Part shown: positions 1-64,000 of the stretch, one piece after another
Numbering within the stretch: the stretch's first letter is position 1
How the letters are laid out: every line of letters starts with the position of its first letter
Assembly (NCBI GenBank): GCA_964360585.1
Contig: CAYHXC010000002.1
Coordinates: 5,641 to 69,640, forward strand
From: an uncultured Candidatus Saccharibacteria bacterium
GTDB taxonomy: Bacteria > Patescibacteriota > Minisyncoccia > UBA6257 > 2-01-FULL-56-20
Direction of reading: 5' to 3'
Length of the DNA stretch: 64,000 nt
Translations under genes and position numbers: made by a program
Notes under the pieces: generated by a model
Databases searched by the model: none
Seen by the model: only the letters and a program-made list of their open reading frames with translations
What the model was told of the DNA's origin: nothing

Positions 1-372
1 CCCCTGCTCTTCGGTATAGGCATCGAGCAGTTCGTGTCCAAAGGGAAGTTCTTTCGCAATATCCTGTAACGCCTGGCCTTCGGCTAAGCGACCGTATTTT
101 TGATGCACATAGTTCAGATCGGAAGTTCGTCCTTCACCAAAATCATGGACGAGACAGAGAAATAAGAGCCGCTCTTTATTTGCTTCCGGAACAAGATGCG
201 ACATAACATAGCCGATCATCGTTGTCCGGAATAAGTGCTCTGCAACGGACTGCGTCCCTGTCCCTAAAAACCACAAACCAGACCGCGGCGTCTTGGCCAA
301 AATTCCCGACTCATACACAAAGTTAGCTAGGACTTTAAAATTTTTTGGAGATTTTCGTTTCTTTGAAGGCAT
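1..372 (-). CDS. HD-domain phosphohydrolase (YfbR-like 5'-deoxynucleotidase family), 3' end outside window
   Basis: Minus-strand frame translates MPSKKRKSPKNFKVLANFVYESGILAKTPRSGLWFLGTGTQSVAEHLFRTTMIGYVMSHLVPEANKERLLFLCLVHDFGEGRTSDLNYV..., an HD motif context. The ATG is at 372. The listed 68-aa ORF 335..541 is a different frame and likely spurious. Confidence 0.6.
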   Translation of the reverse strand, partial: MPSKKRKSPKNFKVLANFVYESGILAKTPRSGLWFLGTGTQSVAEHLFRTTMIGYVMSHLVPEANKERLLFLCLVHDFGEGRTSDLNYVHQKYGRLAEGQALQDIAKELPFGHELLDAYTEEQG

Positions 373-649
373 ATTCTAAAATGTGCGAACTTTCCAAACG
401 ACCGAGGTTTTTCCAGTGGTTTTTAAATACTTCCCAAGTTCTTTTTGCCAACTCGACCACTCCCGGTAACTGTCCAACCCCACCCGCAGTAGTATTTTCC
501 ATGTCCTTAGTATAACAGATATAATGATTTCTTGATTCCATGGCCTATTCCTTTTTCCGCTCTTGACACTATGTTACTTTTATGATTTTATTTAATCAGG
601 AAGACGGAGATTTTGAACACTAACCGCCTTTTGAAAAGAGAGGTTTTAT

Positions 650-1741
650 ATGAAGTTACAGAGAACGGCCTGGCACTTCCGAGTGTACATGAAGGCCTAC
701 GTCACCGATCGTTCCTGGCTCGATCATGGGAACATCGGTCCGGTAGAACGTCCGAGACTACTGGAAGAAGAGGCTTATCACGCATTTGAGGAGAAGATGC
801 GGAGTATGCCCCCCGAACAGCAGTTCGGACAGGAAACGCGAGATGAGTTACTGAAACTCGAGGGAGCGTGGCAGAAGGCCGACAATGACTGGCGCCAAGA
901 GCAGGAAGCGGCCTACACAGAAAGCAGATCTCGTGAAGTCCGGGAACGACTGTATGCGGGAAAGACCTCGCTCTGTCCGTACTTCTGGAGTGTCGTCTTC
1001 GGCCTGGTGATCTACTACGGCGTCGTCCGTAGTACCCGGCCTATCTGGCAGATGTTCAGTCGGATCGCCATCTCTGAAGCCGCCGCCCTGTCTGCCATAG
1101 GTCTTGTGATCGTAGCTTTCATCGGCTATGGAGCTTACGAAAGCTGGAACGAGATCCCGACTCCGAGACAATTCGTCACGGGTATCGTGGTCGACGTCCA
1201 GCGATCTCGACAGAGGAGTGCAGAAGATGCCGCGTCGCAAGCAGCTTACGAGGCACTGCGACTCCGAGAACGACAAGCGTGGGAAGTAGCCCATCCGGAA
1301 GAAGTGGCGCATCGTCACCAACAACAGGTGGCGTACGAGCAAGAACAGGAACAACGGAATGTAGCCCGGCGAGCCGCTATGTGGTCGAAATTCAAAAAAG
1401 ACTTCAAGCGACTCTCCGTGGAAGGTGGCCTGTTCCTCGCCAAGCTCCTCGCTCTTTTCGTCGGAGGATTGGCAGCTCTCGCCCTTCTGTTCTACATTCT
1501 CGGCCGGACTTTCACCTTTCTGGCATGGCTCCTTCGGCCCATCGCCAGACGATTGTCCTTCCGATCGGTGCCGGAAACGGGAATTCGCGCCTGGATAGTT
1601 CGCCAGCTACAGCGAGTGGTGGGTGCATGGGTAGCGTGGCAGCAGTTCTGGAAAGAAACTCGCGAGCTCGTCGGTGCATTTGCCTGGGCAAGATATAAGA
1701 AGCTCTGCCCGTACCTTGAAGTCGCGAACAGCGAGAACTAA
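650..1741 (+). CDS. hypothetical membrane protein (GC-rich, charged QE-rich segments plus TM helices)
   Basis: 363-aa ORF with several hydrophobic helices. GC is clearly higher than most of the window. Confidence 0.5.
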   Translation: MKLQRTAWHFRVYMKAYVTDRSWLDHGNIGPVERPRLLEEEAYHAFEEKMRSMPPEQQFGQETRDELLKLEGAWQKADNDWRQEQEAAYTESRSREVRERLYAGKTSLCPYFWSVVFGLVIYYGVVRSTRPIWQMFSRIAISEAAALSAIGLVIVAFIGYGAYESWNEIPTPRQFVTGIVVDVQRSRQRSAEDAASQAAYEALRLRERQAWEVAHPEEVAHRHQQQVAYEQEQEQRNVARRAAMWSKFKKDFKRLSVEGGLFLAKLLALFVGGLAALALLFYILGRTFTFLAWLLRPIARRLSFRSVPETGIRAWIVRQLQRVVGAWVAWQQFWKETRELVGAFAWARYKKLCPYLEVANSEN

Positions 1742-1856
1742 GTTTGGATCTTGCGAGCCTGCAACTCTTCGGAGTTGTGGGCTCTTTTAAATTTATATTT
1801 TCGAAATTTCTTTTTGCCTCAATTACTTGACCCTCCACTACAAACTCAAGAAAAAG

Positions 1857-1893
1857 AAAAACACCCTGACGAGTAAGGTGTTTTTCTTTTTGA
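1857..1893. terminator. hairpin terminator (aaaaacacc/ggtgttttt stem plus T-run)
   Basis: A 9-bp perfect stem with an 11-nt loop followed by ctttttg. It follows the 650..1741 gene. Confidence 0.45.
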
Positions 1894-2084
1894 TCGGGCT
1901 GCCCTCCTTCACTTATCAGTTTCGAAGGACACAGTAAAACTATGGCGGACAAGAAAGCTTCGGCAAAGCTGAGCTTAGCTCTGCGGGACAAGCGAACCCG
2001 AAGCCATTCTTCTTTTTGGTCGGGCTGCCCTCCTTCGTTAAAAACTACGGACGGGCAAGCCGGGAATGGTTCGATGAAGCTCAC

Positions 2085-2125
2085 CACAAGTCGAACCCGG
2101 TCTTTACGAACCTTCATCCCTCACC
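2085..2125 (-). pseudogene. degenerate copy of the tRNA-Pro 3' half (anticodon-stem/T-arm segment)
   Basis: Minus strand reads GGTTCGTAAAGACCGGGTTCGACTT. The intact tRNA-Pro has GGTTCGTAAAGACCGGGTTCAATTCCCGG. No cloverleaf can be closed. Confidence 0.5.
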
Positions 2126-2131
2126 TTTTGT

Positions 2132-2193
2132 TGGTCGGGGTACCCGGAATCGAACCGGGACCACACGCACCCTTGTCCCGTTAGAGAATGATC
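2132..2193 (-). pseudogene. tRNA 3' fragment (T-arm, acceptor 3' strand TACCCCG, discriminator A, encoded CCA) with no 5' half adjacent
   Basis: Minus strand reads ...GGTCCCGGTTCGATTCCGGGTACCCCGACCA. The T-stem is CCCGG/CCGGG with a TTCGATT loop. The matching CGGGGTA 5' strand lies on the other side of tRNA-Pro. Confidence 0.55.
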
Positions 2194-2195
2194 AG

Positions 2196-2266
2196 TCGGG
2201 CCGCCGGGAATTGAACCCGGTCTTTACGAACCCGAATCGCACGTACTACCGGTATACTACGGCCCG
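2196..2266 (-). tRNA. tRNA-Pro (anticodon CGG)
   Basis: Minus strand reads CGGGCCGTAGTATACCGGTAGTACGTGCGATTCGGGTTCGTAAAGACCGGGTTCAATTCCCGGCGGCCCGA. It has a 7-bp acceptor, anticodon loop TTCGGGT, T-stem CCGGG/CCCGG with TTCAATT loop, and no encoded CCA. Confidence 0.8.
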
Positions 2267-2316
2267 GTAATTCTCTAGCGGGATGAACGTGCGTACTACC
2301 ACTATACTATACCCCG
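2267..2316 (-). pseudogene. tRNA 5' fragment (acceptor 5' strand CGGGGTA plus D-arm) complementary to the 3' fragment at 2132..2193
   Basis: Minus strand reads CGGGGTATAGTATAGTGGTAGTACGCACGTTCATCC. The D-arm is near-identical to tRNA-Pro. CGGGGTA pairs perfectly with TACCCCG of the downstream fragment. Confidence 0.5.
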
Positions 2317-2546
2317 TATGTTTAAAAGGTGAGGGACAGGTCGCACGCCTGCCCGTCCGTAGTTCTGCATCGCAGAACGAAGGCGGGTACTACTCGCCTC
2401 GCTGACTCGGCCTTCGTAGCCACTCTGGCGAAGAAGACAACTCGAGCGAAGCGGGCCGGTATATCCCGACGTTACAGTCGGGATTCCGACTTCCTCATTA
2501 TATTCAAAATAGTGCGTCGGGACTACAGCTCGTTTGCAAATCAACT

Positions 2547-2939
2547 TTAGTGTCCCTTATTGTCCTCACTACCGTCAAGCTGAACAGGCTTACCCGAAGG
2601 AAAAGGAACATTCTCAGTAGAAACATTTTTCCATCTTCCTGATTCAACCGCTTGTCGTACGGCGGCCAGAGGATCTTCACGGAATGCCTGGCTCAGATGT
2701 TTCTCATCGTACCAAAGTGTATGTCCATCCGGAAATTCTTGGAATATTTCTTTCGTTACTCCATTACCGTCGAGCTCAAGAGTGCTTTTTATTTGAGTCG
2801 CAAGATCTTCAAAAACAACTCGTTCCAACCGACCGGTCGCTTGGTTAATCATGTGTGTGATCTTTATGCCTTCTTCGATTTTCATCAGATAGCGCCAGTG
2901 ACGCTCTTTCGGTTCACTCGGCTGTTCAAAAGGATTCAT
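2547..2939 (-). CDS. hypothetical protein
   Basis: 130-aa ORF with coding-like composition and no recognised motif. Confidence 0.5.
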   Translation of the reverse strand: MNPFEQPSEPKERHWRYLMKIEEGIKITHMINQATGRLERVVFEDLATQIKSTLELDGNGVTKEIFQEFPDGHTLWYDEKHLSQAFREDPLAAVRQAVESGRWKNVSTENVPFPSGKPVQLDGSEDNKGH

Positions 2940-2943
2940 AGAT

Positions 2944-4548
2944 TTATTTCACAAAAAATTTCTTTTTCATCTCCTCGTCGAGGCCGGACTGAAACTCCTC
3001 TTTGCGATTCTTAGCGGCAACCGCAATTTTTTTGAGCTCCGTATCGCTCATCTCTCCTAACGCCTTCACCCGATCTCTCAACCCCTCGGCCACATTCAAT
3101 TTCGGATCATCCAATACTTCTTCAAGAAGAATGGAGAGGATGAAGCCAACTCTGGGACTCGGCGGAATATCCAGAATACTCATCACATCGCTTCCGGTTA
3201 GTTTCAGCATTTTTGGCGAGATCGGATCATTCTTCACTTTTTCGATCATAAATAAAAGGTGCCGAATCTTGTACGGCACGGCCTTCGGTACACCCGAACC
3301 AATGCGATCAGCCTCACGCAATTTTATGAGATCATCAATATTTTCCGGACCAACCCGTGCTAAAAATCGTCGCACGCCGGCCTCGGTTACTTCGCCGACG
3401 TTGTAGTAAAACATGTGCGATCGGACAAGATGAGCCACATACTCCACAAAATCCTTGCCAAACCGAAGATCATCTAAAATCTGGAGCGTCATCTTCCCGC
3501 CAACCAACTCGTGATTATAGAACGTGGGCGGACTGCCTGGTCGCTTCGTTCGTGGCTTCCCCACATCATGCAGTAACGAGGCCACACGCACTTCGAGCGA
3601 ATAATTTTTCTTGGCCGAGTATTCCAGCGCTCGCAAGTTGTGTTCGAAAACTGTATAGATATGATGCCGCTCCTGGGATACGCCCAAACCTTCGCGCAAC
3701 TCCGGGAGAACATATTTCAAAAGATTCAGTTCTTCGAGAAGCACGATTCCCGCGGCCGCCCGATCAGACATGATAATTTTCACGAACTCGTCGCGGATAC
3801 GTTCCTTGGCAATCATTTCTAAAAGTCCTGCCTTGGCTTCAATCGCTTTCCGTGTTTCCGGGTCAATCTGAAAATCAAGTTCAGTCGCGAACCGCATCGC
3901 CCGCATTAAGCGCAGCGCGTCCTCGTTAAATCGTTCCTCCGGTTTCCCCACGGTCCGAATAGTTCGCGATTCCAGATCATCCTCCCCCCCAAATGGATCA
4001 ATAAGCTGGAAGGTTCTAGTTGTTCTATCTTCGCCGCTTGGCGAATCGTTCAATCGCTTCGCTCGTTCTAGCCGATTGCCTCTAACGACTCGAACGACTT
4101 CAACGTTTCGAACGTTTCTCACGTCCAACGCCATGGCGTTCACGGTGAAGTCGCGGCGCGAGAGATCCTCCTCAACCGTTTTTGCAAATCGCACTTCGTC
4201 CGGATGGCGCTTGTCGGTATACTTCCCTTCTTCGCGAAACGTCGTAACCTCAATAATTTTTAAGCGCGGATCTTCCGACTCGGTTTTTACACCAACCGTG
4301 CCAAACTGATTTTCGTAGACACTTTCGATAAATACTTTTTGAATCTGTTCCGGCGTGGCGTCGGTCGCAATATCCCAGTCTTTCGGCTCGCGCGCCAATA
4401 TGAGATCACGCACACAGCCACCAACCAGATAGGCCTGATACCCCACCTTAACAAGCGTATTTGCCGCTTCCTGAACCTCGTCGGGAATGTTCCTTAAATC
4501 TCTCATGGACATTGATACTACTATACGCAAAGCGGCGACGAATGACAA
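2944..4548 (-). CDS. cca: CCA-adding enzyme / tRNA nucleotidyltransferase with C-terminal HD domain
   Basis: Contains GGCVRDLILAREPKDWDIATDATPEQI (the PolyA_pol head with the DxD motif) and a C-terminal HD region (LLHDVGKP). The true start may be the internal Met at about 4512. Confidence 0.85.
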   Translation of the reverse strand: MSFVAALRIVVSMSMRDLRNIPDEVQEAANTLVKVGYQAYLVGGCVRDLILAREPKDWDIATDATPEQIQKVFIESVYENQFGTVGVKTESEDPRLKIIEVTTFREEGKYTDKRHPDEVRFAKTVEEDLSRRDFTVNAMALDVRNVRNVEVVRVVRGNRLERAKRLNDSPSGEDRTTRTFQLIDPFGGEDDLESRTIRTVGKPEERFNEDALRLMRAMRFATELDFQIDPETRKAIEAKAGLLEMIAKERIRDEFVKIIMSDRAAAGIVLLEELNLLKYVLPELREGLGVSQERHHIYTVFEHNLRALEYSAKKNYSLEVRVASLLHDVGKPRTKRPGSPPTFYNHELVGGKMTLQILDDLRFGKDFVEYVAHLVRSHMFYYNVGEVTEAGVRRFLARVGPENIDDLIKLREADRIGSGVPKAVPYKIRHLLFMIEKVKNDPISPKMLKLTGSDVMSILDIPPSPRVGFILSILLEEVLDDPKLNVAEGLRDRVKALGEMSDTELKKIAVAAKNRKEEFQSGLDEEMKKKFFVK

Positions 4549-4606
4549 AAGGATGACAACCAGAATTTAGGAATATTTTATGGATATAATCATGGGTAAA
4601 GATCTA

Positions 4607-4647
4607 AAAAGTAAATGACCCCTTCCGCGATGTATGCAGAAGGGGTC
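4607..4647. terminator. hairpin (gaccccttc ... gaaggggtc)
   Basis: A 9-bp perfect inverted repeat between cca and the GC-rich gene. Confidence 0.35.
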
Positions 4648-4694
4648 AAGGGGGTTGAGGGAACTAGGGGTCAGAGACCCAAGGTTCCCAGGGT

Positions 4695-5393
4695 TCAGGA
4701 ATTGCGAGAAAAGACCCGACGGCCGCCGTACCACCTGATGCCGCCCAAGGCACCGGCGCGCACGCCCCAGCCGTCATCACGCCAATCGACGTACACGGAA
4801 CGCAGCACGCTATTCACGTCGCGAACGTAGAAGATGTTCGCCCACCCGTTGTTGAGCAGGGCACCTTCTCCACCGTTCGACTGGGCAACCATGAGCCGCC
4901 AGATTTCCGAGAGAGTAACTTCCGCGACAGCTTCGCCACCGAGGTCGGCGATGACCTCGCTGTCGTTGGCGCTCTGGGTCAGCGTGAGTGGAACGAGCAA
5001 GCCGTCCGGCACGTCTTCCTCCACTTTGCTGGCAAACCAGCTAATGAAGTTCAAGCCATGCTCGACCATCTTCACACCGGACGACTTCGAGAAGAAAGTA
5101 TCATCCGCCTTGAACGGGCAGGATTCGACGGGCTTCGGCGCGACGGGACGGAGCACCTTGCGGATACGGGGTTTCTTCGGGCGGGTGCGGATGGCATCCA
5201 CCATTACGACGATCGCGGCCTTGGTCTCCTTTATCACAAACTGGCGATCAACCCTACTGAGAGCATTGAAACCTGTTTGATGAGCGACCAGTTCGCCCAC
5301 CAGTCTTGACGTTTGTGGATCCTGTTCTGCGGTCATAGCTTTCCTCCTTTTTGACCGTTTCAACAAAGTCCTGCTGTTGGGCTTGGCCTTCAT
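4695..5393 (-). CDS. hypothetical protein (GC-rich, likely acquired)
   Basis: 232-aa ORF with GC near 60 percent, well above its neighbours. The probable start is MTAEQDP at about 5336. Confidence 0.5.
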   Translation of the reverse strand: MKAKPNSRTLLKRSKRRKAMTAEQDPQTSRLVGELVAHQTGFNALSRVDRQFVIKETKAAIVVMVDAIRTRPKKPRIRKVLRPVAPKPVESCPFKADDTFFSKSSGVKMVEHGLNFISWFASKVEEDVPDGLLVPLTLTQSANDSEVIADLGGEAVAEVTLSEIWRLMVAQSNGGEGALLNNGWANIFYVRDVNSVLRSVYVDWRDDGWGVRAGALGGIRWYGGRRVFSRNS

Positions 5394-5508
5394 GGTTTCG
5401 CCACAGCTCGTAAAAGCTCGATTCTTCGGGCTCCTATGAGCTATAGCGAAATCTCGCTGGTTATCAAAGATCGACTACAATATAACAAATAAACGTTATT
5501 ATGTCAAA

Positions 5509-5793
5509 TCAGCGGATTTGAGCGCCAAACTCAGTCTTTGATTTTTCCTCTAAAGCTTTGTGCATCACGTCTACTTCTTCGTTGGTAAGTGTTCGGTCGT
5601 TGTTTCTATAGATAACGCGATAGGTGTAGCTTTTCTTATCTTTTCCAAACTTTTCCTCATTTTCATATTGATCCAGGAGTTCTACCTGCTCCACTAAATC
5701 TCCAGCCACATCACGGACTAAATCAAAATAATTATTTGGCGCGAAAGTTTTTGGCGAGCAAGCAAGGTGAGAGGTCTTGCGAGGCGAAGCCAT
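5509..5793 (-). pseudogene. duplicated, diverged 3' end of pheS (FDX-ACB-like C-terminal ~85 aa)
   Basis: Translation ...PKTFAPNNYFDLVRDVAGDLVEQVELLDQYENEEKFGKDKKSYTYRVIYRNNDRTLTNEEVDVMHKALEEKSKTEFGAQIR is near-identical to the pheS C-terminus at 6871..7125. Nucleotide identity is about 78 percent and extends about 40 bp past the stop. Confidence 0.7.
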
Positions 5794-5919
5794 GACCGCG
5801 CCTACATGAGCAAGATATAAAAATCATAGCACGCTTGTCTAAAAAGAATGAGCCTCCGAGCGTGGAACGCGCGGAGGCTCAAGGTTGCGAGAGGTTCAAC
5901 CTCTCAAATGAACAAGGTT

Positions 5920-6756
5920 CTACTCGGACTTCCGGGCAGAGGCGACACCAAGAAGAACGTAACGGACGTCGTCCCAGAAGCTGCCGACGAACAGACCATC
6001 CGAGCCGAAGTAACCAACAACGACCCGGATCCCGTCCGAATCCAGAGACATCGTACGGACGTAGAGATTCGGGAATAGCCGCTCTCCCGTGACCAAGAAG
6101 TACAAGACCACGGCATAGACGAGTTCGCACGCCCGGGGCACCTCTTCGCACTCGGAGAGCAACGCCTTCTGGTCATCGAAATTCTTCGACGTCGAGCCCA
6201 CGACCGCTTCTTTGCGAATCAGGTACCAACGGACCTCGAGCTTCTCGTCCTTCGCGAACGACTGGTTGTTGTACCACGCATCCTTGTAGGAGTAGAACGT
6301 CTTCGGCTTCTTGTTGGGTGCTTTTGCGCGCACGTCCAAGATCGTCATCGGAAATCCGGCAACCAGGATGTGCGTATCCTTGCACTTCTCCAGCACGACT
6401 TCCGAGAATGGGATCTCGGCAAGCAACGCGAGCTGCTCCTCGGTGTACGCTGCGCCAAATTGACGCACGACTTCCTCGATGCCGAGGTAGTTTTTGCCCA
6501 TAATCTCGCGGGCGCGGATCTGGGACGGCGTGGGTTTGTAGTTCACGATCACGGCAGAGATTGAGGCGATGATGCCGTTCCCCGCAACAAGCGCGACTAC
6601 CTTCTCGAACAGCTCTTCGTCGTGGGCGAGTTTCGCCCAGAAGTTCTGCCCAGCTCCGACCTTACGGCCGGTGACGACTGCTTCGTGGATGAGTCCGTTA
6701 TCCTTTCCGAAATTTTCACAGCTCTCATCCAGACGCACCATGGTATTTGCTGTCAT
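5920..6756 (-). CDS. hypothetical protein (GC-rich)
   Basis: 278-aa ORF lying between the pheS fragment and intact pheS. GC is elevated. Confidence 0.55.
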   Translation of the reverse strand: MTANTMVRLDESCENFGKDNGLIHEAVVTGRKVGAGQNFWAKLAHDEELFEKVVALVAGNGIIASISAVIVNYKPTPSQIRAREIMGKNYLGIEEVVRQFGAAYTEEQLALLAEIPFSEVVLEKCKDTHILVAGFPMTILDVRAKAPNKKPKTFYSYKDAWYNNQSFAKDEKLEVRWYLIRKEAVVGSTSKNFDDQKALLSECEEVPRACELVYAVVLYFLVTGERLFPNLYVRTMSLDSDGIRVVVGYFGSDGLFVGSFWDDVRYVLLGVASARKSE

Positions 6757-6870
6757 GACACACCTCCTAGGGATAGTTGGTGTCGGATCAATTTCCGACG
6801 GAATTTGAGTAAAACCCTATATATTTCAAAGGACGACAATATTTTAACAAATAAGTACTAAGATGTCAAG

Positions 6871-8031
6871 TTAGCGAATTTGGGCGCCAAACTCGGTTTT
6901 CGATTTTTCCTCAAGCGCCTTATGAAGCACGTCTACCTCTTCATTCGTCAATGTTCGATCACTACTGCGATAGATAACACGATAGGCATAACTCTTTTTA
7001 TCGGCGCCAAATTTCTCCGCGTTTTCATACTCATCAATCAACTCCACTTGCTCCACCAGATCACCCGCCACGTCGCGAACAAGATCAAAGTAATTATTCG
7101 GCGCAAATGTTTTTGGCACGACGAAAGAAATATCGCGAGTCACCGGCGGATACTTACTCACCTCCTGGAACTTCGTTCCCATCGTGAGCTGCTTCGTCAC
7201 CCGCTCGTCTTTGGACCAGAGAAGCCGAATATCCGGCAGTTCCATGCTACTAATAGCGAGCCGGTCCAAGCCGAATCCAAAGGCCCAACCGTTGTAGCCT
7301 TCGAGACCGAAGTTTTTCAAAACACTCTTTTTCGGCATTCCCCCGCCAAGCAACTCAATCCACTGGCCATTAATCTGAATCTCTACTTCGAGCGACGGAT
7401 CGGTATAAGGAAATGTATCCGGATTAAAACGATACACCGTCGACTCACCGAAAATTCCTTTTACAATCTGACTCAACACATTTTTAAGATCATCCAACAC
7501 CATCATTCCCTGGCTATCAGGCTGGAGATACAAACCACCGAACTGATGGAAGATGTTCATATGGCGACGATCGATCTCGTCCTTGCGATAGACCTTGCCG
7601 TAACAAACCACACCGAGCGGTTCCTGTTTGGCAATCTTTGCTTTGATCTCGGGAAGATTTAAATAGTAGTACCACATGACGGTGTCATGCGTACGCAAAA
7701 TATTTTTCGGATCGGCATAGTAGGTATCCGAAGCGCTTCGCGCCGGGTGGTCCGGAGCAAAGTCGAACAGATCAAAACTAACATCGACCGGCACAATCTC
7801 CGGAATAATGATGTTGTCAAAGTTCGCAAGCGCCGGAACCCGCTTTACCGATTCCACAATTTCGTGGAGCGGACTTGTCGTCGTGCGCGACAGATCGTCC
7901 ATCGCCAAGTACCGCTTAATCCGTCCGGCCTCGGCGTCAGTGCGCGGCTCGAGCGTCTTCCGAACCTGGTTTTCGTTGTCTCGATCAATCGTATATTCGG
8001 CTGACTGGGTAAGGGGCGAAGTGAAATCCAT
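6871..8031 (-). CDS. pheS: phenylalanine--tRNA ligase alpha subunit
   Basis: Carries the class II aaRS core (FPYTDPSLEVEI, GWAFGFGLDRLA) and ends ...SKTEFGAQIR. Confidence 0.95.
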   Translation of the reverse strand: MDFTSPLTQSAEYTIDRDNENQVRKTLEPRTDAEAGRIKRYLAMDDLSRTTTSPLHEIVESVKRVPALANFDNIIIPEIVPVDVSFDLFDFAPDHPARSASDTYYADPKNILRTHDTVMWYYYLNLPEIKAKIAKQEPLGVVCYGKVYRKDEIDRRHMNIFHQFGGLYLQPDSQGMMVLDDLKNVLSQIVKGIFGESTVYRFNPDTFPYTDPSLEVEIQINGQWIELLGGGMPKKSVLKNFGLEGYNGWAFGFGLDRLAISSMELPDIRLLWSKDERVTKQLTMGTKFQEVSKYPPVTRDISFVVPKTFAPNNYFDLVRDVAGDLVEQVELIDEYENAEKFGADKKSYAYRVIYRSSDRTLTNEEVDVLHKALEEKSKTEFGAQIR

Positions 8032-8145
8032 CCCGTTAGAAGCAGATCGCGATCAACGCATCCACACAATTATGTAATTTCAGGTTCGACATTTCATTAA
8101 AAAGCCCAGGGAAGCCAACTAAGCGATCGCGGCTTCTAACGGGAT
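8027..8145. promoter_or_regulatory. long-range inverted repeat (cccgttagaagc-gatcgcg ... cgatcgcggcttctaacggg) abutting the pheS start codon
   Basis: On the pheS mRNA, ...cttctaacgggATG lies directly before the start codon. It is complementary to a segment about 100 nt upstream. Confidence 0.5.
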
Positions 8146-8216
8146 CCATGGTTTTGATTGTAATCAAAGCAAGCCGCGAAAACAAACTTTTTACGTCGGG
8201 AGTAATTGACCGCCTC

Positions 8217-10259
8217 TTACTGGGTCTTCAGATTAAAACACGCCCGAAATATGTCTAAAGATTCCCCAGGTTTTTGGAGACAGCGGATTCCTTGCTTCGC
8301 ATAACCATTCTTTAAAGAAAACGAGAGGGCGTTGGTAAAAGATTTCTCCGCTCCACTTCGGTCTCCTATGCCAACGTGAGCCAGTCCTAAACGCACCCAC
8401 AGATCGGCCACATCTTTGCGATTCTCATCTTTATACGGATTAATCCAAGCGATTGATCGAAAGGCCTCCGGTGTGTGCTCGACTACGATTGGCTCGAGAA
8501 AATCAATGATGGCTTGGTAGTTCTTTTCTTCAAGATATAGATTGGAAAGCTCGCGGTAGGCAGAAAAAAGCATGAAATGGTCGTGGTCCGTGGCGGTCAT
8601 AAAATCAGTTTCAGCTGCCGCCAAATCTCCCTCCAACTTACGAGCCTGTCCGCGTAGATAGAAAAGATAGGGATCCTTCGGTCGTGTCCTCAAGGCTTCC
8701 GTAATTTCTTGGAACGCCCGCAATCGATACAGAACTCTCTCTTTTTCATCTGGCACGCCAGAGGCCAGCCGCAGAGAAAGAATAGCCAAGTCGCGGTGGT
8801 AGAGCGGATTCCCGGCATCGCTCCGCACAGCCGCGTCGTACTTTTCGTAGGCCGCACGCATATCACCTTCCGCCAGCGCCATTGAAGCCTCGGTAAAATG
8901 AGCTTCGGCAAGAACACTCATACATCCAAAAATGAGCGCGATGAAACTGAAAACGATCACGAAAAGATTGAAGATAAACGAAAACTGCGTTTTATCTTTT
9001 TTATTTTCCGAGGAAAGATAGAGACGTAACACAATTCCAGCAACAATAAAGAAAAGGAAAACATCGGCCGGAAATATCCAGTCGGCATTAACCATGTTTT
9101 GAAATACGAGAGCCAGAAAACTGCCGACGACCACGTAGAGCATCTGTTCTTCGTGAAGTGAATGATGATTTCTGTTTTTTGTTACCGAAAAAACCATCAC
9201 GAGCAAAGCCGCGAGGAAAAGAACCAGGACCACTCCTCCAAAAATCCCTAACTCCACGAACCCGCGAGCGAGAATATTGTGCGGATCGGTGGTATAGAAC
9301 GTCAGACGATCACGGTACTCGGTCATGGCATCGCCGAAACTGCCCCAACCGACACCGAAGAGTGGACTATACGAAAATATGCGCGCTGACTGATAGAGAT
9401 ACTCAAGGCGGGCAGTCAGTCCGTTTTCCGAAGCGCTTTCCTCTTTAAAAATATCGGTTGGTTGGATCACGCTCGTCCCCGAAGCAACGCTTTGGGGATG
9501 GTTCTTAAACTGAAACGCGGCCGTAGCGAGGAGAATGCTGACCGCCATCAGTAAGAAAAGCGTTGCGCTGCGCCGCCAGATTTTTGAGAACGGCCAGCGG
9601 AGCAAAAACATTGTGATAAGAAACGATCCCAGGAAAGCCAGCGCCGCGCCGCGGGCAAACGTAAAGAAGAGGGTACAAAAAAGAAAAATATTTATGGCAG
9701 CATACCACCACTTTCGGGACTGCTTCGATTCATAGAAAAGAAAACTAGTCGCAAAAAAAAGTGACGGGAGCATAAAGCCGGCAAAAGCATTTTGTTGATA
9801 GAAAACTGATCCTAAGCGAAAGAAAGGATGGGCGCCAAAAAATATGTACAAGCCATAGAGCGAGAAAAGTATCGTGCCCCACAGTAGCCAGGAGAAAAAA
9901 CGCTCAATCTTCGCGAACTCCTTGATAATCGAAGGTGTTTTTATAAATACAATAAAAGCGGAAAAGAATATAAGGAATAACCGCGCTGTGGTATACCGGT
10001 CAAACGAAAAAAATCCCGAGATAAAAATGGAAACAAGAAAGAGAATACACGAGAAAAATACTGTTTTATAAAGACGGCCTCCCAAGAAAACCTCTTCTCG
10101 AAAAAAAAGTACGAGAAGAGTCACAAGCGTAAAAATCATAGCTTGCGCCATCGGTTCCATTCCGCCCATAAAAACGGTCGGCAAAAGAATGAGGGCGACG
10201 ATGGCCACAAAACCAACGTCTTCTTTTGACCACGCCGCCCATAATTTTAAAAAATTCAT
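8217..10259 (-). CDS. polytopic membrane protein, O-antigen-ligase-like (Wzy_C-type) with C-terminal TPR repeats
   Basis: 680-aa ORF with about 12 TM helices followed by a TPR-like C-terminal region. It is paralogous in architecture to 58277..60502. Confidence 0.55.
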   Translation of the reverse strand: MNFLKLWAAWSKEDVGFVAIVALILLPTVFMGGMEPMAQAMIFTLVTLLVLFFREEVFLGGRLYKTVFFSCILFLVSIFISGFFSFDRYTTARLFLIFFSAFIVFIKTPSIIKEFAKIERFFSWLLWGTILFSLYGLYIFFGAHPFFRLGSVFYQQNAFAGFMLPSLFFATSFLFYESKQSRKWWYAAINIFLFCTLFFTFARGAALAFLGSFLITMFLLRWPFSKIWRRSATLFLLMAVSILLATAAFQFKNHPQSVASGTSVIQPTDIFKEESASENGLTARLEYLYQSARIFSYSPLFGVGWGSFGDAMTEYRDRLTFYTTDPHNILARGFVELGIFGGVVLVLFLAALLVMVFSVTKNRNHHSLHEEQMLYVVVGSFLALVFQNMVNADWIFPADVFLFFIVAGIVLRLYLSSENKKDKTQFSFIFNLFVIVFSFIALIFGCMSVLAEAHFTEASMALAEGDMRAAYEKYDAAVRSDAGNPLYHRDLAILSLRLASGVPDEKERVLYRLRAFQEITEALRTRPKDPYLFYLRGQARKLEGDLAAAETDFMTATDHDHFMLFSAYRELSNLYLEEKNYQAIIDFLEPIVVEHTPEAFRSIAWINPYKDENRKDVADLWVRLGLAHVGIGDRSGAEKSFTNALSFSLKNGYAKQGIRCLQKPGESLDIFRACFNLKTQ

Positions 10260-10505
10260 CCCGTTAGAGATAGATCCCGTTTAGAAACAGATCACGATCG
10301 AATAGTTTCTTTACGATATTCCCATTATTGACTATCGACTTTCGAGACCTAGTAGTTTGTGTCATAGAAAGAGTGATCGTGGTTTCTAACGGGATAGGAA
10401 ACGGCTAGGTTTCCGTTTAGACCAAGCACCTGTGTGATTATCATATTTCATTATTATCGGAAACGGTTCTCGAATAACTTTCTGGGAAATCTCTAACGGG
10501 ATTCA
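10257..10505. promoter_or_regulatory. 5' leader with nested cccgttaga / tctaacggg inverted repeats abutting the start codon of the 8217..10259 gene
   Basis: The motif tctctaacggg+ATG is on the coding strand. At least three complementary copies lie upstream (10257-10290, 10364-10400, 10485-10500). Confidence 0.45.
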
Positions 10506-11594
10506 TTAGTACGCGCCCCGGCCCAAAATGATCGCTGGTATAGTTTTCAACATAATGACAAGATCCATGAGAAATGACTGGTGATGAATGTAGTAGAAAT
10601 CATACTCCAAGTTCTCGGAGAGCGGAATGTCTTTTCGTCCGAGAATTTGCCATAGGCCAGTAATACCCGGTTTTACTGATAATCTCATCTTTTGCCATTC
10701 ATTATGTTGTACCACTAAAAATGGCATTTCCGGCCGCGGACCGACAATACTCATCTCGCCTCGAAGCACGTTCCACAGTTGGGGCAGTTCGTCCAAACTA
10801 TACCGCCGCAGAAAACGGCCAATCCGTGTCACTCGCTCATCGCTTTCCCTTCTCGGTCCCGGAGCATAGAGCGGCGTAGACTGGTCCATTGTCCGGAACT
10901 TGTAGATAAAAAACTTTTTCCCATACTGCCCCACGCGCTCCTGTTTCAGGATTGCCCGACCCGGACCATCTTTCCGAATGAGAAGGGAGATCGCTACAAA
11001 TGCAGGCGAGAGGATAATCAATCCTCCTGCCGCCGCAACCAAATCCGCTGTTCTTTTTGAAACACGATAGAAGTGATGACTTATGCCGCCTCCTTGTAAT
11101 CCCTCGACAAGATCCAGTTCACGCGACGCATCCACTGTGCGCTCTATAAAACTCCTGGCATTTTGAAAAACCTCCTCACTCTCTTCTCGCTGAACTGACT
11201 GCGGCAGGAAACGAACAACAAACAATCTCCAGAAAAATGGCAGCACTATGCCGGGAACTAAAGCGTAGATGAGAAGTACGCGGGAGTAATTCGCCTGGGC
11301 CACAAAAGAGAAAACAATCACGCCAAAACTCCACCAGGAAAGCGCGCGAATGTAATCGGTAAGATGAGAAAGAGAAAACTGCGGCCGTTTTCTACCATAT
11401 AAATTGAAGATGGAAAATATTCCCAAAAAAGAAATGAGGTAAAAATAGAGGAAAGGAAAATAAAAGGAAAAATCTTGGAGCGGCGGAAAAAATGGCGTTC
11501 GCTTGCGAAGAGCGAACACAAACATGAAGCCGATAACCAGAAGAACACCGTCTCCGACCACAAAAAACAGTTGACGAAGTTTATTTCGCTTCAT
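10506..11594 (-). CDS. polyprenyl-phosphate sugar phosphotransferase (bacterial sugar transferase, WbaP/PglC family)
   Basis: Conserved C-terminal domain ...[49 protein letters not shown]-terminal TM helices are present. Confidence 0.85.
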
Positions 11595-12394
11595 GCCAAT
11601 GTTTTTTTAATTAAAAATCGTATCGCGCTTTTCAGATGCGACCATTTTAATGGATTGAAAAAACTTTTGTTTGCGCTTAACCGCTGATAATAATGGACGA
11701 CTTCCGCTTCTGGATAATAGACATTTTTCAAACCAGTCTTCTTGATCCTCCAGGCAAAATCAACATCTTCGTAATTATAGAAATACTGTTCATCAAAGCC
11801 ATGCAGCTGTTCGAAAACATTTCGCCGTAACATCCAGCAAGCCGACATAGTCCAATCTACCTCTCGAATATCATTGTGATCCCAGTCAATCATAAAATAT
11901 CGCTGTAAACGCCTGAAACGACTTGTGTTTCTGAGGGTCTCAATATCTCCATCCCACACTAAACGAAAAAAGAAAATGAGAAGGTTAGGAAAAAATCGAG
12001 AAGAATATTGCAATCGATGATCTGGATAGAGAAGGCGAGGAGAAAGAGTACCGATCTGTTGGTGATTCTGGAGATACTCTAAAAGCTTCAAAATGCTCTG
12101 CTCCAAAACCTCAGTATCGCAATCCAAAAACAAGAGATAATCGCCTCGAGCTTTTTCCACTCCCCTATTGCGGGCAAAAGCGGCACCGCGATTTTTCTGA
12201 TTCTCAATAAGAGTAACCTGTGGAAATTGTGCTTTGATCAACTCCCGACTGCCATCAGTTGAGGCATTGTCCACGATGATAATCTCGTGCGAAATACCAT
12301 CAAGATTTTTTGCCAACGATTTGAGATTCGGACTTAAAAATTTTTTTTCATTCGTGCAAACAATAATGATAGAGAGGTCGAGAGAATGTTCCAT
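11591..12394 (-). CDS. family 2 glycosyltransferase
   Basis: Carries GT2 motifs IIIVCTN...VDNASTDGS...LDCDTEV. Confidence 0.85.
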   Translation of the reverse strand: MEHSLDLSIIIVCTNEKKFLSPNLKSLAKNLDGISHEIIIVDNASTDGSRELIKAQFPQVTLIENQKNRGAAFARNRGVEKARGDYLLFLDCDTEVLEQSILKLLEYLQNHQQIGTLSPRLLYPDHRLQYSSRFFPNLLIFFFRLVWDGDIETLRNTSRFRRLQRYFMIDWDHNDIREVDWTMSACWMLRRNVFEQLHGFDEQYFYNYEDVDFAWRIKKTGLKNVYYPEAEVVHYYQRLSANKSFFNPLKWSHLKSAIRFLIKKTLA

Positions 12395-12398
12395 AGTC

Positions 12399-14468
12399 TT
12401 AGGTACGTGAACTGAACTTTTTAAAAATAAAGAAGGATCTCCACAAACTTCTGATACGACGATATATGCGGAGAGCTATCACATAACCTCGATCGTAGAT
12501 GCGACCGATCGAAGGAACCCTATACAATCCGTTTATCATTCGATACGTTGCGTTTCTCGCACGTGCCAACCGAGGATAACGAATTGCCAACCGGCCAGCG
12601 AACCACTCTACTTTTTGTAAGGGCAAGGCGGAAAAATAATCTTCGAAAAGAGCGCCTTCTAAGATACGCGCATCTTGCGGGTCGGTGTAGTTAGCAAAAA
12701 GAAATATCGATTTCATGAGCGCGTTAGGATCGGGATGAATATTGGAAAGCTGATTTTGGAACAATCGAGAAAAATCTTTAGCAAAAGCGATAGCGCCCGC
12801 ATGCACTGCTTCGGCCACCACCCCTTCTTTGCCGCCTTTTAGAGGATAAAAGGTAGGTCGCACCTCGCCTGCCGCATTACACTCATATCCTTTGACACTA
12901 CCCTGGTCCGTAATAAAGAAGGTTTCGAATAGTTTGTGATGGCGGAAAAATCTTTTCCAGTCCCGATCCAGCACTCGAGTGCCACGATAGCGTTCGCCGT
13001 AAAAACCACGAATAGTGATGCCAAACTCATCGGCTAGACCAAAAATTTCTTTTCCGGCTATGAGAAAATAAAGATCGATAGTATAGTTTTCAGATAAAAG
13101 TAAAATATTGCGCGGCGTCTGTCCATGATAGCCAATATCGACGAAACCGATGCGTTGGGTCTTCTCCCCTGCCGAAGGAATAATCACCCCTTCTTGTTTC
13201 AGGTAGTCGATTAACAAGGTTCGCTCCTCTCTGGCTTTGGCTAAAATACGAGGCGAAAGCACATGGAGAACTCTTTGAAATTGATGACAATTTTTAAAAT
13301 TAATTTTACTTTCCAAGCCCTCATTAAAGCCGTACTGTCGAGCCAGAGCATCATCACCTGCTTCAAGCGCGATACCGATCCGATCGCAGATCCACTCCTC
13401 GATCGTAGTCTCAAACCACACTACGCCGAATTTATACCGCATATCATCGAACGAACGGATTGGGGCCAAAGCTGTCGCCTTTCGTGAAACATAGAGATAA
13501 CGAGTCTGTGGTGGATTTTCGAAATAGGGAGCGATGATTTCATAGATCTGTCGCATGATCCAGCCATCACGAGATAAAAAATAGAGAACTTTTTTATCAG
13601 TGGTGTTCTCGAGGAGTTGAACGGTAAACGCCGTTAAAAGCGGTCCAAACCAGGAGTAACCGAGCGTATAGGGATCGCCCCGAAATAAAGACTGTTCGTC
13701 ATAGGAAAAATCAGAGGCATTGCGATCAAAAAAAGTGTTGGCCGTTACTCCTAAAACCGCGCTCAGGCCCGGTTCGGCTACTTCGTCTTCTCTCCACAAA
13801 AAACGGTTTGTTCGGTTTCTGAAAAATGTTTCGGAATTTTTTTCTACTTTGAATGTCCCTATGCCGCACGCTTTGGCTGGGGCAATATCATACTCTTCAC
13901 TATCGCCAATGTGCAGCAACTCCCACGGCTGAAGCTTAAGGTCATTGAGCACAGCGCGAAACATCGAGCCGTTATATTTCACCTCCCGCCTTCTTGAAGA
14001 AACATACACCACTTCAAATTCATACCCGAGATTAAAAAGAATATCTCGAATAAAATCTTCTTCCAAATACATATCGGAAATAGCCACCACGCGATGACCC
14101 GAAGCCTTGGCCGCGGCGTATAGTTCCTGCCCGCTTTTCTTTGCATAAATAAACTGTCGTTCTTGCTCAAGCTCCAACTGTTTCACCGCTTCGCGATGAT
14201 GGAACGGGATAGTAGAAAAATGGTCGTAGATTTCATGGATAGTAATATCTTGATACTGTGACAAGGCTATTCGCGTCTCATACTCCGCAGCCATTCTTTC
14301 TTTTCGAAAATCAATCGGTCGACGGATAATCCTTTCCACTTCGGGAGCAATAAACGCAAAAAGATCGCCTGGTTTCAAAAATGGTCGAACAAGTAAGGTG
14401 TCAAACACATCAAAAGAAATTACCTTGATTCCTTCTAGAGTTTTTAAGATTGTTTTCTGATGTGTCAT
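12399..14468 (-). CDS. large protein with N-terminal HAD-like hydrolase motif (ISFDVFDTLL), function unknown
   Basis: 689-aa ORF inside the glycan cluster. HAD motif I is at the N-terminus. The remainder is unrecognised. Confidence 0.5.
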   Translation of the reverse strand: MTHQKTILKTLEGIKVISFDVFDTLLVRPFLKPGDLFAFIAPEVERIIRRPIDFRKERMAAEYETRIALSQYQDITIHEIYDHFSTIPFHHREAVKQLELEQERQFIYAKKSGQELYAAAKASGHRVVAISDMYLEEDFIRDILFNLGYEFEVVYVSSRRREVKYNGSMFRAVLNDLKLQPWELLHIGDSEEYDIAPAKACGIGTFKVEKNSETFFRNRTNRFLWREDEVAEPGLSAVLGVTANTFFDRNASDFSYDEQSLFRGDPYTLGYSWFGPLLTAFTVQLLENTTDKKVLYFLSRDGWIMRQIYEIIAPYFENPPQTRYLYVSRKATALAPIRSFDDMRYKFGVVWFETTIEEWICDRIGIALEAGDDALARQYGFNEGLESKINFKNCHQFQRVLHVLSPRILAKAREERTLLIDYLKQEGVIIPSAGEKTQRIGFVDIGYHGQTPRNILLLSENYTIDLYFLIAGKEIFGLADEFGITIRGFYGERYRGTRVLDRDWKRFFRHHKLFETFFITDQGSVKGYECNAAGEVRPTFYPLKGGKEGVVAEAVHAGAIAFAKDFSRLFQNQLSNIHPDPNALMKSIFLFANYTDPQDARILEGALFEDYFSALPLQKVEWFAGRLAIRYPRLARARNATYRMINGLYRVPSIGRIYDRGYVIALRIYRRIRSLWRSFFIFKKFSSRT

Positions 14469-14472
14469 AAAA

Positions 14473-15429
14473 CTATAGATTTTTAAGAAAAGGCACTTTC
14501 AGCCGTAGTCTGTGCAAAAAAGAAAGTATTTTCCAACCACGAGAAGTGTAGATGTGCTCTAGTTCCTCTTGCTTTCCACGAAGCTCGGTACGAACATGAT
14601 CAATCTCTCGGGAAGATTCTCCTTTCAGTCTTTGGAATGCTACGCTGATATCCCGCAACTCATCCTGATCTTTCCGCAACTTATGCGTCACGTACGATAA
14701 CGTTTCGGAAGGCAGTACGCCCGAAAAATGATGAGAAGAGATATGTTCTGTTTGTTTATAAAGTTCTCGATGAAGCTCTTTTATTGCAGCTTCAATCTCA
14801 TGGCGATGTGGTTCGCCAATCTCATTCAACATCGAAGGTCGGTGTTTACGATACAAAAAAAGTGGTTCAGGGAGTAAGGCGCCAAAAATATCATTCTTCA
14901 GGAAGCGCAGCCAAAAATCCCAATCTTCATAAGCAACGAACGATTCATCATATCCTCCCACTTTTTCCCAGTCCTTTTTTCGATAAAGCGCAGTGGCAGT
15001 GATGAAGTTGCGCTTCAAAAGTTCTTTGGCATCGTACTCCTCAAACCATAAATATTCATAATCCCCAAACGTCTGGGCGGCTGTGTAAACAAAATCGAGC
15101 GAGGGATTGCGTTCCATCATCCACATACACTTTTCCAAATACGTTGGAGCCAATTTATCATCGGCATCAAGAGGCACAATATACTCACCGCGCGCTTCTC
15201 GTATCCCGGTATTTCGCGTGGCTGGCAATCCTTTATTTTCCTGAGTAATGACTCGAATCTTTGGGTGACTAATCCCAGCAATGATCCTCTTGGTTTCCAG
15301 GTCAGTTGAACCATCATCAACTACAATAATCTCAAAATCCTGATAGGTCTGTTCCAGAACACTCTGGATCGCCTCAGGGAGATAGCGACCGTAGTTGAAG
15401 CACGGTATAATAATGGAAATTTTTGACAT
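14473..15429 (-). CDS. family 2 glycosyltransferase
   Basis: Carries IIIPCFNYGRYL...VVDDGSTD...PLDADDKL. Confidence 0.85.
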   Translation of the reverse strand: MSKISIIIPCFNYGRYLPEAIQSVLEQTYQDFEIIVVDDGSTDLETKRIIAGISHPKIRVITQENKGLPATRNTGIREARGEYIVPLDADDKLAPTYLEKCMWMMERNPSLDFVYTAAQTFGDYEYLWFEEYDAKELLKRNFITATALYRKKDWEKVGGYDESFVAYEDWDFWLRFLKNDIFGALLPEPLFLYRKHRPSMLNEIGEPHRHEIEAAIKELHRELYKQTEHISSHHFSGVLPSETLSYVTHKLRKDQDELRDISVAFQRLKGESSREIDHVRTELRGKQEELEHIYTSRGWKILSFLHRLRLKVPFLKNL

Positions 15430-15469
15430 AGGATAACGTGCCCTATTGTTTCTAGCAGTATAAAGAAAA

Positions 15470-16423
15470 ATGCCTTCGATTCAAAATAAACCAGAAATCC
15501 TTCTGGTAGTAGATTGGCCTAACTGGGCCCTAGATTCCAATGTAGAAGGAATGCGACCTTACTTGGAAGATGTGTTTACACTAACAAAAAAATACCAGGC
15601 TGAGATCAGAGAAGAAGACGTCCGAAAGGCAACCATCGTGGTTATTTTCTACTTTCAACAGTTATCGGCATTGCCCATTCTTCAGAACTATCGGGAGAAA
15701 ATTCTTTTGGGTATTTGCTCTCACGTGGAACTGGCTGGTCCTGACAGAGAAAGGAAAATCGATACCATCAATACTGTGGTCTCAGGTGTTTTCGTAATCA
15801 GCAAACTTTTAGAGCGGGAATTTGAACACACATTTACAAAACCACTTTTCTATACTCCTATGGGAGTAAACACCAAATTCTTTTTCCCTAAAAATAGATT
15901 GAAAAGGGGGATAACAAGTTTTACCCATAAAAGAAAACTTCGCGTTGGCTGGGCCGGTAGCATTTCAAATCACGGGGACACGTTACGAGGACTAAGCGAT
16001 TATATCATTCCTGCTATACAGGGATTAAAAAACGTCGAGCTTAAAATTGCCGCGCGCGAAGAAAGATGGAGATCATCTGAAGAAATGCGGAATTATTATC
16101 ATTCTTTGGACGCATATATTTGCGCGAGCAAATCAGAAGGGACTCCTAACCCTTGTCTCGAGGCTGCTGCTACGGGAGTTCCAATCATAACAACTCGAGT
16201 GGGCAACATGCCTGAATTTATTCAAGATGGGATTAACGGTTTCTTTATAACTAGGAGCGTGGAAGATATCCGACACAAATTGACTCTCCTACAAACTCAT
16301 CGACTCAAACGAATAGTGATGAGTTATGCCGCAACCCAAGGAAGCCATTCGTGGGACTGGGAGCGTCAAGCAGAAAACTACCGTGCTATGTTTGAGGCCT
16401 TGCTCAAAAAAAGAATCTCCTAA
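15470..16423 (+). CDS. glycosyltransferase family 1 (GT4-like)
   Basis: The C-terminal region EGTPNPCLEAAATGVPIITTRVGNMPEFIQDGINGF is the GT1 sugar-donor-binding signature. Confidence 0.75.
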   Translation: MPSIQNKPEILLVVDWPNWALDSNVEGMRPYLEDVFTLTKKYQAEIREEDVRKATIVVIFYFQQLSALPILQNYREKILLGICSHVELAGPDRERKIDTINTVVSGVFVISKLLEREFEHTFTKPLFYTPMGVNTKFFFPKNRLKRGITSFTHKRKLRVGWAGSISNHGDTLRGLSDYIIPAIQGLKNVELKIAAREERWRSSEEMRNYYHSLDAYICASKSEGTPNPCLEAAATGVPIITTRVGNMPEFIQDGINGFFITRSVEDIRHKLTLLQTHRLKRIVMSYAATQGSHSWDWERQAENYRAMFEALLKKRIS

Positions 16424-16434
16424 GTCCCGGAGGA

Positions 16435-17634
16435 TCATGCTGTCTTATTCTCCTCTAAATACCAATCGGACGTAAGATAACATATCCCTCCTCCATCCCG
16501 CACATCACTCGTCACAGAAAAGTTAATTGGGGAGCGAAGCTTATGATAGGGATCGCCCACGAAAGCTGCTGGCCAAATTCTCACTTGAAGAGCATACTCC
16601 CCGCCAAGCAAGTTGAGTGTCTGAGAAATGAAAGATATTCTGCCATTCCCTTTTACCCTGCCCAACTTTATCCCATGACGTTCTGTATTGTCTCCGCTAC
16701 AGAGAACTCCTTCAGCATTATAAATATTTACTTGAAAAACTGGGTCAATGACTTCCTCTTTGGTCACATAGTCTAAAATGACTCGCAATGAATCACCCCT
16801 CTGAAAATTCCATCGCTCTTTTTGATTCTCATCCACAAGGCGCACTTTCTGGATAGTAATTGGCCCAGCGCCTTCCTCAACGTCATAGTCGGTTTTTTGA
16901 TATTGATATGAATCTCGGTAGAGACTAATAACATCCTTGGTAGCTCCGATGGCAACTATCCTACCTTCTTGCATCAATGCGGTACGTGAACAGAATTCTT
17001 GGACAGCTTGCAAATCATGACTCACAAACACAATGGTTTTTCCTCGTTTTTTGAGGGATCGAAAAAAGTCGTAACATTTTTTCTGAAAACCAAGATCGCC
17101 AACGGCTAGAACTTCATCGATAAGGTAGTTGTCAGTGTCCACTTGAGTAATAACAGCAAAAGCCAACCGAACTTGCATGCCCGAAGAATAGTTCTTTAAT
17201 TTCTGATCCATAAAGCGTTCCAACTCAGCGAACCGAACAATATCGTTATATTTTTTCCTAGTCTGATCTCTCGTAAGGCCCAAAAGAGCTCCACAAAGAA
17301 AAACATTTTCCCGCCCAGAAAGTTCCGGCTGAAAACCAACCCCAAGTTCTAGAAACGGCGAAATACTCCCTCGTGCTATCACTCGGCCAGAGTCAACACG
17401 AAGAATCCCGGCAATAATCTTCAGCAAGGTCGACTTACCACTACCGTTAGCGCCAATGACTCCCAGAAACTCTCCCTCAGCAACTTCCAAAGAAAGATTG
17501 TCGATAGCTTTGAAAATTTCGAATGCTTGAGGACGAAAGATACGAATAAAACGCTCCCGCAATGTATTTATGCGTTCGTGGGGAATAACAAACTTCTTGT
17601 TTATCCCACTAACCTGAATAGTATATTCCTCCAT
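16435..17634 (-). CDS. polysaccharide/O-antigen ABC exporter ATP-binding protein (Wzt/TagH-like) with C-terminal extension
   Basis: Walker A GANGSGKSTLLKIIAGIL, ABC signature LSGGMQVRLAFAV and Walker B are present. The 399-aa length implies an extra C-terminal domain. Confidence 0.9.
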   Translation of the reverse strand: MEEYTIQVSGINKKFVIPHERINTLRERFIRIFRPQAFEIFKAIDNLSLEVAEGEFLGVIGANGSGKSTLLKIIAGILRVDSGRVIARGSISPFLELGVGFQPELSGRENVFLCGALLGLTRDQTRKKYNDIVRFAELERFMDQKLKNYSSGMQVRLAFAVITQVDTDNYLIDEVLAVGDLGFQKKCYDFFRSLKKRGKTIVFVSHDLQAVQEFCSRTALMQEGRIVAIGATKDVISLYRDSYQYQKTDYDVEEGAGPITIQKVRLVDENQKERWNFQRGDSLRVILDYVTKEEVIDPVFQVNIYNAEGVLCSGDNTERHGIKLGRVKGNGRISFISQTLNLLGGEYALQVRIWPAAFVGDPYHKLRSPINFSVTSDVRDGGGICYLTSDWYLEENKTA

Positions 17635-17636
17635 AG

Positions 17637-18404
17637 TTAGAGTTCCTCAGCAAAATAGGGTTCCTGCCTCTTAAAAATAAGATAGCCAAAAATGAGAATA
17701 GGAGTGGATATTCCTAATAACAAGGCCGCCTCAGATATCGTTAAGACTCTTCCAGAAATTATTATATCCCGAGCGGAGTTAATAATATGAGCCATCGGAT
17801 TGGCAAAAACGAATATGTGATAGCGTGTTGGCACCATATCAATTGAGTAAATGATTGGAGTAAACCAGAAACCAACTTGAAGCAGAAGTTCCCATATATG
17901 AGCAATATCTTTAAATCGGGCGTACAGAGCTACCAAGAGAAATCCCATACCTAAAGATAGGCAGTAAAGGGAAAAAACTGGGATCAATAACAAAAATGTG
18001 CCCGGAGGGAGTGTCTCCCCCGAAAAGAAGAGAAAGGCTACAAAAATTATAAAATTCAGAAAAAAGTTAAAAAAAGCTACGAAGGTAGAGGAAACTATAA
18101 TAGCACTCCGAGGAAAATTAATTATTTTAATGAGTCCTGCCTTGCCGATGAGAGACGAGATCGATGAAGTAGTACCTTCTACAAAAAAATTCCACAAAAT
18201 AATTCCAAGAAGAAGATAGAGTGGATAATGAGCAATATCGAAACGAGCAAACTTTGAGAACACCAGATATAACACAGAAAACATAAGCAATGGTCTTAAG
18301 AATGCCCAGAAAATACCGAGGACAGAACCCTGATATCGTAATTTAAAATCAGTCTTGGTAAATTCCCTGAGGAGATTAAAATAATAATTCACGAGATATT
18401 TCAA
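17637..18404 (-). CDS. ABC-2 type exporter permease (Wzm/TagG-like)
   Basis: 255-aa ORF with six TM helices immediately upstream of the ATPase gene. Confidence 0.8.
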   Translation of the reverse strand: MKYLVNYYFNLLREFTKTDFKLRYQGSVLGIFWAFLRPLLMFSVLYLVFSKFARFDIAHYPLYLLLGIILWNFFVEGTTSSISSLIGKAGLIKIINFPRSAIIVSSTFVAFFNFFLNFIIFVAFLFFSGETLPPGTFLLLIPVFSLYCLSLGMGFLLVALYARFKDIAHIWELLLQVGFWFTPIIYSIDMVPTRYHIFVFANPMAHIINSARDIIISGRVLTISEAALLLGISTPILIFGYLIFKRQEPYFAEEL

Positions 18405-18406
18405 TA

Positions 18407-20269
18407 TTAATAATCAAAATTTGTCCGCTCGCCAAGCAGTACGACTTCTACACTATTCTCTAGTAAAAGCATTCTGAGCCTGAGAATATTTTCAAAATTA
18501 CTCATATCTTCAAGAATCCATGTAAGTAATTTCTTTTCAGGAAAAGAAGTGTGTATATATGTTTTCACAAACTCATGCATATCCGCTGGATAAGAAACGG
18601 CATCAGCTTCTGATTTCTGGACTTCGTCAATTAGGCTAAGTGAAGCAGTATACTTCTGAGAAGTATCCATTCCACCAATTGGCAAAATGGGCAAATAGTA
18701 AGAAGTGAATACGTGGGATTTAAAATGCGACAAAAAATCAGGATTGGAACTTTCAAGAATAAGCTGATTCCGTCTCATGCCATACTTCTGCATTAGGATA
18801 GAGAGTCGCTCTAAGGCATGCTTATAGTTTGTTTCATTTAAATTTTTAAAGTCCAGCCAAATTCGCTTTTGTTGCACATTGCCTATTTTTTTTAAGTAGT
18901 CATCCAAATACAACCCAATTGATGATTGTGGCGGGTGATAGATATCGAACTCATTCAATCTCTGATCAAAAACAACGTCAATTTCAAATCCTATATATTT
19001 TCCTTCAAACAATCTCATCTTCTGAATGGTGTTCGCTCGGTGCAAAAAAAGCTTCTCTTCAAACTGCGGGCCAGACAAAGTAGGTAACACATCTTTCCAT
19101 TTCTTGTCATAATCTACCTGAGCAATATATCTCCGTCGTTTCGTGTCGAGCAATGGATTAATTAAGCTCTTTTCTGATAGAAACTCTTGATACTGAACAT
19201 GAGATAAGTCTAATACTGTATGGGAAAAGTCGTCGTTCATATATGGTTGATCCAAAGCCATTTTGATGTGATTAGCGGTGGTGGGATACATACTCTTGTA
19301 TTGGTCGGAAAGCCAAATTATGAAAGGAACCTCGACCATATACCTGCTACCAATCGAATAGGTGTGCCCAAAGAAATCCCGGGCGTCGTAAACTTCTTCG
19401 CCATGGTCAGAGGAATATACAAGATAGGAAACAGTATTGATCTTCTTCAGTCGACTAATAAGCTGACTCACGACATAGTCATTGTAAAGAACAGCATTGT
19501 CGTAAGCATTGATAATCTCCTTCCTGCCATCATCCAAAAAACTTCGACCCTCTGTCTGCAAAGAGTCGTCATGGAACACCTCGAAGCTATCGGGATATCG
19601 ATCCTTATAGAAAAGGTGGGCCCCAATTAAGTGTAAAACTATCAGTTTTTTATCAATCTTCTCTTTCAACACTTGATCAAAAACGCCGAGCAACTCTTCA
19701 TCGTGTACATTTTTCTCAATAGAACCATTATTTCCCTGACTACTGAAGAACTGATAATCGGCCACCCCAGCAAGAGTCGAAACAGCAATGCCGTCAGCTT
19801 CTTGATTAGAGATCCAATATGTTTTGAATCCAGACGCCTTAAAAAGACTGAGGAGGTCTGGGGAGGTGAACCATTGATCATGAGCCTTCCCACTCCTCAA
19901 CGTCAACATAAGCGGCACGCTCACATGTGTATGAGTACTAGGACTGACTACATCCTTAAAAACATAGAGGCTGGTATCGCCTGAAAGGCATGGGTTTGTG
20001 TCTCTATAGTATCCATACAAACCCATGTGATTTCTGGCAGTACTTTCGCCAATCACAATGACGTAGGTAGCCTCTTTTTCGAAAAAGGAAACTTTTTCGG
20101 CGAGATTGAATTTTTCTATATTGAGAATAAGATTGCTTTTTGCAATTCTTTCTCTCTGATATCTTCTAAGGGCACTATAAATAACGTAGAAAGTATTATA
20201 TTTCTTATCCTTAAGATACTGGAAGGGGTTTAAGAACAAAACTCCTAAAAGAAATAGTACGATGATCAA
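18407..20269 (-). CDS. sulfatase-family (phosphoethanolamine/phosphoglycerol transferase-like) protein fused to a GDPD-like C-terminal domain
   Basis: N-terminal region VIVIGESTARNHMGLYGY matches the EptA/LtaS-type sulfatase motif. C-terminal region LHRANT...GFEIDVVFD...FDIYHP resembles glycerophosphodiester phosphodiesterase. Confidence 0.6.
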   Translation of the reverse strand: MIIVLFLLGVLFLNPFQYLKDKKYNTFYVIYSALRRYQRERIAKSNLILNIEKFNLAEKVSFFEKEATYVIVIGESTARNHMGLYGYYRDTNPCLSGDTSLYVFKDVVSPSTHTHVSVPLMLTLRSGKAHDQWFTSPDLLSLFKASGFKTYWISNQEADGIAVSTLAGVADYQFFSSQGNNGSIEKNVHDEELLGVFDQVLKEKIDKKLIVLHLIGAHLFYKDRYPDSFEVFHDDSLQTEGRSFLDDGRKEIINAYDNAVLYNDYVVSQLISRLKKINTVSYLVYSSDHGEEVYDARDFFGHTYSIGSRYMVEVPFIIWLSDQYKSMYPTTANHIKMALDQPYMNDDFSHTVLDLSHVQYQEFLSEKSLINPLLDTKRRRYIAQVDYDKKWKDVLPTLSGPQFEEKLFLHRANTIQKMRLFEGKYIGFEIDVVFDQRLNEFDIYHPPQSSIGLYLDDYLKKIGNVQQKRIWLDFKNLNETNYKHALERLSILMQKYGMRRNQLILESSNPDFLSHFKSHVFTSYYLPILPIGGMDTSQKYTASLSLIDEVQKSEADAVSYPADMHEFVKTYIHTSFPEKKLLTWILEDMSNFENILRLRMLLLENSVEVVLLGERTNFDY

Positions 20270-20307
20270 TTTGAATTAAAGTTTAGATTAGTGACGAGAA
20301 TACGGGT

Positions 20308-20775
20308 TTAAACCGAAGGAAATATGAAAACAAAAAAAGGAAGTGCTAATACAAGGAGAATATACATCTGAAGGTCTGGATTGAAATAGCTGGCAAAAAA
20401 TTGCTTACTTTCGCGAAGATTCGTACCGAGGAAAACGAGAACAAATTCAGAAGTAAGTTTACTGCCAAAAATATAAAAGATATTCAGTTCGATATAGTCG
20501 AGTATAAAAAGAAATACAATGAAAAAACATAAGGACCAATACATGGTTGCCTGATCCAACTGCAAGGCAATTGTGAGTGTGGAAACAAAAACGAAAATAA
20601 AAATGAATCCAAAAGCTCCGAAATGAAGTGCTTTTAACTTATCGAGCCACCGCCGATAGACCAAAAAATTGGTCACGGATAAAAAGTAGAAAAGACAAAA
20701 GAAAATTTTCCAATCTCCGTAACTATAGAGCTCCTGACCAAAAAGCTGAACCTGATTCTGTAAAAGAAACATCAT
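20308..20775 (-). CDS. small hydrophobic membrane protein
   Basis: 155-aa ORF dominated by TM helices. Confidence 0.4.
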   Translation of the reverse strand: MMFLLQNQVQLFGQELYSYGDWKIFFCLFYFLSVTNFLVYRRWLDKLKALHFGAFGFIFIFVFVSTLTIALQLDQATMYWSLCFFIVFLFILDYIELNIFYIFGSKLTSEFVLVFLGTNLRESKQFFASYFNPDLQMYILLVLALPFFVFIFPSV

Positions 20776-20863
20776 TTCCTAAAGTATATACCATAGAAAA
20801 CTGAGAAGACAAAAAAGCAGTATGCTTGAAAATACATCCTAACAAACTGTTTTAAAGCCTATT

Positions 20864-22186
20864 CTAATCTCCAACCGCAGCACAGAGAGCGCGAATGGCG
20901 CCGGAAGCAGTGCATCCAATGGATGACCGACTTGAGTCAAAAGCAGCCAAGCAAGCACCAGCAGTAGGCGCACCACAAAGTGTTTCTCCTGTGCCGTTCC
21001 CAACGGCAGTGAAGACATCGATACTCCCTGGATTACTCCGTCGTAAACGCAAAGCATTATTCGTCGGCGTAGAAATTTCTAACTTGGCCCCCGGATTAAT
21101 TGTGCCCATACCCACATTGCCGGTCCCTGCTTTTATAAATAATCTTCCGTCCCCTCCTGGTACTCCCGTTTCGACAAAGCTAAAGCCCCCACCGAATGCA
21201 GTGAAATGCCATTTATCGGCGCCAGCATTATCCTGAAGCTGAATCCAAGAAGATGCACCAGCTTTCGCCTTAATAGTCAGAGGTACAGGTGGGCGAGTTG
21301 GGCCTGAAGTACCGATGGCTACAGTATCTATACCCGTAGTAGTGAAAATTTTTGCCAGAACTGGGTCTTTATCCCAATAAGAAAATCCGGGAGTGCTGGA
21401 AACAAAGTTGACACAGGTTCCATCGGTCACAATTCCACCTTGGACTTTCTGCCCTGACAAAACCTGACCGGCAGTACAGCTCGGAGAAACACCACTGCCA
21501 GATGAAATAACACCTGAGACGCTCAAATTGCCAGTTACTGAAAGTGACTTACCAACCAAAACCAAGTTACCATTATCCGCAATATTACTATTTGTCAGTG
21601 TGGCACCAGTCGTATCCCACTTGGTCAAAAGATTAGCCGTCGCCGGAGCAATAAAACCAACTCCTCCGCCGGTTGATCCGCCGCCAACACAATTCTTCCA
21701 CTGACCACCGTCACGACAACGAAGATTCGTACCGTTGAAATAAATCATACCGGGACTCGTTACCACGCTTTCATTTATACCGCCGCCAATCTTGATCCCA
21801 CCATTCACGTCCAAACGTGCTAAAGGATCAGGTATGCCGCCGATACCGACAGATCGAGTTTGAGCCCCCACTACAATCGCATTATCTACTCCCGACTGAA
21901 CCAAGGACCAGTTCCCCAATCCGTTTGAAATGTGCCATTTTGTTGCTCCGCTACCATCTTTAAAACTCACGAGGCCACCAGATCCTTGAACTGTGAGTGG
22001 ACGATCCGGGGCTTGTGATGTTCCGATGCCAACGTTGCCCACTCCTAGGGCGGTGACTAAATTACTAGCTGCATCTAAAACCCAAGTTCCAGTCTGAGCC
22101 TGCGCTGGCGAAATCAGTTGTAATGAAAATACAGTCGCGAAAAAAACGAGTACTGCTGCCAAGCCAAAGAATAATCCTCTTTTCAT
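20864..22186 (-). CDS. secreted glycine-rich repeat protein (signal peptide, GNVGIGT-type repeats)
   Basis: N-terminal signal peptide MKRGLFFGLAAVLVFFATVFS followed by recurrent G-N-V-G-I/M-G-T motifs. Confidence 0.6.
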   Translation of the reverse strand: MKRGLFFGLAAVLVFFATVFSLQLISPAQAQTGTWVLDAASNLVTALGVGNVGIGTSQAPDRPLTVQGSGGLVSFKDGSGATKWHISNGLGNWSLVQSGVDNAIVVGAQTRSVGIGGIPDPLARLDVNGGIKIGGGINESVVTSPGMIYFNGTNLRCRDGGQWKNCVGGGSTGGGVGFIAPATANLLTKWDTTGATLTNSNIADNGNLVLVGKSLSVTGNLSVSGVISSGSGVSPSCTAGQVLSGQKVQGGIVTDGTCVNFVSSTPGFSYWDKDPVLAKIFTTTGIDTVAIGTSGPTRPPVPLTIKAKAGASSWIQLQDNAGADKWHFTAFGGGFSFVETGVPGGDGRLFIKAGTGNVGMGTINPGAKLEISTPTNNALRLRRSNPGSIDVFTAVGNGTGETLCGAPTAGACLAAFDSSRSSIGCTASGAIRALCAAVGD

Positions 22187-22567
22187 AGGTAATTAATGTG
22201 CACTAAGCGACTATACGTAAATTGTAACACCTTTTTCTTGAGAAATTGTCTAGATATCCACAGGAAGATTTCTCACATAATGAACTGCGAAGACAAAAAA
22301 TTCATATTCCCCTCCACGGTTTGATCCCTTCCTAAATAATGTGTGCTGACGGGAGGGAATCTCACGCGCTTCATCGAGCTACGCTCGACTTCGTTGAGAC
22401 TTTAGTGAAACGAGCAAGCAAGAAATCTGCGACTCAAGAGGCCCTTAATAATTTCAAATCTATGGAAATACTATATTCAAAAAAGTTCAGGGATGATGTA
22501 CCGAATTCTAGGACTAACCGAGGGAGTATTGCACAAAAATTCTGGTATGTTTAAATAGCTTCAAATT

Positions 22568-22639
22568 GCCGGCGTAGCTCAGTGGTAGAGCGGCGCTTTC
22601 ATAAGGCGAAGGTCGCAAGTTCAATTCTTGCCGCCGGCA
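22568..22639 (+). tRNA. tRNA with CAU anticodon (elongator Met or lysidine-Ile2 type)
   Basis: Sequence GCCGGCGTAGCTCAGTGGTAGAGC...CTTTCATAAG...GCAAGTTCAATTCTTGCCGCCGGCA. It has a 7-bp acceptor with a G1-C72 pair and loop TTCATAA. Confidence 0.75.
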
Positions 22640-22651
22640 CAAAATTTTTTT

Positions 22652-22680
22652 TGACAATTTCGCGAATTTCTCGGTATAAT
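22652..22680 (+). promoter_or_regulatory. sigma70-like promoter (TTGACA-N18-TATAAT) driving the downstream tRNA
   Basis: ttgacaatttcgcgaatttctcggtataat. It is followed by a leader hairpin (agagtatctcttaag / cttaagagatgctct). Confidence 0.6.
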
Positions 22681-22744
22681 GAGCCGCTAGAGTATCTCTT
22701 AAGATTCTTCCGTTTGATCGGAGTTTTAAGAGATGCTCTGTAAT

Positions 22745-22816
22745 CGCGGGGTGGTGGAAGGGTTACCATGCGAGCCCCATAAGCTCGTGGAGCCGGTTCG
22801 AGTCCGGCCCCCGCAA
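22745..22816 (+). tRNA. tRNA with CAU anticodon (candidate initiator: C1-A72 mismatch, 3-bp D stem)
   Basis: Sequence CGCGGGGTGGTGGAAGGGTTACCATGCGAGCCCCATAAGCTCGTGGAGCCGGTTCGAGTCCGGCCCCCGCAA. The anticodon stem is CGAGC/GCTCG with loop CCCATAA. Confidence 0.65.
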
Positions 22817-22827
22817 CATAGAAATGC

Positions 22828-22856
22828 AGATGCCCCTTCGTGGGGCATTTGTGTTT
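22828..22856 (+). terminator. rho-independent terminator (gatgcccc ttcg tggggcat + T-rich)
   Basis: Perfect hairpin followed by ttgtgtttct. Confidence 0.6.
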
Positions 22857-23134
22857 CTATAATGTGAGCCGGACTCGAACACAAAAGGGGGTCGGGGAAA
22901 AGTTCTAGTTTTCCCCGTGTAGGAAAATATTAAAAACCGAGAGGTTTTTAAGGAGCGCAGCGACGTGAGATCGTCCGGCCTCTCTCCAACTTCCCCAACA
23001 GAAATTGAAAATTCAAAAGTTTAGTGTGCTATAATACTTTCCATGCCAGGCAGTGAGAATTTAATCGTATTCCTGGCTAAATCCTAACAATACGTCGACG
23101 CAGCTTAAAAAATATTAAATTTCTACTACTTGGC

Positions 23135-23938
23135 ATGCCAACAAAAAATAATAAAGAAAAGGAGGTTGCGGTGACTCAAGTGAAGGAAGTTGATTCGATC
23201 GTGAAGGATGTGTTGGGGCGAGACGGACGAGCAGAAAACCCCTATCTCATTCCCCTTTCGGTCATTGTCGCTGGCATAATTATTGCCCTCGCTGTTCTCT
23301 ATCGCGGCGATGCGCCCGCTGGTTCAGGTGGAAATGTCACAGTCGGCAAGACCTCAAAAGATATATTCTCGGCTATCGGCTTAAAACAGAAAGACATGGA
23401 AGCTTGTTTGGCCAAAAAACAATTTACGGCAAAAATTCAAGCGCAGACCGATGAAGCTGGGAAGGCGGGCGGTCAAGGAACGCCCTTTAGTGTCATTATC
23501 GCCGCAAACGGCAAGCGCACACCAATCTCTGGCGCATATCCCTACGAAGAAATAAAGAGGGTTATTGATGAAGCCTTGGCCGCGAATCCAAACACACCGC
23601 CCACAAAAGCGGAGATGGAAGATCCGGTCTACACTATGAGCGCCGTTTCTCCAAGCGATCATCTTCGAGGCGATCCCAATGCTCCGGTTAAAGTAGTCGA
23701 GTTTTCCGATCTCCAGTGTCCGTACTGCCAAGTGTTCCAGGGTGTTTTACAGCAAGTCATGGCTGAGTACGGCGCGGATGGCAAAGTGGCTTGGGCGTAC
23801 CGCCATTTTCCACTCAGCTCCATTCATTCCAAGGCTCTCCCTTGGGCTGAGGAAAGCGAATGCGCCGCTCAGGTTGGCGGACCAGAAAAGTTCTGGGAAT
23901 ATATTGACGTCCGTTTTCAGAATCAAAACGGCCAGTAG
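23135..23938 (+). CDS. DsbA-like thiol:disulfide oxidoreductase (thioredoxin fold, membrane-anchored)
   Basis: N-terminal TM helix plus the CPYC active-site motif (FSDLQCPYCQVF). A GTG after AGGAGG (~23170) is an alternative start. Confidence 0.8.
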   Translation: MPTKNNKEKEVAVTQVKEVDSIVKDVLGRDGRAENPYLIPLSVIVAGIIIALAVLYRGDAPAGSGGNVTVGKTSKDIFSAIGLKQKDMEACLAKKQFTAKIQAQTDEAGKAGGQGTPFSVIIAANGKRTPISGAYPYEEIKRVIDEALAANPNTPPTKAEMEDPVYTMSAVSPSDHLRGDPNAPVKVVEFSDLQCPYCQVFQGVLQQVMAEYGADGKVAWAYRHFPLSSIHSKALPWAEESECAAQVGGPEKFWEYIDVRFQNQNGQ

Positions 23939-24158
23939 TCTTCAAGAGAGAGTCCCCAATACCCCTCTTGGCCTAACCAGCTAAGCGGGGCATTTTTATC
24001 CCCCACCTAATTGGAAACAGCCGTTTTCAAACGGCGTGATTTTAACGCTATGGACGCCTCTTGATAAATACAATGATTTTCATATTTGCCGATGTTGATC
24101 GGATATTTTTTCAATTAGGTGCGGGGATTTATCGCGCAGTAGAAATTCGTGAGAGCCC

Positions 24159-25445
24159 ATGCTTTACTTCATATATATGAAAGTTGCCATCCTAGGCTTT
24201 AGTCGCGAAGGTGTCTCCACGCTCCGTTTTTTGAAAAAACAAAAAATGGTTTTTGGCCGACCACAAAAAGAAGCGGACTACTGGATCTTGGATCAAAACA
24301 AGATACAGGCACCGCGCGGCATAAAAACACAAACCGGAAAACATTATTTAGATCATCTAGAAGATTTTGACATTGTCGTTCGCTCCCCTGGCATCCCCTA
24401 TCTCAAAAAAGAGTTAGTCACTGCCCGCAAAAAAGGTGTCCAATTCACGAGTCTTACAAAATTATTTTTCGACCATTGTCCGGCAAAAGTTATCGGCATC
24501 ACAGGGACACGAGGCAAAGGCACCGTGGCGACAATGCTTTATCGAATCCTTAAAGCCGCCGGAAAAGATACATATCTTTTAGGAAATATCGGTACCCCCG
24601 CCCTTGATCTTCTTCCTCGTTTAAAGAAAACATCTCTCGTTATTTACGAACTCTCTAGTTTTCAGCTCCAGGATATGACTGTCTCTCCGGAGATTGCTAT
24701 TGTCCTCCGTATCTCGCCCGACCATCTTGATGCTCATAAAGATTTCAAAGAGTACACCGAAGCAAAATCAGAGATCGCTCGTTATCAAAGGAAAAATAAT
24801 TCTATTTTCTACATAGCGGAAGATCGAGTCGCTTCTCGCATCGCCAACAAAAGTTCGGCAAAAAAAATACCGGTCTCTTTAAAAAACTTTTCTCTTTTCC
24901 CGAGTTCGCTTCTTTATCTTGATGCTCCTCATCTTTTTGAAAATGCTGTAGTAGCCACTCGTGTCGCTCAGCACGTAGGCGTATCGATTAGTGTGATCAA
25001 AAAAGCTCTTCACACTTTTCCAGGAAATGAGTTCCGCCTCCAGTCCCTTGGGATAAAAAAAGGAGTACGATATTTTAACGATTCCGCCGCTAATAGTCCT
25101 TTAGGAACCATGGCTGCGCTTAAAAGTTTTAGGACGCCGATCGTTTTGATAACCGGAGGGAAGGATAAGGGTATCGATTATCAACCACTAGCCCAAGCCA
25201 TTAATAAGGCTGATATTCGGAGCGTTATTCTTATCGGGGAAATCAAAGGACGGTTGCAAAAATGGATTCGGAAACCCGGCAGCACTACTGGATCACTGAA
25301 AGCCGCGGTAGCTCTTGCTCAAAAGCAAGCGGAAGAAAATGATGTTATTTTATTTTCTCCTGGGACTTCCAGCTTTGACATGTTTCAAGACTACGAAGAT
25401 CGTGGCCGACAGTTTACTAAGATAGTTCGCTCTCTTCCCTCATGA
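24159..25445 (+). CDS. murD: UDP-N-acetylmuramoyl-L-alanine--glutamate ligase (MurD-family)
   Basis: P-loop GITGTRGKGTVATMLYRIL with Mur ligase central and C-terminal domains. The likely start is MKVAILGF at ~24177. Confidence 0.85.
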   Translation: MLYFIYMKVAILGFSREGVSTLRFLKKQKMVFGRPQKEADYWILDQNKIQAPRGIKTQTGKHYLDHLEDFDIVVRSPGIPYLKKELVTARKKGVQFTSLTKLFFDHCPAKVIGITGTRGKGTVATMLYRILKAAGKDTYLLGNIGTPALDLLPRLKKTSLVIYELSSFQLQDMTVSPEIAIVLRISPDHLDAHKDFKEYTEAKSEIARYQRKNNSIFYIAEDRVASRIANKSSAKKIPVSLKNFSLFPSSLLYLDAPHLFENAVVATRVAQHVGVSISVIKKALHTFPGNEFRLQSLGIKKGVRYFNDSAANSPLGTMAALKSFRTPIVLITGGKDKGIDYQPLAQAINKADIRSVILIGEIKGRLQKWIRKPGSTTGSLKAAVALAQKQAEENDVILFSPGTSSFDMFQDYEDRGRQFTKIVRSLPS

Positions 25446-26797
25446 CCTACTCCGTACTTCGCAAAAAGCATACGACCTTCACTTACGAATCCTACTCTTA
25501 CTATATTGAAGGAAAAGATCTCGTTATTAGATTTATTTTCTCTCTTTCACCAAGCATCGCCTTCAAGCCAGTTGTCGTTATAAAAAGTATTGATCCAAAA
25601 CGGATACAGAATCTCGATCAAGATATCCTCGATAACTTTATTTTTCATTTAGGTTTGGCAGAAATTCCTAGCTACTGGAAAGCGGCAGTGAGTCCGAAAA
25701 TTCACATCAAGGCCGGATATCTTTCTTCTTCTCAAATTCGCTGGTGGCAGGAACTTATCGAGAATGGTCTCGGCGAGTTTTTCTATGTAAATAAAATTCC
25801 TTATACAAAGAACTTCGTAAAAATAAAAACGGCCAATGCCTCGAAAAAACTCGCTCTAAGAAAACTCGAACTGAAAAACCGCTATCTCGTCCCCATGGGA
25901 GGCGGGAAAGATTCGTTTATAACCGCCGAACTTATTAAAAAATCGAATAATGAATTTCGAACGTTTGTTATGGGCAATGTTCCCGCTGCCGAAAATGCTA
26001 GTCGCGCAGTCTCGTCACTTTCTCCCATTCGCGTTACACGAACAATCGATCCCCAGCTCATTGCTCTGAACAAAAAGGGGTACTTGAACGGTCATACGCC
26101 CTTTTCAAGCTACCTCGCATTCGTAAGCGTCCTTACTGCTTTTCTTTTCGACTATCGTCATATCGCTATTTCTCAAGAACAGAGCTCGAACGAAGGAAAT
26201 ATTAAAGTTGGTAAAAAAGTTATCAATCACCAGTACTCAAAAAGTTTCGAGTTTGAAAAAGCATTTCGGGAGTATGTAAGTCGGTATCTCTCTCCCGATA
26301 TTAGTTTCTTCAGTTTTCTCCGTCCGCTCCACGAACTACAGATTGCCGCCCTCTTTTCTCAGTATCCTCAATATCTTTCTATCTTTAGAAGCTGTAATGT
26401 AAATCTGAAACAAAATACCTGGTGTGGAACATGTGCCAAGTGTTTCACGATTTATCTCCTCCTTGCGCCATTTCTACAAGAAAAAACAATGCGTACAATA
26501 TTTAAAAAAAACCTTCTCGATGATCCAGATCTCTGGAAATATATCCCTGACTTCTTAGGAAAAACATCTCATCGTTCGTTTGACTGCATTGCTTCAGCAA
26601 AAGAAACAAAAATGGCCCTAGACCTAATCATTAAAAAATATAAGGACAATAATCAATCCCTCCCCTCGCTCCTAGGGCGATGTATAAAAGAATTCCATCC
26701 TAAAAAACAAAATGGGCAGCAATTTCTTCGATCCTGGAATCAACATCATTTCCTCCCAAAATCTCTTGCAATAGAACTCCATAAAGCAATTTCCTAG
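25442..26797 (+). CDS. PP-loop ATPase-like protein overlapping murD; possibly a MurL-like (DUF1727) UDP-MurNAc-L-Ala-L-Glu epimerase
   Basis: The gene overlaps murD (atga), is 451 aa, and has the motif LVPMGGGKDSF (SGGxDS-like) and a CGTCAKC cluster. The MurD2-MurL precedent is established knowledge. Assignment here is by inference only. Confidence 0.5.
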   Translation: MTYSVLRKKHTTFTYESYSYYIEGKDLVIRFIFSLSPSIAFKPVVVIKSIDPKRIQNLDQDILDNFIFHLGLAEIPSYWKAAVSPKIHIKAGYLSSSQIRWWQELIENGLGEFFYVNKIPYTKNFVKIKTANASKKLALRKLELKNRYLVPMGGGKDSFITAELIKKSNNEFRTFVMGNVPAAENASRAVSSLSPIRVTRTIDPQLIALNKKGYLNGHTPFSSYLAFVSVLTAFLFDYRHIAISQEQSSNEGNIKVGKKVINHQYSKSFEFEKAFREYVSRYLSPDISFFSFLRPLHELQIAALFSQYPQYLSIFRSCNVNLKQNTWCGTCAKCFTIYLLLAPFLQEKTMRTIFKKNLLDDPDLWKYIPDFLGKTSHRSFDCIASAKETKMALDLIIKKYKDNNQSLPSLLGRCIKEFHPKKQNGQQFLRSWNQHHFLPKSLAIELHKAIS

Positions 26798-26836
26798 CTT
26801 GAATTCTCTCTCTAGGACGAGTACAATCGTCCTTAT

Positions 26837-27142
26837 ATGGCTTCTCCTATTAACCAAAAGGTACTGAAACACCTAGCGGGCCTGGCTCGGATCGAACTCT
26901 CCGAACGCGAGGAGAAAAAGCTCCTTGACGATCTCCGGTCTATCCTAGCCTATTTTGAAAAACTGGAAGAAGTCGACACGACCGACGTTCCGGCCATGAA
27001 CGGCGGCACCACGCTCCAAAATATCTTTCGCGAAGATAGCGAACGAATCGATACGCAAAAACAGCATGGCGTCGAGAGCTTTCCCGAAGAAGTCGGTGGT
27101 TTTTTGAAAGTTCCCTCTGTTTTCAATCATGATTCCCGTTAG
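26837..27142 (+). CDS. gatC: Asp-tRNA(Asn)/Glu-tRNA(Gln) amidotransferase subunit C
   Basis: Sequence VLKHLAGLARIELSEREEKKLLDDLRSILAYFEKLEEVDTTDV is a typical GatC. Confidence 0.85.
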   Translation: MASPINQKVLKHLAGLARIELSEREEKKLLDDLRSILAYFEKLEEVDTTDVPAMNGGTTLQNIFREDSERIDTQKQHGVESFPEEVGGFLKVPSVFNHDSR

Positions 27143-27250
27143 AGATGCCCAGCTATGATTTACACAACTATTTTAGAACAAACATATCCCTTCAGAAAAA
27201 GCCGGTCAATTTAAACAACGGAAATAATATTTCCTATCTCTAACGGGATG
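27136..27250. promoter_or_regulatory. inverted repeat tcccgttagagat ... atctctaacggga flanking 90 nt; the right arm abuts the gatA ATG
   Basis: 13-bp perfect arms. The start codon of gatA follows the right arm immediately (tctctaacgggATG). Confidence 0.5.
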
Positions 27251-28720
27251 ATCAATCCTAAACAACTCACACTCGAGACATTTCACGACGGCCTCGTAAA
27301 AAAAGAGTTCTCCGCTCTTGAGGTAACTCAGCACTTTCTTTCCAGGATTAAAGATGCCGATAAAAAAATCGGCGCTTATTTAAGCCTGAACGAAGAAACG
27401 GCCATTCGTGACGCTGAGGCAGTCGATCTTAAGATCGCCAAAGAGGAATCGATCTCACCGCTTGCCGGCGCCCCACTCGCCATCAAGGACAATATTTTAA
27501 TCGAAGGACTGCCCTCCACCTCAGCCTCAAAAATTTTAGAACATTACACCGCCGCCTACGATGCTACGGTCATTAAAAAATTAAAAAATCAACAAGCTGT
27601 CTTTTTGGGAAAAACAAACTTGGATGAGTTTGCCATGGGCGCTTCAACCGAAAACTCGGCGTTGCAGTTAGCGCGCAACCCGCACGATCCCGAGCGCGTG
27701 CCCGGCGGATCATCGGGCGGTTCAGCCGCGGCGGTCGCCGGCGATATGGCTTTGGCGGCACTGGGATCAGATACGGGCGGATCAATTCGTGAGCCATCAG
27801 CATTTTGTGGCGTTGTTGGGTTAAAACCAACATACGGCGCGGTATCGCGCTATGGTTTAACAGCGATGGCTTCGAGTTTGGATCAGATCGGTCCGATTAC
27901 TAAAACGGTTCATGATGCGGCACTGCTTTTTTCAGAAATCTACGGACACGATGGCTACGACGCCACGAGCGCACCAATAACCTATAAAACAAAAGAGTTG
28001 CTCCAACCGAAATATGAAACAGTCACAAAATTAAAAATCGGTTTGCCCAAAGAATACTTTACTGACGGCGGCGTTGATCCAATTGTGCAAACTGCTTTAG
28101 AAAAATCTATCTTCGCCCTGAAGTCGATGAAGATCGAGTTCAAAGAAATTTCCTTACCGCACAGTCAGTACGCACCAGCCTGTTACTACATCATCGTTCC
28201 CGCCGAAGTCAGTTCGAACACTGCCCGCTTCGATGGCATTCGTTACGCTCGGTTAAAACAGGGCTTGAAAGAATCGGAATCATTGAGCGATCTGTACCGC
28301 AAACAGCGCGGTCTCGGTTTTGGCCCAGAAGTAAAACGCCGCATCATCCTCGGCACCTTCGTACTCTCCTCCGGTTACTACGATGCGTACTACGCCAAAG
28401 CCCAAAAAGTGCGGACACTCATCAAACAGGATTTTGATACTGCTTTTCAGGATGTCGATGTCATCTTCACTCCAGTCTATCCTTCCTTGCCATTCAAGAT
28501 TGGCGAAAAAGTTGCCGATCCTCTCGCGATGTATTTAGCCGACATCTTTACGATTCCGGTAAACCTGGCTGGTCTACCCGCCATCTCCATTCCTATTGAA
28601 AAACCGGGTACGCAGTATGATCCGCAGAATCTCCCTACTGGCTTCCAATTGATCGGGAAACCCTTTCATGAAGGGGATATCCTCGGCATAGGCCAGTATT
28701 ATGAGAAGCTAAATTCATAA
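27248..28720 (+). CDS. gatA: Asp-tRNA(Asn)/Glu-tRNA(Gln) amidotransferase subunit A (amidase)
   Basis: Carries the amidase signature GGSSGGSAAAVA. Confidence 0.95.
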   Translation: MINPKQLTLETFHDGLVKKEFSALEVTQHFLSRIKDADKKIGAYLSLNEETAIRDAEAVDLKIAKEESISPLAGAPLAIKDNILIEGLPSTSASKILEHYTAAYDATVIKKLKNQQAVFLGKTNLDEFAMGASTENSALQLARNPHDPERVPGGSSGGSAAAVAGDMALAALGSDTGGSIREPSAFCGVVGLKPTYGAVSRYGLTAMASSLDQIGPITKTVHDAALLFSEIYGHDGYDATSAPITYKTKELLQPKYETVTKLKIGLPKEYFTDGGVDPIVQTALEKSIFALKSMKIEFKEISLPHSQYAPACYYIIVPAEVSSNTARFDGIRYARLKQGLKESESLSDLYRKQRGLGFGPEVKRRIILGTFVLSSGYYDAYYAKAQKVRTLIKQDFDTAFQDVDVIFTPVYPSLPFKIGEKVADPLAMYLADIFTIPVNLAGLPAISIPIEKPGTQYDPQNLPTGFQLIGKPFHEGDILGIGQYYEKLNS

Positions 28721-28734
28721 ATACGCTTCTGAAA

Positions 28735-28808
28735 ATCCCGACGCAAGGTCGGGATCCCGACTTCATTATCTTTAAGGATTTAATTGGTACGTCGGGAGTT
28801 ATCCACAC
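28735..28808. repeat. hairpin repeat element (atcccgacg-N4-gtcgggat + ccgacttc..attat .. acgtcgggag), homologous to 2472..2535
   Basis: About 70 bp align with 2472-2535. A related tail, tttacgtcgggagtaat, is at 8196-8212. Confidence 0.55.
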
Positions 28809-29021
28809 CCACTAGTTGACAGTACCCCTAGACTCGTTAAAATAATATCAGATCTTGAGAAACATCATTCATACGCCGCTGCAGAAGCTACGCACTCTGA
28901 TACTCTGATTAAGTTTGGCTGGCTTACCAGCCAGTCCCCTCATATTTTCCCCGGAGCTCCACGCTATCGGGGATCTTTGTTTTTATACTTCTTTAACTCT
29001 AAAATCAGAAACTTGGATACC

Positions 29022-29498
29022 CTAGACAAACTTCTTTCTCAAGGCGTAGAAAACAATACCGGTCCAGATAGAGACAAGTCCGAAGAGGATGATCATACCT
29101 GAAAAAGCGTAGGTTAGGATTCCGAGATTCAGAGCGGTCATCAAAGTTGTAGCTGTTACCCAGATATCGCGCGCTGTGTTCGCGGTCATCACCGGCTTAC
29201 CAGAAGCGTCGAGAACTGGCTGTCCATTTGCATCAAGTTTGGCTATTTGACGTGGCATCTCCGCGAACGTCTTTCCGCCAGTAGAGGTTAAGGTGTGCTG
29301 GCGAATGATATCGGCTTGAGCTTTGAGCGTGAATGGTCCGCGTACCTTCTCCCCTGGAATCGAGGCGTCATCGGGCGTCGTAATATTTTCCTGGACTATG
29401 TTCTGATAAGTAAACACAATACCCCAAGCACCACCGAGAACGAGCACCACCCCAGCCACGACCGCCAAAACCGATGAGGTTAGTAATAGTTTTTTCAT
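29022..29498 (-). CDS. hypothetical membrane protein (N- and C-terminal TM helices)
   Basis: 158-aa ORF. Confidence 0.45.
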   Translation of the reverse strand: MKKLLLTSSVLAVVAGVVLVLGGAWGIVFTYQNIVQENITTPDDASIPGEKVRGPFTLKAQADIIRQHTLTSTGGKTFAEMPRQIAKLDANGQPVLDASGKPVMTANTARDIWVTATTLMTALNLGILTYAFSGMIILFGLVSIWTGIVFYALRKKFV

Positions 29499-29557
29499 AA
29501 CGTTATTATACCACTTTTCGCTGAGGTATATGAACCGAATGGACCAGGGCTATGCGA

Positions 29558-29815
29558 TTACTTATTAGTAAACCTTTCTTCGTAAGCTAGGCGCAAATTG
29601 TTATTCTCGTTCAGACGAAATGATAAGACGACTTCTGACTTATCTTTCTTTTTAAAGACAATCTTAGAGTTTCCTTCGAGGCTAGCTTTTTTACTCACAT
29701 ATTTCACAATGCCATCCTCCTTGTCGCGCACAAGCCGCTTCGCCTCCTCCTCCAGCTTCTGATTAAGCTCAGGGAGGGAAATAGGAGTTTTGAGAAGTTG
29801 TTTGATGGGTGCCAT
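29558..29815 (-). CDS. hypothetical small protein
   Basis: 85-aa ORF, Lys/Glu-rich. Confidence 0.35.
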   Translation of the reverse strand: MAPIKQLLKTPISLPELNQKLEEEAKRLVRDKEDGIVKYVSKKASLEGNSKIVFKKKDKSEVVLSFRLNENNNLRLAYEERFTNK

Positions 29816-29940
29816 CGGATTTACGGTATAGGATTAAAGGGATTTAACCATACCACTTTATCCGAGCAATAGCACGTTCTGGAAATTAGCCCCCTTCCAG
29901 CCTTCAATTATGGATTTGAAACCCGGGGTTCTTCCAAAAC

Positions 29941-31731
29941 CTATTCGTGGAGACCAATTTGGTATTCGTAAAGGTGGCGGTAGACTCCCTGATCGCGCTT
30001 GATTAACTCTTCGTGGGTGCCTCGTTCCACCACTTTTCCTTTTTCAAAAACCAGAATGACATCAGCCTTACGAACCGTGGAGAGACGGTGGGCGATAATA
30101 AAAGTAGTTCTCCCTTTCATCAGTTTTTCCAAAGCACCAGTCACTATCTTTTCCGTCTTAGCATCCAAAGCACTCGTTGGTTCATCGAGAATCAAAATGG
30201 CCGGATTCCGTAAAATCGCTCGCGCAATCGCTACCCGTTGTTTCTGGCCCACCGACAACTTGATCCCCCGCTCACCAACTAACGATTCGTATTTATCAGG
30301 AAGCGCCTGCACGAACTCATCAATGTGCGCTTCTCGCGCCGCGGTATACACCTCTTCATCACTAGCCCCAAAAGAGCCGTAGCGAATATTATTCTTGATC
30401 GTGTCGTTAAAAAGGGCCACTTCTTGCGGGACAACAGCAATTTGTTTTCTCAAATTGATTAAGTTCAAGCGCCGCGTATCTACTCCGTCGACAAGCACCG
30501 CACCCTCGTTCGGAAAAGCATAGCCGGATATGAGTGAGATAGCCGTGCTCTTTCCAACACCAGACTCGCCAACCATCGCCACAATCTCACCAGCCTTCAC
30601 TTCAAAATTGATACCATCGAGGACGATCGGCTGATTCTTGCCATAACGAAATACCACCCGATCGAAACCAACTGAACCAGAAAAGGTTCTTGGATCGGTA
30701 ACATTTTCAGGAATATAGGCCTCTGGTTTTTGAGAAAATACTTCGTTTACGTGCGCCGCTGAGCTAATGCCATTCTGAATCGTTTGCCAACTATGGCCCA
30801 AAGAAACAAATGGTCCGAAAAACATAGCCGCATAGCCATTCAAGGCCAGGAGTTCTCCAATTGTGATATCGCCATTTGAAACTAATTGCACGGACATCAC
30901 AAAAATAGTTAACTGCGTGGCGAAAACAATCAGTCGCTGGAAAAAACTAACGTTACTCCAAATAGTTCCGAGCTTACGCCACAGGTCGCGAGTAGTTCCC
31001 AGAAGGGCTTCTTTGGTTTTTTCTGACTCGTACTCCTCAGCCGTAGCCTGCTTCACACTTTCTATCTGCATCACCGCCGCGGCGGCATCGTCCCAACTCT
31101 GATTCCAGGTGCGATGGGCAGCTGAGTCGAGCGCCGCAATAGGGAGCAGAATTCTAGCTAGCAATAGCACATATAAGAGAACACCGATAATTAAAATACC
31201 GGCCAAAGAAAGATTGATACTGGCCGCTAAGATAATGCCGATTAGAAGACTTAAAAACTGTGGCGCCACATCAATGATTGTTCGCAAAATGGATGCCACC
31301 CGCCATCCAGCCATACTGATTTTCTGAAGCTCCCCGTTGATATGTTTGTCCTTGTGATACGAGAGGGGCAAGTGAAACAGGTGAACAAAACCGTTGGTCT
31401 GAATATTGAAATGGATTTTATCGTCTATTACACGTGAAAGTCGGTCGGAGATCCAATCAATGTTGTTCGCCACCAACTGCACACCAGCCCAAATAAGCAG
31501 CAAAAATCCCCACAGTGGCAAGCCTCCAACACCTTCCGTAACGCGGTGCTCGGAAAGATCGATCAGAGCATCAAAAAATCGCCCCGTGACATAGGGGACC
31601 GAACCGTTGGCCACCGCCGAAATCAAACCCAGAGCAGTTAAGATGGAAAGCTCCATCTTAAACGGCCGAACAAAACCCCAGATGGTCCGGAGGCCTGTTT
31701 TAATTTCTTCTGTATCTTTCTTCTTAGACAT
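29941..31731 (-). CDS. ABC exporter, fused permease/ATP-binding (MsbA/MdlB-like)
   Basis: Six-TM N-terminal domain, then Walker A GESGVGKST, signature LSVGQKQRVAIARA and Walker B ILILDE. Confidence 0.9.
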   Translation of the reverse strand: MSKKKDTEEIKTGLRTIWGFVRPFKMELSILTALGLISAVANGSVPYVTGRFFDALIDLSEHRVTEGVGGLPLWGFLLLIWAGVQLVANNIDWISDRLSRVIDDKIHFNIQTNGFVHLFHLPLSYHKDKHINGELQKISMAGWRVASILRTIIDVAPQFLSLLIGIILAASINLSLAGILIIGVLLYVLLLARILLPIAALDSAAHRTWNQSWDDAAAAVMQIESVKQATAEEYESEKTKEALLGTTRDLWRKLGTIWSNVSFFQRLIVFATQLTIFVMSVQLVSNGDITIGELLALNGYAAMFFGPFVSLGHSWQTIQNGISSAAHVNEVFSQKPEAYIPENVTDPRTFSGSVGFDRVVFRYGKNQPIVLDGINFEVKAGEIVAMVGESGVGKSTAISLISGYAFPNEGAVLVDGVDTRRLNLINLRKQIAVVPQEVALFNDTIKNNIRYGSFGASDEEVYTAAREAHIDEFVQALPDKYESLVGERGIKLSVGQKQRVAIARAILRNPAILILDEPTSALDAKTEKIVTGALEKLMKGRTTFIIAHRLSTVRKADVILVFEKGKVVERGTHEELIKRDQGVYRHLYEYQIGLHE

Positions 31732-31849
31732 TTCCTAAGTCAAACACAAAATAAAAAGAATACAAAGAATGTATATATCTGATTTGTCGTTGACTCTCGA
31801 AACTCAATCGTGGTAAAAAACGATTAGTATTCAAGCTTGCGGAGTAACA

Positions 31850-32128
31850 ATGCCAAATCAATGCGAAGTCTGCGGACATGACAAGAGAAAACTCGTCGCC
31901 TTTTTTCTCAGCACCGTCTGCAATCGATGCGCCAAAACACTGAAAAAAGTAGGTCGTGGAGAGATGAGTTGTTCTCCTCAAATCCTGAAATTCTATATCG
32001 GCCTTCAAGCAATCCTTATTCGAAAAGACTCGTGTCCTCCACTAGAGATAATCGAGCAACTCTCGGTGAGACAACTGAACTCTCTTGCTCAATGGTTAGT
32101 GAAGGTTAGTCGTTCAAGCCTTACTTAA
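31850..32128 (+). CDS. small CxxC...CxxC zinc-ribbon protein
   Basis: Sequence MPNQCEVCGH...CNRCAK. A GGAG lies 8 nt upstream. A terminator hairpin follows. Confidence 0.5.
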   Translation: MPNQCEVCGHDKRKLVAFFLSTVCNRCAKTLKKVGRGEMSCSPQILKFYIGLQAILIRKDSCPPLEIIEQLSVRQLNSLAQWLVKVSRSSLT

Positions 32129-32157
32129 TTCTCATCTCACGGTGAGAATTTTTATTT
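32120..32157 (+). terminator. rho-independent terminator
   Basis: Stem tctcac/gtgaga followed by attttta. Confidence 0.5.
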
Positions 32158-33270
32158 GTTATTTTTCGGCGCCTCCATGAGGGCATCAATATTATTAAAA
32201 CAAAAATATAATGATGAAAGCGCGGCTAATAGAAAAACGAATTCAAATCGCCCAATCGATATCAATACAAGTGTCGCTACGAAAAGAATAATCCGCCCAA
32301 AAATAGTGGGTATCTCTCGAAGGACAAGGAACTGGGCGTCATGGTGTCTGGCCTGGTTAAACATGATTACTCCATAGGCAGAAACGAACACGCCGAGTAC
32401 TAGACCACGAATCGCAGTCACCAAATATAATGTGGCGGGCGTAGGCGCGTAAACTGCCACAAAGTAGGATATTCCCCACATGATGGTAGCCAGGACGGCA
32501 CCGATCCGCACAACCGTCTTTTTATTCCACGTATCGATCATACTGCCCGTAATATACGTCACTCCCATACCAATAATTCCCGTTATGATTCCTAACGCAC
32601 CAATATCAAGAACCGTCAGCCCAGTTATAAAAATGAATAGCGTCCAAATGACCTGGGTATCTTGCCCAAGATTATCGAGAATCTCCGGTACAATAAACCG
32701 CTTATTTTCTTTCACGATTTTTTTGACCACTGCCCTATCAAAATGGAAATTGGTCTTTTCGTCTCTCAACGGCAATGTGGGGAAGATCGAGACAAGTATA
32801 AAGAAAAGAGCGGTAGCAAAAAGCACTCCATAACCAAAAGTGACAATAAGAATCGCGGCAATGCCCGGTACTATAATCCCCACTCCTGATCCTATATTTG
32901 ACATAAGAGCCAGCGATGAACCCATCGTCGCGTCCTCTGTCTTCCGGACAGTCAGAATATTGTAAGGGATCCAGAAGAACGCCGCTTCCATACCGCTGAT
33001 TACTGCAAGCGTATACAGAAACGATGGCTGGCTAGGAAGAAGAAAAAGGCCTCCGAAAAGAAATGAGACGAGAAAAACACGGATGTACCAGCACCGTACC
33101 AACCCAATGCTATTGGAAATAAAAACAACCAGAAATGCCCCAACGAGAAGAGAAGAGTGATGAATCAGTAACCAAAGAATAACCGCGGGGAATGCGTAAC
33201 CCAGCTCCAACAAATAGATTGGTATGAATACACCAACCAGACCCATGCCAATACCGGCCAGGGTATTCAT
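32152..33270 (-). CDS. MFS-like polytopic transporter
   Basis: 372-aa ORF with about 11-12 TM helices. Confidence 0.55.
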   Translation of the reverse strand: MNTLAGIGMGLVGVFIPIYLLELGYAFPAVILWLLIHHSSLLVGAFLVVFISNSIGLVRCWYIRVFLVSFLFGGLFLLPSQPSFLYTLAVISGMEAAFFWIPYNILTVRKTEDATMGSSLALMSNIGSGVGIIVPGIAAILIVTFGYGVLFATALFFILVSIFPTLPLRDEKTNFHFDRAVVKKIVKENKRFIVPEILDNLGQDTQVIWTLFIFITGLTVLDIGALGIITGIIGMGVTYITGSMIDTWNKKTVVRIGAVLATIMWGISYFVAVYAPTPATLYLVTAIRGLVLGVFVSAYGVIMFNQARHHDAQFLVLREIPTIFGRIILFVATLVLISIGRFEFVFLLAALSSLYFCFNNIDALMEAPKNNK

Positions 33271-33363
33271 AACGATAATTCACTGAAAGTCAGTTAATCG
33301 CATGATGTTTATGAATTATACCTTGAAAATAAAAAATCGCCGTTCGTTTCCTACTAGGCGATG

Positions 33364-33807
33364 CTACTTCACATCATCAATCGGATCGAGCCCAACCATT
33401 CTCAGAAAGCCAGCTCTCTCCGGAGGAACGTTGAAGCGCCATACAGCTCGGTGAATGTATTCGGACATATTCCGAGTCATCATCACCAAATAGTTGGCAG
33501 CTATCAGACGCCTTTCCTCTACGACCGGTGTGAACTGCTCGATTACTGGAATGATTGATTCACTGAAAAATCTACACGCAGTCGAGTAGTAAACATCAGG
33601 TCCGCTATCGGGATGTTCAACCTGGAGTCGTAGATCATGAACGTACTCAATAGCTCTGGTGATTAGTCCAGCATAGAAACAGTTCCGGTTAGCCTGCTCG
33701 TCACTGATATCGTGGTCTCCGATACACTCCACCGTCAATCGATCCAATTTCCCCAGAATCTCTCGTCGTTGATACTCACGATGTGTGATTTTCTCATAGT
33801 CTTCCAT
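33364..33807 (-). CDS. hypothetical protein
   Basis: 147-aa ORF. Confidence 0.45.
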   Translation of the reverse strand: MEDYEKITHREYQRREILGKLDRLTVECIGDHDISDEQANRNCFYAGLITRAIEYVHDLRLQVEHPDSGPDVYYSTACRFFSESIIPVIEQFTPVVEERRLIAANYLVMMTRNMSEYIHRAVWRFNVPPERAGFLRMVGLDPIDDVK

Positions 33808-34028
33808 TATGACAGCTCCTCTGTTAGCTACCTAGTGTATACCACCACTGGCTACTTCCTTCAATAGTCCGCCAAGAAAAATATGGCGGGCAAGAAAGCT
33901 TCGGCGGGACATAGTGAAGGACGTTAGAATCTTCTTGTCGTGGTTTGCAACCGCTTCTTTTCCGATCCAATTTAGTGATGACATAACGTTTCAGTTTTTT
34001 TACTATCTTGTGCAAAAAGTGAAACGGG

Positions 34029-34343
34029 TCATTTTTTATTCTCATCCAAAAAGCGCTGGATAATTTCAGCAACCTTATCTTTTCTGCCGGTTATCAAAAC
34101 TGGTAGCGCGGCGAGCACGGATGCATTTTTTGTAGGCAATAGCTGAACATCTCCTTCGGCATATTCTGCAAGGTTCGTGAGAAATTCATCAAACCACGAT
34201 GGCGCAACCGCCAAAACATCATCGAAACCTATTTGTATCGACTCCTGCTTATTAAGCGTCGGACGAATCCCATTAAACGCTTCGAGGCCTGCCGGTCGCG
34301 AAACCAAGACATTTCCGAATTTTTTGAGGTGAATTGTTTGCAT
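34029..34343 (-). CDS. STAS-like small protein (SpoIIAA/DUF4325-like anti-sigma-antagonist fold candidate)
   Basis: 104-aa ORF encoded directly downstream of the GHKL ATPase gene. Composition and length fit a STAS-like partner. The call is by inference. Confidence 0.45.
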   Translation of the reverse strand: MQTIHLKKFGNVLVSRPAGLEAFNGIRPTLNKQESIQIGFDDVLAVAPSWFDEFLTNLAEYAEGDVQLLPTKNASVLAALPVLITGRKDKVAEIIQRFLDENKK

Positions 34344-34353
34344 GTTTTTTAAT

Positions 34354-35110
34354 TTAGAATTTTATTACCGCGTACGCGCCGCGTATATTCTCGGACGCTG
34401 CCGTAATTGTTATTGAACCTTGTTCTTTCGGACTTTTTCCGCCGAAGGCGGATCCGCCTCTGGCGGACACTTTCGCGACTCCGGAACGGAACAGGAAACC
34501 AATCGGGTTTAACTCTACGATGCGGCGCACCACTTTTAATCCGTTCCCTCGTTTCTCCGGTTCTCTTCCGGATACAATTTCCGTAAATGCGACGCGGAGC
34601 GCTTCAACATCCGTTTCAATATTGGGACGTACGCGAGATAGTGTTTTTCGAACACCCTGTCCCCGGTCAGCCAGCACAATGAAGCGTTTACCGATATCAT
34701 ATGCAAAAAATATTCCCGGTACGTCAGGCCAGTTGCCAATGTTGTGCATGAAAGAATTATCTCCAATCTCGCCCGCAACGGTCGTAAGAAGAGAAGCTGC
34801 TTCCTCGCTCACCGATTTTGTTTGAGAAAGAAGCAATCCCATTTTTTCCAAACGACTCGAAAACCGTGCCTGCTGTTCGCAATAATATTCGGCTGGAATT
34901 TCCGGCGGTTGCGCGCTTGAAGCCCACGCCCATCCCAGTTTTTCAAGATCAAGCGCAAGACGTTGAATATCTTGTAGGAGATAATAACGCTGGCCTCCCT
35001 CACTTCGCTGCGACAAAAGTTTCCCCGTTTTTTCCCAATTACGGAGGGTCTGAACGCTCATGCCCAGTATTTCGGCTGCCTTGCCTATGCGAATTTTTTC
35101 ATCCTTCATG
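34354..35110 (-). CDS. MerR-type HTH fused to GHKL (histidine-kinase-like) ATPase domain
   Basis: N-terminal region KAAEILGMSVQTLRNWEKTGKL is a MerR/excisionase-type HTH. The C-terminal region has an N-box (GEIGDNSFMHNIGN), G1 (LADRGQG) and G2 (GNGLKVV). The real start is ATG at 35110; the ORF track's TTG extension covers the operator. Confidence 0.65.
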
Positions 35111-35129
35111 TTTATAAGGTTAGCGCATG

Positions 35130-35162
35130 AACCTATAAAAGTCAAGTTATTTTTATAGGTTT
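35130..35162. promoter_or_regulatory. palindromic operator aacctataaaa-N10-ttttataggtt upstream of the MerR-GHKL gene
   Basis: 11-bp perfect inverted repeat lying 20-50 nt upstream of the start codon. Confidence 0.5.
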
Positions 35163-35455
35163 AGAGCTAAAATCTATAAGTAAAACCTTCTATGCCCGCA
35201 AAGCTTTCCTTCTTCCCAAAACAATTGAAGTAAAACGCGAAATACTGCGCGGGTTAGCTAAGAACTCGCTCTAAAAAGACCAAGAGTTCAATGTTACTGC
35301 GTACGAATGGTTCGTCCCGATTGGAAACGGCTATCCGGCGCTCGAAGCAAAATACTTGAGCTTAAAACCGGCGAAAGTGCCGATGAATCCAATACAAAAT
35401 TAACCTTTGATGGCCATTCGTACGGAATGGCGCGGGGTCGTAGAGGACATTAGAA

Positions 35456-36034
35456 CTATATTTTACGCGCAATTATTTCCACCCGCCAAATAAGCTTTTC
35501 TTTATCAGGGCCGTCAATGTTTGTATCCGTACCTTTCAGCTCTTCGTACCTAAGTAAGTCCCATCCGGTATAACGTTTCCTCAGCTCGTCACTGTTCAAA
35601 AGATACGGCCTAAGATCAAGCTGGCTTTTATCGATGTACGCGCAAACAACATTCACGCCACCGACTTTAGTCATTTCCTGCATTCTCTGTATTGCCTCTA
35701 GAACCTCGTCACGATTTGCAAGGAAATGAAGGACCATAAGAGAAAGTATGAGATCGTACTGTTCGTCTTCTGAATCAAAATCTCTCAAGTCACACTTCTC
35801 TACACGCATCGACAAGCCAAGCTGAGATACCTTGTGCCTGAGGACTGTCAGTTGCTCGTTGGCCGTATCAATGGCCGTGACTACAAATCCTTTATCCGCC
35901 AGAAAAAGTGAATGCCGCCCAAAACCCGATCCTATATCCAAAACAGAACCGCTGGAAACATGTTTCAACGCCTCAATCACGATCTGCCGCGGAGCATATA
36001 TTTCAACAGATCCCAGTTTTATCTTTTCAACCAT
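35456..36034 (-). CDS. class I SAM-dependent methyltransferase
   Basis: Carries motif I VLDIGSGFGRHSLFLADKG. Confidence 0.85.
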   Translation of the reverse strand: MVEKIKLGSVEIYAPRQIVIEALKHVSSGSVLDIGSGFGRHSLFLADKGFVVTAIDTANEQLTVLRHKVSQLGLSMRVEKCDLRDFDSEDEQYDLILSLMVLHFLANRDEVLEAIQRMQEMTKVGGVNVVCAYIDKSQLDLRPYLLNSDELRKRYTGWDLLRYEELKGTDTNIDGPDKEKLIWRVEIIARKI

Positions 36035-36061
36035 AGGTAAAAATCGGAGTTCTTATATAAC

Positions 36062-36991
36062 CTATATTAAATCCAGCGCACTGATTAGCTTTCTATAGGT
36101 TGCCACGGAAGCTTCAGCATTCACGCAGTCTTGGCCTCCCTTGCGATAATCCTCAATAATATCAGGAAGCCCGCTCAAAAAAGCAGTACTCACAAGACGC
36201 TTGCGAGAAAGCTTATTCCCAGAACCTTCTTCGTAGGTTGAAACAATGTACTGGAAGTGTTCAGGAAAATCTCTAATATACCGAGAAAACTCTTTGGCTA
36301 CTTCCCCATATTCAGCCTCACCAAAATCTATAATCCCAGCAATTCTCCTATCTTTTATGAGAATATTCTCATGGTGTGAATCATTGTGGATAAATTGAAA
36401 AACCGTGTCACCGGTTGTGGTATCAAAAATCAACTTGGCTTGTTTTGCCAAATCTTTAAACTCTTCAGGCACATCGGCGCTCGCAAAAACTTTCTCATAC
36501 TCTTCTGCAACTTCAGGGTGAAGTCCCGCTGAGTCATTTATTTTAATCCCAGTAGCCTCTGCCATTCCCTTGGTAAACTTCTTGCCAATCTCGGCATGAA
36601 AATAACCAAGCGCGGTGCAGATCTGTATCCGCTCGTCTTCTGAGAGTGCACCCCATAAGTCCATCAGCATCTCTCCTTCAATATATTCATACCCGTACAT
36701 CTTCGGATGCTCTGAAACAAAAACAACATGAGGTGTAGGAACGGATAGGCCTAATGAATACAACTGCTGCGCCACCTTGGCTTCCGCCTGTAGATCATTC
36801 TGCGGGTGAAATGCTTTATCACTCCTCGCTTCTTTGACAATATATTTGGCACCATCAGAAGTCCGAACTAAATATGCGTTATTACAATACCCCTTTCCCT
36901 GTAACGAAAACTCAGTAATCTCTTTTCCTAATAACTTCCCGATCTTAAGTTTAAGGTCACTTTCTTTAGAAGTATCTGAACTGTGTTCCAT
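36062..36991 (-). CDS. aminoglycoside/choline-kinase-like phosphotransferase (APH family)
   Basis: Carries FIHNDSHHENILI ... IIDFGEAEYG (the HxDxxxxN catalytic loop and DFG motif). Confidence 0.75.
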   Translation of the reverse strand: MEHSSDTSKESDLKLKIGKLLGKEITEFSLQGKGYCNNAYLVRTSDGAKYIVKEARSDKAFHPQNDLQAEAKVAQQLYSLGLSVPTPHVVFVSEHPKMYGYEYIEGEMLMDLWGALSEDERIQICTALGYFHAEIGKKFTKGMAEATGIKINDSAGLHPEVAEEYEKVFASADVPEEFKDLAKQAKLIFDTTTGDTVFQFIHNDSHHENILIKDRRIAGIIDFGEAEYGEVAKEFSRYIRDFPEHFQYIVSTYEEGSGNKLSRKRLVSTAFLSGLPDIIEDYRKGGQDCVNAEASVATYRKLISALDLI

Positions 36992-37063
36992 GTAAAAAGT
37001 ATATCAGGTTAGAATCAAAACAACCCTATGCAATAAGGCTTGGCTGAATACTAGTTCTAACTG

Positions 37064-37136
37064 CGCGGCCGGCCGGACTCGAACCGGTAACCCCCGCCGT
37101 GACAGGGCGGTGCTCTAACCAAATTGAGCTACGGCC
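37064..37136 (-). tRNA. tRNA-Asp (anticodon GUC)
   Basis: Minus strand reads GCGGCCGTAGCTCAATTTGGTTAGAGCACCGCCCTGTCACGGCGGGGGTTACCGGTTCGAGTCCGGCCGGCCGC. Confidence 0.85.
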
Positions 37137-37218
37137 GCAAACTTGGATTCGATACCTAGCTATTGTACGGAAAAGAGTGGAAAAAGCAACGCAACATATT
37201 CTCCCCTCCTATCACTAT

Positions 37219-37258
37219 TATATAAAACGATCGTTTTATATAATAGTGATAGTGTAAG
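37219..37258. repeat. 40-bp perfect palindrome (atcactattatataaaacgatcgttttatataatagtgat) at the 3' end of the 37260..37856 gene
   Basis: Centred on cgatcg. It shares the core ctattatataaaacgatcgttttatataatag with the copy at 37860..37895. Confidence 0.7.
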
Positions 37259-37259
37259 A

Positions 37260-37856
37260 CTAGATAAGGTGATGGAGAGCACCGGCACTTCCTACTTCAA
37301 AAATCTCGACGTGCTTGCCTAAACCTAGACAATATAAATCCTTAATCAATTCTTTAGGGATTTTTGTTTTGCCGAGCCAAACACTTTTTTGAATTTGTCT
37401 TAACCCCAGTTCGCGAAGAACAAGACGAAGCCAATCTCGCTTACGTCTGTCTTTTTCAGGTATATCGAAAGCAACGATAACTGGTTTACCAATCTTTTCT
37501 GCGTGGTAGTTGGCCAGTGGCAATTCTTCCTTTCGGAATCGCCGATAATCTTCTAAGCGCCTGCGTCCAGTTTTTGTTATAGTAAAGAACTTACCCTTTT
37601 CTTTTTCGTTTTCCGAAATCAAACCTGCCTGCTTCAAATAATAGAGCAGATTGTAGTATCGTTGTTTTTCGCTCGTAGTCTTTCGTAACTTCCTCCCTCG
37701 AGTCCTTCTCTCCTTTTGCACGATATTGGTCATCGCATTTAGTTTTTTGAACGAAGCACCATATCCTGCTCGTAAAAAGGCTTCGAAAAGATCAGTGCTT
37801 GTTACAGCCGCATCCTTCACCGCTTCAAGAATTCTAAAAGTGATATCTCCTCTCAT
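37260..37856 (-). CDS. winged-HTH regulator with Cas2/VapD-like C-terminal domain (PaaX-like architecture)
   Basis: The C-terminal segment VIVAFDIPEKDRRKRDWLRLVLRELGLRQIQKSVWLG resembles the Cas2 core. The N-terminal ~90 aa look like a wHTH. Confidence 0.5.
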   Translation of the reverse strand: MRGDITFRILEAVKDAAVTSTDLFEAFLRAGYGASFKKLNAMTNIVQKERRTRGRKLRKTTSEKQRYYNLLYYLKQAGLISENEKEKGKFFTITKTGRRRLEDYRRFRKEELPLANYHAEKIGKPVIVAFDIPEKDRRKRDWLRLVLRELGLRQIQKSVWLGKTKIPKELIKDLYCLGLGKHVEIFEVGSAGALHHLI

Positions 37857-37859
37857 GTT

Positions 37860-37895
37860 GCTATTATATCAAACGATCGTTTTATATAATAGCAA
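37860..37895. repeat. second copy of the ~36-bp palindrome, at the start codon/promoter side of the 37260..37856 gene
   Basis: Sequence gctattatatcaaacgatcgttttatataatagc. Confidence 0.7.
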
Positions 37896-37898
37896 CGA

Positions 37899-39935
<2,037 letters not shown>

Positions 39936-40074
39936 TCAACTTAAGATTGCCACGCTCCGCTCGCAATGACAAGCGAAAATCAGCCAGATCCAAGTTGTAA
40001 ATTCTTTCTCATTACTTTTCTTCGTGCGTAATTCGAGGCGGCAACGAGCATTCATTTTACTTAGATAAGAAATT

Positions 40075-40166
40075 GAGCAGATTCAAGGCTTGGCCGAGTA
40101 CCGCAACCGAGATGTATTCAACATACACCGAGGGCGGAACGCAGGCCGTAACGCAGAATCTGCCCA
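40075..40166. ncRNA. copy A of a repeated structured element (conserved acaaggcttg..gagtaccg..cgagggcggaacgca..gtaacgcag framework with four covarying helices)
   Basis: Lies immediately 3' of the 40183..40695 gene. Pairings are P1 gcagattc/gaatctgc, P2 ggcc/ggcc, P3 atgtat/atacac and P4 ccgc/gcgg. Confidence 0.6.
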
Positions 40167-40182
40167 ATTTATTTCTAAGTTT

Positions 40183-40695
40183 TTACTGTTCGAAAGCGCG
40201 ATTAGCACGTCCCGCCGCCCCATACGATCGAATAACCGCTGGAAAATTGGTGCCATCATCCTTACATGGATCAATAATATCGTCGGGACCGGGATCAATA
40301 TCGGTCGAATAACACACGATTTTATCAATCTTCGCGCCGTTTCCAATCCCATTTTGATCAGTCATATCAAGAGAGGCGGGAACAATGGCATTCGGAAATC
40401 GCAGGGTGTAGTTCGCAAGTTCAATACCAGCATCAGCAGCGAAAATCGCTTTATTTGAGTCACGAAGATCGGTTGACTGGCGAATCTGGTGAAGCATCAA
40501 AAGTCCGGCAATGGTCGTCGCGCCCAAAAGGGTGCCGCCCAAAGCAATCACCGTCAGCAACATTGCCTGCCCTGAGTTATGTCGAAGGGCCTGCCCGGAA
40601 CGAAACTGCGGTTTCTTTAGAATCAAAGTTTTACTCATCGGGAGCAATTTCAATTCTCCCACCCTGTTTATATTTGTTACCTCCCAAACCATCAC
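40183..40695 (-). CDS. membrane-anchored hypothetical protein in pilus locus (possible minor pilin/PilX-like)
   Basis: Single N-terminal TM helix AMLLTVIALGGTLLGATTIAGLLM. The start is uncertain; an internal Met lies at ~40638. Confidence 0.4.
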   Translation of the reverse strand: MMVWEVTNINRVGELKLLPMSKTLILKKPQFRSGQALRHNSGQAMLLTVIALGGTLLGATTIAGLLMLHQIRQSTDLRDSNKAIFAADAGIELANYTLRFPNAIVPASLDMTDQNGIGNGAKIDKIVCYSTDIDPGPDDIIDPCKDDGTNFPAVIRSYGAAGRANRAFEQ

Positions 40696-41656
40696 ACGAG
40701 TTCAATGAGATTGAAGCATCCGGCGCCATGCCAAAAACGCCATTTTGATTGACACTGACAAGTGGTTTATAGGTACCGGCATTATACCGACAGGCAAAAG
40801 TAGCGGTCGTACTGGCCGTAAGAATAGTCCCGGAGCTAGGATTCTTTCCTTTTTCATCGCAAATAAACTGATAGATCATTGGCAGATTACTGGTTGTGGA
40901 CACTGTCGCCGTAAGACTAACCCTGATCGGCGCCTGGCCACATGAGGGAGAGGTGGTCATCGTCACGTCAATTTCCGGTAGCGTCGCCTGCGGCGCGGGC
41001 GCGAAATTTGTAGTAACAGAGTTGGCAACTAACCAACCAACCACATCACTTCCCCAAGCGTACCCTAAGAGAACACCTTTTGTGCCGCTCTTTGAGGCTA
41101 CAAACCCAGGATACGGCTGGCGCGTTACGGAAGTAATCCCCTCGCTAAAACTGACCCAGCCGTCCCAGCCGCCAGAATTGATACCTGGACCGGAAGAAAC
41201 GCACTGATCAGCTTTCCCATCACCATCGGTATCAACAGTAAAATCACAACCGGCCAAAAACCGCCCCCAACCTTCCATTTTTTTTGTTGACGCCAGAGGA
41301 TCAATCCAGGCAGTTGAGGTTGCGCCAGAACTATTAAAAGGAGCGCCCGGTGGTGTCCTCGTTTGGTTGCGATTAAAACTTAGCCAACCGGCATTCGGCG
41401 TCCAAGCATATCCACTAAATGCGCCCGTATTGTTATCAATAATAACTTGGTATGCAGCTGAAGAGGGGCCGGGACAATTAAACGTATTTTTTCCGCCGCA
41501 AAAACTGATCCAGCCAATATTCGGCGACCAGATCCAACCTTCCAGTTTAAGATCGGCAGATGCGCCATTGGCTGGCTGGCCTACAAAGAAAACCACGCAA
41601 AGGATTGTAACAAAAGCAATACTGCCAAAAAAAATGAGTCGCGAAGGAAAAGACAT
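40631..41656 (-). CDS. secreted hypothetical protein with GWISF/GWLSF-type repeats
   Basis: N-terminal signal/anchor MSFPSRLIFFGSIAFVTILCVVFFVG followed by a W/G/S/T-rich repetitive region. Confidence 0.5.
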   Translation of the reverse strand: MSFPSRLIFFGSIAFVTILCVVFFVGQPANGASADLKLEGWIWSPNIGWISFCGGKNTFNCPGPSSAAYQVIIDNNTGAFSGYAWTPNAGWLSFNRNQTRTPPGAPFNSSGATSTAWIDPLASTKKMEGWGRFLAGCDFTVDTDGDGKADQCVSSGPGINSGGWDGWVSFSEGITSVTRQPYPGFVASKSGTKGVLLGYAWGSDVVGWLVANSVTTNFAPAPQATLPEIDVTMTTSPSCGQAPIRVSLTATVSTTSNLPMIYQFICDEKGKNPSSGTILTASTTATFACRYNAGTYKPLVSVNQNGVFGMAPDASISLNSCDGLGGNKYKQGGRIEIAPDE

Positions 41657-41695
41657 GCGCTTTTATTATATCACACTGAAACTTCCCTCTCCCCG

Positions 41696-42376
41696 TTAAA
41701 GATCCGGGAGGAAACAGAGAAATCCTTGTCGCGAGGAAACGGTGGTCTGAATTTCGGTGAGATCATCGCGCACTCCTTGTTCGGATCGAGGACTGACGCC
41801 AAGGGCGATTGTAACACGCGGGGCGTGGTCGGGTGTGGCATCCGGATCGCCTACCGGACAGTTCCCTAGCTGTTCGAATCGAAGATAGCGAATAGCCACA
41901 TTTTCGGCCGTAACCGCTTCACCTCCTGGTGCGAGAAGGTCTGAAGCATTTAACCGCATGAGATTATTAGAAGCATCACGCCAATAGGTTATCCGCTGAC
42001 GTTTGGCATTCTGAAACTCCAAGCGACAGTCATCGCACACACCCGGCATGGGAGAAACAATAAAACCAACGCCGGTTCGAATTTCTCGCGCCATCTGTTC
42101 AATAGCCAAGCTGGCGTTACTATTCGCCGCGACGAGTGCTTGCACCTGCCGTTGTGCTCGCAAGGCTCCGACAAATGCTCCCACACCCACCGAAAATACC
42201 GTAGCAAAAAGTGCCACCGAAACTAACGTTTCTATGAGAGTGAACCCCCCCACCTCAGAACAACTAAAAAACTCAAATATATTTTTCTTCCAGAATGGAA
42301 TTTTGCTTTTCCCATCGTCTCTTGCATGAGGTGGGGGGGTGAACCCTTCACGGTTTTTGTAATCAATACGATTCAT
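41696..42376 (-). CDS. prepilin-type N-terminal cleavage/methylation domain protein (pseudopilin)
   Basis: Contains GGFTLIETLVSVALFATV, i.e. the G|FTLIE class III signal. Confidence 0.65.
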   Translation of the reverse strand: MNRIDYKNREGFTPPPHARDDGKSKIPFWKKNIFEFFSCSEVGGFTLIETLVSVALFATVFSVGVGAFVGALRAQRQVQALVAANSNASLAIEQMAREIRTGVGFIVSPMPGVCDDCRLEFQNAKRQRITYWRDASNNLMRLNASDLLAPGGEAVTAENVAIRYLRFEQLGNCPVGDPDATPDHAPRVTIALGVSPRSEQGVRDDLTEIQTTVSSRQGFLCFLPDL

Positions 42377-42377
42377 A

Positions 42378-42935
42378 CTAAGGAATGGTGGAGGAAGGAT
42401 TAAAGAAATAATCGATTAGATTCACTTCGTTATCGCCGGTTTTATCTTTCCAGCGAACCAACGATTGCACAACCATCTGATCATCGGCCATCCCCTCGGG
42501 TGTTCCTAGATATGAGATCAACACGGTTCGATAGAAAATAGTTGGCTTAGCATTCACTTCGTTATGATCGTAGAAACCGGTATCAGAATGATAGTACAAT
42601 GGCTTGCCATCAATCGGATAGAGTCCGGAATACTCGGGGAGATTGTCACATGGCCACGTTTCGGGAACAGATAGGTGGTAGTCAAGCTGATAATTTCCAG
42701 CCGGAAGACCAACGCGCCAGTTATCGCATTTATCATCATTTGTATCCACGATGTTTTTAACAAGTTCAATGCCTTCGGCGGCGAGATAGGTGCCACGATA
42801 GTTATTCGAGACCACCTCATTAAAACCAAGCGATGAATTCAAAAGGATAATGATACCCAAAAATCCGACGGTTAAGGCGCCGAGCGCCACCACCATCTCA
42901 ATAATCGTCTGTCCTTCGTGTGCCTGAAATCGCAT
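42378..42935 (-). CDS. prepilin-type protein (pseudopilin)
   Basis: N-terminal MRFQAHEGQTIIEMVVALGALTVGFLGIIILL. Confidence 0.6.
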   Translation of the reverse strand: MRFQAHEGQTIIEMVVALGALTVGFLGIIILLNSSLGFNEVVSNNYRGTYLAAEGIELVKNIVDTNDDKCDNWRVGLPAGNYQLDYHLSVPETWPCDNLPEYSGLYPIDGKPLYYHSDTGFYDHNEVNAKPTIFYRTVLISYLGTPEGMADDQMVVQSLVRWKDKTGDNEVNLIDYFFNPSSTIP

Positions 42936-42939
42936 GGGT

Positions 42940-43581
42940 CTAATCTATAAAATTATACGCCACCTGGCCGCCTTGGCCGACGGTGATACGGATTCGGCCG
43001 CTGCCGTTTTTATTTTTTACGACAATCGAGCTACTACTCGCGCGCAATTTCGTACCATCCGGGGCGAAGAAGTAGATTTGGGGATCGGGCGGTCGGAAAA
43101 CAATATCCGCGGCCGTCGTCTCGCTCGCATCAAACACCACATTGCGCGATAAAACATACTCCCCTCGTTCGGCCACCACCCGATCATAGTTTGAGATGAT
43201 CGAAGTAGAGCTGCCGATATTGGCGCACAAAGGCACGGGAATACTGGGATCAGGTTGGAGTTTCTTGAGATACCGATTGAGACTGAACTTTCCCGGATCG
43301 GAAGCAAGATCAATTGAGAGACCGTGGGCGCAGGTTACGCGACTGACATCAGGATCACGATAGGCGGAGATGGCCAAAGATTTTGACCGCAAGATAACGT
43401 CTATAACCTTAGAAGCCTCGACGTAGAGGGTCACCTGATCATGGCCAATGCGGCTGAAAGACACGAGTGTGCCGGAGATAATCGCCATAATCGCGACTAC
43501 AACCAAAAGTTCGATCATGGTAAATCCTTCACGAGGGGTGAGGGTTAAGGGTAGAGGGTTAAGGGTAGATTTTTTAATCAT
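42940..43581 (-). CDS. prepilin-type protein with long Pro-rich leader
   Basis: Contains REGFTMIELLVVVAIMAIISG. The leader LNPLPLTLTP is encoded by a 14-bp tandem repeat. Confidence 0.7.
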   Translation of the reverse strand: MIKKSTLNPLPLTLTPREGFTMIELLVVVAIMAIISGTLVSFSRIGHDQVTLYVEASKVIDVILRSKSLAISAYRDPDVSRVTCAHGLSIDLASDPGKFSLNRYLKKLQPDPSIPVPLCANIGSSTSIISNYDRVVAERGEYVLSRNVVFDASETTAADIVFRPPDPQIYFFAPDGTKLRASSSSIVVKNKNGSGRIRITVGQGGQVAYNFID

Positions 43582-43946
43582 CTTTCTAGAATTTTTCCGT
43601 GACCTAACTTTTTCATCAGTACAGTAAGCATCTTTTGAATTTCTTCAATCAGATTTTTCGCCTCTCTAAAATCTTGCCCAGGATAAAGTTCTTCGGCAAT
43701 AATGATCTGAGTTTCTAACTCACCAGCCGAACCATTCGCCACACCTAAAAATTGAATATATTCTTTCCGATTTCTTCTTTTGTATCCTTCGGCAACATTT
43801 GAAGGAATAGAAACGGCACATCGCCTCATTTGGCTTGAAAGACTGTACAATTCACTTTTGGGAAATTGATCAGTAATGCGATAAATGACCTTCACTAATG
43901 CAACTCCTTTCTTCCAAACCTCCAGATCTTTAAACGAGATTAACAT
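43578..43946 (-). CDS. four-helix-bundle protein (23S rRNA intervening-sequence protein family)
   Basis: Contains DLEVWKKGVALVKVIYRITDQFPKSELYSLSSQMRRCAVSIPSNVAEG, the family signature. Confidence 0.7.
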   Translation of the reverse strand: MLISFKDLEVWKKGVALVKVIYRITDQFPKSELYSLSSQMRRCAVSIPSNVAEGYKRRNRKEYIQFLGVANGSAGELETQIIIAEELYPGQDFREAKNLIEEIQKMLTVLMKKLGHGKILER

Positions 43947-43991
43947 TGCATGAATCAGTCCTAAACCCTCTACCCATCCCCCTATACCCTA

Positions 43992-44849
43992 TTATAGGCG
44001 AAAGAGGTGAAAGTAGAAATCGAGAATCTGGAAGCCAAAAAGGAAGACGAGGACAGAAGATAAAACGAGAAATGGACCAAACGGCAGGAAATCTTTGCGT
44101 TTTTTCTGTCCGGCAAGGAGAAGGGGCAAGGCCCAGAACGTGCCAAGAATGAAAGCAAGCGGAATGAGAAGGCCGATATCCGGCCAGCCGAATAATAATC
44201 CCAAAGCCGCCCCGAGCTTCAGATCGCCGCCGCCCATCCCCCGTCCTCGCGAAAGAACAATGAGCACGAGGAAAAAGAGAAGTCCGGCCGCACAGCCAAG
44301 AGTATGGTCAAGCCAGATATTTGATCCAAAACGAAAGAGAAGCGCGTAGTGGCCGATAAATGTTTCGGTAAAGGCGGTGAATGTGTCAGCCTTGAGAAGA
44401 ATTAAGGGGAAAGCTAGGAAAAATAAAAAAATGTTCAGCTCATCCGGAATAATCCGGAGACGAAGATCGATGAGCGCCACGAGAAGCAGGGCGAGAAATG
44501 CCAGGATCCAAATAATAGGGGTTAGTGGGTAGGGGTTAGTGGGTAGGGAAGAGAAAACTCCCAATCGCCACGGCACCATGATGAAAACAAGTCCGGAAAG
44601 AATTTCAACGAGCGGGTATTGCAAACTCAAATGTTTTTTACAAGAACGACAAAGGCCGCCCTGCACCAGAAAGCTAAGAAGTGGAATGAGTTCATACCAC
44701 CGAAGCTGTTTCCCACAATGGGGACAGTGCGAGCGGCCTCCTAAAATATCGGAATGGAACAAAAAACGTTCTGGATCATACCGAAGCGCCACCACATTCA
44801 GAAAACTCCCGATCATCAATCCGAAGATGAAAAAAGGGAGGAAAGCCAT
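43992..44849 (-). CDS. pilD: prepilin peptidase (A24 family, with N-terminal zinc-finger)
   Basis: Carries CPHCGKQLRWYELIPLLSFL...CRSCKK and polytopic TM helices. Confidence 0.9.
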   Translation of the reverse strand: MAFLPFFIFGLMIGSFLNVVALRYDPERFLFHSDILGGRSHCPHCGKQLRWYELIPLLSFLVQGGLCRSCKKHLSLQYPLVEILSGLVFIMVPWRLGVFSSLPTNPYPLTPIIWILAFLALLLVALIDLRLRIIPDELNIFLFFLAFPLILLKADTFTAFTETFIGHYALLFRFGSNIWLDHTLGCAAGLLFFLVLIVLSRGRGMGGGDLKLGAALGLLFGWPDIGLLIPLAFILGTFWALPLLLAGQKKRKDFLPFGPFLVLSSVLVFLFGFQILDFYFHLFRL

Positions 44850-44858
44850 GCGCTTGAA

Positions 44859-45278
44859 CTAGAAAGTCAAACAGTAAACGTCGACAGCATCACAACTGAT
44901 ATCAGGACCAGCGCCACCATTACTCAAAGAGCCTCCGGTGCCAAAATGACTGCCATTTAAAGACGCACTCCGTTCCCCTTCTAATTTAGCTCCAAGCACA
45001 TACACATTACCGTCGCTCGTGTAATAGTATGGAGTGTCATTAGGATCATTCGGAATACGTAACATAGCGCCCAAATCACCCAAACTGGACGGATAAAGTC
45101 CATATCGGTTGAAGTATAATTGCAAACCAGTCTGGATCTGATGCAACTCGGCCGCTCGTCTGGTGTCTCGGCTCTGGTTCAGACTCGGCCGCAAGCCGAC
45201 TAAAACGATACCGGCCAAGATTGAGATGATCGCCACAACGATCAAAAGCTCGATGAGAGTAAAACCTTTTCGATTCAT
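44859..45278 (-). CDS. pilA: type IV pilin (major pilin candidate)
   Basis: Sequence MNRKGFTLIELLIVVAIISILAGIV is a canonical short leader with G|FTLIEL. Confidence 0.85.
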   Translation of the reverse strand: MNRKGFTLIELLIVVAIISILAGIVLVGLRPSLNQSRDTRRAAELHQIQTGLQLYFNRYGLYPSSLGDLGAMLRIPNDPNDTPYYYTSDGNVYVLGAKLEGERSASLNGSHFGTGGSLSNGGAGPDISCDAVDVYCLTF

Positions 45279-45297
45279 ATGTCTTTTTATACGTGTG

Positions 45298-45463
45298 CAG
45301 AGTCCATCTCAAAAATCCATTTCTATAACAATGACGAAATTTCCGGCTGCAAGCCACTCATCCCTCCTCTCCATAGCTACGGCTATGCTTCGTCGGGCTT
45401 CATGCCTTTCGCTCGGAACTTTAGTATGTTATGACGAAAGCGATTTTTGAGATGGACTCTAGC
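45298..45463. repeat. 19-bp perfect inverted repeat (agagtccatctcaaaaatc) bracketing a 123-bp segment, 20 bp upstream of the pilA start
   Basis: The left arm is at 45300-45318 and the right arm at 45443-45461. Internal direct repeats atgacgaaa sit next to each arm. Confidence 0.7.
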
Positions 45464-45510
45464 GAATCTCGACCTTTTTGTATATTTCCCATTCTACAAC
45501 TTTGAATTAT

Positions 45511-45609
45511 GAATGGCCATCGGCAAGGCTTGATTGAGTACCGTAACCGAGGTGTATTTAAAATACATCGAGGGCGGAACGCAAATCGTAACGCTGCAGA
45601 TGGCTATTC
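45511..45609. ncRNA. copy B of the repeated structured element
   Basis: Lies immediately 3' of pilC. Pairings are P1 ggccatc/gatggc, P2 gatt/aatc and P3 gtattt/aaatac. Confidence 0.6.
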
Positions 45610-45622
45610 ATAATTTCAAAGA

Positions 45623-46834
45623 CTACTGGAATGTAGAAACTAACTTGTAAAGAGGAATCAGGATTGATCCGAATAGAAGTCCGGTCAAAAGACCCAATCC
45701 CACCATCAGAACCGGCTGAATCAGCTCGGTCATGTTGTTAATTGTATCATCCAGCTCCCGACCGTACAAGGTAGCGATACGTGTGAATATCTCATCCACC
45801 TGTCCGGTAATCTCTCCGACGGCTAACATCTGCGGCACCAGTGTGGGAAAGTAGTCCGGCTGGCGCGCCATGGCTTTTGAAATCGTATCTCCTTGCCGCA
45901 CGGCATTACTAATATCACGAAGCAGTTCTTCATAGACAGCGTTATCCACAGTCTGACTCACAATCTCGAGCGTTTGCGCGACCGGCACGCCACCATGCAA
46001 AAGAATGGCGGCGTTATTCGAGATGCGGGTAATGACAAGCGGCGTATAAATCTTCCCCACAATCGGCAAGCGAATTTTCAGCTCATCAAATACCGCTTCG
46101 CCTTCCTTCGTCCGAGCATAATCAAGAATAGTCGCCATAATGACGACCAACGAAATGATGAGCGCGAGCCACCAGCGGCTCAAGAAATCACCGCTCGAGA
46201 GAAGTATTCGGGTGAAAAGCGGCAGGTCCACTTTAGCTTGCGCAAAGATCGGACCGATCTGCGGAAAAACAACAGTAATTAAAAGTACCGAAACACCGAT
46301 AAAAAGAAAGACAACGATAATGGGATACATCAGCGCCGATTTCACTTTACTCGTGATCACCAGTTCTTTTTCATAGTAGTCAGCCAAAAAAGCGGCCGCT
46401 TCGGCCAGGTTGCCCGTGACTTCCGAGGCGCGGATAAGACTGATAAAAAATTCAGAGAAGACACTGCTCTGCCGTTCCAGGGCCTGGGAAAAAGACAAAC
46501 CGGAGTTAATATCTTCGGCGACTAAGGTGACCGCTTCTTTCAGGGTTGTATTTTGAGTTTGCTGGACTAAATTCCGCAGGGCGTCGCCAAGCGGTAAGCG
46601 GGCATTTAAAAGAAGGGCCAGCTGACGACTGAAAATGACGAAGTCTTTTCTTCGCACCAGCGAGAAATAACTGGCCAGACGATCATACCAGTGAATCGAC
46701 TCGGCCGCTTCGAGCGTGAGGATGAAAAGATTGTGGCTGGCTAAAATACTGGCGGCGCTATCTTTCGTGCCAGCCTCAATAAAACCGACTTGCAGTTCTC
46801 CTTCGCGCGTTTTTGCTTGGTACTTATATTTCAT
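45623..46834 (-). CDS. pilC: type IV pilus assembly platform protein (GspF/PilC family)
   Basis: 403-aa ORF with two T2SSF-type repeats and three TM segments. Confidence 0.9.
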   Translation of the reverse strand: MKYKYQAKTREGELQVGFIEAGTKDSAASILASHNLFILTLEAAESIHWYDRLASYFSLVRRKDFVIFSRQLALLLNARLPLGDALRNLVQQTQNTTLKEAVTLVAEDINSGLSFSQALERQSSVFSEFFISLIRASEVTGNLAEAAAFLADYYEKELVITSKVKSALMYPIIVVFLFIGVSVLLITVVFPQIGPIFAQAKVDLPLFTRILLSSGDFLSRWWLALIISLVVIMATILDYARTKEGEAVFDELKIRLPIVGKIYTPLVITRISNNAAILLHGGVPVAQTLEIVSQTVDNAVYEELLRDISNAVRQGDTISKAMARQPDYFPTLVPQMLAVGEITGQVDEIFTRIATLYGRELDDTINNMTELIQPVLMVGLGLLTGLLFGSILIPLYKLVSTFQ

Positions 46835-46919
46835 GACTAGGGTTTAGGGTCGAGGGCTTAGGGTCGAGGGTCTTTGGTTCCAACTACACCCCATACCCTA
46901 ACCACTATCCCATGATTTT

Positions 46920-47996
46920 TTACATACGTTCGAGGAGGATTCGCAGCTCGGCAGGGTTTAAGGAGTAGAGTTCCGCGTTCTCCAGGGAAATTTCCTTGTT
47001 CTTTACCAGCGTCGCAAGCGAACGGTTCAAGGTGACCATCCCCTCCTGGACACTGGTTTCGATAACCAGATCAATCTGATAGATCTTTCGTTCGCGAATT
47101 AAGTTCCGAATAGCTGGGTTCACAATCATGATTTCATTCACGGGAATACGTCCGCCGGACAAACGCGGCACAAGACGCTGGGAAACGATCGCAACGAGCG
47201 TCGCCGCCAGCTGGGACATAGCCTGGGACTGTTGTTCCGGCGGGAAAGAATCGATGATACGGTCAATCGTCTGAGCGGCAGAGTTGGTGTGAAGCGTGGA
47301 AAAAACCAAGTGACCGGTTTCTGACGCGGTCATGGCCGTGGCGATCGAGGTGGCGTCACGCATTTCACCGATCATAACCACGTCCGGATCCTGACGGAGA
47401 ACGGTGCGCAGTCCGGCGCTGAAACTGGGAATGTCCGTCTCTACTTCTTTTTGCGAGATGATCGCCCGATCCTGGGCAAAAACATACTCGATCGGATCTT
47501 CAATGGTAATAATGTGATCGGTGCGGGTGTGGTTGATCTCGTCTAAGATGGCCGCGAGCGTGGTTGATTTTCCATGACCGGCCGGACCGACAACCAGAAC
47601 GAACCCTTGAGAGAGTTTAGAAAAATCGTGGAGAATCGGTGGCAAGGAAAGTTCTTCGAGCGTGCGGACGTGCGGCGGAATGAGACGCAAGGCAGCGGCC
47701 ATATAGCCACGCTGGAAGTAGACGTTGGCGCGAAAACGAGCCTTGTCTTCATAACTATAAGCAAAGTCCAGCTGGCGCTCGTCCACAAATCTTTTCTGCT
47801 GTTCAGGCACAAGGAGATTCATAATTAATCCTTGAGCCATCTCCGGCGTCACAATCTCCTCTTTCTGCAGGGGCACTAAAACCCCATCTAAACGAAGCGA
47901 CGGCCGGCGGCCGACGCTGATATGGAGGTCGGAAGCATTCTGCTTGGCGGTTGTTAAAAGGAGCTCGTCGAGTTTTGCTTTATAATCATCAGGCAT
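46920..47996 (-). CDS. pilT: twitching-motility retraction ATPase (PilT family)
   Basis: 358-aa ORF with Walker A GPAGHGKSTTLAAI and the Asp box and His box of the secretion ATPase family. Confidence 0.8.
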   Translation of the reverse strand: MPDDYKAKLDELLLTTAKQNASDLHISVGRRPSLRLDGVLVPLQKEEIVTPEMAQGLIMNLLVPEQQKRFVDERQLDFAYSYEDKARFRANVYFQRGYMAAALRLIPPHVRTLEELSLPPILHDFSKLSQGFVLVVGPAGHGKSTTLAAILDEINHTRTDHIITIEDPIEYVFAQDRAIISQKEVETDIPSFSAGLRTVLRQDPDVVMIGEMRDATSIATAMTASETGHLVFSTLHTNSAAQTIDRIIDSFPPEQQSQAMSQLAATLVAIVSQRLVPRLSGGRIPVNEIMIVNPAIRNLIRERKIYQIDLVIETSVQEGMVTLNRSLATLVKNKEISLENAELYSLNPAELRILLERM

Positions 47997-48206
47997 ATCA
48001 GGGTAGTAGAAGTTCGATATTAAAGATTCCTATTCGACAATTTGTTTTCCAGGCATGAAACACCTATCGAACTTTCACAACCTGGCATAAAAAAATTATA
48101 CCATATATATTGAACTACACCTGTTTTCCTGCTTCAGTTCAGAAATTATCAGATACAAGGCTGGGTTAAACACGCAACTGAACGGTATTTAGATACTCAT
48201 CTTTTC

Positions 48207-48340
48207 GATTCAGAAATGGACAGGTGCGAGGCAGAGCTAAGCTCAGCTTTGCTTGGCTGAGTATCGCAAGCGAATCGTACTCCTCGGTACGATGAGTGCG
48301 AAACGGAAGCCGTAACGATGCAAATGACCGTTTATGAATC
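48207..48340. ncRNA. copy E of the repeated structured element (most divergent)
   Basis: Lies immediately 3' of pilB. Pairings are P2 ggct/agcc, P3 tcgtac/gtacga and P4 tcgc/gcga, all compensatory changes relative to the other copies. Confidence 0.55.
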
Positions 48341-48348
48341 GAAAAAAC

Positions 48349-50163
48349 TCAAAACTCGGTGGTTTCGCGAAGCACATCTTCAAGCGACACCAGTCCCGCC
48401 AGCGCCTTCAAAACGCCATCCTGACGCATCGTCACCATCCCCTGTCGTTTGGCCTCGGCAATCAGTGTTTGCATGGTAAAACTGCCGCTAATCACGGCCT
48501 CAAGTTCCGGCATCATTCGGAAAACTTCGAAGATGGCCATCCGTCCGATCGTTCCCTTCCCCCGACAGACGTTACAGCCAGGCGCATGATAGACGGTATA
48601 GGGTTCTTTGTAGCTGGCCACCAGATCAGGCGATAGTCCGGCAACCGCTTTTTTGATAATCGTCTGGAGCTCTTTCGATCCTTCCTCCGCTTGTTTGCAG
48701 TTTTCACAGAGGCGCAAAGCCAGACGCTGGGCCACCATCAAGTTTAGCGAAGCCGGCAAAAGAAAGGAATCTATTTTCATATCTAATAAGCGCGGAATAA
48801 CGCTCACCGAATTATTGGTGTGGAGCGTGGACAAGACGACATGGCCAGTTAAAGCGGCGTGGACGGCTAAACCGGCAGTTTCAGTGTCGCGAATTTCACC
48901 GACCATAATCACATCCGGATCCTGACGGAGAATCTGGCGCAAGCCGGAAGCAAAATCATACCCAATCTCGGGATGGACCTGCGACTGATTGACGCCGGTC
49001 ACGAAATACTCGACGGGATCCTCAAGACTGACAATGTTCGCGCTTTCTTTGTTCAAGGCTTGGAGCAAGGCATAGAGCGAGGTGCTTTTTCCGGAACCGG
49101 TCGGACCAGTCACGAGCACCATGCCGAACGGCTTGGCCAGACCTTCCTTCACATATTCGGCATTTTTTCCCATGAGACCAAGCTCATCAAAACTTTTGAG
49201 ACCGGTCGTTGGATCCAAAACACGGATGGCTACCTTTTCACCGTGCGGTGTTGGAAATGTCGAAACGCGAAAGTCGATACTTCGATTTGAGACGGTCGTT
49301 CGAAACCGACCATCCTGGGGAATACGCGTCTCGTCAATTTTCAAATTGGAGATAACTTTGATACGCGAGATAACTGGCTGGCCAAGTTCCGGCGGCAGTG
49401 CCGCTTCCTCGCGCAGTTCGCCGTCAACGCGAAGACGGATACGAAGATAGTTTTGTTGCGGCTCGATATGAATATCCGAGGCGCCGCGAGCCACGGCTTC
49501 GCGAAACGTTTCGGCCACGATTCTGATAACCGGCCCATCCTCGGCACCACCCTTTCCCGCTTCGAGACTGATGACATCGCGTTCAGCCACCGATTTCAAA
49601 TTGAGCGACTTAATAGCCGACTCAATCTCGCTCTTGTAGGGCGAGTATTTCTGAAGCACCGCCTGCCAATCGCTCCAGGAAATGAGATAGACGCCGAGAT
49701 TCAGATGCGTCCGCCGGGCGATAAACTTGATCGCCTCCTGGGCTTTCAAGTCATCCGGATTGACCATACCCACCACCAGGAGATCATTTTGTTTTTCAAT
49801 CGGAATAACGCCGTAGGTTCTGACCGTCTCCTCGGGAAAAAGTTCGTAGAGTTCTTTCGTGATATCCTCTACCTTTACTTTTTTATAGGGAACTTTGAGC
49901 GCCTGGGCCTTGAGCTGGGCCAACTTACTGTCGTCAATAAGGCGACGCTCCACAATTACCGCCTCAACCGGCCGTCCAGAAAGTTCAACTTCGCGTTTCA
50001 ACGAAGCCAGCGTGACCTGGTCGAACAGATTGGCCGTCTCAATTTCCTTTAAAAACTTAGAGGATTCCATATAGTAGTAAGTATACTGCGAATTTCTAAA
50101 GGATGCAGTATGAAGGAAGTCTACAGTTCGTGAATAACAAGCTTTGGCCATTTCTTCTGCCAA
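48349..50163 (-). CDS. pilB: type IV pilus assembly ATPase (GspE/PilB family)
   Basis: 604-aa ORF with an N-terminal GSPII domain, Walker A GPTGSGKSTSLYA and a tetracysteine motif CENC...CNVC. Confidence 0.9.
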   Translation of the reverse strand: MAEEMAKACYSRTVDFLHTASFRNSQYTYYYMESSKFLKEIETANLFDQVTLASLKREVELSGRPVEAVIVERRLIDDSKLAQLKAQALKVPYKKVKVEDITKELYELFPEETVRTYGVIPIEKQNDLLVVGMVNPDDLKAQEAIKFIARRTHLNLGVYLISWSDWQAVLQKYSPYKSEIESAIKSLNLKSVAERDVISLEAGKGGAEDGPVIRIVAETFREAVARGASDIHIEPQQNYLRIRLRVDGELREEAALPPELGQPVISRIKVISNLKIDETRIPQDGRFRTTVSNRSIDFRVSTFPTPHGEKVAIRVLDPTTGLKSFDELGLMGKNAEYVKEGLAKPFGMVLVTGPTGSGKSTSLYALLQALNKESANIVSLEDPVEYFVTGVNQSQVHPEIGYDFASGLRQILRQDPDVIMVGEIRDTETAGLAVHAALTGHVVLSTLHTNNSVSVIPRLLDMKIDSFLLPASLNLMVAQRLALRLCENCKQAEEGSKELQTIIKKAVAGLSPDLVASYKEPYTVYHAPGCNVCRGKGTIGRMAIFEVFRMMPELEAVISGSFTMQTLIAEAKRQGMVTMRQDGVLKALAGLVSLEDVLRETTEF

Positions 50164-50690
50164 TTCTTCTTAATGATTCTATCTCGATAGATATCCATCT
50201 TTCTTCGAAAAGTCGGGCTAGGACGAACTTCTAGATTAATTAAATCAGAAATGCCATGAGGTTGAACGAGAACAAGCTTGTCATTCTCGTCGAGCAGAAC
50301 AGCAAGACAGGTCACCGTTTCCGGCCATCGAGAGAGTGCGTCTTCTGAAGAAGTATAGGGGTCGTCGCCATTATCCACATGAAGACGGACTTGATTGTTC
50401 AAGGACCACCTTGGTCCGGGCATCTCTTCGGATAATTTTTCCTGAAGTTTGGTTTCAGTATCCTCACTCACGTCAGTCCGATCAAAATAAATAACATCAA
50501 TATCGTCGAGAGGCGTCCTATCTTTGTAACCATGGAGGTGGTCCCACACTTTATTACGCACGAAACCAGCTCCGATCATAGCGTCAGGAAGTTTTAAATC
50601 CCTCACTGTCTTTAGAATATCCATCATCCACTGATCTTCAGAAATAATGCGTAAAATATCTTTTTCGGTCATACGTTGATATATTGGCAT
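50121..50690 (-). CDS. nucleotidyltransferase-family protein (NTP_transf-like)
   Basis: Contains DILKTVRDLKLPDAMIGAGFVRNKVWD...DIDVIYFD. The start is reassigned to MPIYQRM; the ORF track's N-terminal extension is the translated repeat element C. Confidence 0.5.
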   Translation of the reverse strand: MPIYQRMTEKDILRIISEDQWMMDILKTVRDLKLPDAMIGAGFVRNKVWDHLHGYKDRTPLDDIDVIYFDRTDVSEDTETKLQEKLSEEMPGPRWSLNNQVRLHVDNGDDPYTSSEDALSRWPETVTCLAVLLDENDKLVLVQPHGISDLINLEVRPSPTFRRKMDIYRDRIIKKNWQKKWPKLVIHEL

Positions 50691-50699
50691 AAAATTTGA

Positions 50700-50809
50700 G
50701 TTTAAAAACGATGAGCTACAAGGCTTGGTCGAGTACCGCAAGGGAGCTGTATTAAGCATACAGCGACTGCGGCACGGAGACCGTAACGCAGTAGATCACG
50801 TTTTTAAAC
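50700..50809. ncRNA. copy C of the repeated structured element
   Basis: Lies immediately 3' of the 50815..51132 gene. Pairings are P2 ggtc/gacc and P3 ctgtat/atacag. Confidence 0.6.
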
Positions 50810-50814
50810 TCAAA

Positions 50815-51132
50815 TTACGGTAGGAAGGGATTATCTTTGCCGACCACCCCCTCCCCCGGCGGCTGAACATAGGTTGTTCGCGTAGTGAAAGCCGGATTCT
50901 GAAAAACTTTAGTATTCAGTTCAATCTGGGCCACCTGGACAGTTTGTCGAAAACTCGCCGGTCCAACGGTATTAATAATCTCGGGATTTTTAAAGAAAAT
51001 GAGATAGACGGCCAAAATAATCGTGACGATAATCACCAGCCAGCCGATTAAGACGATCACGCTCCCCTGGTCCCGTTCTTCTTCGACAACAATAGCCATA
51101 TCAGATAGTAGAAATTCGACTGAGAATCCCAA
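50815..51132 (-). CDS. small single-TM protein (pilus-locus associated)
   Basis: 105-aa ORF with a TM helix VIVLIGWLVIIVTIILAVYLIFF. Confidence 0.4.
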   Translation of the reverse strand: MGFSVEFLLSDMAIVVEEERDQGSVIVLIGWLVIIVTIILAVYLIFFKNPEIINTVGPASFRQTVQVAQIELNTKVFQNPAFTTRTTYVQPPGEGVVGKDNPFLP

Positions 51133-51231
51133 AGATTATCAGGGCTTTAGTTCGACTATGGAAAGAAAATATCATTGTTCAGTATGTTTTAGATAATAAC
51201 GGAATTGTCGAATTTTCACTACCTGACATAG

Positions 51232-51849
51232 TTACATTTGTTGATAATATGATACGACCTCAGCGGTGCCGGTAAAAAGATCGACGCCGGCTTTGGCGCC
51301 GAGCGGCTGAAGGTTGGCAGAGCGGATTTCCATGAGGAGCACGTTGTTTTCGATCCGAGAAAAGAAGTCCTTCACCTGATTATACGATCCCGTAAAGGCA
51401 ACCCGAAAGGTGAGGGTGCCTACAGGCTTCACCAGCGGTTTGGTTGAAGGGATGAGCGCGGAACGATTGACCTCCGGCGTAATATTCTGAAGCGAGAGAC
51501 CGCTTAAACGAACCAAGCCTTCCAGCTGAACCAGCGAACTGCTTAAGTCCGGTCCCAAAGGAAGCGTAGCCGAAAGCGCGTTTCTCAAATTGCCGGCGCT
51601 GTCACCCGTATAATTATCAATCAGTTTCAAAACATTATTGACCGCCGGTTTCTGCTCGGCTAAAAACTTATTGTATCCATTCCGCTCTCCAATTGTTTTC
51701 TGAAGATTCTCATAGGCCGGCTGGGTCAGTTCAAAATAAACGACAAACGAACCGAGTATAAAGACAAGGGCAAAGGCCATGCTGGCGAGTCGTTTTGTTC
51801 CTTGTTTCATATTATTGGGCGGAAGTTGAAGTGGTCGACGATGTTGCAA
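51232..51849 (-). CDS. PilO-like pilus assembly protein
   Basis: N-terminal TM helix followed by a periplasmic coiled-coil and ferredoxin-like region, in pilMNO synteny. Confidence 0.5.
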   Translation of the reverse strand: MQHRRPLQLPPNNMKQGTKRLASMAFALVFILGSFVVYFELTQPAYENLQKTIGERNGYNKFLAEQKPAVNNVLKLIDNYTGDSAGNLRNALSATLPLGPDLSSSLVQLEGLVRLSGLSLQNITPEVNRSALIPSTKPLVKPVGTLTFRVAFTGSYNQVKDFFSRIENNVLLMEIRSANLQPLGAKAGVDLFTGTAEVVSYYQQM

Positions 51850-52483
51850 CGCCAGGAACAGTGGTCGAAGCCGGAGTACCGATTGGAAGATCAGTCGTCG
51901 GCTCGCTTGCCTCTATCGTTTCACTCGTCATGGCAGAAGCAAAAAAGCTAGGAGTCATAGTGAGGGTGATCGAGAATGTCCAAACGCCCGATTTTTGATC
52001 GAGAGAAAGCTGTGTCAGTTGCGAACTCTTGACTAATGATTGCGATTTAAATCGATTCAGCTGTTCGCCCAAATTGACAATTGAACGCGCCTGTCCGCCA
52101 AGCGTCATTGTTTTATTCGTGCCGTTAAAAACAAAACTCACGAGCTGCACATTGACGTTGGTGTTTTCCTCGAGCCAGGAAAAAGATTTTGAGGGCATGC
52201 TCTGTTTTTTGAGCAGTGTGCTCAAGTTATCAAGCTGGGAATAAAAAGAAATGAGCTCGTCCTGATCGCGTTCCGGAACCTGCTTGCTAAAATCAGCAAT
52301 TTCCTTTTCCAAGCCGGCAATCTGATTTTCTAAATATGGTTTGTAGCCAAACTGAATGCCGAGATAGATTCCGAAACTCAAAATAAAAAATGTGGCGCTA
52401 AAAAGAAGCACGCGGCTTGACCAGCCCGGCGTCCGTGCCGGCGCTCGGCTTAACTGATCAACAACTTTTGAGGGAAGGGCCAT
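51812..52483 (-). CDS. PilN-like pilus assembly protein
   Basis: N-terminal TM helix with a coiled-coil, directly downstream of pilM. The C-terminus is Thr/Ser-rich. Confidence 0.5.
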   Translation of the reverse strand: MALPSKVVDQLSRAPARTPGWSSRVLLFSATFFILSFGIYLGIQFGYKPYLENQIAGLEKEIADFSKQVPERDQDELISFYSQLDNLSTLLKKQSMPSKSFSWLEENTNVNVQLVSFVFNGTNKTMTLGGQARSIVNLGEQLNRFKSQSLVKSSQLTQLSLDQKSGVWTFSITLTMTPSFFASAMTSETIEASEPTTDLPIGTPASTTVPGVATSSTTSTSAQ

Positions 52484-52550
52484 GAAGAGGTGTCGCGAAT
52501 AATGCTAATGTGAATAAATAATGCGAATAAACTTATAACTCATTTTGATT

Positions 52551-52597
52551 GTACCGTGAGCGCGAAACAGAGATTGTAACGAAGTAGATAAACATTT
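52551..52597. repeat. partial/degenerate copy of the structured element (3' portion only)
   Basis: Sequence ttgattgtaccgtgagcgcgaaacagagattgtaacgaagtag, 3' of pilM. Confidence 0.35.
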
Positions 52598-52607
52598 TAT
52601 GAGCAAA

Positions 52608-53738
52608 TTAGACGAGTTCTTTCATTCCTAGTCCTAATGCCACAGTGAAAAGCGGATTGAGTTGCGGAATGAGCGGTTCCATGAGCGGCGGGTATTCAAA
52701 GCGGAGGAAGGGAGAGGCTTTGACCGTAGGACGACCAAGTTCCCGCTCGACATACTTCTCAATGCCTAAAAGATTCGCTCCTCCACCGGAAAGAATAATC
52801 CGCTCCACGGGCTTCACGTTCGTAAACTGACTACTATAATTAAACTCCTGCTTCTTGACATCTCCTAGTATAGCATCTAAAAACGGCAGCATTATTGTGG
52901 ACAACTCATATTCGGCGCCGCTTCCAACCAGACCCCGTTCCTTCTTCAGCTCCTCTGCCCGACGGGAGTTGATGTTCAAACTCGAGGCCAACGCCTGCGT
53001 GAGCGAGGCGCCGCCAAAATCACTCTGCCCGTTAAACCGCAACTGTCCGCCCTCAAAAAAAGCGATATTGGTCGAACGGGAACCGATATCAACAACCGCC
53101 GTCGGCGTCGGATCATTGCCAACCAGGATTCTGCCCACACTCAAACTTTCGAGTTCCAGCCACCGCAGATTGAGACCAGCTGTCTCAAACACTTTTTTAA
53201 ACTTGGCGATATGCTCGAGCGGCACGGACAAAAGCAAAATTTGTTGATGATGATAGCCTTTGTCGTCGTCGAACTCTCCCACCTTAATCCACTCGAGACT
53301 CACTTCCGATATCGGCAATGGAATATACTGCTTGGCCTGGAAGGCAATCGAGTTCTGCAACTCTCCCGGCGTCATCTCCGGAAGATCGAGCAGGGTGACG
53401 AAAGCGGAAAAAATTGGAAACGAAGCAATCACATCCCGCGTCTGCGGTTTCATCTTGCCGATAATCGATGTCAGAATCTCTGTTGCCTCCTGATCAAACA
53501 GTTTTAAATTGCTGGATTGGATGGCCGAAGTCGGCCGGCCGAGATACTTGCTCTCTTCCGAGAAACCATAGTTCACTACCGCCGGCATTTTTCTCCCCGG
53601 CTTCACTTCAACCACTTTAATCGAGGTCGTCCCGATATCTACGCCCAAATACGACGGAAAAAGATTCCGCCGGAACGAGCGATAGGCCGTCAGTGGATTG
53701 ATCCAGTCGAGCATCGTACTATAGAGTATATCACACAA
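52608..53738 (-). CDS. pilM: type IV pilus assembly ATPase-like protein PilM (actin/HSP70 fold)
   Basis: Contains LGVDIGTTSIKVVEV, a phosphate-1 motif. Confidence 0.8.
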   Translation of the reverse strand: MCDILYSTMLDWINPLTAYRSFRRNLFPSYLGVDIGTTSIKVVEVKPGRKMPAVVNYGFSEESKYLGRPTSAIQSSNLKLFDQEATEILTSIIGKMKPQTRDVIASFPIFSAFVTLLDLPEMTPGELQNSIAFQAKQYIPLPISEVSLEWIKVGEFDDDKGYHHQQILLLSVPLEHIAKFKKVFETAGLNLRWLELESLSVGRILVGNDPTPTAVVDIGSRSTNIAFFEGGQLRFNGQSDFGGASLTQALASSLNINSRRAEELKKERGLVGSGAEYELSTIMLPFLDAILGDVKKQEFNYSSQFTNVKPVERIILSGGGANLLGIEKYVERELGRPTVKASPFLRFEYPPLMEPLIPQLNPLFTVALGLGMKELV

Positions 53739-53752
53739 ATTGCCCTCATTTT

Positions 53753-54454
53753 ATGCGAATTTTCGGCGCCATCATCGATAGTCTCTTCCCTGCTCGCTGC
53801 ATTCGGTGTGAAAAAAATATTCCTCGTCAGGAAGATGCGCTTTGTTCCGATTGTTTGGAAACAATCACACTCCCCAACACACTTTTCTGCGGCACCTGCG
53901 GCGCGCGACTGCCAGCCGCCAAAAAAATCTGCCATCGCGATACGCCCTACATTCTCGGAAGCATCGCCGAGTACGAAGATCCGACCATCAAAAAACTGAT
54001 TCACGCCCTGAAGTTCAAACGACTGAAACCAGTTAGTGTTTTTTTAGGCAACCTTCTGGTCGCCTATGTTGAGAATCTCAACCCTCCATTCGTCTTGACC
54101 GAGGAAACGATTATTATTCCTCTTCCTTTGAGCAAGGAACGGCTCCGTGAACGCGGGTTCAACCAGGCCGCGCTTATCGCCAAAACGTTTGCTGAAAATG
54201 TACACCTCCCGATGCTCGAAGATGTTTTAATCCGCACCCGACACTCGAAACCGCAAAGCCAGACGGAAAACGTGAAGGATCGCGAGGAAAATGTCCATGA
54301 TGCCTTTCACGTTGTGCGGCCGGAGATGATCGCGGGTAAAAAACTGATTGTGATTGACGATGTGACCACAACCGGCGCCACCCTCCGGAGCGCCTCGAAA
54401 GTACTAAAACAAAACGGCGCGAAAGAAATCCTCGCACTCACCATCGCGCGGTAG
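53753..54454 (+). CDS. comF: ComF-family phosphoribosyltransferase (competence protein F)
   Basis: N-terminal Cys4 zinc ribbon (CIRCEK...CSDC...CGTCG) and the PRTase motif KLIVIDDVTTTGATL. Confidence 0.85.
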   Translation: MRIFGAIIDSLFPARCIRCEKNIPRQEDALCSDCLETITLPNTLFCGTCGARLPAAKKICHRDTPYILGSIAEYEDPTIKKLIHALKFKRLKPVSVFLGNLLVAYVENLNPPFVLTEETIIIPLPLSKERLRERGFNQAALIAKTFAENVHLPMLEDVLIRTRHSKPQSQTENVKDREENVHDAFHVVRPEMIAGKKLIVIDDVTTTGATLRSASKVLKQNGAKEILALTIAR

Positions 54455-54457
54455 AGA

Positions 54458-54949
54458 TTGTGCTATAGTAAATGCATGGATGAACGAGAAACTATTTCCT
54501 GGGAAGCGCCGGAATTTGAACACCACGAAAAGGACGTTCTCTGGGCCTGGGGTTCGATTATTCTGGCTGTCGTCGTGCTTGCGTTTGCGATTATAAACCG
54601 CAACTTTCTGTTCGCCATTTTTATTGTTATCGCCGAAGTTTTGATTCTCACCTGGGGCCACCGCGAACCGCGCGACCTTACCTTTGAAATAGATGAAAAA
54701 AATCTTGTGATTGCCGGCCGCGAACGCCACGCTCTCCGCGATCTCGACCACTTCGGCTTCATTGACTTAGGAGAACAGCATGAGCTCGTTGAACTCGGCC
54801 TCGTCTTCAAAAAATTCCGTCCGATCATCCGTATCCTCGTGCCGCGCTCGTCCGTAAAGACTGTTGGTGATCGCCTGAAACTCTACGGCCGCAAAGCCGA
54901 GATGGAACCGACCGTAGTTGATATCATGGAGCGCCTTCTTCGGTTTTAG
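54458..54949 (+). CDS. hypothetical membrane protein
   Basis: 163-aa ORF with two TM helices. Confidence 0.45.
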   Translation: MCYSKCMDERETISWEAPEFEHHEKDVLWAWGSIILAVVVLAFAIINRNFLFAIFIVIAEVLILTWGHREPRDLTFEIDEKNLVIAGRERHALRDLDHFGFIDLGEQHELVELGLVFKKFRPIIRILVPRSSVKTVGDRLKLYGRKAEMEPTVVDIMERLLRF

Positions 54950-54953
54950 GTTG

Positions 54954-55025
54954 TGCGCTCGGTAGGAATCGAACCTGCATTACGGGATTCGCAATCCCGT
55001 GTCCTATCCGTTGAACGACGAGCGC
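54954..55025 (-). tRNA. tRNA-Arg (anticodon GCG), atypical
   Basis: Minus strand reads GCGCTCGTCGTTCAACGGATAGGACACGGGATTGCGAATCCCGTAATGCAGGTTCGATTCCTACCGAGCGCA. The T-stem has a C-A mismatch. Confidence 0.55.
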
Positions 55026-55233
55026 AAGGTCGTTTCCGCAGTCAGCTGGAAAGCGGAAGCGACTATTTCTTATACCGTATTTTATACGTTGAGGCAATCT
55101 ATCTTCTCGTCCAAAACACGCAATTACGCCGGAGGCGGATCTGTATGGTCAGCGCCAATACCAGAAGGATTAAAGAAAAGGTCTTGGTCTGGATTGATTT
55201 ACTAAGCAAAGCACTATACTATAATTCGACATC

Positions 55234-55305
55234 GCGGGAGTAGTTCAGAGGCAGAACGTCTCGTTGCCAACGAGAAGATCGCGGGTTCGAATCCCGTCTC
55301 CCGCT
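55234..55305 (+). tRNA. tRNA-Gly (anticodon GCC)
   Basis: Sequence GCGGGAGTAGTTCAGAGGCAGAACGTCTCGTTGCCAACGAGAAGATCGCGGGTTCGAATCCCGTCTCCCGCT. Confidence 0.85.
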
Positions 55306-55587
55306 CACTTCTTCGCTCCTTATGGAGCTACGAAGTGCAGGCCATTAACTTGCACTTCGGTATGATTGATGGCGAAGAAGTACTCTTCATAGCCTTCGCC
55401 TTGCCGAAGCCAGAGGCGAAGTGCAGGTTGGCGAAGAATGGGCCTTACTTCAACCCGCAGTCCAAAAGAACATAAATCTGGTTTATAATAACTACATAAG
55501 GCCGGCGGGAAGGACCGGAGGTATTATCGAAAATACCTTCATTTTCTCTCGTTTTTTCGTAACCAAAGACATATTTTATCGTTATCT

Positions 55588-56124
55588 ATGATAGATGGTG
55601 AAGAAGACATCATAAAAAGCGCCATCCAGGGCGAGGCCTCGGCCTTCGGCTTACTCTACAAGCACTATCAGCCGAGTATCTATCGGTTCGTATACTTGAA
55701 AGTCGGCCGTCGTGAGGAGGCCGAGGACCTCACCCATCACGTTTTCCTGAAGGCTTGGCAGAATATCGAAAACTTCAAACCCCGTGGCTTCCCCTTCTCG
55801 AGCTGGCTCTACCGTATGGCCCGGAATCAAGTCATTGATTTCTACCGCACGGCCAAAGGGAACATCTCGATTGACGATCTCGACTCGGACATCTTTAGGT
55901 CGAGCGACGATACGGAAGGTTCATTTGATCTTAGTCTTCTTTTGGCAAGTGCTCGGAAAGCCATCCTCGAGCTCAAGCCGGAGCACCAGGACGTGATCAT
56001 TATGCGTTTTGTGGAAGACCTTTCGGTCAGAGAAGTGGCCGAGGCTCTGAAGAAAAGCGAAGGGGCGGTCAAACTTTTGCAACATCGAGCGATGGAAAAA
56101 TTGCGAGAAATCCTTCATGACTAA
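55588..56124 (+). CDS. RNA polymerase ECF-type sigma factor
   Basis: Region 2 (FGLLYKHYQPSIYRFVYLKVGRREEAEDLTHHVFLKAW) and region 4 (VIIMRFVEDLSVREVAEAL). Confidence 0.9.
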   Translation: MIDGEEDIIKSAIQGEASAFGLLYKHYQPSIYRFVYLKVGRREEAEDLTHHVFLKAWQNIENFKPRGFPFSSWLYRMARNQVIDFYRTAKGNISIDDLDSDIFRSSDDTEGSFDLSLLLASARKAILELKPEHQDVIIMRFVEDLSVREVAEALKKSEGAVKLLQHRAMEKLREILHD

Positions 56125-56596
56125 TCTCGAACACATTTTAAAAAAGCTGAAACACATCGAACCGGAGCAGCACTATGCCGACCGGTCGTTACACACGATT
56201 GTCATGACCCCGCGAACATCGCGAGCTTCGTGGTTTTCCTTTACCTTTTTCCGAGTCGCGGAGTATGGCGCCGCCGTAGCCCTCGTTGGATTATTGCTCG
56301 TCGTCATGCTTGGCAACTCTTCTCTCGTGACTACGTTTTCGCCAATTCAATCCAATAGCTTAAGTTCGGGTGGACTGCGGGCCGAAGCAGAAGCGATTGA
56401 TATCCAGATCAAACTGCTCGACCTTGATTACGAGGAGAGTTCGAGCACGCTTATCAAGAAATCCACCACTCCGATTCTTCGGAAGAAAACCAGCCGACAA
56501 GTGATTGCGCCACTCGAGACAACCACATCAACAATCGCGAACGAATCAACCACTCCCCCAACCGTAGACGAAGTTTTAGACTTACTCGCTGAATGA
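56117..56596 (+). CDS. putative anti-sigma factor (single TM)
   Basis: Overlaps the sigma factor gene stop. It has a cytoplasmic N-terminus, a TM helix AVALVGLLLVVML and a Ser/Thr-rich tail. Confidence 0.45.
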   Translation: MTNLEHILKKLKHIEPEQHYADRSLHTIVMTPRTSRASWFSFTFFRVAEYGAAVALVGLLLVVMLGNSSLVTTFSPIQSNSLSSGGLRAEAEAIDIQIKLLDLDYEESSSTLIKKSTTPILRKKTSRQVIAPLETTTSTIANESTTPPTVDEVLDLLAE

Positions 56597-57345
56597 TAGC
56601 TCTAAAACGCACACATTCTAGAAGCGCTGTTCTGGCAGTGCTCGTTCTCGCCGCTAGTTTGCCGTTTCACGCGAGCGCCCAAGGGCCGCTCTGTGATTTT
56701 GGAACAAAAATAACCGAACTAAAAGCCTTGCAGTCCAGCGGCACAAACGAAGTCGTGGCCGAACTGAATGTCCGAAAAGATCTTTTGAAAATCAGCATCG
56801 GCTGCTTAAAGAAAGAAACGAAGTATTCCGATAGCGAACTCCAAAAGATCGAATCGGATCGTGAAGATATCAAAGCTTTTGCCGAATGGATCCATCGGCA
56901 GATTCAAGAGAATGTCAGCTACTACAACTACAAAGAAACGCAGATCGACAGTTTGGGCTTGAAGGGGGCTAAAGATTTTGCCAAAGAATTAGCGAACCGC
57001 AAAGAGCAGGTGAACACTGTTCTCGACAACTTGGTCGTCAGCCTGACCGACTGGATGAGTAACGAAAATTTATTTAAGACTGGCGAGAAGCGTTTTGCGG
57101 ATATCAAGAAGACACTGAGCGCCTTTAATCTGCCGCACGATCACGAAATCCTTCTCCTAGAAAAAGAAGCGATGGGAATTTTCAATGAAGGAAAGGTAAA
57201 GCATCAGGAAACCTGGAAGGATCTCTCGAACCGAGAGGTTGAAGCTAGCCGAGCCGAAGCCAAAGAGTCATTGGAACTTCTGGCCGAAGCATACGAAGTT
57301 TTCCTTAAGATAAGCGAGGTTAGTAAAAAAACTCTCCCACTTTAA
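56593..57345 (+). CDS. secreted coiled-coil protein
   Basis: Signal peptide MIALKRTHSRSAVLAVLVLAASLPFHASA followed by Lys/Glu-rich helical sequence. Confidence 0.5.
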   Translation: MIALKRTHSRSAVLAVLVLAASLPFHASAQGPLCDFGTKITELKALQSSGTNEVVAELNVRKDLLKISIGCLKKETKYSDSELQKIESDREDIKAFAEWIHRQIQENVSYYNYKETQIDSLGLKGAKDFAKELANRKEQVNTVLDNLVVSLTDWMSNENLFKTGEKRFADIKKTLSAFNLPHDHEILLLEKEAMGIFNEGKVKHQETWKDLSNREVEASRAEAKESLELLAEAYEVFLKISEVSKKTLPL

Positions 57346-57650
57346 CCTTAAAACGCGAAATGCTTCGTTACGGCCTGCGCTCCGCCCTCACATAAATGTG
57401 AACTTCCGCCGAAGGCGGATCCTCCTCCGGAGGACGCTTACGGTGCTCGGCCAAGCCTCGCATTTCATCATTTTATGGCTAAAGTAAAATACACTATCCC
57501 TTCAACATAAAACACCCCGTCTATAGGGGTGTTTTGATTGTTGAATTAAATTCAGATCCAGAATTGTTGATTTTTGGATTTTCTACAAGGCGGCAGTGAG
57601 TACCGAAGCGAGACAGGGAGTTATCAACGGAACTTGATTCTCAAATTTTA

Positions 57651-57760
57651 TTGATAACGCGATGAAATACAAGGCTTGACCGAGTACCGCCCCGAGCAAT
57701 ATTGAAACATATTGTAAGGGCGGAACGCAGGTCGTAACGCAGTAGTTCGCGCGTTATCAA
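57651..57760. ncRNA. copy D of the repeated structured element
   Basis: Lies immediately 3' of hup. Pairings are P1 ttgataacgcg/cgcgttatcaa (11 bp), P2 gacc/ggtc, P3 caatat/atattg and P4 ccgcc/ggcgg. Confidence 0.6.
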
Positions 57761-57765
57761 TAAAA

Positions 57766-58041
57766 TCACGCAACGGCGTCTTTAAGCGCCTTCCCCGCCT
57801 TAAACTTCGGCTTCACCGACGCAGCAATATGAATTTTCGCGCCAGTCTTTGGGTTCACACCCATGCGAGCGGCCCGCTTCGCGACTCGGAACGTTCCAAA
57901 GCCAGCAATGGCCACTTCTTCGCCGCGGCCAAGCGTCTTCGTTATAATTTCAAACACCGCTTCAACAGTTTTTTTGGCGTGACTCTTCACCTCCACGCCA
58001 GTCGCCTTCATGAGAGCCTCGGCCAATCCTTCTTTTGTCAT
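57766..58041 (-). CDS. hup: HU/IHF-family DNA-binding protein
   Basis: Contains GFGTFRVAKRAARMGVNPKTGAKIHIAASVKPKFKAGKALKDAV. The start is reassigned to MTKEGLAEAL; the ORF track's upstream extension is unlikely. Confidence 0.85.
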   Translation of the reverse strand: MTKEGLAEALMKATGVEVKSHAKKTVEAVFEIITKTLGRGEEVAIAGFGTFRVAKRAARMGVNPKTGAKIHIAASVKPKFKAGKALKDAVA

Positions 58042-58276
58042 AAATACGTAAAAATAAGTAAGAAACAACCTCGACCTTTTCAGGTAGTGAAAATTCGACA
58101 GAGCGTCCAGAAAAAGCAGTCGAATTTCTACTCCCTGATTGAACGAGCTCATTATAGCATCCCCCCACCACTTCCCTCAAACAATTGATACGCTCCCAAA
58201 ATGGCCTGGAAACTCAACAAAAAGACGTGCTCCAAATCAAAAATATGGCGAGGGGACAGGCCAGTTTTTTAGCGGA

Positions 58277-60502
58277 CTATAAACCCAAGGCGCGAAGGAT
58301 AGGCAGGAGCTCCTCATAACGAGGCGTAGTCGCTAAATCCACCTCTCTCATCACCTCTTGAATCTCCGCTCTCGCCTTATCACGCTCGCCGTTCAGATAA
58401 TAAGCCACGCCCAGTTTTATTTTTACCTCAACATTCTCACCATCCAAAATCTTCGCCGCTTCGTAGATCGTGACTGCTTCTTTCAGGTGTCCTGCGTCCG
58501 CATAAAATCCTGCCACTGTGAGCGGTTCATTCACCGTCTTCCACTTCCGGCCCAGACGGATCGCCTCTTCTATACTTTCATACCCCTGTTTCGCATCGCC
58601 CACCGCAAACGAAAGTAAGCCGTAGTAAAAATGCGCGTCGGGCACGCGAGGATTGAGATCCAATCCTTTCTTGACCAAAGCCAGAGCTTCATCATTTTTT
58701 CCCTGGAGAGATTTTGTCTTGGCGAGAGAGAAAATGACTTGCTGGCGATTCGGACTCAGTTCCAAAGCGCGTGCCGCCGCTGTCTCAGCTTTACTCAGGT
58801 ATGTCGGATCGATGCCGGAACTCTGGTTATACATATCTACCAGGGCATAAAAATTGTACGCATCGAAAGGATGGTCTTTACCAACCTGTTCCATCATGGC
58901 GATCGCCTCACGCACTGCTTCCGGCGGCACCTTATCGGAATTATAAAAATATGCTTCCGATATGGCACCGGCATAGTCTCGAACCATATTCCACGAGTAT
59001 GGACTATTGATCCCGATTGCCCTTGTGAAAAAATCGATAGCTACCAAGGGCCTCGTCCGGAAAGTTATAAATCCATGATACTGATAGTACGTGGCTCGCA
59101 AGGTCGGAATACTGACAAAGAAAACGAGAAGCAAGGCAACGCCGGCCGAGCTGTAAGCGAGAACTTGGCCTCCCCCGCTCAACACTTCCTTTCCTCTGTG
59201 TTTCTGAGGAACAACTTCTTGATTTGTGAGGAGCGCGTATCGTCGACTGGTAAGGCCGATCAAAAGATAAAAAATAATCAGCGCTCCCAGGGTTTCAAAT
59301 ATAAAAATATTTCCGAGAATATACGAAATAGTACCGGCAGTTATAACTTGTGCCCATAAGGTGTCGGTGCTCCGCCAAAGAACCAAGAAGAAAGCTCCCA
59401 TGAAAAAAAGATAGGCCAAAAAAAGAGCCGCGCCACCGGTAACTAAAAGCTCCAATATATAATTGTGCGGCTTATCAAAACGGGTTTCTTGATAACTAAG
59501 TTCGAGCGCCTTCGGATCGTAGTTTTTATTGAAGACAATATTGAAATTCTCCCAACCCCAGCCGAGAACCGGACGCTCGAGAAATCCCTGCCACGCGGCT
59601 CCCAAAGCAATGAGACGCGGCTGAAGATCGGCCTGATCCAAACTGATGGTCCGGAAGCGCTGCACTCCCGGAACGCTATCCCAAACAGCGTTTGTCCGTG
59701 TCAGCCAAAAGCCAGAAACACCGAGCACAAAAACGGCTACGAATGACAGATACATGAAGCGACGACTGAAAAATCCGGAAGTAACCGGCGCTTTCCAGGC
59801 AAACAACGCCGCCAAAACGAACAGTCCAACACCGAGACCCAAAATACTGCCACGAGTCTGCGTGTTGAAAAGACCGGCGACGAGAAAAAATTCCGCAAAT
59901 AATAGTGTTGTTTTTTCTCCGGACCGAGACGCCTTCAAGAAGTAATAGAGCGCCCAGAAAATATGGAGTGCGAGATAGGCGGCAAAAAAAGATGGGTTGC
60001 CAAAGGTGGCTCCGGGACGAGAGCCAATGGACTCATTCAAGAGCAGGTTGGGATTTGATAACTGGAGAATAGCTAAGATAACTATAAAGCAACACGTGCC
60101 AAGCGACACCCAAAATATTTTCTTCTCGTCGATTGCTTCTTTCAGACTGGCAACAACGAGGGCAAAGATCGCGGCATGCATGTAGGTAAAGACGCCGAGC
60201 ATCCGATCCTGCATAGACCAGAAACTGCGTAAAGGATCTACTCCGAACAGCGCCGTGAAAAGAAGTACTGCTATGAAAATAACGAGACCTAACGTGGCTG
60301 GCGTAAGCCGCGGACGAAAGCGACTCTCGTGAATAATGAGATATGCCCAGCAAGCCACGAGCAACTCCACGCCAATCCAAAAGAATACAGTTTTCGAGAG
60401 CGTATAGGGATAAACGCTTTCTCTTAGGTAGAAAAGCGGCGTCCCGACGAGAATGCCGTAGATGATCCAACGAATGATACCGAGGAGGGACGAAGAACTC
60501 AT
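58277..60502 (-). CDS. O-antigen-ligase-like polytopic membrane protein with C-terminal TPR repeats
   Basis: 741-aa ORF with about 12 TM helices and a TPR region (...AETAAARALELSPNRQQ...). It is a paralogue-type of 8217..10259. Confidence 0.55.
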   Translation of the reverse strand: MSSSSLLGIIRWIIYGILVGTPLFYLRESVYPYTLSKTVFFWIGVELLVACWAYLIIHESRFRPRLTPATLGLVIFIAVLLFTALFGVDPLRSFWSMQDRMLGVFTYMHAAIFALVVASLKEAIDEKKIFWVSLGTCCFIVILAILQLSNPNLLLNESIGSRPGATFGNPSFFAAYLALHIFWALYYFLKASRSGEKTTLLFAEFFLVAGLFNTQTRGSILGLGVGLFVLAALFAWKAPVTSGFFSRRFMYLSFVAVFVLGVSGFWLTRTNAVWDSVPGVQRFRTISLDQADLQPRLIALGAAWQGFLERPVLGWGWENFNIVFNKNYDPKALELSYQETRFDKPHNYILELLVTGGAALFLAYLFFMGAFFLVLWRSTDTLWAQVITAGTISYILGNIFIFETLGALIIFYLLIGLTSRRYALLTNQEVVPQKHRGKEVLSGGGQVLAYSSAGVALLLVFFVSIPTLRATYYQYHGFITFRTRPLVAIDFFTRAIGINSPYSWNMVRDYAGAISEAYFYNSDKVPPEAVREAIAMMEQVGKDHPFDAYNFYALVDMYNQSSGIDPTYLSKAETAAARALELSPNRQQVIFSLAKTKSLQGKNDEALALVKKGLDLNPRVPDAHFYYGLLSFAVGDAKQGYESIEEAIRLGRKWKTVNEPLTVAGFYADAGHLKEAVTIYEAAKILDGENVEVKIKLGVAYYLNGERDKARAEIQEVMREVDLATTPRYEELLPILRALGL

Positions 60503-60683
60503 TTGAGTACCTACAGCTTACCTTACTAAACACTGTATTTTCAAACTGGCTGTCATAGCGCCTGCCCGGCCAGGGAGGAGCGTAGAGATGTGGCCATCTC
60601 TACAGTTACTTCTTCCTCGTCAGATTGCCACGCTCCCTTCTGGAGCTCGCAATGACATACTGGGTGAACTACTACCCGGAAAA

Positions 60684-60727
60684 CAAAACTCCCCCGCCCG
60701 AAGGCGAGGGAGTTTGTGACCTCTGAA
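60684..60727 (-). terminator. rho-independent terminator of the surface-protein gene
   Basis: Minus strand has aaactccctcgccttcgggcgggggagttt followed by tgtttt. Confidence 0.55.
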
Positions 60728-60752
60728 GAACTAAGCTCTCCAGATACTCAGA

Positions 60753-63700
60753 TTACGTACCAGATGTGTACGAGACCGAGTTGATCGTAGTTGGCGGAGC
60801 GCCAGGACCAGTCGTTGGAAGACTGACGTTGGCAGTACCACCAGAAACGGCCGTCGTATAGGTCACGTCGGTACCCGCATTGATCTTGGCGTCAAGAGAT
60901 TTCGAGATGCCAGATGCGCCAACATTTGTGGTGTTGGTGAGGGTGTCAAGACGCAAGGTGAAGATCTTCGTCTGACCAGCACTGAGCGCATAACCAGCGA
61001 GGTTATACGAAATGCTTGTCGTTGAAGTTGCACCGGTCGCCTTGGTGTAGCTCGTGCCCGTACTTGGGTCGTAGAGAACCTGAGACGCACTGTCGAAGAA
61101 CGCCGTGCCTGATGGAGCGGTACCACTGTAAGTGATAGTCACTGTGTTCAGGAGCAACGCACCGGCAGCGTCAGCGGTAAAGCTGATGCTTCCCAAGTCA
61201 TCCGTAGTTGCCTTGTTTCGATTCGTGGTCGGACCACTTGCAGTCGTCGCAACCGTAAGTTTCGTTCGCAACACCGTCTGCGCATTGGCGTTCGGTGAGG
61301 ACAAACTCACAGCCGAAGCCGTGTTTGAGGTCAGACCCAAGGCCACAACGGTCTCGGTTGACGTATCGTTTGTCGTTTCAGTTGAAGTAGCGATCTTGAA
61401 CACGTGAGTCGTGTTATCGGTCGCACCGCTGTTCGCAAACGAGGAAACGTCACCCTTCAAAGTAACCGAGATCGAACCGCCAATCGGAACGATGATCGGT
61501 CGAGAAAGGTTGAACGAGTAGATGTAGCCAGCACCTGGGTTTGAGGTCGAGGCAGTCGTTGTCGGAGAGCCTGCAGTTCCCAAAAGACCAGTTGAGTCAT
61601 ACAAGGAAACGTTCGAGAAACCTGACTTGGTCGTCGAAGTAGCAGCAACCTGGTCGAGGATGTTAAGACTTGTGATCTTAATACTCTCAACGTTGGAAGT
61701 TTCCGTGAACCGATAGGTAGCCAAAGTGTTACCCGTGGAACCCATCACGAGCTGACCAGCAGCCGGAGAACCTGAGTCAAGAGCAACCTGGACGGTCGCC
61801 TGACCAGCGCCTCGGACCGACTGACCAGTGGCGGAACAACTCGTCACCGAAGTGAAGGTGGTTGCACCGGAACCGGCACAGTTGGTGATCGAAGTGATCG
61901 CCGGATAGGTTACGCCAGCAATGCCCGAGAGAGCATCCGCATACACATCAACGACTTTGGTCGTACCCGCCGGGACGTTCAATGCTCCCGAGAAGGTGTA
62001 CTGACCGCTCGCTGTAAGCGACGGCTGAGTGACACCAAACTGGGTTGAACCCACCATGAGGCGGAGGTTTGAGAACAAGGTCGAGGAAGCGCTGGTGGTG
62101 AGCGTGATTGAGGTCAAGTTCACACCTTCGGCCGACGAAGCGGTCAAAGAGTACGAACCGATCTTAGCACCTGACTGACTGGCTGCCACCGTCTGCGTTC
62201 CTACGCCAGAGTTGACAGTTGTGGTCAAGTTACTGGTCACGAGCGACAAAGCGCCACCCTGAACCGATCCGCTGTTTGCAGACTGGCTCGAGGTCAAGCC
62301 CTGCAAGTTGCTGGTGTTGCCAGTCAAGCGAGCCACAACCGTGCTGAAATCAGCCGTCGACTGAATATCGCCCTGGAGGGTGAGTACTCGAGTCGTGTTC
62401 GCCGGGATAATGTAGTTAATCGGCGAACCACTGCTCCCGAAACAGTTAACTGGCGACGAAGTTGCCGCACTGAACGAAGTGTCGGTACAGGTAGCGGTTG
62501 TCATCAGCGAGTTTACCGTCGAACCGACCTGTCCGCCCGCATCATCAACCAAGGCAATGTTCTTGATGGTGTTGTCCAAGTTGACTGTACCACCAGTGAA
62601 CGTCAAGCCAAAGGTCAACCACTTCACTTTAACCGGCTCGCCAGCTGCATAGATGGTGAACTTGGCCAGTTTGGTGGCTGAACCACCGCGAGCAATGTTG
62701 CCCGTTGGGGTGTCTGAAGCAAGTGACACCGTCAAGCTTCCCTGGTTGATCGTGATCTCAGTACCGTTACCGCCGCCGTTCGTAACTGTAGCCGCAATCG
62801 GCACATTGTACTGCGTATCTACAGCGTAGATATCGTAGGTGTTCAAGATCTGGAACTTGAAGGTGAAGCTCGGCGAACCCATCACATCAGCATAGATCTG
62901 CATGACGGTCGAACCAGTGTTGATTCTCACCGAGGAAGAACCTTGAGTGAGGTCAAAGTAGGCCGAACCATCAGACGCGACCATCGGCAACGTGTTGCCA
63001 ACCTGCACGCCGTTCAGGAACAGCTTCACGTTCTTGATATCGGTCTTGTTGGCCGAACCAGTAACTTTGAAGTTGATTGAGCGGGGCATGACGGCGCTGT
63101 TGCCAGCGGTCATGGTCCACTGTCCAACCAGCACGTTCTGCGTGCCAGCATAGACAGAGTTACCAACCGTTGACGAAGCGAGGGTTAAGGTCGCGATCGA
63201 CGGGTTGGAAACTGAAGTGATCGTGAAGACATTGCCGTTAACCGGGAAGAAACCTGTTGGGGTTACCACCTGATTGGAAGCGTCAACAGCGGTCACCATA
63301 GAACCGCTCGTCAAAGAGAACGAGACAGTATTACCAGCCGAGAGGTTAGTTGAAGGATCGATAGCTAACCAGAGCTTGCGCGTCTGACCAGCGCCAACCG
63401 ACAAATTCAAACCGCTGAAGGTAAGAACTCCCTGGTTCAACGAGGTGAATTGTGAGATGACCTGACCATTCTCGACGAGGTAAGCGCCGGAAATAGATCC
63501 GTCAGCCAAAACTCCCTGTTTGGTGAACTTGATCTCGGAAACGGTCACACCGCTCGAGTTGCCAGCAGTCAAATTGACGGCCAAAACCGGAACGCGAGCC
63601 GCAGCTGAGTTCGAAGACGAAATCAAAGCGCCCGCAACTGGATTGTCGGAAGCCAAGCCTACGACCAAACCTGAAGACGGAGCTGTTGGCGTACCAGTTC

Positions 63701-63983
63701 CAGTTCCGCTTCCGGAACCAGTTCCAGTGCCTGTGCCAGTACCGGTGGACATCATCGAAGCCATTTTAGCTCGGGTGAGGTTTCCGTAGTAACCAGCTGC
63801 TGGGGAAACATTGTTCGCTGCCTGCCATGCGGCCAAGGCTGCTCTCGTTAAAGATCCAAAATATTCCGTAGCGGCAGAAATCTTAAGATAACCACCGTTG
63901 ATCAGAATCTGTTGAAGAGCCTTAACGCCAGGACCTGTACTACCGACCGTGAGGGGGGCGATAGGAAGGTCTGTTGTGGCCAT
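60753..63983 (-). CDS. large surface protein: N-terminal peptidoglycan-binding domain, (GT)n linker, ~950 aa Thr/Ser/Gly/Val-rich repetitive region
   Basis: N-terminal GSTGPGVKALQQILINGGYL...GSLTRAALAAWQ (PG_binding_1-like), then TGTGTGTGTGSGSGTGTGT, then low-complexity beta-rich repeats. Confidence 0.6.
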   Translation of the reverse strand: MATTDLPIAPLTVGSTGPGVKALQQILINGGYLKISAATEYFGSLTRAALAAWQAANNVSPAAGYYGNLTRAKMASMMSTGTGTGTGTGSGSGTGTGTPTAPSSGLVVGLASDNPVAGALISSSNSAAARVPVLAVNLTAGNSSGVTVSEIKFTKQGVLADGSISGAYLVENGQVISQFTSLNQGVLTFSGLNLSVGAGQTRKLWLAIDPSTNLSAGNTVSFSLTSGSMVTAVDASNQVVTPTGFFPVNGNVFTITSVSNPSIATLTLASSTVGNSVYAGTQNVLVGQWTMTAGNSAVMPRSINFKVTGSANKTDIKNVKLFLNGVQVGNTLPMVASDGSAYFDLTQGSSSVRINTGSTVMQIYADVMGSPSFTFKFQILNTYDIYAVDTQYNVPIAATVTNGGGNGTEITINQGSLTVSLASDTPTGNIARGGSATKLAKFTIYAAGEPVKVKWLTFGLTFTGGTVNLDNTIKNIALVDDAGGQVGSTVNSLMTTATCTDTSFSAATSSPVNCFGSSGSPINYIIPANTTRVLTLQGDIQSTADFSTVVARLTGNTSNLQGLTSSQSANSGSVQGGALSLVTSNLTTTVNSGVGTQTVAASQSGAKIGSYSLTASSAEGVNLTSITLTTSASSTLFSNLRLMVGSTQFGVTQPSLTASGQYTFSGALNVPAGTTKVVDVYADALSGIAGVTYPAITSITNCAGSGATTFTSVTSCSATGQSVRGAGQATVQVALDSGSPAAGQLVMGSTGNTLATYRFTETSNVESIKITSLNILDQVAATSTTKSGFSNVSLYDSTGLLGTAGSPTTTASTSNPGAGYIYSFNLSRPIIVPIGGSISVTLKGDVSSFANSGATDNTTHVFKIATSTETTNDTSTETVVALGLTSNTASAVSLSSPNANAQTVLRTKLTVATTASGPTTNRNKATTDDLGSISFTADAAGALLLNTVTITYSGTAPSGTAFFDSASQVLYDPSTGTSYTKATGATSTTSISYNLAGYALSAGQTKIFTLRLDTLTNTTNVGASGISKSLDAKINAGTDVTYTTAVSGGTANVSLPTTGPGAPPTTINSVSYTSGT

Positions 63984-64000
63984 TGAACCACCAGTCGAAC

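Follow-up and report, generated by a model that had tools for sequence, protein, structure and literature searches.

The Locus and Its Genomic Context

The locus lies on the minus strand of the window, that is, the whole stretch of 64,000 nucleotides analysed here. It consists of two consecutive genes, referred to below as geneA and geneB, followed by a hairpin.

34354..35109, minus strand: geneA, an open reading frame (ORF) of 251 aa with a helix-turn-helix (HTH) and a GHKL kinase-like domain
34029..34343, minus strand: geneB, an ORF of 104 aa, predicted to be STAS-like (DUF4325), with a short C-terminal helix
33987..34026, minus strand: hairpin, 3 nt past the geneB stop, with 13-nt arms that are 92% complementary

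The first-pass annotation had placed geneA at 34354-35110. The ORF stands, but its start had to be corrected, because position 35110 is one nucleotide off and out of frame; reading of the minus strand puts the ATG at 35109-35107. The stop of geneA and the start of geneB are 10 nt apart in the window. Tentatively, transcription of the two genes may end at the hairpin after geneB; this hairpin lacks a T-tail, and the terminator scan did not pick it up, so a canonical terminator is unsupported.

A sequence search returned 2574 homologues of geneA. When 80 genomes were sampled, geneB was found directly after geneA in all 77 testable loci, and the gap between the two genes was 3-44 nt in all of them except L016 (143 nt). 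A DUF4325 gene also follows relatives of geneA that are stand-alone or fused to a wHTH. A relative is encoded by 410 GTDB species representatives. The cassette is frequent in tiny-genome Patescibacteria, where its host range is concentrated, and its identity across the lineages of this group is 60-85%.

The neighbourhoods of the homologues were examined, and no neighbour family recurred in more than 5 of the 80 loci, either upstream or downstream. The flanks were often housekeeping genes and sometimes serine recombinases or resolvases, and in many loci the next gene past geneB was on the opposite strand. The earlier suggestion of a defence-island regulator is therefore not borne out. Neither PIN/VapC nor any other recurrent third gene was found after geneB in the 80 loci, and sigma factors and PP2C phosphatases were absent both from the recurrent neighbour clusters of these loci and from the flanking genes in the window. 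In PADLOC, neither geneB nor the kinase domain of geneA had a match, and near the cassette there were only generic domain matches. A MADS defence system was rejected on this ground: the pairings of the HTH with mad1, of a neighbouring TehB-like methyltransferase with mad2 and of an ABC exporter with mad3/mad8 were generic domain matches of this kind. A 147-aa ORF downstream in the window had no Pfam or PADLOC match, and Rfam found nothing within or around the cassette. Moreover, no relatives were found on plasmids, among GenBank phages or in IMG/VR, so that a mobile-element origin is not supported.

geneA Joins a BldC-Like HTH to a Bergerat-Fold Domain

Three parts can be distinguished in geneA, the last of which carries three nucleotide-binding motifs.

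34954..35091, minus strand: MerR/BldC-type HTH, geneA residues 7-52, from Pfam and profile matches
34813..34953, minus strand: N-terminal extension of the kinase module, residues 53-99 (GWAW..SAQPPE..YYC..RF..RLEKM), conserved in alignments
34357..34812, minus strand: GHKL domain, residues 100-251, from Foldseek, motif residues and hhalign to CapK
34741-34773, minus strand: N-box GEIGDNSFMHN, with E114, N118, H122 and N123
34654-34671, minus strand: G1 box ADRGQG, D148xG150xG152
34534-34551, minus strand: G2 box RGNGLK, R187-G-N-G-L-K192

The MerR-type HTH that had been proposed for the N-terminus was confirmed by Pfam: MerR (PF00376) matched residues 7-43 with E 1e-12 and 48.1 bits, above the curated cut-off of 28.2, and MerR_1 (PF13411) matched geneA with E 6e-11 and 42.6 bits (cut-off 21.6). 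In the PDB, the geneA family profile matched BldC best by sequence (6amk, E 8.7e-6), over the HTH. The long antiparallel coiled-coil dimerisation helix behind the HTH is absent from the AF2 model of geneA. Considering this absence together with a 17-nt promoter spacer and half-sites that flank or overlap the -35 and -10 (see below), the HTH of geneA is BldC-like and not canonical MerR. BldC has the same short MerR-like HTH and no long dimerisation coiled-coil, but it is a stand-alone protein of ~70 aa, whereas the HTH of geneA is fused to an enzyme domain.

In the model, the extension behind the HTH appears as ~47 mostly helical residues and seems too short for a STAS domain. It is kept in stand-alone relatives without the HTH, whose alignment starts at about residue 60. 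The DNA-binding domain at the N-terminus is swapped within the family between MerR-type and wHTH types, which argues for DNA as a functional partner of the kinase.

The C-terminal Bergerat-fold ATPase domain with N-box, G1 and G2, also proposed at first pass, was upheld by structure prediction, by Foldseek matches to GHKL proteins and by the intact motifs. The AF2 model (pLDDT 92.7, pTM 0.87) shows a Bergerat alpha/beta sandwich in this domain; it was built on an alignment of 146 sequences that included stand-alone and wHTH-fused relatives, while a shallow version with 25 sequences gave pLDDT 54. GHKL proteins occupied Foldseek PDB ranks 1-29 and nearly all of the 50 matches listed, among them topoisomerase II ATPase, TRAP1/Hsp90, PDK4, GyrB24 and ZraS, and the rest were MerR-family regulators aligned on the HTH. 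E114, N118, D148, G150, R187-G188-N189 and L191-K192 were invariant in the alignment of 146 diverse relatives, and G152 and G190 were at least 90% conserved.

At the sequence level, geneA itself had no match to Pfam HATPase_c or HATPase_c_2 above the curated threshold. Its relatives matched both families only below threshold (E 5e-4 to 0.07), and these were the sole non-HTH Pfam families that the relatives matched repeatedly. PDB sequence and profile searches returned nothing for the C-terminal domain. By hhalign, the kinase domain aligned with CapK at E 2.8e-4 over 111 columns with 28% identity, at a modest probability (41%), and with a SpoIIAB sequence at E 0.072. On these alignments, the kinase domain of geneA appears nearer to CapK than to SpoIIAB. 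CapK K237/K239 align beside the invariant K141/R142 of geneA, an adjacency that hints at activation by ssDNA as in CapK.

geneB Is a Predicted STAS-Like Partner with a Conserved Serine

34197-34199 (codon), minus strand: candidate phospho-acceptor Ser49 of geneB, aligned to CapS S54

The small ORF had been read as STAS/DUF4325-like, and this holds for the family but not for the score of geneB itself: DUF4325 (PF14213) was matched by 34 of 35 family members, with a best E of 1.7e-8, whereas the match of geneB (E 0.0065, 16.6 bits) is below the 23-bit cut-off. Many geneB homologues carry a precomputed PF14213 match. When geneB was aligned with CapS by hhalign (E 5.2e-5, with a modest probability of 67%), S49 stood opposite S54, which is experimentally phosphorylated in CapS (PMC13373217). 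The top PDB match of the geneB profile was VapS (9z7o), a weak one (E 0.24), and here S49 adjoins VapS S48. Of 120 cluster representatives, 117 have Ser49, as do 76 of 77 loci (~98%), and the other 3 representatives have Ala or Gly in its place. Pfam found no HTH in the 104 aa of geneB; the geneA kinase is thus the sole DNA-binding carrier of the cassette.

A Conserved Predicted Operator Covers the Putative geneA Promoter

35111..35180, minus strand: predicted operator, an array of four half-sites of 11 nt whose orientation alternates, from sequence reading and inverted-repeat detection
35180-35170, minus strand: half-site S1, CTTATAGATTT, 7 nt before S2
35162-35152, minus strand: half-site S2, AAACCTATAAA, 12 nt before S3
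35139-35129, minus strand: half-site S3, TTTATAGGTTC, 7 nt before S4
35121-35111, minus strand: half-site S4, AACCTTATAAA, from sequence reading
35140..35145, minus strand: putative -35 hexamer TTGACT, inside the S2-S3 spacer, from sequence reading
35117..35122, minus strand: putative -10 hexamer TAACCT, 17 nt past the -35 and ending 7 nt before the ATG

The 11-bp perfect palindrome reported for the promoter at first pass is real (arms at 35130-35140 and 35151-35161, 11 nt, 100% complementary, spacer 10 nt). It is not the whole operator, because S2 and S3 are the middle pair of an array of four half-sites. Perfect inverted repeats of at least 11 nt with a gap of at most 20 nt occurred at 5 loci in the 64-kb window, against a mean of 0.5 in first-order Markov simulations. 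The operator motif was found at the same position in 50 of 53 related loci, and the S1-S4 architecture recurs in most clade-1 loci. With at most one mismatch, TATAGGTTT reached 20.8/kb upstream of the homologues versus 0.26/kb in the background, an 80-fold enrichment, and its positions were fixed near -30 (+), -55 (-) and -70 (+). The motifs of the two clades differ, being TATAGGTTT in inverted arrangement in clade 1 versus GCATAGTTT in direct arrangement in clade 2, and this change goes with the recognition-helix changes Q20D, N24R and E26D. Conserved, fixed in its promoter position and covarying with the recognition helix, the palindrome can be retained as a predicted operator. BldC binds DNA head-to-tail. 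The direct repeats of the clade-2 operators, ~20 nt apart, are reminiscent of this binding, whereas the clade-1 operators are inverted repeats.

The TTGAC within the S2-S3 spacer is conserved across loci, and the distance from the start of the -35 to the ATG was 34-38 nt in 57 of 70 loci; a stricter consensus promoter scan made no call for the putative -35 TTGACT. The promoter spacer of 17 nt contrasts with the 19-20 nt of MerR promoters, and the half-sites flank and overlap the -35 and -10. Given that the putative -10 ends 7 nt before the ATG, the mRNA would be leaderless or nearly leaderless, without a Shine-Dalgarno sequence. No second operator was found in the 64-kb window, and there was no excess of the motif within 8 kb in 76 related loci. 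When metagenomes were scanned for exact copies of the wide palindrome, 56 loci matched, 16 of which adjoin geneA. Nearly all of the others are unrelated hairpins that look like terminators, with a T-tail and a spacer complementary to itself.

Comparison with Known Kinase/STAS Systems

GHKL-kinase/STAS pairs have recently been shown to work outside sigma-factor control: activated by DNA damage, they regulate immune operons or a toxin; these are CapK/CapS and VapKSC (Chambers et al., EMBO J 2026; PMC13373217). Phosphorylation of the serine was shown biochemically for CapK/CapS and is supported genetically for VapK/VapS (PMC13373217). Work on the capKS genes was done in Enterobacter and Vibrio; the paper reports them from diverse bacteria and does not mention Patescibacteria (PMC13373217).

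The present cassette is a stripped-down CapK/CapS relative. In both, the kinase gene comes first and the STAS gene second, the kinase combines an N-terminal HTH with an anti-sigma-like GHKL domain, the Pfam HATPase_c match is weak (E 0.042 for CapK), helix alpha2 of the STAS protein starts with a conserved Ser (S54 in CapS, S49 in geneB), and autoregulation, which is predicted here, goes with palindromic half-sites at two spacings ("narrow" and "wide"). A fusion of such a kinase to an HTH had been regarded as unusual; with CapK as precedent (PMC13373217), it is less so than first thought. On the other hand, CapK is an HTH-STAS-GHKL protein of 368 aa with N218 as the N-box Asn, whereas geneA has 251 aa, N118 at this place and no internal STAS. 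Because the internal STAS forms half of the ssDNA groove of CapK (PMC13373217), the CapK signal may not apply to geneA. CapS is a repressor with a wHTH (HTH_24, residues 119-159), whereas geneB has no DNA-binding domain. CapKS lies upstream of immune operons in 348 of 443 cases (PMC13373217), whereas our cassette has neither a conserved neighbour nor a linked effector.

VapS (116 aa) resembles geneB in having a STAS domain, a short C-terminal helix and a serine (S48), but VapK/VapS/VapC differs from the cassette by its VapC/PIN gene and by a VapK with STAS and no HTH. SpoIIAB/SpoIIAA and RsbW/RsbV likewise pair a GHKL Ser kinase with a single-domain STAS substrate, as the cassette would if geneB is phosphorylated. 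Unlike geneA, SpoIIAB and RsbW have no fused DNA-binding domain, and the sequence similarity to geneA is marginal (E 0.072).

Proposed Mechanism and Alternatives

The computation shows the domain identities, the intact ATP-binding residues, the strict pairing of the genes, the alignment of the conserved Ser49 with the phosphorylated Ser of CapS, and a conserved operator that covaries with the recognition helix. We consider it reasonably probable that the two genes form an autoregulated signalling cassette of kinase and substrate that is complete in itself and has CapK/CapS and VapK/VapS as homologues. In this cassette, geneA would be DNA-binding protein and kinase in one. Its HTH would bind the four-half-site operator of its own operon, which takes in both promoter hexamers, the spacer between them and the leaderless start, and geneA on the operator would keep expression of the operon low by what is presumably repression. 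The GHKL domain would bind ATP and phosphorylate Ser49 of geneB at the N-terminus of helix alpha2, and the phosphorylation state of geneB would then set whether geneB stays on the kinase domain. Its release or retention could alter the cooperative DNA binding of geneA, or else the availability of geneB for an unlinked target. We infer both an input signal, which may be ssDNA (as for CapK) or the ATP level (as for RsbW/SpoIIAB), and a physiological output.

The evidence on neighbouring genes bears on two other explanations. The cassette might be a VapKSC-type toxin-antitoxin or abortive-infection system, in which geneB would inhibit a toxin encoded elsewhere or by an unrecognised small neighbour, and phosphorylation by geneA would free this toxin on phage or DNA-damage signals. 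VapS, with the layout of geneB, is the top PDB match (PMC13373217), DUF4325 genes were noted in 2017 to be coupled to PIN.4 VapC toxins (PMC5499597), and a Francisella prophage carries a DUF4325 gene in its accessory region (PMC7924643). The variable contexts of a putatively autoregulated cassette, sometimes adjoining serine recombinases or resolvases, would also fit. Nevertheless, we think it unlikely, considering that toxin families, PIN included, are absent behind geneB, that no neighbour family exceeds 5 of 80 loci, and that the downstream gene is often on the opposite strand. The 147-aa ORF of the window has no Pfam or PADLOC match, nor have geneB and the kinase domain any in PADLOC; the cassette was not found on plasmids, GenBank phages or IMG/VR, and its 60-85% identity across Patescibacteria lineages fits a conserved cellular function better. 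Classical partner switching would have the GHKL domain of geneA sequester a sigma factor, with geneB as anti-anti-sigma and the HTH serving for autoregulation only. This we regard as improbable: a linked sigma factor or PP2C gene, both belonging to SpoIIAB/RsbW operons, was seen in none of the 80 loci, the kinase domain is nearer to CapK than to SpoIIAB (E 2.8e-4 vs 0.072), and the exchange of MerR-type for wHTH domains suggests that DNA is the functional partner. These points outweigh the ExxxNxxxH N-box and G1 box in register with SpoIIAB, the Ser of geneB at the SpoIIAA-equivalent position and the weak Pfam matches in favour of HATPase_c_2, the family covering RsbW/SpoIIAB.

A further alternative concerns the enzyme itself. 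If geneA were a MerR-type one-component regulator, its GHKL domain would be a mere sensor of ATP/ADP or another ligand, without phosphotransfer, and geneB a non-phosphorylated accessory protein or co-repressor. C-terminal effector domains are usual in MerR-family proteins, the invariant ATP-binding residues would serve a sensor as well, and Ser49 is substituted in 3 of 120 representatives; the same residue is, however, conserved at ~98%, and the relatives CapK and VapK act by phosphorylating the equivalent Ser, as shown biochemically for CapK and supported genetically for VapK (PMC13373217). The model of geneA also lacks the long MerR coiled-coil, and the spacer is 17 nt instead of 19-20, with sites over the -35 and -10 and not between them. 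Such a regulator therefore seems to us quite unlikely.

Returning to the kinase-substrate cassette, a wider reading, which we hold to be possible but doubtful, is that it provides Patescibacteria with a lineage-wide minimal stress switch. The kinase would be the repressor on DNA, and what it responds to, via the conserved W/Y/C-rich extension and the K141/R142 hairpin, would be the ATP level or else a nucleic-acid or damage signal like that of CapK, and the phosphorylated, diffusible STAS protein would control unlinked targets. If true, this would explain the purpose of the N-terminal HTH of CapK and would amount to a general damage or energy response for regulator-poor organisms. The family extends the GHKL-kinase/STAS theme to a much simpler architecture, to Patescibacteria as hosts and to loci with no linked defence genes. 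Because its sole DNA-binding domain is on the kinase and its operator is conserved and covarying, it is a tractable test of the role of the HTH on such a kinase. It also offers a defined promoter/operator pair for organisms with almost no characterised regulation.

A Palindromic Insertion within geneA

34438-34467, no strand assigned: double-hairpin palindromic element of 30 nt, an in-frame insertion in the 3' part of geneA

The double-hairpin repeat noted in the 3' coding end at first pass is indeed present within geneA. It adds SARGGSAFGG to the protein, in a surface loop at about residues 217-226 that has low pLDDT in the AF2 model. The element is missing in all geneA homologues except the 98%-identical P0001, and the DNA alignment has a clean 30-nt gap in the homologues at this place. 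A second copy lies at 57404-57442 of the window, and the 30-nt double hairpin recurs within a different gene of another genome. Recurrent, palindromic and in frame, the insertion is a minor point of interest in its own right for genome dynamics in these bacteria.

Domain Composition of the Two Gene Products

The module consists of two genes, which together form the cassette discussed below:

35109..34354, minus strand: geneA, ORF of 251 aa encoding an HTH plus GHKL kinase-like protein
34343..34029, minus strand: geneB, ORF of 104 aa encoding a STAS-like protein; start 10 nt past the geneA stop

The first-pass annotation had proposed a MerR-type HTH fused to a GHKL ATPase and paired with a STAS-like partner; we found the module to be real and this reading essentially right. 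The geneA ORF was borne out, except that the start proposed for it (35110) is one base off and yields stop codons. The MerR-type HTH occupies residues 7-52 (PF00376, E 1e-12; PF13411, E 6e-11; both above threshold), and the closest solved structure to the family profile is BldC (6amk, E 8.7e-6). The C-terminal two-thirds had no match of its own in Pfam or PDB sequence searches, and an AlphaFold model built from 25 close homologues was poor (pLDDT 54). Only 291 related clusters were found among the 1.84 billion cluster representatives searched, comprising HTH-fused forms of ~245 aa and stand-alone forms of ~195 aa, and an additional search recovered relatives with a fused winged helix of HTH_24/MarR type. 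When 146 sequences covering all three forms were aligned, the model improved to pLDDT 92.7 and pTM 0.87, and nearly all of its Foldseek matches in the PDB were GHKL proteins, including the ASFV topoisomerase II ATPase domain, TRAP1/Hsp90, PDK4, GyrB 24 kDa and ZraS (E 3e-4 to 5e-3, probability mostly >0.9). Thirteen residues at the positions of the N-box, G1 and G2/lid were invariant in 146/146 sequences (E114, N118, H122, N123, D148, G150, R182, E185, R187, G188, N189, L191 and K192). HATPase_c_2 and HATPase_c were the sole non-HTH Pfam families that geneA relatives matched repeatedly, always below threshold (4/25 relatives in one set, and 6/9 stand-alone proteins). The GHKL assignment thus holds. 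Because the conserved residues 53-99 (GWAW..SAQPPE..YYC..RF) are kept in stand-alone relatives without the HTH, they are part of the kinase module.

The match of geneB itself to DUF4325 (STAS-like) was weak and sub-threshold (E 0.0065; 16.6 bits, cut-off 23); 34 of the 35 aligned family members matched it, with a best E of 1.7e-8, and some homologues already bear this name in databases, in agreement with the STAS-like assignment first proposed. Its near-invariant motif is P48-S49-W50-x-D52-E53-F54-L55, in which Ser49, the candidate phospho-acceptor, is kept in 117/120 cluster representatives and 76/77 genomic loci.

Gene Pairing and Neighborhood

Relatives of geneA were encoded at 410 loci of GTDB representative genomes, nearly all labelled Patescibacteria or bearing clearly mislabelled MAG names. 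We fetched 80 loci, in 77 of which the contig continued past geneA, and a same-strand geneB homologue came next in all 77 (gap 3-44 nt; 143 nt at one locus). A DUF4325 gene also followed the wHTH-fused relatives and the stand-alone ones, the latter from Patescibacteria or labelled Bdellovibrionales; the kinase-like domain and DUF4325 therefore form the conserved core, and the DNA-binding domain is an add-on that can be exchanged.

Clustering of 1111 flanking ORFs revealed no conserved third gene, no family occurring at more than 5/80 loci. Recurrent neighbors were a miscellany of TrmB-like regulators, an ABC ATPase, a PIF1-like helicase, large serine recombinases, AspRS, Fic and PNPase. Precomputed annotations also place GAPDH, SHMT, RsgA, PPDK and LigA near the cassette. 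In the window, one flank of the cassette carries a TehB-like methyltransferase, an APH-type kinase, tRNA-Asp, a PaaX/Cas2-like protein and LigA, and the other a 147-aa ORF with no Pfam or PADLOC hit, an MFS protein and an ABC exporter; no regulated neighbor or toxin gene was found beside it. PADLOC returned nothing beyond generic domain matches, and searches of plasmids, GenBank phages and IMG/VR recovered no relatives. Given these results, the suggestion of a defence-island regulator was not upheld. PEP-utilising/PPDK-like genes lie a few genes from the cassette at L091 1009-5078, L081 1-2579, L086 1199-1534 and L001 4652-7057; these loci are otherwise unrelated, one being a stand-alone-kinase locus labelled Bdellovibrionales, and this may be coincidence.

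Operator Array and Putative Promoter

Upstream of geneA, the perfect 11-nt inverted repeat (arms 35130-35140 and 35151-35161, 10 nt between) is exactly as first described. Perfect repeats of such size and spacing occur in five places in the 64-kb window, against a simulated mean of 0.5 (first-order Markov). The repeat corresponds to the S2/S3 pair of a larger array of half-sites:

35180-35170, minus strand: half-site S1 CTTATAGATTT, followed by 7 nt and S2
35162-35152, minus strand: half-site S2 AAACCTATAAA, followed by 12 nt (holding TTGACT) and S3
35145-35140, minus strand: putative -35 TTGACT, within the 12-nt S2-S3 spacer
35139-35129, minus strand: half-site S3 TTTATAGGTTC, followed by 7 nt and S4
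35122-35117, minus strand: putative -10 TAACCT, 17 nt past the -35; ends 7 nt before ATG
35121-35111, minus strand: half-site S4 AACCTTATAAA, followed by C and ATG

This layout is common to most loci of the clade 55-75% identical to geneA. The motif TATAGGTTT (at most one mismatch) reached 20.8/kb in the 120 nt upstream versus 0.26/kb elsewhere, and was present in 50/53 loci at about -30(+), -55(-) and -70(+), at times also at -95(-) and -115(+). In the more distant clade (45-51% identity) GCATAGTTT takes its place, repeated two to four times in direct orientation near -35, -55 and -75. Each motif is largely missing from the other clade, and the recognition helices differ between the clades by the conserved changes Q20D, N24R and E26D. 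This motif-helix covariation is the strongest support available that the HTH reads the half-sites. The -35 hexamer lies 34-38 nt from the ATG in 57/70 loci, leaving no room for a leader or Shine-Dalgarno sequence, so the geneA-geneB transcript is probably leaderless. A generic scan did not call the geneA promoter, because TAACCT fits just 3/6 positions. A protein bound to S2-S4 would block this promoter, resulting in autorepression.

No second operator copy was found in the 64-kb window, nor any motif excess within 8 kb at related loci. Among 241 million metagenome records, the exact wide palindrome was located at 56 loci, 16 of them directly upstream of geneA; almost all the others lie in AT-rich genomes that are unrelated, and are extended hairpins followed by a T-tail. 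One candidate target is L135 1150-1320 (metagenome contig Ga0172379_10026150), an array of five half-sites of the inverted-motif clade near rpsG, followed by a terminator-like hairpin. This 5.9-kb contig has neither geneA nor geneB, and Rfam gave no RNA gene downstream of the array. The array may represent a remnant or else a regulator target unlinked to the cassette.

Relationship to Known Kinase/STAS Systems

In the CapK/CapS system, ssDNA-activated CapK (HTH-STAS-GHKL) phosphorylates Ser54 of CapS (STAS-wHTH), and phospho-CapS comes off "narrow" and "wide" palindromes, which de-represses the immune operon downstream; VapKSC is a related system in which the VapC nuclease has as its antitoxin VapS, a STAS protein that ends in a short helix and carries Ser48 (Chambers et al., EMBO J 2026, PMC13373217). 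CapK and CapS sequences were taken from the source data of that paper. Against them the geneA profile matched the kinase domain of CapK (111 columns, E 2.8e-4), and the geneB profile matched the STAS domain of CapS (E 5.2e-5), where Ser49 stands opposite Ser54. Since CapK itself reaches only E 0.042 against Pfam HATPase_c, the weak Pfam signal of geneA is typical of this branch. Unlike CapK, geneA has no internal STAS and carries ~47 mainly helical residues between the HTH and GHKL domains, its N-box Asn being N118 rather than N218; geneB lacks the wHTH of CapS by domain search; and whereas CapK/CapS controls a downstream immune operon, the cassette has no such neighbor. The cassette appears to work like a CapK/CapS pair, yet it is a member of neither family. 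Because the kind has been known since 2026, it is a minimal, widespread variant and not a new class. The predicted ssDNA contacts K237/K239 of CapK align beside an invariant K141/R142 hairpin of geneA, only a hint as to the input signal.

Computation establishes the domains, the pairing, the aligned serine and the operator; repression, phosphotransfer, signal and output are inferred. We consider it rather probable that geneA is an operator-bound repressor and that phosphorylation of geneB at Ser49 controls the A-B complex and its output. GeneA would occupy the array and repress its own operon, and in response to a signal its kinase domain would phosphorylate Ser49; the phosphorylation state would govern the A-B complex, which in turn would affect cooperative DNA binding by geneA or action of geneB on an unlinked target.

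Three other explanations were weighed against this repressor-kinase reading. A toxin-antitoxin or abortive-infection module of the VapKSC kind, its toxin encoded elsewhere, is unlikely, if the foremost of the three: the top PDB match of the geneB profile is VapS (9z7o; E 0.24, not significant alone), PIN.4 VapC toxins are coupled to DUF4325 genes in an older survey (PMC5499597) and a Francisella prophage accessory region holds a DUF4325 gene (PMC7924643), but VapKSC has its VapC toxin and the cassette has none. A MerR-like regulator sensing ATP without catalysis ranks next and is also unlikely, the conservation of Ser49 speaking against it. Classical sigma-factor partner switching is the least probable; the N-box and G1 box of SpoIIAB (an approximate sequence) align in register with the geneA profile, at an E of 0.072 that is weaker than that of CapK.

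Double-Hairpin Element and Other Repeats

The double-hairpin repeat noticed in the 3' coding end of geneA was confirmed as a 30-nt element, and related repeats were mapped:

34438-34467: 30-nt double hairpin within geneA, TCCGCCAGAGGCGGATCCGCCTTCGGCGGA (sense strand)
57404-57442: second double-hairpin copy, with compensatory stem changes
40070-40156, 45510-45596, 50705-50791, 57656-57742; inverted 57360-57490: ~87-nt dispersed repeat

The 30-nt element folds strongly (z -4.5) and is missing from all homologues but one 98%-identical sibling, the DNA alignment showing a clean 30-nt gap with conserved flanks on both sides. In geneA it encodes the extra residues SARGGSAFGG, which the model places in a surface loop of low confidence. 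It also occurs in other Patescibacteria loci (L001 6246-6273 and L076 4040-4067); the L001 copy is an in-frame part of a PEP-synthase-like gene and encodes SAKGGSASGG, a segment that a 57%-identical homologue lacks. The element behaves like a tiny insertion element able to enter coding DNA in frame, reminiscent of Rickettsia palindromic elements. The copy at 57404-57442 is the center of the inverted copy of the ~87-nt repeat. Copies of this repeat are 70-79% identical; their flanks are conserved, the hairpin in the middle varies, and Rfam gave no match.

Several minor features were also recorded. The 266-nt non-coding stretch 35190-35455, which separates the operator from the TehB-like methyltransferase gene, has a long-range stem in which 35299-35312 pairs with 35413-35426. 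Its plus strand folds a little more stably than shuffled sequence (z -2.5), and it has no match in Rfam. A 29-nt repeat, 93% identical, occurs at 33877-33905 (intergenic, just downstream of geneB) and 1936-1964 (near the tRNA 2196-2266). On an unrelated contig, L132 4000-4358 consists of ~115-nt tandem units made of AAACCTATAA/TTATAGGTTT palindromes. Two related perfect palindromes with 22-nt arms (CTATCACTATTATATAAAACGA/TCGTTTTATATAATAGTGATAG; 37209-37252 and 37857-37896) bracket the PaaX/Cas2-like gene 37260-37856, beside tRNA-Asp, and resemble a further pair of operators or terminators.

Follow-up and report, generated by a model that had tools for sequence, protein, structure and literature searches.

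A structured palindromic repeat family at gene ends of Patescibacteria, with a half-copy beside pilM

The 64,000-nt stretch of DNA analysed here, hereafter the window, carries a family of structured palindromic repeats located at gene ends. Two fragments in it had been marked by the initial annotation as partial copies, and only part of that proposal holds: the fragment beside pilM was significant in every test applied, while the one beside tRNA-Asp has a score at the level of chance. Overall, these data are probably best explained by a clade-specific palindromic repeat residing at gene ends, from which the pilM relic arose by the loss of one arm. Both flagged stretches sit in slots normally occupied by this repeat.

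The repeat family is real and the evidence for its structure is strong. A direct-repeat search together with a covariance model (CM) built from four copies identified six full copies of a 91-nt core hairpin in the window, and pooling the window with public collections gave 24 hits, 22 of them distinct. On the plus strand, copies are found after the ORF upstream of ligA (40075-40165; CM 110.7 bits; its ortholog in the relative L005 is at 9772-9863), after pilC (45515-45605; 103.7 bits; a precise insertion with respect to three relatives), after pilB (48241-48329; 56.3 bits; a variant whose 5' frame is interrupted by a small hairpin), after a 105-aa ORF of the pilus operon (50710-50800; 103.6 bits) and after the HU gene (57661-57751; 89.6 bits). 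A minus-strand copy with an enlarged apical region follows the plus-strand ORF 56593-57345 (57354-57469; 47-64 bits). The window paralogs are 49-77% identical to one another.

Intact cores share the frames CAAGGCUUG-NNN-GAGYAYCGC ... GCGRARCG-NA-NNN-CGUAACGCAG. On the 5' side, CAAGGCUUG leads into a variable 3-bp helix, after which come a GA/GNA loop and a further helix that contains an invariant A.A mismatch; beyond this helix lie an AA bulge, a tandem GA/GA loop and the apical hairpin, and the return strand carries the CGUAACGCAG frame. The core has two internal loops of the GA/GA type, and besides the A.A mismatch it includes a U.G pair that is likewise invariant. The outer stem that carries the core is AT-rich and variable, an inverted repeat of ~15 bp loosely reading CTTTGAA...TTCAAAG, and the whole hairpin, outer stem included, extends over about 125-130 nt.

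In the pooled family alignment, 91.3% of the cells are in standard pairs and 20 of the 28 pairs have changed on both sides, that is, in a compensatory manner; none of 500 shuffles matched any of the structure measures, and slid controls were 30-42% paired. Additionally, conservation is higher in the unpaired junction columns (0.88) than in the paired ones (0.73). In an Rfam scan of the window, tRNAs alone reached the gathering threshold and the hairpin copies were left without a family, the best sub-threshold match on any of them being to snoRNA sR39 (8.7 bits, E=3.8). Hammerhead and other ribozyme cores did not fit the hairpin on inspection, in agreement with the empty Rfam result. A reading of GAGUA/GAAC as a sarcin-ricin or loop-E motif was rejected, since columns 25 and 112 show Watson-Crick covariation (U-A in 9 copies, C-G in 12), which leaves only the A.A mismatch. 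Other repeats are present in the window as well. Repeat D12 (34437-34475) lies within a coding ORF and does not belong to the hairpin family. A 292-nt direct repeat with 75% identity occupies 5464-5755, in the spacer between ORFs 4695-5393 and 5920-6756, and 6826-7117, where it overlaps the 3' end of a 386-aa ORF with phenylalanyl-tRNA synthetase domains (6871-8031).

The two strands of the element are not equivalent. With the invariant U.G wobble left out, G.U and A.C cells are in a 43:7 ratio on the element strand, and in 19 of 21 copies the strand that bears CAAGGCUUG folds more stably than the complementary one, by 8.2 kcal/mol on average (p=7e-6). It is this strand that runs antisense to the neighbouring gene, and on it both the fold and the junction nucleotides are shown to be under purifying selection. 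As for placement, the initial annotation had put the element immediately 3' of minus-strand genes, a rule that stands and can be generalised: in 16 of 21 distinct copies, among them the minus-strand copy downstream of a plus-strand gene, a distance of 3-20 nt separates the 3' end of the element from a stop codon on the opposite strand. Clear exceptions are two, L010/L015 and L011/L014, both in sense orientation. The outer stem terminates at the stop codon or overlaps it, the stop codon being inside the stem in the window copy at 57354(-), in L016 and in L021. None of the 21 distinct full copies is downstream of a tRNA.

A position directly past stop codons, with an A-rich run before the hairpin and a U-rich run after it, is shared with bidirectional intrinsic terminators; the hairpin, in contrast, is far longer and more elaborate and has conserved internal loops. 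Its tails are enriched in T on both strands, with 5.0 T in 11 nt on the element strand and 4.4 on the other (~2.75 expected), so that the U-rich tail is only slightly stronger on the element strand. No hairpin copy was flagged by a consensus terminator scan, which is unable to model a long interrupted hairpin. ORF 56593-57345 and the HU gene converge, and the spacer that separates them contains, midway between two facing copies, a bidirectional intrinsic terminator of canonical form (AAAACACCCC gtctata GGGGTGTTTT; 57509-57535); the hairpins are therefore unnecessary for termination at this site. Several other copies are found between genes of a single operon.

The distribution of the family is narrow. 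The pattern first used on the genome collections had no matches, and the hits of a relaxed pattern scan of the public collections were limited to a single Patescibacteria MAG (H41-bin141_1), contigs from Hainich groundwater and a single JGI sample; scanned viral contigs had none. A literature search for a described Patescibacteria element of this sort returned nothing relevant. LigA homologues point to an affiliation with Paceibacteria-like Patescibacteria, and relatives at 73-77% LigA identity have the same synteny from the pilus operon to ligA and are missing most of the hairpin copies. The site upstream of ligA is occupied in the window and in L005 and is empty in L001, L003 and L022. The two orthologous copies at this site are 84% identical within intergenic DNA that is otherwise unalignable, share their outer helix, and differ from each other in a compensatory manner. 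In turn, the pilC, pilB and 105-aa-ORF sites are occupied in the window alone among the genomes compared.

The pilC site is particularly informative. Three relatives read CCAGTAG directly followed by AATA... in the pilC-pilin spacer, and the window has ~129 nt inserted exactly at that point, outer stem included, before resuming with TTGTAG followed by AATG.... As the empty site has no outer stem in any of the three relatives, the idea that the stem was a pre-existing host hairpin receiving the core in its loop was rejected. Adjoining the hairpin copy in this spacer, an exact search also confirmed a 160-nt insertion (45300-45459) with perfect 18-bp terminal inverted repeats (GAGTCCATCTCAAAAATC ... 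GATTTTTGAGATGGACTC), missed by an automated repeat search, which is lacking from the same spacer in L001, L003 and L005 and looks like a second, unrelated MITE-like element. The pilus operon of the window differs from those of L001, L003 and L005 in another respect: between the prepilin peptidase gene and a pseudopilin gene of this type IV pilus operon it has a minus-strand gene for a 122-aa four-helix-bundle protein of the 23S_rRNA_IVP / bAvd-like type (43578-43946), which is missing from the operon in the three relatives; no reverse transcriptase (RT) is encoded in the window. Similarly, a minus-strand NTP_transf_6 nucleotidyltransferase gene (50121-50759) is located between the 105-aa ORF and pilB, beside the copy 50710-50800. 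Relatives have just 19-35 nt at this junction, from which the gene and the hairpin may have arrived jointly or successively.

These comparisons show that hairpin copies have been gained and lost between related genomes, and gain and loss at orthologous sites supports insertion followed by decay. The proposal that the element is mobile or recombining is thus sustained as far as turnover by insertion and deletion at orthologous sites is concerned, and is not borne out with regard to truncation at feature boundaries. In other words, mobility is partly supported, in the form of slow gain and loss followed by decay.

The fragment next to pilM is a genuine member of the family, reduced to its 3' half. 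It spans 52543-52589 on the plus strand, within the 124 nt that separate pilM from the next pilus gene, and corresponds to profile positions 41-87. The nhmmer E-value is 4.8e-5 with a 6-copy profile, 2.8e-7 (25.5 bits) with a 22-copy profile and 4.7e-7 with a profile devoid of any window copy, and none of 200 dinucleotide shuffles reached its score. A weight matrix of the 3' frame gave 27.4 bits against a null maximum of 20.4, and the maximal segment at this position has 43.5 bits. The relic keeps the 3' strand of P3, the GA junction, the GCGaAAC and GTAACGaAG frames and the 3' strand of P0, and its 5' arm is deleted. The pilM gene itself (52608-53738, minus strand; PF11104 PilM_2, E=4.9e-35) has its stop codon adjoining the relic, ~16 nt from the end of the core, which is the canonical distance. 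A short outer inverted repeat encloses the fragment (52538-52604, plus strand; ACTCAT at 52538-52543 and ATGAGC at 52599-52604, recognised from sequence and fold) and ends 3 nt short of the stop codon.

How this half-copy originated can be read from three relatives with PilM at 86-89% identity (L023-L025). The orthologous site of L023 holds a full-length, divergent copy (CM E=2e-5) with a nested GC-rich insert, and the pilM spacers of L024 and L025 are empty, with 46 and 19 nt; full copy, half-copy and empty sites are thus all represented. Between the stop codon and the apical loop, the window fragment and the L023 copy align colinearly, which identifies the fragment as a deletion relic. The stretch is therefore shown to be what remains of a resident full copy after loss of its distal (5') arm. 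The initial annotation was right in recognising here a second partial copy, with the 3' framework only, and in looking to relatives for the full-length version; its suggestion that the copy had been cut at the boundary with another feature does not hold, as the loss is internal, of one hairpin arm, with the outer inverted repeat retained. The predicted fold of the relic region is no more stable than those of shuffled sequences (z about 0 to +1), and the relic can no longer form the hairpin.

A second relic in the window, a 5' half-copy, was found at 48149-48191 on the plus strand (nhmmer E=0.008-0.019, profile positions 3-48), ~50 nt upstream, in the sense of the element, of the pilB copy; its polarity is opposite to that of the pilM relic, and 10 bits were reached by 0.5% of shuffled windows in the corresponding control. 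A weak candidate for another 5' half-copy, at 57578-57609 on the plus strand and upstream of the HU copy, is not significant (nhmmer E=1.9-2.7, CM E=9.5). The relics do not fold better than shuffles, and half-copies are presumably inert given that they cannot fold. Two observations concern the neighbourhood of pilT and pilB. Upstream of pilT, an extended -10-like box, TGGTATAAT within TATGGTATAATTTTTT (48096-48104, minus strand), is kept in the window, L001, L003 and L005, and this sequence conservation suggests that pilT may have its own promoter within the pilus gene cluster. After pilB in L003, a long inverted repeat at 2830-2950 (GCTTTCATTTTCAGAAC ... GTTCTCAAAATGAAAGC) has arms resembling the outer stem of the L017 hairpin copy, and no family core is detectable in its interior; either a copy that has decayed completely or a hairpin unrelated to the family could account for it.

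The case of the fragment beside tRNA-Asp is different. The tRNA-Asp (GTC) gene runs on the minus strand from 37063/37064 to 37138 (ARAGORN; Rfam RF00005, 63.1 bits), and its trailer carries the AAGGCTTGG motif. The candidate relic of the 5' frame comprises 18 nt on the plus strand, tAAGGCTTGGCTGAATAC at 37034-37051, matching CAAGGCTTGnnnGAGYAY, and is enclosed by a 9-bp inverted repeat (37012-37059, plus strand; GGTTAGAAT at 37012-37020 and AGTTCTAAC at 37051-37059). A truncated copy stopping exactly at the tRNA had been proposed here. The match in fact ends 12 nt before the tRNA, and the 36-mer quoted in the initial annotation is at 37031-37066, slightly displaced from the positions first given, with its last 3 nt (cgc) belonging to the tRNA; the tRNA-Asp and pilM landmarks had been placed correctly. 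The tRNA-Asp gene is syntenic downstream of ligA in L001-L004, and no family copy was found in the trailers of these four relatives. L003 and L004 have a nearly identical tRNA-Asp followed by an unrelated trailer with no trace of the element. In L001 and L002 the trailer is GC-rich and its sole significant similarity is to a separate hairpin module; a variant family copy initially assigned there (E=2.4e-6) was withdrawn, the similarity being confined to that module. Smith-Waterman comparison of the window trailer with that of L001 was not significant (p=0.85).

The GC-rich hairpin module of these trailers (CTCGCCTCGCTGnAGCTnnGGCGAAGCGGG) is a separate small repeat family. It occurs at ~2381-2430 of the window, at 10642-10689 and 19616-19640 of L001 and at ~2088 of L020; it stands alone, once directly after tRNA-Asp in L001/L002, and is also nested in two copies of the hairpin family, in L013 (~1750) and L023 (~4215). 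On the other side of tRNA-Asp, the window and L003 differ too. In L003 the tRNA is 37 nt downstream of ligA; in the window, a 198-aa gene of the PaaX_M/Cas2-like winged-helix type (37260-37856) lies in between, flanked by near-identical palindromes of 40-44 bp (CTATCACTATTATATAAAACGA/TCGTTTTATATAATAGTGATAG) at 37209-37252 and 37857-37896, within direct repeats at 37200-37246 and 37846-37892. From the comparison of the ligA/tRNA-Asp gap with L003, the gene and its palindromes resemble either a unit that was inserted or an operator pair under autoregulation.

It is about an even call whether the 18-mer beside tRNA-Asp resembles the family by chance, in which case the stretch would be the 3' trailer of the tRNA plus the 5' UTR of an APH phosphotransferase gene and the pilM fragment would be the only one of the two to belong to the family. 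The scores are those expected of a random match. The nhmmer E-value is 0.56 with the 6-copy profile and 2.6-3.9 with the 22- and 16-copy profiles, an equal match was present in 24-76% of dinucleotide-shuffled windows (0.26-1.2 such matches per window), and in a boundary-free maximal-segment test the fragment scored 21.0 bits, a value attained by 0.9-1.5 segments in each shuffled window and equalled or exceeded inside ORFs of the real window at 55768, 51511(-) and 47835(-). An apparently significant result with an 18-column weight matrix (0-0.01 hits per shuffled window) was withdrawn, because the boundaries had been picked after seeing the match; widened by three columns, the matrix puts the match below the 95th percentile. 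Moreover, the 8-mer AAGGCTTG is found 7 times outside true copies, the invariant G24 is an A in the 18-mer, and the stretch enclosed by the inverted repeat folds no better than shuffles (z = -0.08 and -0.9). The trailers of the relatives, lacking the element or holding the unrelated module, also agree with a chance match. By the two refuting conditions that the initial annotation had set, a shuffled-sequence control and the orthologous loci of relatives, the truncated-copy proposal fails. Against a chance match, the slot and the orientation are canonical for the family, and only ~0.07-0.1 chance matches per window are expected in that zone (antisense, <=130 nt from a gene end); the 9-bp inverted repeat encloses the match as the outer stem does in true copies; and relics of both polarities exist in the window. 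A relic that mirrors the pilM case, with the 5' frame kept and the rest deleted, is favoured only by this context of slot, orientation and inverted repeat, and we give it roughly even chances.

As for the family itself, we consider it unlikely that it represents an active non-autonomous mobile element of the REPIN or MITE kind, which would target gene ends, move as single-stranded DNA through an HUH/RAYT-type or other enzyme encoded elsewhere in the genome, and leave partial copies as abortive or truncated insertions or as excision scars. The patchy occupancy of orthologous sites, the precise insertion at pilC and a copy number that varies among related genomes would fit such an element, as would the strand specificity of the fold, reminiscent of REPs, whose single-stranded DNA is recognised by RAYT (PMC3733652). 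Short direct repeats that include the stop codon flank four window copies (AGTAAAA, TGAGT, GTAG and TGA; 3-7 nt), and at two gene ends older half-copies are distal to full copies, as if new insertions had occurred at the stop codon. These direct repeats, however, are irregular in length and absent from many copies, with no fixed-length or otherwise consistent target-site duplication of the sort that had been suggested as a check; genes for a transposase, RAYT, integrase or reverse transcriptase are missing from the 64-kb window, and the viral contigs gave no matches. The termini, namely the outer stems, are the least conserved part of the element, and the paralogs are old, as judged by their low mutual identity, and they show compensatory changes and loop conservation. 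Even two opposite-strand copies only 200 nt apart each take their orientation from the gene next to them, a polarity that the replication-strand logic of HUH elements fails to explain. Finally, colinearity of the pilM relic with the resident copy of L023 argues for deletion instead of a truncated insertion.

Selection of the fold on the antisense strand, the U-rich run that follows the hairpin on that strand and loop nucleotides conserved in the manner of protein- or target-binding sRNAs could also be taken to mean that every copy is a small antisense RNA gene with its own transcription, converging on the 3' end of its neighbour, with the partial copies as pseudogenes. We regard this as unlikely: many copies fill the intergenic space and have 19-34 nt upstream, which leaves no room for a promoter, no conserved promoter-like boxes are found upstream, and the upstream A-rich run merely complements the U-rich one. 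A bolder and likewise doubtful reading is that of a gene-end-seeking element of Patescibacteria, a structured single-stranded RNA or DNA module whose precise insertion sites would be stop codons and, perhaps, the 3' ends of tRNAs, with its orientation set by the direction of the target gene and its functional fold antisense to it; a putative protein reading the GA-rich junctions would bind or mobilise the module, and half-copies would log successive rounds of insertion and decay.

The repeat at gene ends that we favour has counterparts among known bacterial repeats, and we class the family as an ordinary, previously undescribed palindromic repeat of the REP/ERIC class. REPs are extragenic; most lie downstream of ORFs, and some overlap the stop codon or provide it (PMC3733652), a placement also seen in the 16 of 21 distinct hairpin copies that are 3-20 nt from a stop codon. 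As described for Pseudomonas and E. coli, among others, REP/REPIN-RAYT systems (PMC3116915, PMC3733652) resemble the hairpin in this extragenic position downstream of genes, often within transcribed DNA, in their patchy presence among related genomes, and in being long-lived with a preserved hairpin of which one strand matters. REPs are nevertheless defined as imperfect palindromes of 20-40 bp with a conserved GTAG (or CGTC) tag at one end (PMC3733652). The unit described here is, in contrast, neither a 20-40-bp REP nor an inverted pair of REPs: it consists of a single 91-nt hairpin with several junctions, set on a variable outer stem, and it has no conserved GTAG or CGTC tag, GTAG following GCA at the base of P0 in only some of the 22 copies. 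Additionally, no RAYT or Y1_Tnp domain was found in any sizeable ORF of the window, the copy number appears low, and orientation is tied to the adjacent gene.

ERIC (IRU) and Correia (NEMIS) elements are imperfect palindromes of ~100-160 nt in transcribed intergenic regions close to stop codons. They form RNA hairpins with an orientation-dependent effect on the flanking mRNA, give rise to shortened copies by deletion within the palindrome, and have conserved terminal inverted repeats with a fixed TA duplication. The hairpin, with its unit of ~125-130 nt, is like them present or absent at orthologous intergenic sites. Unlike them, in a comparison made by description, its termini are the most variable part and its internal junctions the most conserved. 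Nor does it have the conserved terminal inverted repeats and fixed target duplication of MITEs, given that outer stems share only the loose CTTTGAA/TTCAAAG.

Integron attC sites are similar in being imperfect palindromes of ~60-140 nt located directly 3' of an ORF, with a folded bottom (antisense) strand and structure prevailing over sequence. The hairpin differs from them in that the R''/R' boxes (RYYYAAC ... GTTRRRY) are absent from its ends, which carry the frames CAAGGCTTG and CGTAACGCAG; closest to the boxes are GTTACGG in the gene sense and CGTAAC in the element sense, which breach the consensus and are on the wrong side. Its flanking genes are not cassettes but pilM/N/B/T/C, pilin, ligA and HU, whose order is conserved in relatives without the element, and no integrase is encoded in the window. 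Within the REP/ERIC class, three features of the family are odd: selection of the fold on one strand, conserved junction nucleotides, and an antisense polarity linked to the gene.

The intact element is a module inserted just past a stop codon, with its folding strand antisense to the gene. At pilM, a resident full copy has lost its distal (5') arm, arm loss being a typical liability of long palindromes; the 3' arm is still in its canonical register, and the short outer inverted repeat persists. With regard to function, intact copies may serve as an RNA hairpin barrier or as a putative protein-binding platform. In a tentative model, to which we attach low confidence, the element would act as a single-stranded nucleic acid, most likely RNA: a hairpin at the gene end whose barrier effect would depend on orientation, being greater for transcription that converges on the gene than within the transcript of the gene itself. 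With the same low confidence, the conserved purine-rich loops could constitute the putative platform for protein binding.

The flagged fragments are in themselves ordinary, one being a decayed relic and the other a doubtful match. Of more interest is the family, an undescribed and strongly covarying structured repeat confined to a narrow clade of groundwater Patescibacteria, with strict antisense polarity at gene ends; within a type IV pilus operon that is otherwise conserved, it turns over from one close relative to another. The family could be used as a strain-level marker of genome dynamics in the Hainich aquifer populations and, if the fold acts as RNA, it would be among the few candidate cis-acting RNA elements in the reduced, uncultivated Patescibacteria.

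Follow-up and report, generated by a model that had tools for sequence, protein, structure and literature searches.

What kind of element recurs directly behind the stop codons of core genes in this DNA, and which of its strands is the one that folds? In the window (the whole stretch of 64,000 nt that was analysed) an earlier note had described five full copies (A–E) of a candidate structured motif, and each of them was found at its place on the plus strand. The pattern GAGTAYCG-N38-52-CGTAACG matched exactly these five sites, with 0 matches expected in shuffled sequences.

Copies of the hairpin element and their position at stop codons

The count of five proved incomplete, as a covariance model (CM) search of the window recovered a sixth full copy (F) on the strand opposite to A–E. 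The CM matches of the full copies had E values from 1e-13 to 1e-32, and the further CM matches in the 64 kb were weak and non-significant (E ≥ 0.12; ≤13.5 bits); besides the six full copies, we recognised one decayed copy and two 5'-half remnants. Copy A (40059–40180; plus strand; CM 107 bits; fold computed) has its base 2–5 nt off the stop codon (40183–40185) of a 170-aa minus-strand gene and lies upstream of ligA; an orthologous copy occupies the same site in relative L031 (identity 82%). Copy B (45500–45621; plus strand; 104 bits) adjoins the pilC stop codon (45623–45625), at a site where relatives L028, L029, and L031 have an empty spacer of 45 nt, and its 5' arm recurs in copy G of relative L017. 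Copy E (48202–48345; plus strand; 84 bits; fold computed) adjoins the pilB stop codon (48349–48351) and carries an additional 20-nt hairpin (about 48231–48250) within the CAAG/GCTTG junction; in relatives, its site holds another hairpin or none. Copy C (50693–50816; plus strand; 106 bits), whose outer stem has 18 bp of perfect pairing, overlaps the TAA stop codon (50815–50817) of a 105-aa gene upstream of an NTP_transf_6 gene, and three relatives without copy C are also without the NTP_transf_6 gene.

The remaining two full copies form a convergent, inverted doublet. Copy D (57645–57766; plus strand; 85 bits) adjoins or overlaps the hup stop codon (57766–57768), and relative L029 has a copy at the same hup site. 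Copy F (hairpin 57337–57487, CM match 57351–57472; minus strand; 65 bits, E about 1e-18; fold computed) overlaps the final 9 nt of the plus-strand gene 56593–57345, and a three-hairpin insert replaces its P3 helix. Between F and D lies a canonical bidirectional intrinsic terminator (57509–57535, without strand assignment; AAAACACCCC-TATAGAC-GGGGTGTTTT), so that each of the two copies is situated between a stop codon and a terminator; the layout of stop codon, copy, and terminator in relative L029 is identical.

The decayed copy (52528–52596; plus strand; nhmmer E = 4e-6) lies just 3' of the pilM stop codon (52608–52610) and is recognisable by its 3' half only (in the model orientation); the gap between pilM and the next gene is only 6 nt in relatives. 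Both 5'-half remnants are on the plus strand and are weak if taken alone: one (ACAAGGCTGGGTTAAACACGCAAC; 48144–48192; CM 10.4 bits, nhmmer E = 0.045) is beside copy E, and the other (CAAGGCGGCAGTGAGTACCGAAGCGAG; 57579–57640; read from the sequence, nhmmer E = 0.68) is between the terminator and copy D. Besides this element, a second family of small palindromes was seen, with an insertion at the start codon of pilT that is accompanied by the direct repeat ATGCC.

The position relative to the upstream gene is tight. The base of the hairpin is 0–5 nt off the stop codon or overlaps it, and the distance from stop codon to CM match is 11–16 nt in 15 of 17 copies.

The fold is upheld by compensatory change on the mRNA-complementary strand

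The unit is a rod of ~125 nt. Its outermost part, the P1 helix, had been read as 7–11 bp long; we found a stem of about 25 bp whose arms pair in all copies, which makes the element larger than described (122–150 nt in the window copies). This outer stem is A+T-rich, with no consistent T-run after it on either strand, and its tips show only a weak terminal-inverted-repeat consensus, CTTTGAAT...ATTCAAAG. Inside the outer stem lies a conserved asymmetric loop (CAAGGCU / UAACGCAG), followed inward by a 5-bp helix that a near-invariant U-G pair closes. Beyond a GA/GNA loop, the rod continues with a 7-bp helix containing an A-A mismatch; an AA bulge and then 2 bp lead on to a tandem G-A loop, and the tip is an apical hairpin that tolerates large insertions. 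The spacer after CAAGGCTTG, given as 4 nt in the earlier note, is 3 nt, because the final G is part of P2. Sequence conservation is concentrated in the middle of the hairpin; at their ends the copies vary or are CTTTGAAT-like, and the outer arms are dissimilar between most copies.

Across 18–19 distinct copies (alignment rows) from this genome and its relatives, pairing was kept in 96.4% of cells, and double changes occurred in 21 of 27 pairs. The covariation score of 0.647 was reached by none of 500 shuffle controls, and slid controls gave 0.065–0.094. The fold is thus upheld by compensatory change, with covariation in several helices; the changes reported earlier in P1–P4 are real, and the earlier description, a structured element in which helices covary and loops are conserved, is supported. 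We also observed a correlated position of non-Watson-Crick type, at which CAAG/CGAG/CUAG is linked with GCAG/GAWG/GACG.

Which strand folds could be read from the asymmetry of the pairs. The conserved purine-rich strand is complementary to mRNA in 18 of 18 copies, and the plus strand on which the motif was originally written is the antisense strand of the adjacent genes. Core pairs on the model strand included 33 G-U vs. 5 A-C, and the outer arms, in an orientation-neutral alignment, 34 G-U vs. 7 A-C; this excess of G-U over A-C indicates that selection for folding acts on the mRNA-complementary strand. The model strand was also the more stable one in 14 of 18 copies (mean 8.5 kcal/mol; p = 0.0008), and its conserved loops are tandem G-A. 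The folding strand is therefore the one complementary to the mRNA, and for this reason the suggestion that the element is a single-stranded DNA (ssDNA) substrate is still a live option. By GC skew, the best-folding strand lies on the predicted leading-strand template in six of the seven copies of this genome, a template on which single-stranded DNA is rarely exposed; a lock of orientation to the gene and a lock to replication direction are told apart by copy F alone.

Persistence and turnover in relatives

The family is confined to one narrow lineage of ultra-small bacteria, the Patescibacteria near Liptonbacteria/Paceibacteria, from Hainich groundwater and similar sites, and relatives in which PilB is about 66% identical lack it. 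Its copies are flanked by core genes (rplS, greA, hup, pilB, pilC, and the gene before ligA), in synteny that is conserved across relatives. Copies at orthologous sites were found after rplS and greA, where the element is kept in four lineages, and after hup and before ligA, where it is kept in two. The sites of B, C, E, and the pilM copy lack the element in relatives with 78–84% PilB identity. The greA copies of L011 and L024 are only 55% alike despite 93% identical GreA proteins, against 88% between those of L024 and L043, and a replacement of this kind has also taken place at rplS in L024. Copies may also resemble each other at different sites, as do the rplS copy of L043 and the DUF4012 copy of L047 (81% alike). 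Copies have therefore been gained, lost, decayed, and replaced between close relatives, and others persist at orthologous sites. At greA, two direct copies flank the gene, yet the gene is stably present in four lineages.

The ends of the copies may carry a trace of insertion. Eight of 17 copies repeat the stop triplet directly at their far end, vs. about 14% expected (p about 0.001 under a generous null), a count that is ambiguous in that the repeats are 3–5 nt long, TAA is common in A+T-rich spacers, and some repeats are perhaps extensions of the palindrome. Examples are TAAAA (copy A), TGAGT (copy E), and GTAG (copy B), the remainder being decayed or ambiguous.

Candidate explanations

Comparison of the whole window with Rfam 15 (4227 models) at the gathering score returned six tRNAs only, and at E ≤ 10 no model matched the copies in the region 40000–58000, ribozyme models included. 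The families covered include hammerhead, twister, twister-sister, pistol, hatchet, hairpin, HDV-like, 6S, Y RNA-like, and STAXI. That the copies are an ordinary feature (chance similarity, simple REP sequences, or plain intrinsic terminators) is scarcely credible. They are indeed palindromic and located at the 3' ends of genes, but the CM E values and the zero pattern matches expected in shuffles refute this reading, as does the covarying multi-helix conserved core; the canonical terminator that is present separately and the lack of a GC-rich stem with a U-tract also speak against it. The earlier statement that this is no simple REP or terminator accordingly stands for the terminator (a separate one is at 57509–57535) and for an architecture that is much richer, and has to be qualified for behaviour, since gain, loss, replacement, decay, and an inverted doublet are of the REP/MITE type. 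Very improbable, and largely refuted, is an integron-like organisation, which would make the upstream genes cassettes and the elements attC-type sites that fold on the bottom strand. The element does resemble attC in size, and like attC it is an imperfect palindrome beginning where the upstream ORF has its stop codon, its structure is more conserved than its sequence, and its functional strand is mRNA-complementary, as attC bottom strands are; moreover, the NTP_transf_6 gene is found only where copy C is. The cassette-plus-attC organisation proposed earlier nevertheless does not fit housekeeping flanking genes in conserved synteny without cassettes or an array, the convergent D/F pair, the stable retention of greA between two direct copies, and conservation that is central rather than terminal. 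The copies, as read from their sequences, contain no GTTRRRY/RYYYAAC boxes (GCGTTAC does not fit GTTRRRY) and no R or L box, and they lack the extrahelical-base pattern. When 61 ORFs of the window were scanned, the matches listed (in one scan, the first 25 of 46 families) included no integrase or transposase domain and no Y1 transposase.

Two readings place the function in RNA. It is rather doubtful that the element works on the sense strand, as a cis-acting RNA element of the host in the mRNA 3' UTR, where a protein-bound or RNase III-processed hairpin at the stop codon would define or protect the 3' end; it could also couple to ribosomes that are terminating, or keep adjacent transcription units insulated. 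Transcription of the sense strand is certain, the spacing from the stop codon is tight and uniform, the outer stem of ~25 bp is suitable for RNase III, and copies D, F, and the hup copy of L029 lie between stop codon and canonical terminator. Retention also speaks for this reading, with four lineages keeping the element behind rplS and greA and two keeping it behind hup and before ligA; since greA and pilT each have a conserved promoter of their own directly downstream, a 3'-end signal is needed there. On the sense strand, however, the helices have A-C mismatches where the opposite strand has G-U (5 vs. 33 and 7 vs. 34), the conserved loops become U-C/C-U mismatches, a consistent U-tract 3' of the hairpin was not found, and relatives manage without the element at sites B, C, and E. 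The strand selected to fold is instead what a structured antisense non-coding RNA would require, for instance one made from the divergent side of the downstream gene's promoter; such an RNA, a new ribozyme class included, might bind a protein, be processed from the long stem, or block antisense run-in to the upstream gene, and we consider it unlikely. Purine-rich loops, tandem G-A, A-rich apical loops, and the near-invariant U-G pair are typical of functional RNAs, the correlated non-Watson-Crick position points the same way, and no known family matches. Against an antisense RNA, the element has no conserved promoter upstream (in the model orientation) and no terminator 3' of it, at D and F the transcript would first have to pass a strong bidirectional terminator, and ribozyme models gave no match even at E ≤ 10. 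Rfam-type candidate motifs with long closing stems, including suspected-ssDNA motifs such as STAXI, resemble the element in their conserved loops, covarying helices, and many copies in a narrow lineage; the element differs in matching none of the 4227 Rfam models and in having its position tied to stop codons, with the mRNA on the opposite strand. It is possible, though not probable, that the element is the substrate of a so far undescribed strand-specific process in CPR bacteria. It might be a new class of ssDNA recombination or homing site that targets and regenerates stop codons, or a new antisense RNA, catalytic or protein-binding, that sits behind highly expressed genes; under both variants, the activity would reside in the conserved GA-rich core and not in the hairpin as such.

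Our best explanation, held with somewhat less than even confidence, is that the copies represent a previously uncatalogued family of non-autonomous REP/MITE-like hairpin elements that are recognised as a folded single strand. Like REP/BIME sequences with their RAYT (IS200/IS605-type Y1) and REPIN doublets, they are many short extragenic palindromes at gene 3' ends and within transcripts, with inverted doublets (here D/F), lineage-specific families with turnover, and an imperfect hairpin of the kind presumed to be recognised when a single DNA strand has folded. They differ in size (about 125 nt vs. about 35 nt for REP), in the multi-helix core with conserved internal loops and variable arms, in the strict orientation to the upstream gene with the base at the stop codon, and in that the aligned copies have no conserved GTAG foot and no RAYT gene was seen in the loci examined. 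With the MITEs Correia (Neisseria), ERIC/IRU, and RUP they share a palindromic unit of 100–150 bp with putative terminal inverted repeats, possible short target duplication, co-transcription with flanking genes, a long stem plausible as an RNase III substrate, and presence/absence polymorphism between relatives. Here, in contrast to those MITEs, the termini are weakly and the centre strongly conserved, the stems covary, the wobble asymmetry indicates one folded strand, the orientation is the same in 18 of 18 copies, and an autonomous partner is not known.

For such a REP/MITE-like element, the conserved purine-rich core would be the recognition platform for a trans-acting enzyme, possibly of the HUH/RAYT, tyrosine-recombinase, or DDE type, that copies or converts the element while one DNA strand is folded. 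In gene-dense genomes, only insertions directly behind a stop codon would survive, perhaps with a 3–5-bp duplication that regenerates the stop, and only if they are so oriented that the weaker complement comes to lie in the mRNA. Transposase, integrase, or RAYT genes were not seen in the 64 kb of the window or in about 200 kb from relatives (the latter by precomputed Pfam labels only), nor was an autonomous parent element with the same ends and a transposase in about 340 kb of loci. The orientation lock is not expected for a DNA transposon without added selection, the variable outer arms are unlike the terminal repeats of classical MITEs, and the location of the folding strand mostly on the leading-strand template also argues against a mobile element. 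Mobility is favoured, on the other hand, by the empty sites, replaced copies, likeness across sites, the arm common to B and G, decayed and half copies, the D-F doublet, the stop-triplet repeats, and the pilT palindrome. As a side effect, the host mRNA would carry a hairpin of −35 to −60 kcal/mol adjoining the stop codon, which should hinder 3' exonucleases, be a target of RNase III, or insulate transcription units from one another, and retention of old copies may be due to this effect. Copies at four orthologous sites hold the fold through saturating divergence, which argues for selection at the level of the host rather than pure selfishness.

Copies, distribution and fold of the hairpin element

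The earlier note had described five full copies of a structured element (A–E, between 40075 and 57760), and we found all five where it had placed them. The pattern GAGTAYCG-(38–52 nt)-CGTAACG matched the window at exactly these five copies, with 0 matches expected in dinucleotide-preserving shuffles, and a direct-repeat family (70–79% identical) took in four of them. The predicted fold of every copy was one long imperfect hairpin, in which RNAalifold recovered the helices that the note had named. A covariance-model scan of the kind proposed there, with eight copies as input and applied without filters to the entire window, added a sixth full copy (F) on the minus strand (57351-57472; 65 bits; E about 1e-18); beyond full copies, no further match in the 64 kb exceeded 13.5 bits. 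A decayed copy (52528-52596; nhmmer E=4e-6) lies directly after the pilM stop codon, and two remnants of the 5' half lie beside copies E and D; in all, five sites have such a half remnant adjoining an intact copy. Rfam 15 contained no family matching the element, whether at gathering score across the window or at E<=10 across the 40–58 kb region, in agreement with the note's proposal of a novel motif.

L017, a contig from Hainich groundwater, is 100% identical to window 1-3494, extends the window leftward and bears a seventh copy (G) of the same genome. The metagenome pattern scan returned 18 stretches, three of which were real (L011, L017 and L024). Real copies are carried by loci L011, L040 and L041 from Hainich well H41, L043 and L044 from Hainich well H51, L024, L047, and by L029 and L031, whose PilB proteins are 80% and 78% identical, respectively, to that of the window. 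The window PilB itself is 100% identical to a protein of an NCBI 'Patescibacteria group bacterium' MAG and 62–67% identical to PilB of Candidatus Liptonbacteria and Paceibacterota. Neither model detected copies in relatives with PilB about 66% identical (L032-L036), and the exact pattern gave chance or coding matches alone (e.g., Sulfuricurvum) in 185,579 genomes, one per GTDB species, and only chance matches in viral contigs; for these reasons the family looks narrow in distribution. Where it occurs, its density is about one element per 6–10 kb.

On the model strand (the conserved purine-rich strand used for the covariance model, opposite of the mRNA strand), the consensus runs from an outer stem and C-A-A-G-G-C-U into a 5-bp helix whose opening pair is a near-invariant U-G (U-G in 15 and U-A in 2 of 19 rows) and G-A; then come a helix GU-A-CCGC/GCGG-A-AC in which U:A is exchanged for C:G and C:G for U:A, an AA bulge, CC/GG, tandem G-A (GAG/CGA), an apical hairpin that often reads YUGUAU...AUACAR, and a return strand of G-N-A followed by U-A-A-C-G-C-A-G. 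The second positions of CAAG and GCAG covary (A with C, G with A, U with A). Alignment of the 27-nt arms of the outer stem (about 25 bp), which was orientation-neutral, revealed Watson-Crick pairing at 396 positions and mismatch at 37, and the stem tips share a weak common consensus, CTTTGAAT...ATTCAAAG. The whole unit measures 121–132 nt without insertions; extra hairpins are accommodated at three places, namely in the first junction (copy E), after the GA (the L011 rplS copy) and in place of the apical hairpin (copy F). The apical insert of copy F also holds one of two 87% identical instances of a 39-nt repeat, TTCCGCCGAAGGCGGATCC... (57404-57442); the other (34437-34475) is in a MerR-family ORF (34354-35145).

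The claim of covarying helices was borne out, in that pairing is kept through compensatory change. The 19 distinct rows, once aligned to the model, had standard pairs in 96.4% of cells, both-sided changes in 21 of the 27 pairs and a covariation score of 0.647, figures that lean toward the model to which the alignment was fitted, with the register anchored by invariant loops. None of 500 column shuffles reached the observed pairing, double-change or covariation values, and sliding the 3' partners by 1–3 columns gave a covariation of only 0.065–0.094.

Several known motifs were rejected as descriptions of the core: a sarcin-ricin/bulged-G motif at GAGUA/GAAC, because the U:A to C:G covariation marks a plain helix; a K-turn, because the bulge is not next to the G-A pairs; an internal sigma-70 promoter (TTGNNN ... 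TGTATT), because its boxes are incorrectly spaced and the -10 element lacks its A2 base; dif/Xer or Rep-nick motifs, which had no match in the internal hairpin P3; and a small ORF, because the changes show paired covariation, not codon periodicity.

Position at stop codons and turnover

Each of the 18 distinct copies has as its model strand the complement of the abutted gene's coding strand. In the window these genes are a 170-aa gene, pilC, pilB, a 105-aa gene and hup and, for the reversed copy F, a plus-strand gene (56593-57345). Elsewhere they are a gene for a 263-aa membrane protein (L017), rplS and greA (L011, L024, L043 and L047), a DUF4012 protein gene (a further L047 copy), hup (L029) and the gene before ligA (L031). 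The distance from stop codon to model match is 11–16 nt in 15 of 17 copies; the hairpin therefore either contains the stop codon or starts 0–5 nt past it. Copies F and D, the convergent pair at hup, are separated by a canonical bidirectional terminator (57509-57535), and L029 has the same order of hup, element and terminator. Since this terminator lies beyond the element, the element's sense strand is part of the mRNA 3' UTR, and the canonical terminator is a feature distinct from the element, in line with the earlier note's view that the element is no simple terminator. Scanning the copy flanks for promoter and terminator consensus revealed nothing consistent, and in aligned orthologous spacers the sense-strand greA promoter was the sole conserved block. 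This block of ~45 nt, GTCTAATAACTTTAATTTACAATTC...CCCTACAGTTAAGG, is present just upstream of greA in the rplS-greA spacer of all four lineages (L040 1120-1209; L024 300-383; L043; L047) and is probably the greA promoter, which would make greA its own transcription unit.

Some sites are occupied in more than one genome. The site before ligA is filled in the window and in L031 (82% identity, with outer-stem differences compensated), the site after hup in the window and in L029, and the sites after rplS and greA in four lineages. The greA DNA of L011 and L024 is 85% identical and the greA promoter block is kept, and the spacer beyond the element is unalignable; neutral sites are thus near saturation, so that retention of the fold implies constraint. 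Relatives have no element at sites B, C and E or at the pilM site. The pilC-pilin spacer of the relatives is 45 nt, and the window's additional DNA there comprises the full hairpin with both its arms; we rejected insertion into terminator hairpins that were already in place, because the empty sites of relatives have no hairpin. An NTP_transf_6 (PF06042) nucleotidyltransferase gene (50121-50690) separates the 105-aa pilus-operon gene from pilB, and this gene and copy C are jointly missing from three close relatives.

Comparison of the post-greA copies revealed that those of L011 and L024 are only 55% alike despite 93% identical GreA proteins, whereas the L024 copy and that of L043, a more distant lineage, are 88% alike. 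The post-rplS copies show the reverse pattern, and we therefore conclude that one copy per lineage was replaced by a consensus-like copy. The copy after rplS in L043 and the one after the DUF4012 gene in L047 are 81% alike despite differing in both site and genome, and copy B, which was gained in the window genome, has its 5' arm in common with copy G. In 8 of 17 copies, the symmetric position at the far end carries the stop triplet again as a direct repeat, where an average triplet would do so in about 14% (p about 0.001, which is optimistic); far-end direct repeats include TAAAA (copy A), TGAGT (copy E) and GTAG (copy B).

The folding strand and the nature of the element

Counting wobble pairs among the modelled pairs, with the near-invariant U-G left out, revealed 33 G-U/U-G cells and 5 A-C/C-A cells (binomial p about 4e-6, over cells that are not independent), and the outer arms, scored in a way that favours neither strand, gave 34 G-U vs 7 A-C. 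For 14 of 18 copies, the fold was more stable on the model strand than on the complementary one (mean 8.5 kcal/mol; Wilcoxon p=0.0008). Both conserved internal loops on the model strand are tandem G-A and the apical loops are A-rich; read on the mRNA strand, the same internal loops are U-C mismatches. Based on the wobble counts in core and arms, the stability and the loop motifs, we hold, with moderate confidence, that selection for folding acts on the complement of the mRNA, a strand compatible with either single-stranded DNA or antisense RNA. The plus-strand GC skew is negative throughout the window, by which the predicted leading-strand template carries the folding strand of copies A–E and G; copy F alone tells a lock to genes apart from a lock to replication direction.

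What is puzzling is that an element tied to the stop codon should be under selection to fold on the strand opposite the mRNA. The location of its sense strand within the mRNA 3' UTR would suit a function there, which we consider unlikely given the strand that folds. A function as antisense RNA would agree with that strand, but no conserved promoter for such an RNA was found near the copies, and this explanation also appears improbable to us. The integron and 'ordinary terminator/REP' readings are effectively excluded. No integrase or transposase domain was present among the matches listed for 61 window ORFs (the first 25 of 46 matching families). The data fit best a lineage-specific, non-autonomous hairpin element, an interpretation that we put forward tentatively. 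Such an element would spread and replace itself as a whole unit, recognized via its conserved core on one folded strand. Patescibacteria (CPR) genomes are tiny and gene-dense, and selection in such a genome may spare only insertions immediately behind stop codons and in one orientation. The long hairpin added to each host mRNA could keep old copies in place, plausibly by blocking 3' exonucleases, by serving as an RNase III target or by acting as an insulator ahead of the next promoter.

REP/RAYT, attC/IntI and, in part, MITEs follow the same logic of whole-unit spread and of a core recognized on a folded strand, and the element is closest in kind to these palindromic repeats. Unlike them, it has a multi-helix conserved core with variable arms, shows strong covariation, has a strand asymmetry that opposes the mRNA and is locked to stop codons. 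It matched none of the catalogued families, and we found no description of such elements in the literature on CPR/Patescibacteria structured RNAs or palindromic repeats. To our knowledge, almost nothing is known of non-coding elements, mobile DNA and transcript ending in CPR. The family is a well-supported new structure for RNA and repeat catalogues and a natural system for the spread, replacement and fixation of small palindromic repeats behind rplS, greA, hup and other core genes. A core that acts as a recombination site, or as an RNA active in its own right, would amount to a new mechanism; as a REP-like parasite, the element would still be a marker of strain-level evolution in groundwater CPR.

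One window ORF among 650-54949 matched PF05635 (23S rRNA intervening-sequence protein; E=2e-36), to which DGR Avd proteins also belong; no reverse transcriptase was present among the matches listed for the window ORFs. Several genes with NYN domains (PF01936) cluster near element-bearing rplS-greA loci (L043 7010-11292; L040 3413-3901), and since NYN domains are ribonucleases, a link to the element is conceivable.

Other palindromes and repeats

A different long hairpin directly follows the pilB stop codon in two relatives (L028 6325-6456; L029 11423-11551), with tips GCTTTGATT...AATCAAAGC that resemble the termini of the hairpin element and an unrelated core, and a simple long A/T-rich hairpin occupies site A in L030 (15093-15205). 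The pilC-pilin spacer of the window contains an unrelated hairpin of ~160 nt (45300-45459; outer arms GAGTCCATCTCAAAAATC / GATTTTTGAGATGGACTC) that is not in L028, L029 or L031. We also observed a family of inverted repeats of ~80–90 nt at the 5' ends of genes (48002-48085, 58080-58138, 51083-51244 and 23042-23137), with arms of the GGTAGTAGAAGTTCGA / TCGAACTT... type. The repeat at the pilT 5' end, flanked by an ATGCC direct repeat, lies between a conserved TGGTATAAT promoter and the start codon; because relatives are without it, the comparison suggests a start-codon-proximal MITE that would have made a leaderless mRNA leadered. Two near-identical palindromes, CTATCACTATTATATAAAACGA|TCGTTTTATATAATAGTGATAG (37209-37252, perfect; 37857-37896, 95% complementary), precede two minus-strand genes and look like operators overlapping promoters.

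Follow-up and report, generated by a model that had tools for sequence, protein, structure and literature searches.

The hairpins of small palindromic repeats such as the Correia, ERIC, RUP and BOX elements are cut by RNase III or change the stability of the mRNA, and the elements themselves sometimes create promoters. Inverted repeats around a short segment upstream of a surface-appendage gene are also shared by invertible switches, among them fimS of E. coli, hin/hix of Salmonella and the invertons of gut Bacteroides; in these systems the interior is non-palindromic and promoter-bearing, both orientations occur and a dedicated recombinase is present, none of which was found for the element described here. 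This element lies directly upstream of a pilin gene in a 64-kb stretch of DNA (64,000 nucleotides, referred to below as the window), and exact protein matches place the population that carries it among the Parcubacteria-like Patescibacteria, as a MAG from Hainich groundwater well H51 that comes mostly from the 0.1 µm fraction. A literature search for MITEs or pilin-linked inverted repeats in Patescibacteria/CPR returned nothing relevant. Our preferred reading, which we put at a probability of about 0.6, is that the element is an orphan, MITE-like foldback insertion of 159-162 bp in the pilin leader of this one population.

Structure of the inverted repeat in the pilin leader

The 19-nt sequence AGAGTCCATCTCAAAAATC matched the 64-kb window exactly twice, once on the plus strand (the proximal arm) and once on the minus strand (the distal arm), and two or more matches were obtained in none of 100 dinucleotide-preserving shuffles, indicating that the arms are not random. 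This confirms the 19-bp perfect inverted repeat that the initial annotation had reported upstream of the pilin gene, as well as its distance of 20 bp from the proximal arm to the start codon, but the coordinates given there are shifted by one base, and its 123-nt spacer in fact measures 124 nt. A direct repeat had also been described internal to each arm, and ATGACGAAA is indeed present twice, but its placement is not symmetric, one copy lying 13 nt inside one arm and the other 2 nt inside the opposite arm. Among the 13 perfect inverted repeats of at least 13 nt within 400 nt in the window, the pilin-leader pair ranks second longest. The coordinates of these and the other features are collected in Table 1.

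Table 1 Positions of the pilin-leader element, its neighbouring genes and other hairpin insertions (window coordinates unless a contig is named)
Feature	Coordinates	Strand	Remarks
Prepilin peptidase gene	43992-44849		Downstream of pilin gene
Pilin gene, 139 aa	44859-45278	-	Prepilin leader MNRKG/FTLIEL; starts MNRKGFTLIELL; Pfam N_methyl
Block missing from relatives, 159 nt	45299-45457	-	Between native ...GATTCGCTAGA and A-rich 20 nt before ATG; comparison with L011, L012, L041
Proximal arm, 19-nt perfect inverted repeat	45299-45317	.	Pilin ATG 20 nt downstream of arm end
Interior, 124 nt, largely self-complementary	45318-45441	-	37 further Watson-Crick pairs, CGUA apical loop
Direct repeat ATGACGAAA, copy 1	45331-45339	+	Repeat listing
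Direct repeat ATGACGAAA, copy 2	45431-45439	+	Repeat listing
Distal arm, 19-nt perfect inverted repeat	45442-45460	.	Outer 3 nt (45458-45460) are native leader motif common to relatives
Native leader motif AAAAGGTCGAGATTCGCTAGA	45458-45478	-	Conserved upstream of pilin gene in L011, L012, L041
Sole promoter-like match in pilC-pilin spacer, TGGCCA-17-TAGAAT	45491-45519	-	Consensus match only
Second hairpin insertion (R1), right after pilC stop	45494-45622 (core 45516-45605)	+	Block includes one GTAG copy
pilC, T2SSF family, 403 aa	45623-46834	-	Upstream neighbour of pilin gene
pilT	46920-47996		Upstream of pilin gene
pilB	48349-50163		Upstream of pilin gene
R1 copies in window (n = 6)	40076-40165, 45516-45605, 48239-48329, 50711-50800, 57662-57751; 57359-57464	+ (first five); - (last)	Covariance model
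R1 copy in L029 (same genome)	2791-2880		Covariance model
R1 copy in relative L012	624-713		Covariance model
R1 ninth copy, relative L031	1351-1445		
E family, MITE-like	8024-8151, 10252-10508 (nested double copy), 27128-27254		Related ends at 2176 and 2273
C-rich-terminal-repeat element (CCCCCCACCTCA)	42237-42347, within ORF 41696-42376	-	8-bp duplication GGGTTCAC
Two further hairpins with similar ends (CCCCCACCTAAT)	24000-24125; L029 1446-1542		Ends like C-rich-terminal-repeat element

The whole 162 nt fold into one long imperfect hairpin, end to end, of about 57 pairs with the outer 19 perfect. The minus (pilin-sense) strand folds at -70.8 kcal/mol compared with -58 to -60 kcal/mol for the plus strand, and the fold with flanks scores z = -7.1 against dinucleotide shuffles. 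Because the pairing consists of 56 Watson-Crick pairs and only one G-U pair, the element is, at the DNA level, a degenerate palindrome; the interior alone, compared with its reverse complement, shows 66% identity, a value above that of all 200 shuffles. Three central internal loops, read from the sequence, are purine-purine on the minus strand (GAAG/AUGA, GA/GA and GAAG/GAGA). Their mismatches could form tandem sheared G-A pairs and are the sole hint of a strand-specific constraint, whether on RNA or on single-stranded DNA.

On the sense strand the stem is followed by GCACACGUAU. In the minimum-free-energy structure neither the AUG nor any of the preceding 20 nt is paired, and in the centroid only 3 nt of this stretch are. 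A GC/GC pairing with a bulged U seems to lengthen the stem, but this is ambiguous. No terminator-like site was found at the element in a search for intrinsic terminators. Rfam 15 returned only tRNAs over the whole window at the gathering score and nothing meaningful over 45200-45700 at E <= 10, and no ORF was called over the element in any of the six population contigs. Three candidate functions were considered and set aside. Hammerhead-like GAUGAG...GAAA strings in the interior were rejected by eye, as the essential C3 and U4 are absent and there is no Rfam ribozyme match; a 6S RNA was rejected for want of a central bubble and an Rfam match and for its absence from relatives; and a 12-codon micro-ORF after a GGAGG inside the element has the wrong spacing and was treated as chance.

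Neither strand of 45299-45460 gave a sigma-70-like promoter match (promoter types in Patescibacteria being poorly known). In the only promoter-like match of the pilC-pilin spacer, the -10 hexamer TAGAAT corresponds to the relatives' pilC stop TAG plus AAT, and the -35-like TGGCCA lies within an arm of the neighbouring R1 hairpin insertion. A promoter at this consensus match would put the whole element in the 5′ UTR. The pilC stop plus AAT reads TAGAAT in the window and in three relatives (L011, L012 and L041), and the R1 insertion duplicated GTAG, so that TAGAAT stays beside the pilin leader in the window. The R1 insertion may thereby have created or improved the candidate promoter, with its hairpin arm supplying the -35-like TGGCCA at a 17-nt spacing.

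Comparison with related pil loci and search for further copies

The orientation of the element was the same and its interior identical in all six distinct contigs of the population (L001-L006; L007-L009 are further views of three of these), which came from at least four H51 libraries, and the inverted form was found in none of the six; all of these are consensus assemblies, in which a rare flipped minority would not necessarily appear. The element is thus fixed in one orientation in every contig examined.

The pilC-pilin spacer measures 344 nt in the window as against 38-47 nt in seven related pil loci. It is 44 nt in L011 and L012 (PilC 88% and 86% identical, respectively) and 47 nt in the P0004 contig (PilC 86%), and it is 38 nt in L013/L014 and 40 nt in L015 (PilC 71% in both cases). 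L041, which has the closest pilin (65%), has a spacer of 44 nt, and the P0123 contig (pilin 62%) one of 47 nt. In L011, L012 and L041, the order is CAG TAG AAT A(n) AAGGTCGAGATTCGCTAGA, followed by 16-19 A-rich nt and the ATG; the leader motif is partly conserved, as AAAGGTCGAG, in L013 and L015. In the window, a block of 159 nt, running from 45457 down to 45299, separates GCTAGA from the A-rich 20 nt that lead to the ATG, and the outer three pairs of the 19-bp stem are formed by native AGA with inserted TCT. The extra spacer DNA represents two insertions, the pilin-leader element and a second, unrelated hairpin after the pilC stop. This alignment of filled and empty sites shows the element to be an insertion. 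Since the outgroups are without it, a gain in the window's lineage is the parsimonious reading.

A target-site duplication of 2-8 bp was sought at the element ends and none was found, the flanks ...GATTCGCT / GCACACG... containing no direct repeat. The native flank GATTCGCTAGAG resembles the terminal repeat GATTCCCGTTAGAG of the E family described below. No second copy was detected in the 64-kb window or the fetched loci (blastn-short, nhmmer --max) or in L029, a 6.3-kb contig extension; within the genome of the population itself, this search covered about 70 kb, or roughly 10% of the total. The exact arm gave seven matches in 185,579 species genomes, six in JGI metagenomes and one in IMG/VR, all of them isolated, in unrelated taxa and at the level expected by chance for a 19-mer. 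The matches in genomes and metagenomes were without the second arm or the interior, and the nhmmer similarity ended at the 19-mer. When 30 window ORFs of 192-1076 aa were compared with Pfam, no integrase, resolvase/invertase or transposase was identified, in agreement with the earlier remark that no recombinase is encoded nearby.

Several other features of the pil region were noted in passing. An 81-nt hairpin lies just upstream of pilT (48002-48082), the pilT-pilC spacer contains a tandem AGGGTCGAG...AGGGTCGAG at 46846-46868, and the pilB-pilT spacer is 352 nt in the window compared with 20-162 nt in relatives. A gene of the bAvd / 23S_rRNA_IVP four-helix-bundle type (43578-43946, minus strand) lies between the prepilin peptidase and pseudopilin genes, with no reverse transcriptase noticed nearby; in the relative L013 the pseudopilins directly follow the peptidase gene.

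Other hairpin insertions of the same genome

The genome around the element is unusually rich in other hairpin insertions, which fall into at least three other families, and some of them have classical terminal inverted repeats and target-site duplications. The R1 family was identified with a covariance model built from four copies, with two internal loops in its conserved core. Its members are hairpins of 110-150 nt with the core AAGGCUUG-nnn-GAGUACCG ... CGGAACGNA-nnn-CGUAACG and an AGUA/GAA loop-E-like internal loop; the stems carry compensatory changes and the outer arms are variable. All nine copies run antisense to the gene next upstream, and most of them sit shortly behind a stop codon. 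The family has no match in Rfam, and of eight matches to its core pattern in viral contigs, none was confirmed by the R1 model. The copy after pilC is flanked on both sides by GTAG (45623-45626 and 45494-45497) and has an empty site in L011, L012 and L041. A related hairpin occupies the same spot in L031 (PilC 86%), and this R1 insertion is therefore older than the pilin-leader element. Membership of the pilin-leader element in R1 was considered and rejected, as a search with the R1 model (filters off, both strands, E <= 10) gave no match overlapping 45299-45460.

The MITE-like E family has conserved terminal repeats (ATCCCGTTAGAG / CTCTAACGGGAT). Its flanking 5-6-bp direct repeat, ATGRAT, takes in the start codons of three genes, namely pheS, gatA and one for a Wzy-like O-antigen ligase, and in consequence the A and U of the start codon are paired within a perfect 14-bp stem. 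The C-rich-terminal-repeat element adds 33 codons (99 nt) in frame to a pseudopilin's prepilin leader, which reads MNRIDYKNREGFT[33 aa]...GGFT/LIETL; as the insertion leaves the G/FTLIE cleavage motif intact, prepilin peptidase may simply remove the lengthened leader.

Perfect inverted repeats of at least 12 nt are essentially missing from the pil regions of the relatives, and the window's lineage has therefore undergone a burst of foldback insertions. The pilin-leader element matches the pattern of the genome's hairpin insertions in its size, its perfect outer stem and its empty sites.

Two further regions of the window contain inverted repeats of other kinds. Related palindromes of 44 nt (37209-37252) and about 40 nt (37857-37896), with the core CTATTATATAAAACGA|TCGTTTTATATAATAG, lie on either side of a small gene (37260-37856) that has a PaaX/Cas2-like domain, and could be operators or bidirectional terminators. 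An 18-nt inverted repeat at 2043-2364 encloses 286 nt in which a minus-strand tRNA gene (2196-2266) is accompanied by several further T-arm-like repeats and by ends like those of the E family, and this region may be a rearranged tRNA cluster or a set of nested insertions.

Origin of the element and its place among known systems

The empty sites and the genomic context argue for mobility, and we infer that the element came in as a mobile but non-autonomous one, of MITE-like or foldback type, mobilised by an enzyme that would be encoded elsewhere or since lost. A MITE had been offered as an alternative to a switch in the initial annotation. That proposal fits in so far as the element is an inserted foldback with terminal inverted repeats and empty sites, small and non-coding, but it has no target-site duplication, and scattered identical copies were not found in about 70 kb. 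The single copy found, the missing duplication and the lack of a transposase among the 30 ORFs scanned all count against a mobile element, and a purely selfish palindrome does not predict the purine-purine loops on the sense strand.

Because the element sits between the conserved leader motif and the ATG, any pilin transcript would have to contain it. The pilin RNA would then bear a hairpin of about -71 kcal/mol, as modelled, that stops 20 nt short of the AUG and leaves the start region single-stranded. A long double-stranded RNA stem of this kind would be a natural RNase III substrate or 5′ stabiliser. A hairpin controlling translation had been suggested as well; the hairpin is indeed in the 5′ leader of the pilin gene, but the start region is unpaired and direct translational occlusion is not indicated. 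Given that the predicted hairpin leaves the start region single-stranded, the likeliest consequence of the insertion would be none at all, or altered mRNA processing or stability, and not ON/OFF switching by inversion.

The strongest competing explanation is that the hairpin, whatever its origin, is a selected cis-acting RNA element that provides the pil operon transcript with punctuation, either a site for RNase III processing or a 5′ stabiliser, and so uncouples pilin mRNA abundance from that of pilB, pilT and pilC, for which papBA processing and the 5′ stem-loops of ompA are the analogues. Its position in an obligatory leader at 20 nt from an unpaired start region, the greater stability of the sense-strand fold, the purine-purine character of all three central loops, where tandem sheared G-A pairs could form, and the identity of the sequence across all population contigs are consistent with such a role. 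We nevertheless regard it as unlikely, since the hairpin is missing from every related lineage examined, so that the pil operon works without it, the element has neither a homologue in which covariation could be followed nor an Rfam family, and its almost purely Watson-Crick pairing is what would be expected for a DNA palindrome.

A broader version would take the pilin-leader element and the genome's other hairpins together as an undescribed set of structured foldback elements that spread in one Patescibacteria lineage and were co-opted as operon RNA punctuation, the pilin-leader copy acting in processing or stabilisation and thereby setting how much pilin mRNA there is relative to mRNA for the assembly machinery. 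The purine-purine loops on the sense strand, the uniform antisense orientation of R1 and the compensatory changes in its stems are the reasons for entertaining this version, which we hold to be somewhat less likely still.

About equally doubtful is a one-off palindromic insertion made by replication or repair, through template switching or hairpin-primed synthesis, with no transposable element involved. Such an event would agree with the single copy found, with the lack of a target-site duplication and of a transposase among the 30 ORFs, and with the outer 3 bp of the stem joining inserted DNA to native flank. However, no donor sequence was found in the 64-kb window or the 6.3-kb extension, and the several families of hairpin insertions with transposon-like hallmarks in the genome make a mobile origin simpler.

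The leading proposal of the initial annotation, an invertible promoter switch in which inversion of the 124 bp between the 19-bp repeats by a site-specific recombinase would turn pilin on or off, is very improbable, because of its four hallmarks only the perfect inverted repeats around a short segment directly upstream of the pilin gene were found (even if a distant invertase is possible, the window being a minor part of the genome), whereas the six consensus assemblies have a single orientation, the element contains no promoter-like site on either strand, the 30 window ORFs include no recombinase, an interior so nearly self-complementary would be changed little by flipping, the element is missing from all seven related loci, and similar hairpins bordered by such repeats occur at many places in the genome, among them downstream of unrelated genes, where nothing would be gained from a switch.

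For the pilin gene, an orphan foldback insertion is a mostly deflationary result, as this ultra-small groundwater bacterium offers no evidence of phase variation, and what is seen is only a recent insertion in a leader. It is a modest example of how small palindromic elements land freely in, and are tolerated by, a reduced Patescibacteria genome, in places that include the pilin leader, positions right at start codons and, in frame, a cleaved prepilin signal peptide. The more interesting lead is probably R1, a structured multi-copy element that is uncatalogued and may deserve a study of its own.

Within its own genome, a close counterpart of the pilin-leader element is R1. It is likewise a long hairpin insertion with empty sites in relatives, its outer stem of 17-21 bp is perfect or nearly so, and it lies in the same spacer. 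R1 differs in its conserved core, its many copies and its constant orientation with respect to genes. Classical MITEs share with the element its terminal inverted repeats, small size, lack of coding capacity and presence/absence polymorphism between relatives; they differ in having target-site duplications, further copies and a partner transposase, none of which was found here. The Correia elements (CREE) of Neisseria, ERIC/IRU, RUP and BOX are, like the pilin-leader element, small (about 100-160 bp), non-coding and intergenic near genes, with long terminal inverted repeats. They are also co-transcribed and able to form a long RNA hairpin, as the pilin-leader element would be if it is transcribed as its position implies. 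They differ from it in occurring as tens to hundreds of near-identical copies, compared with the one copy found, and share no sequence similarity with it, and Correia elements have in addition a TA target duplication that the pilin-leader element does not. By analogy, we would place the element among the small palindromic insertion elements, as an orphan that probably works most like the transcribed palindromic repeats of the Correia, ERIC or RUP type.
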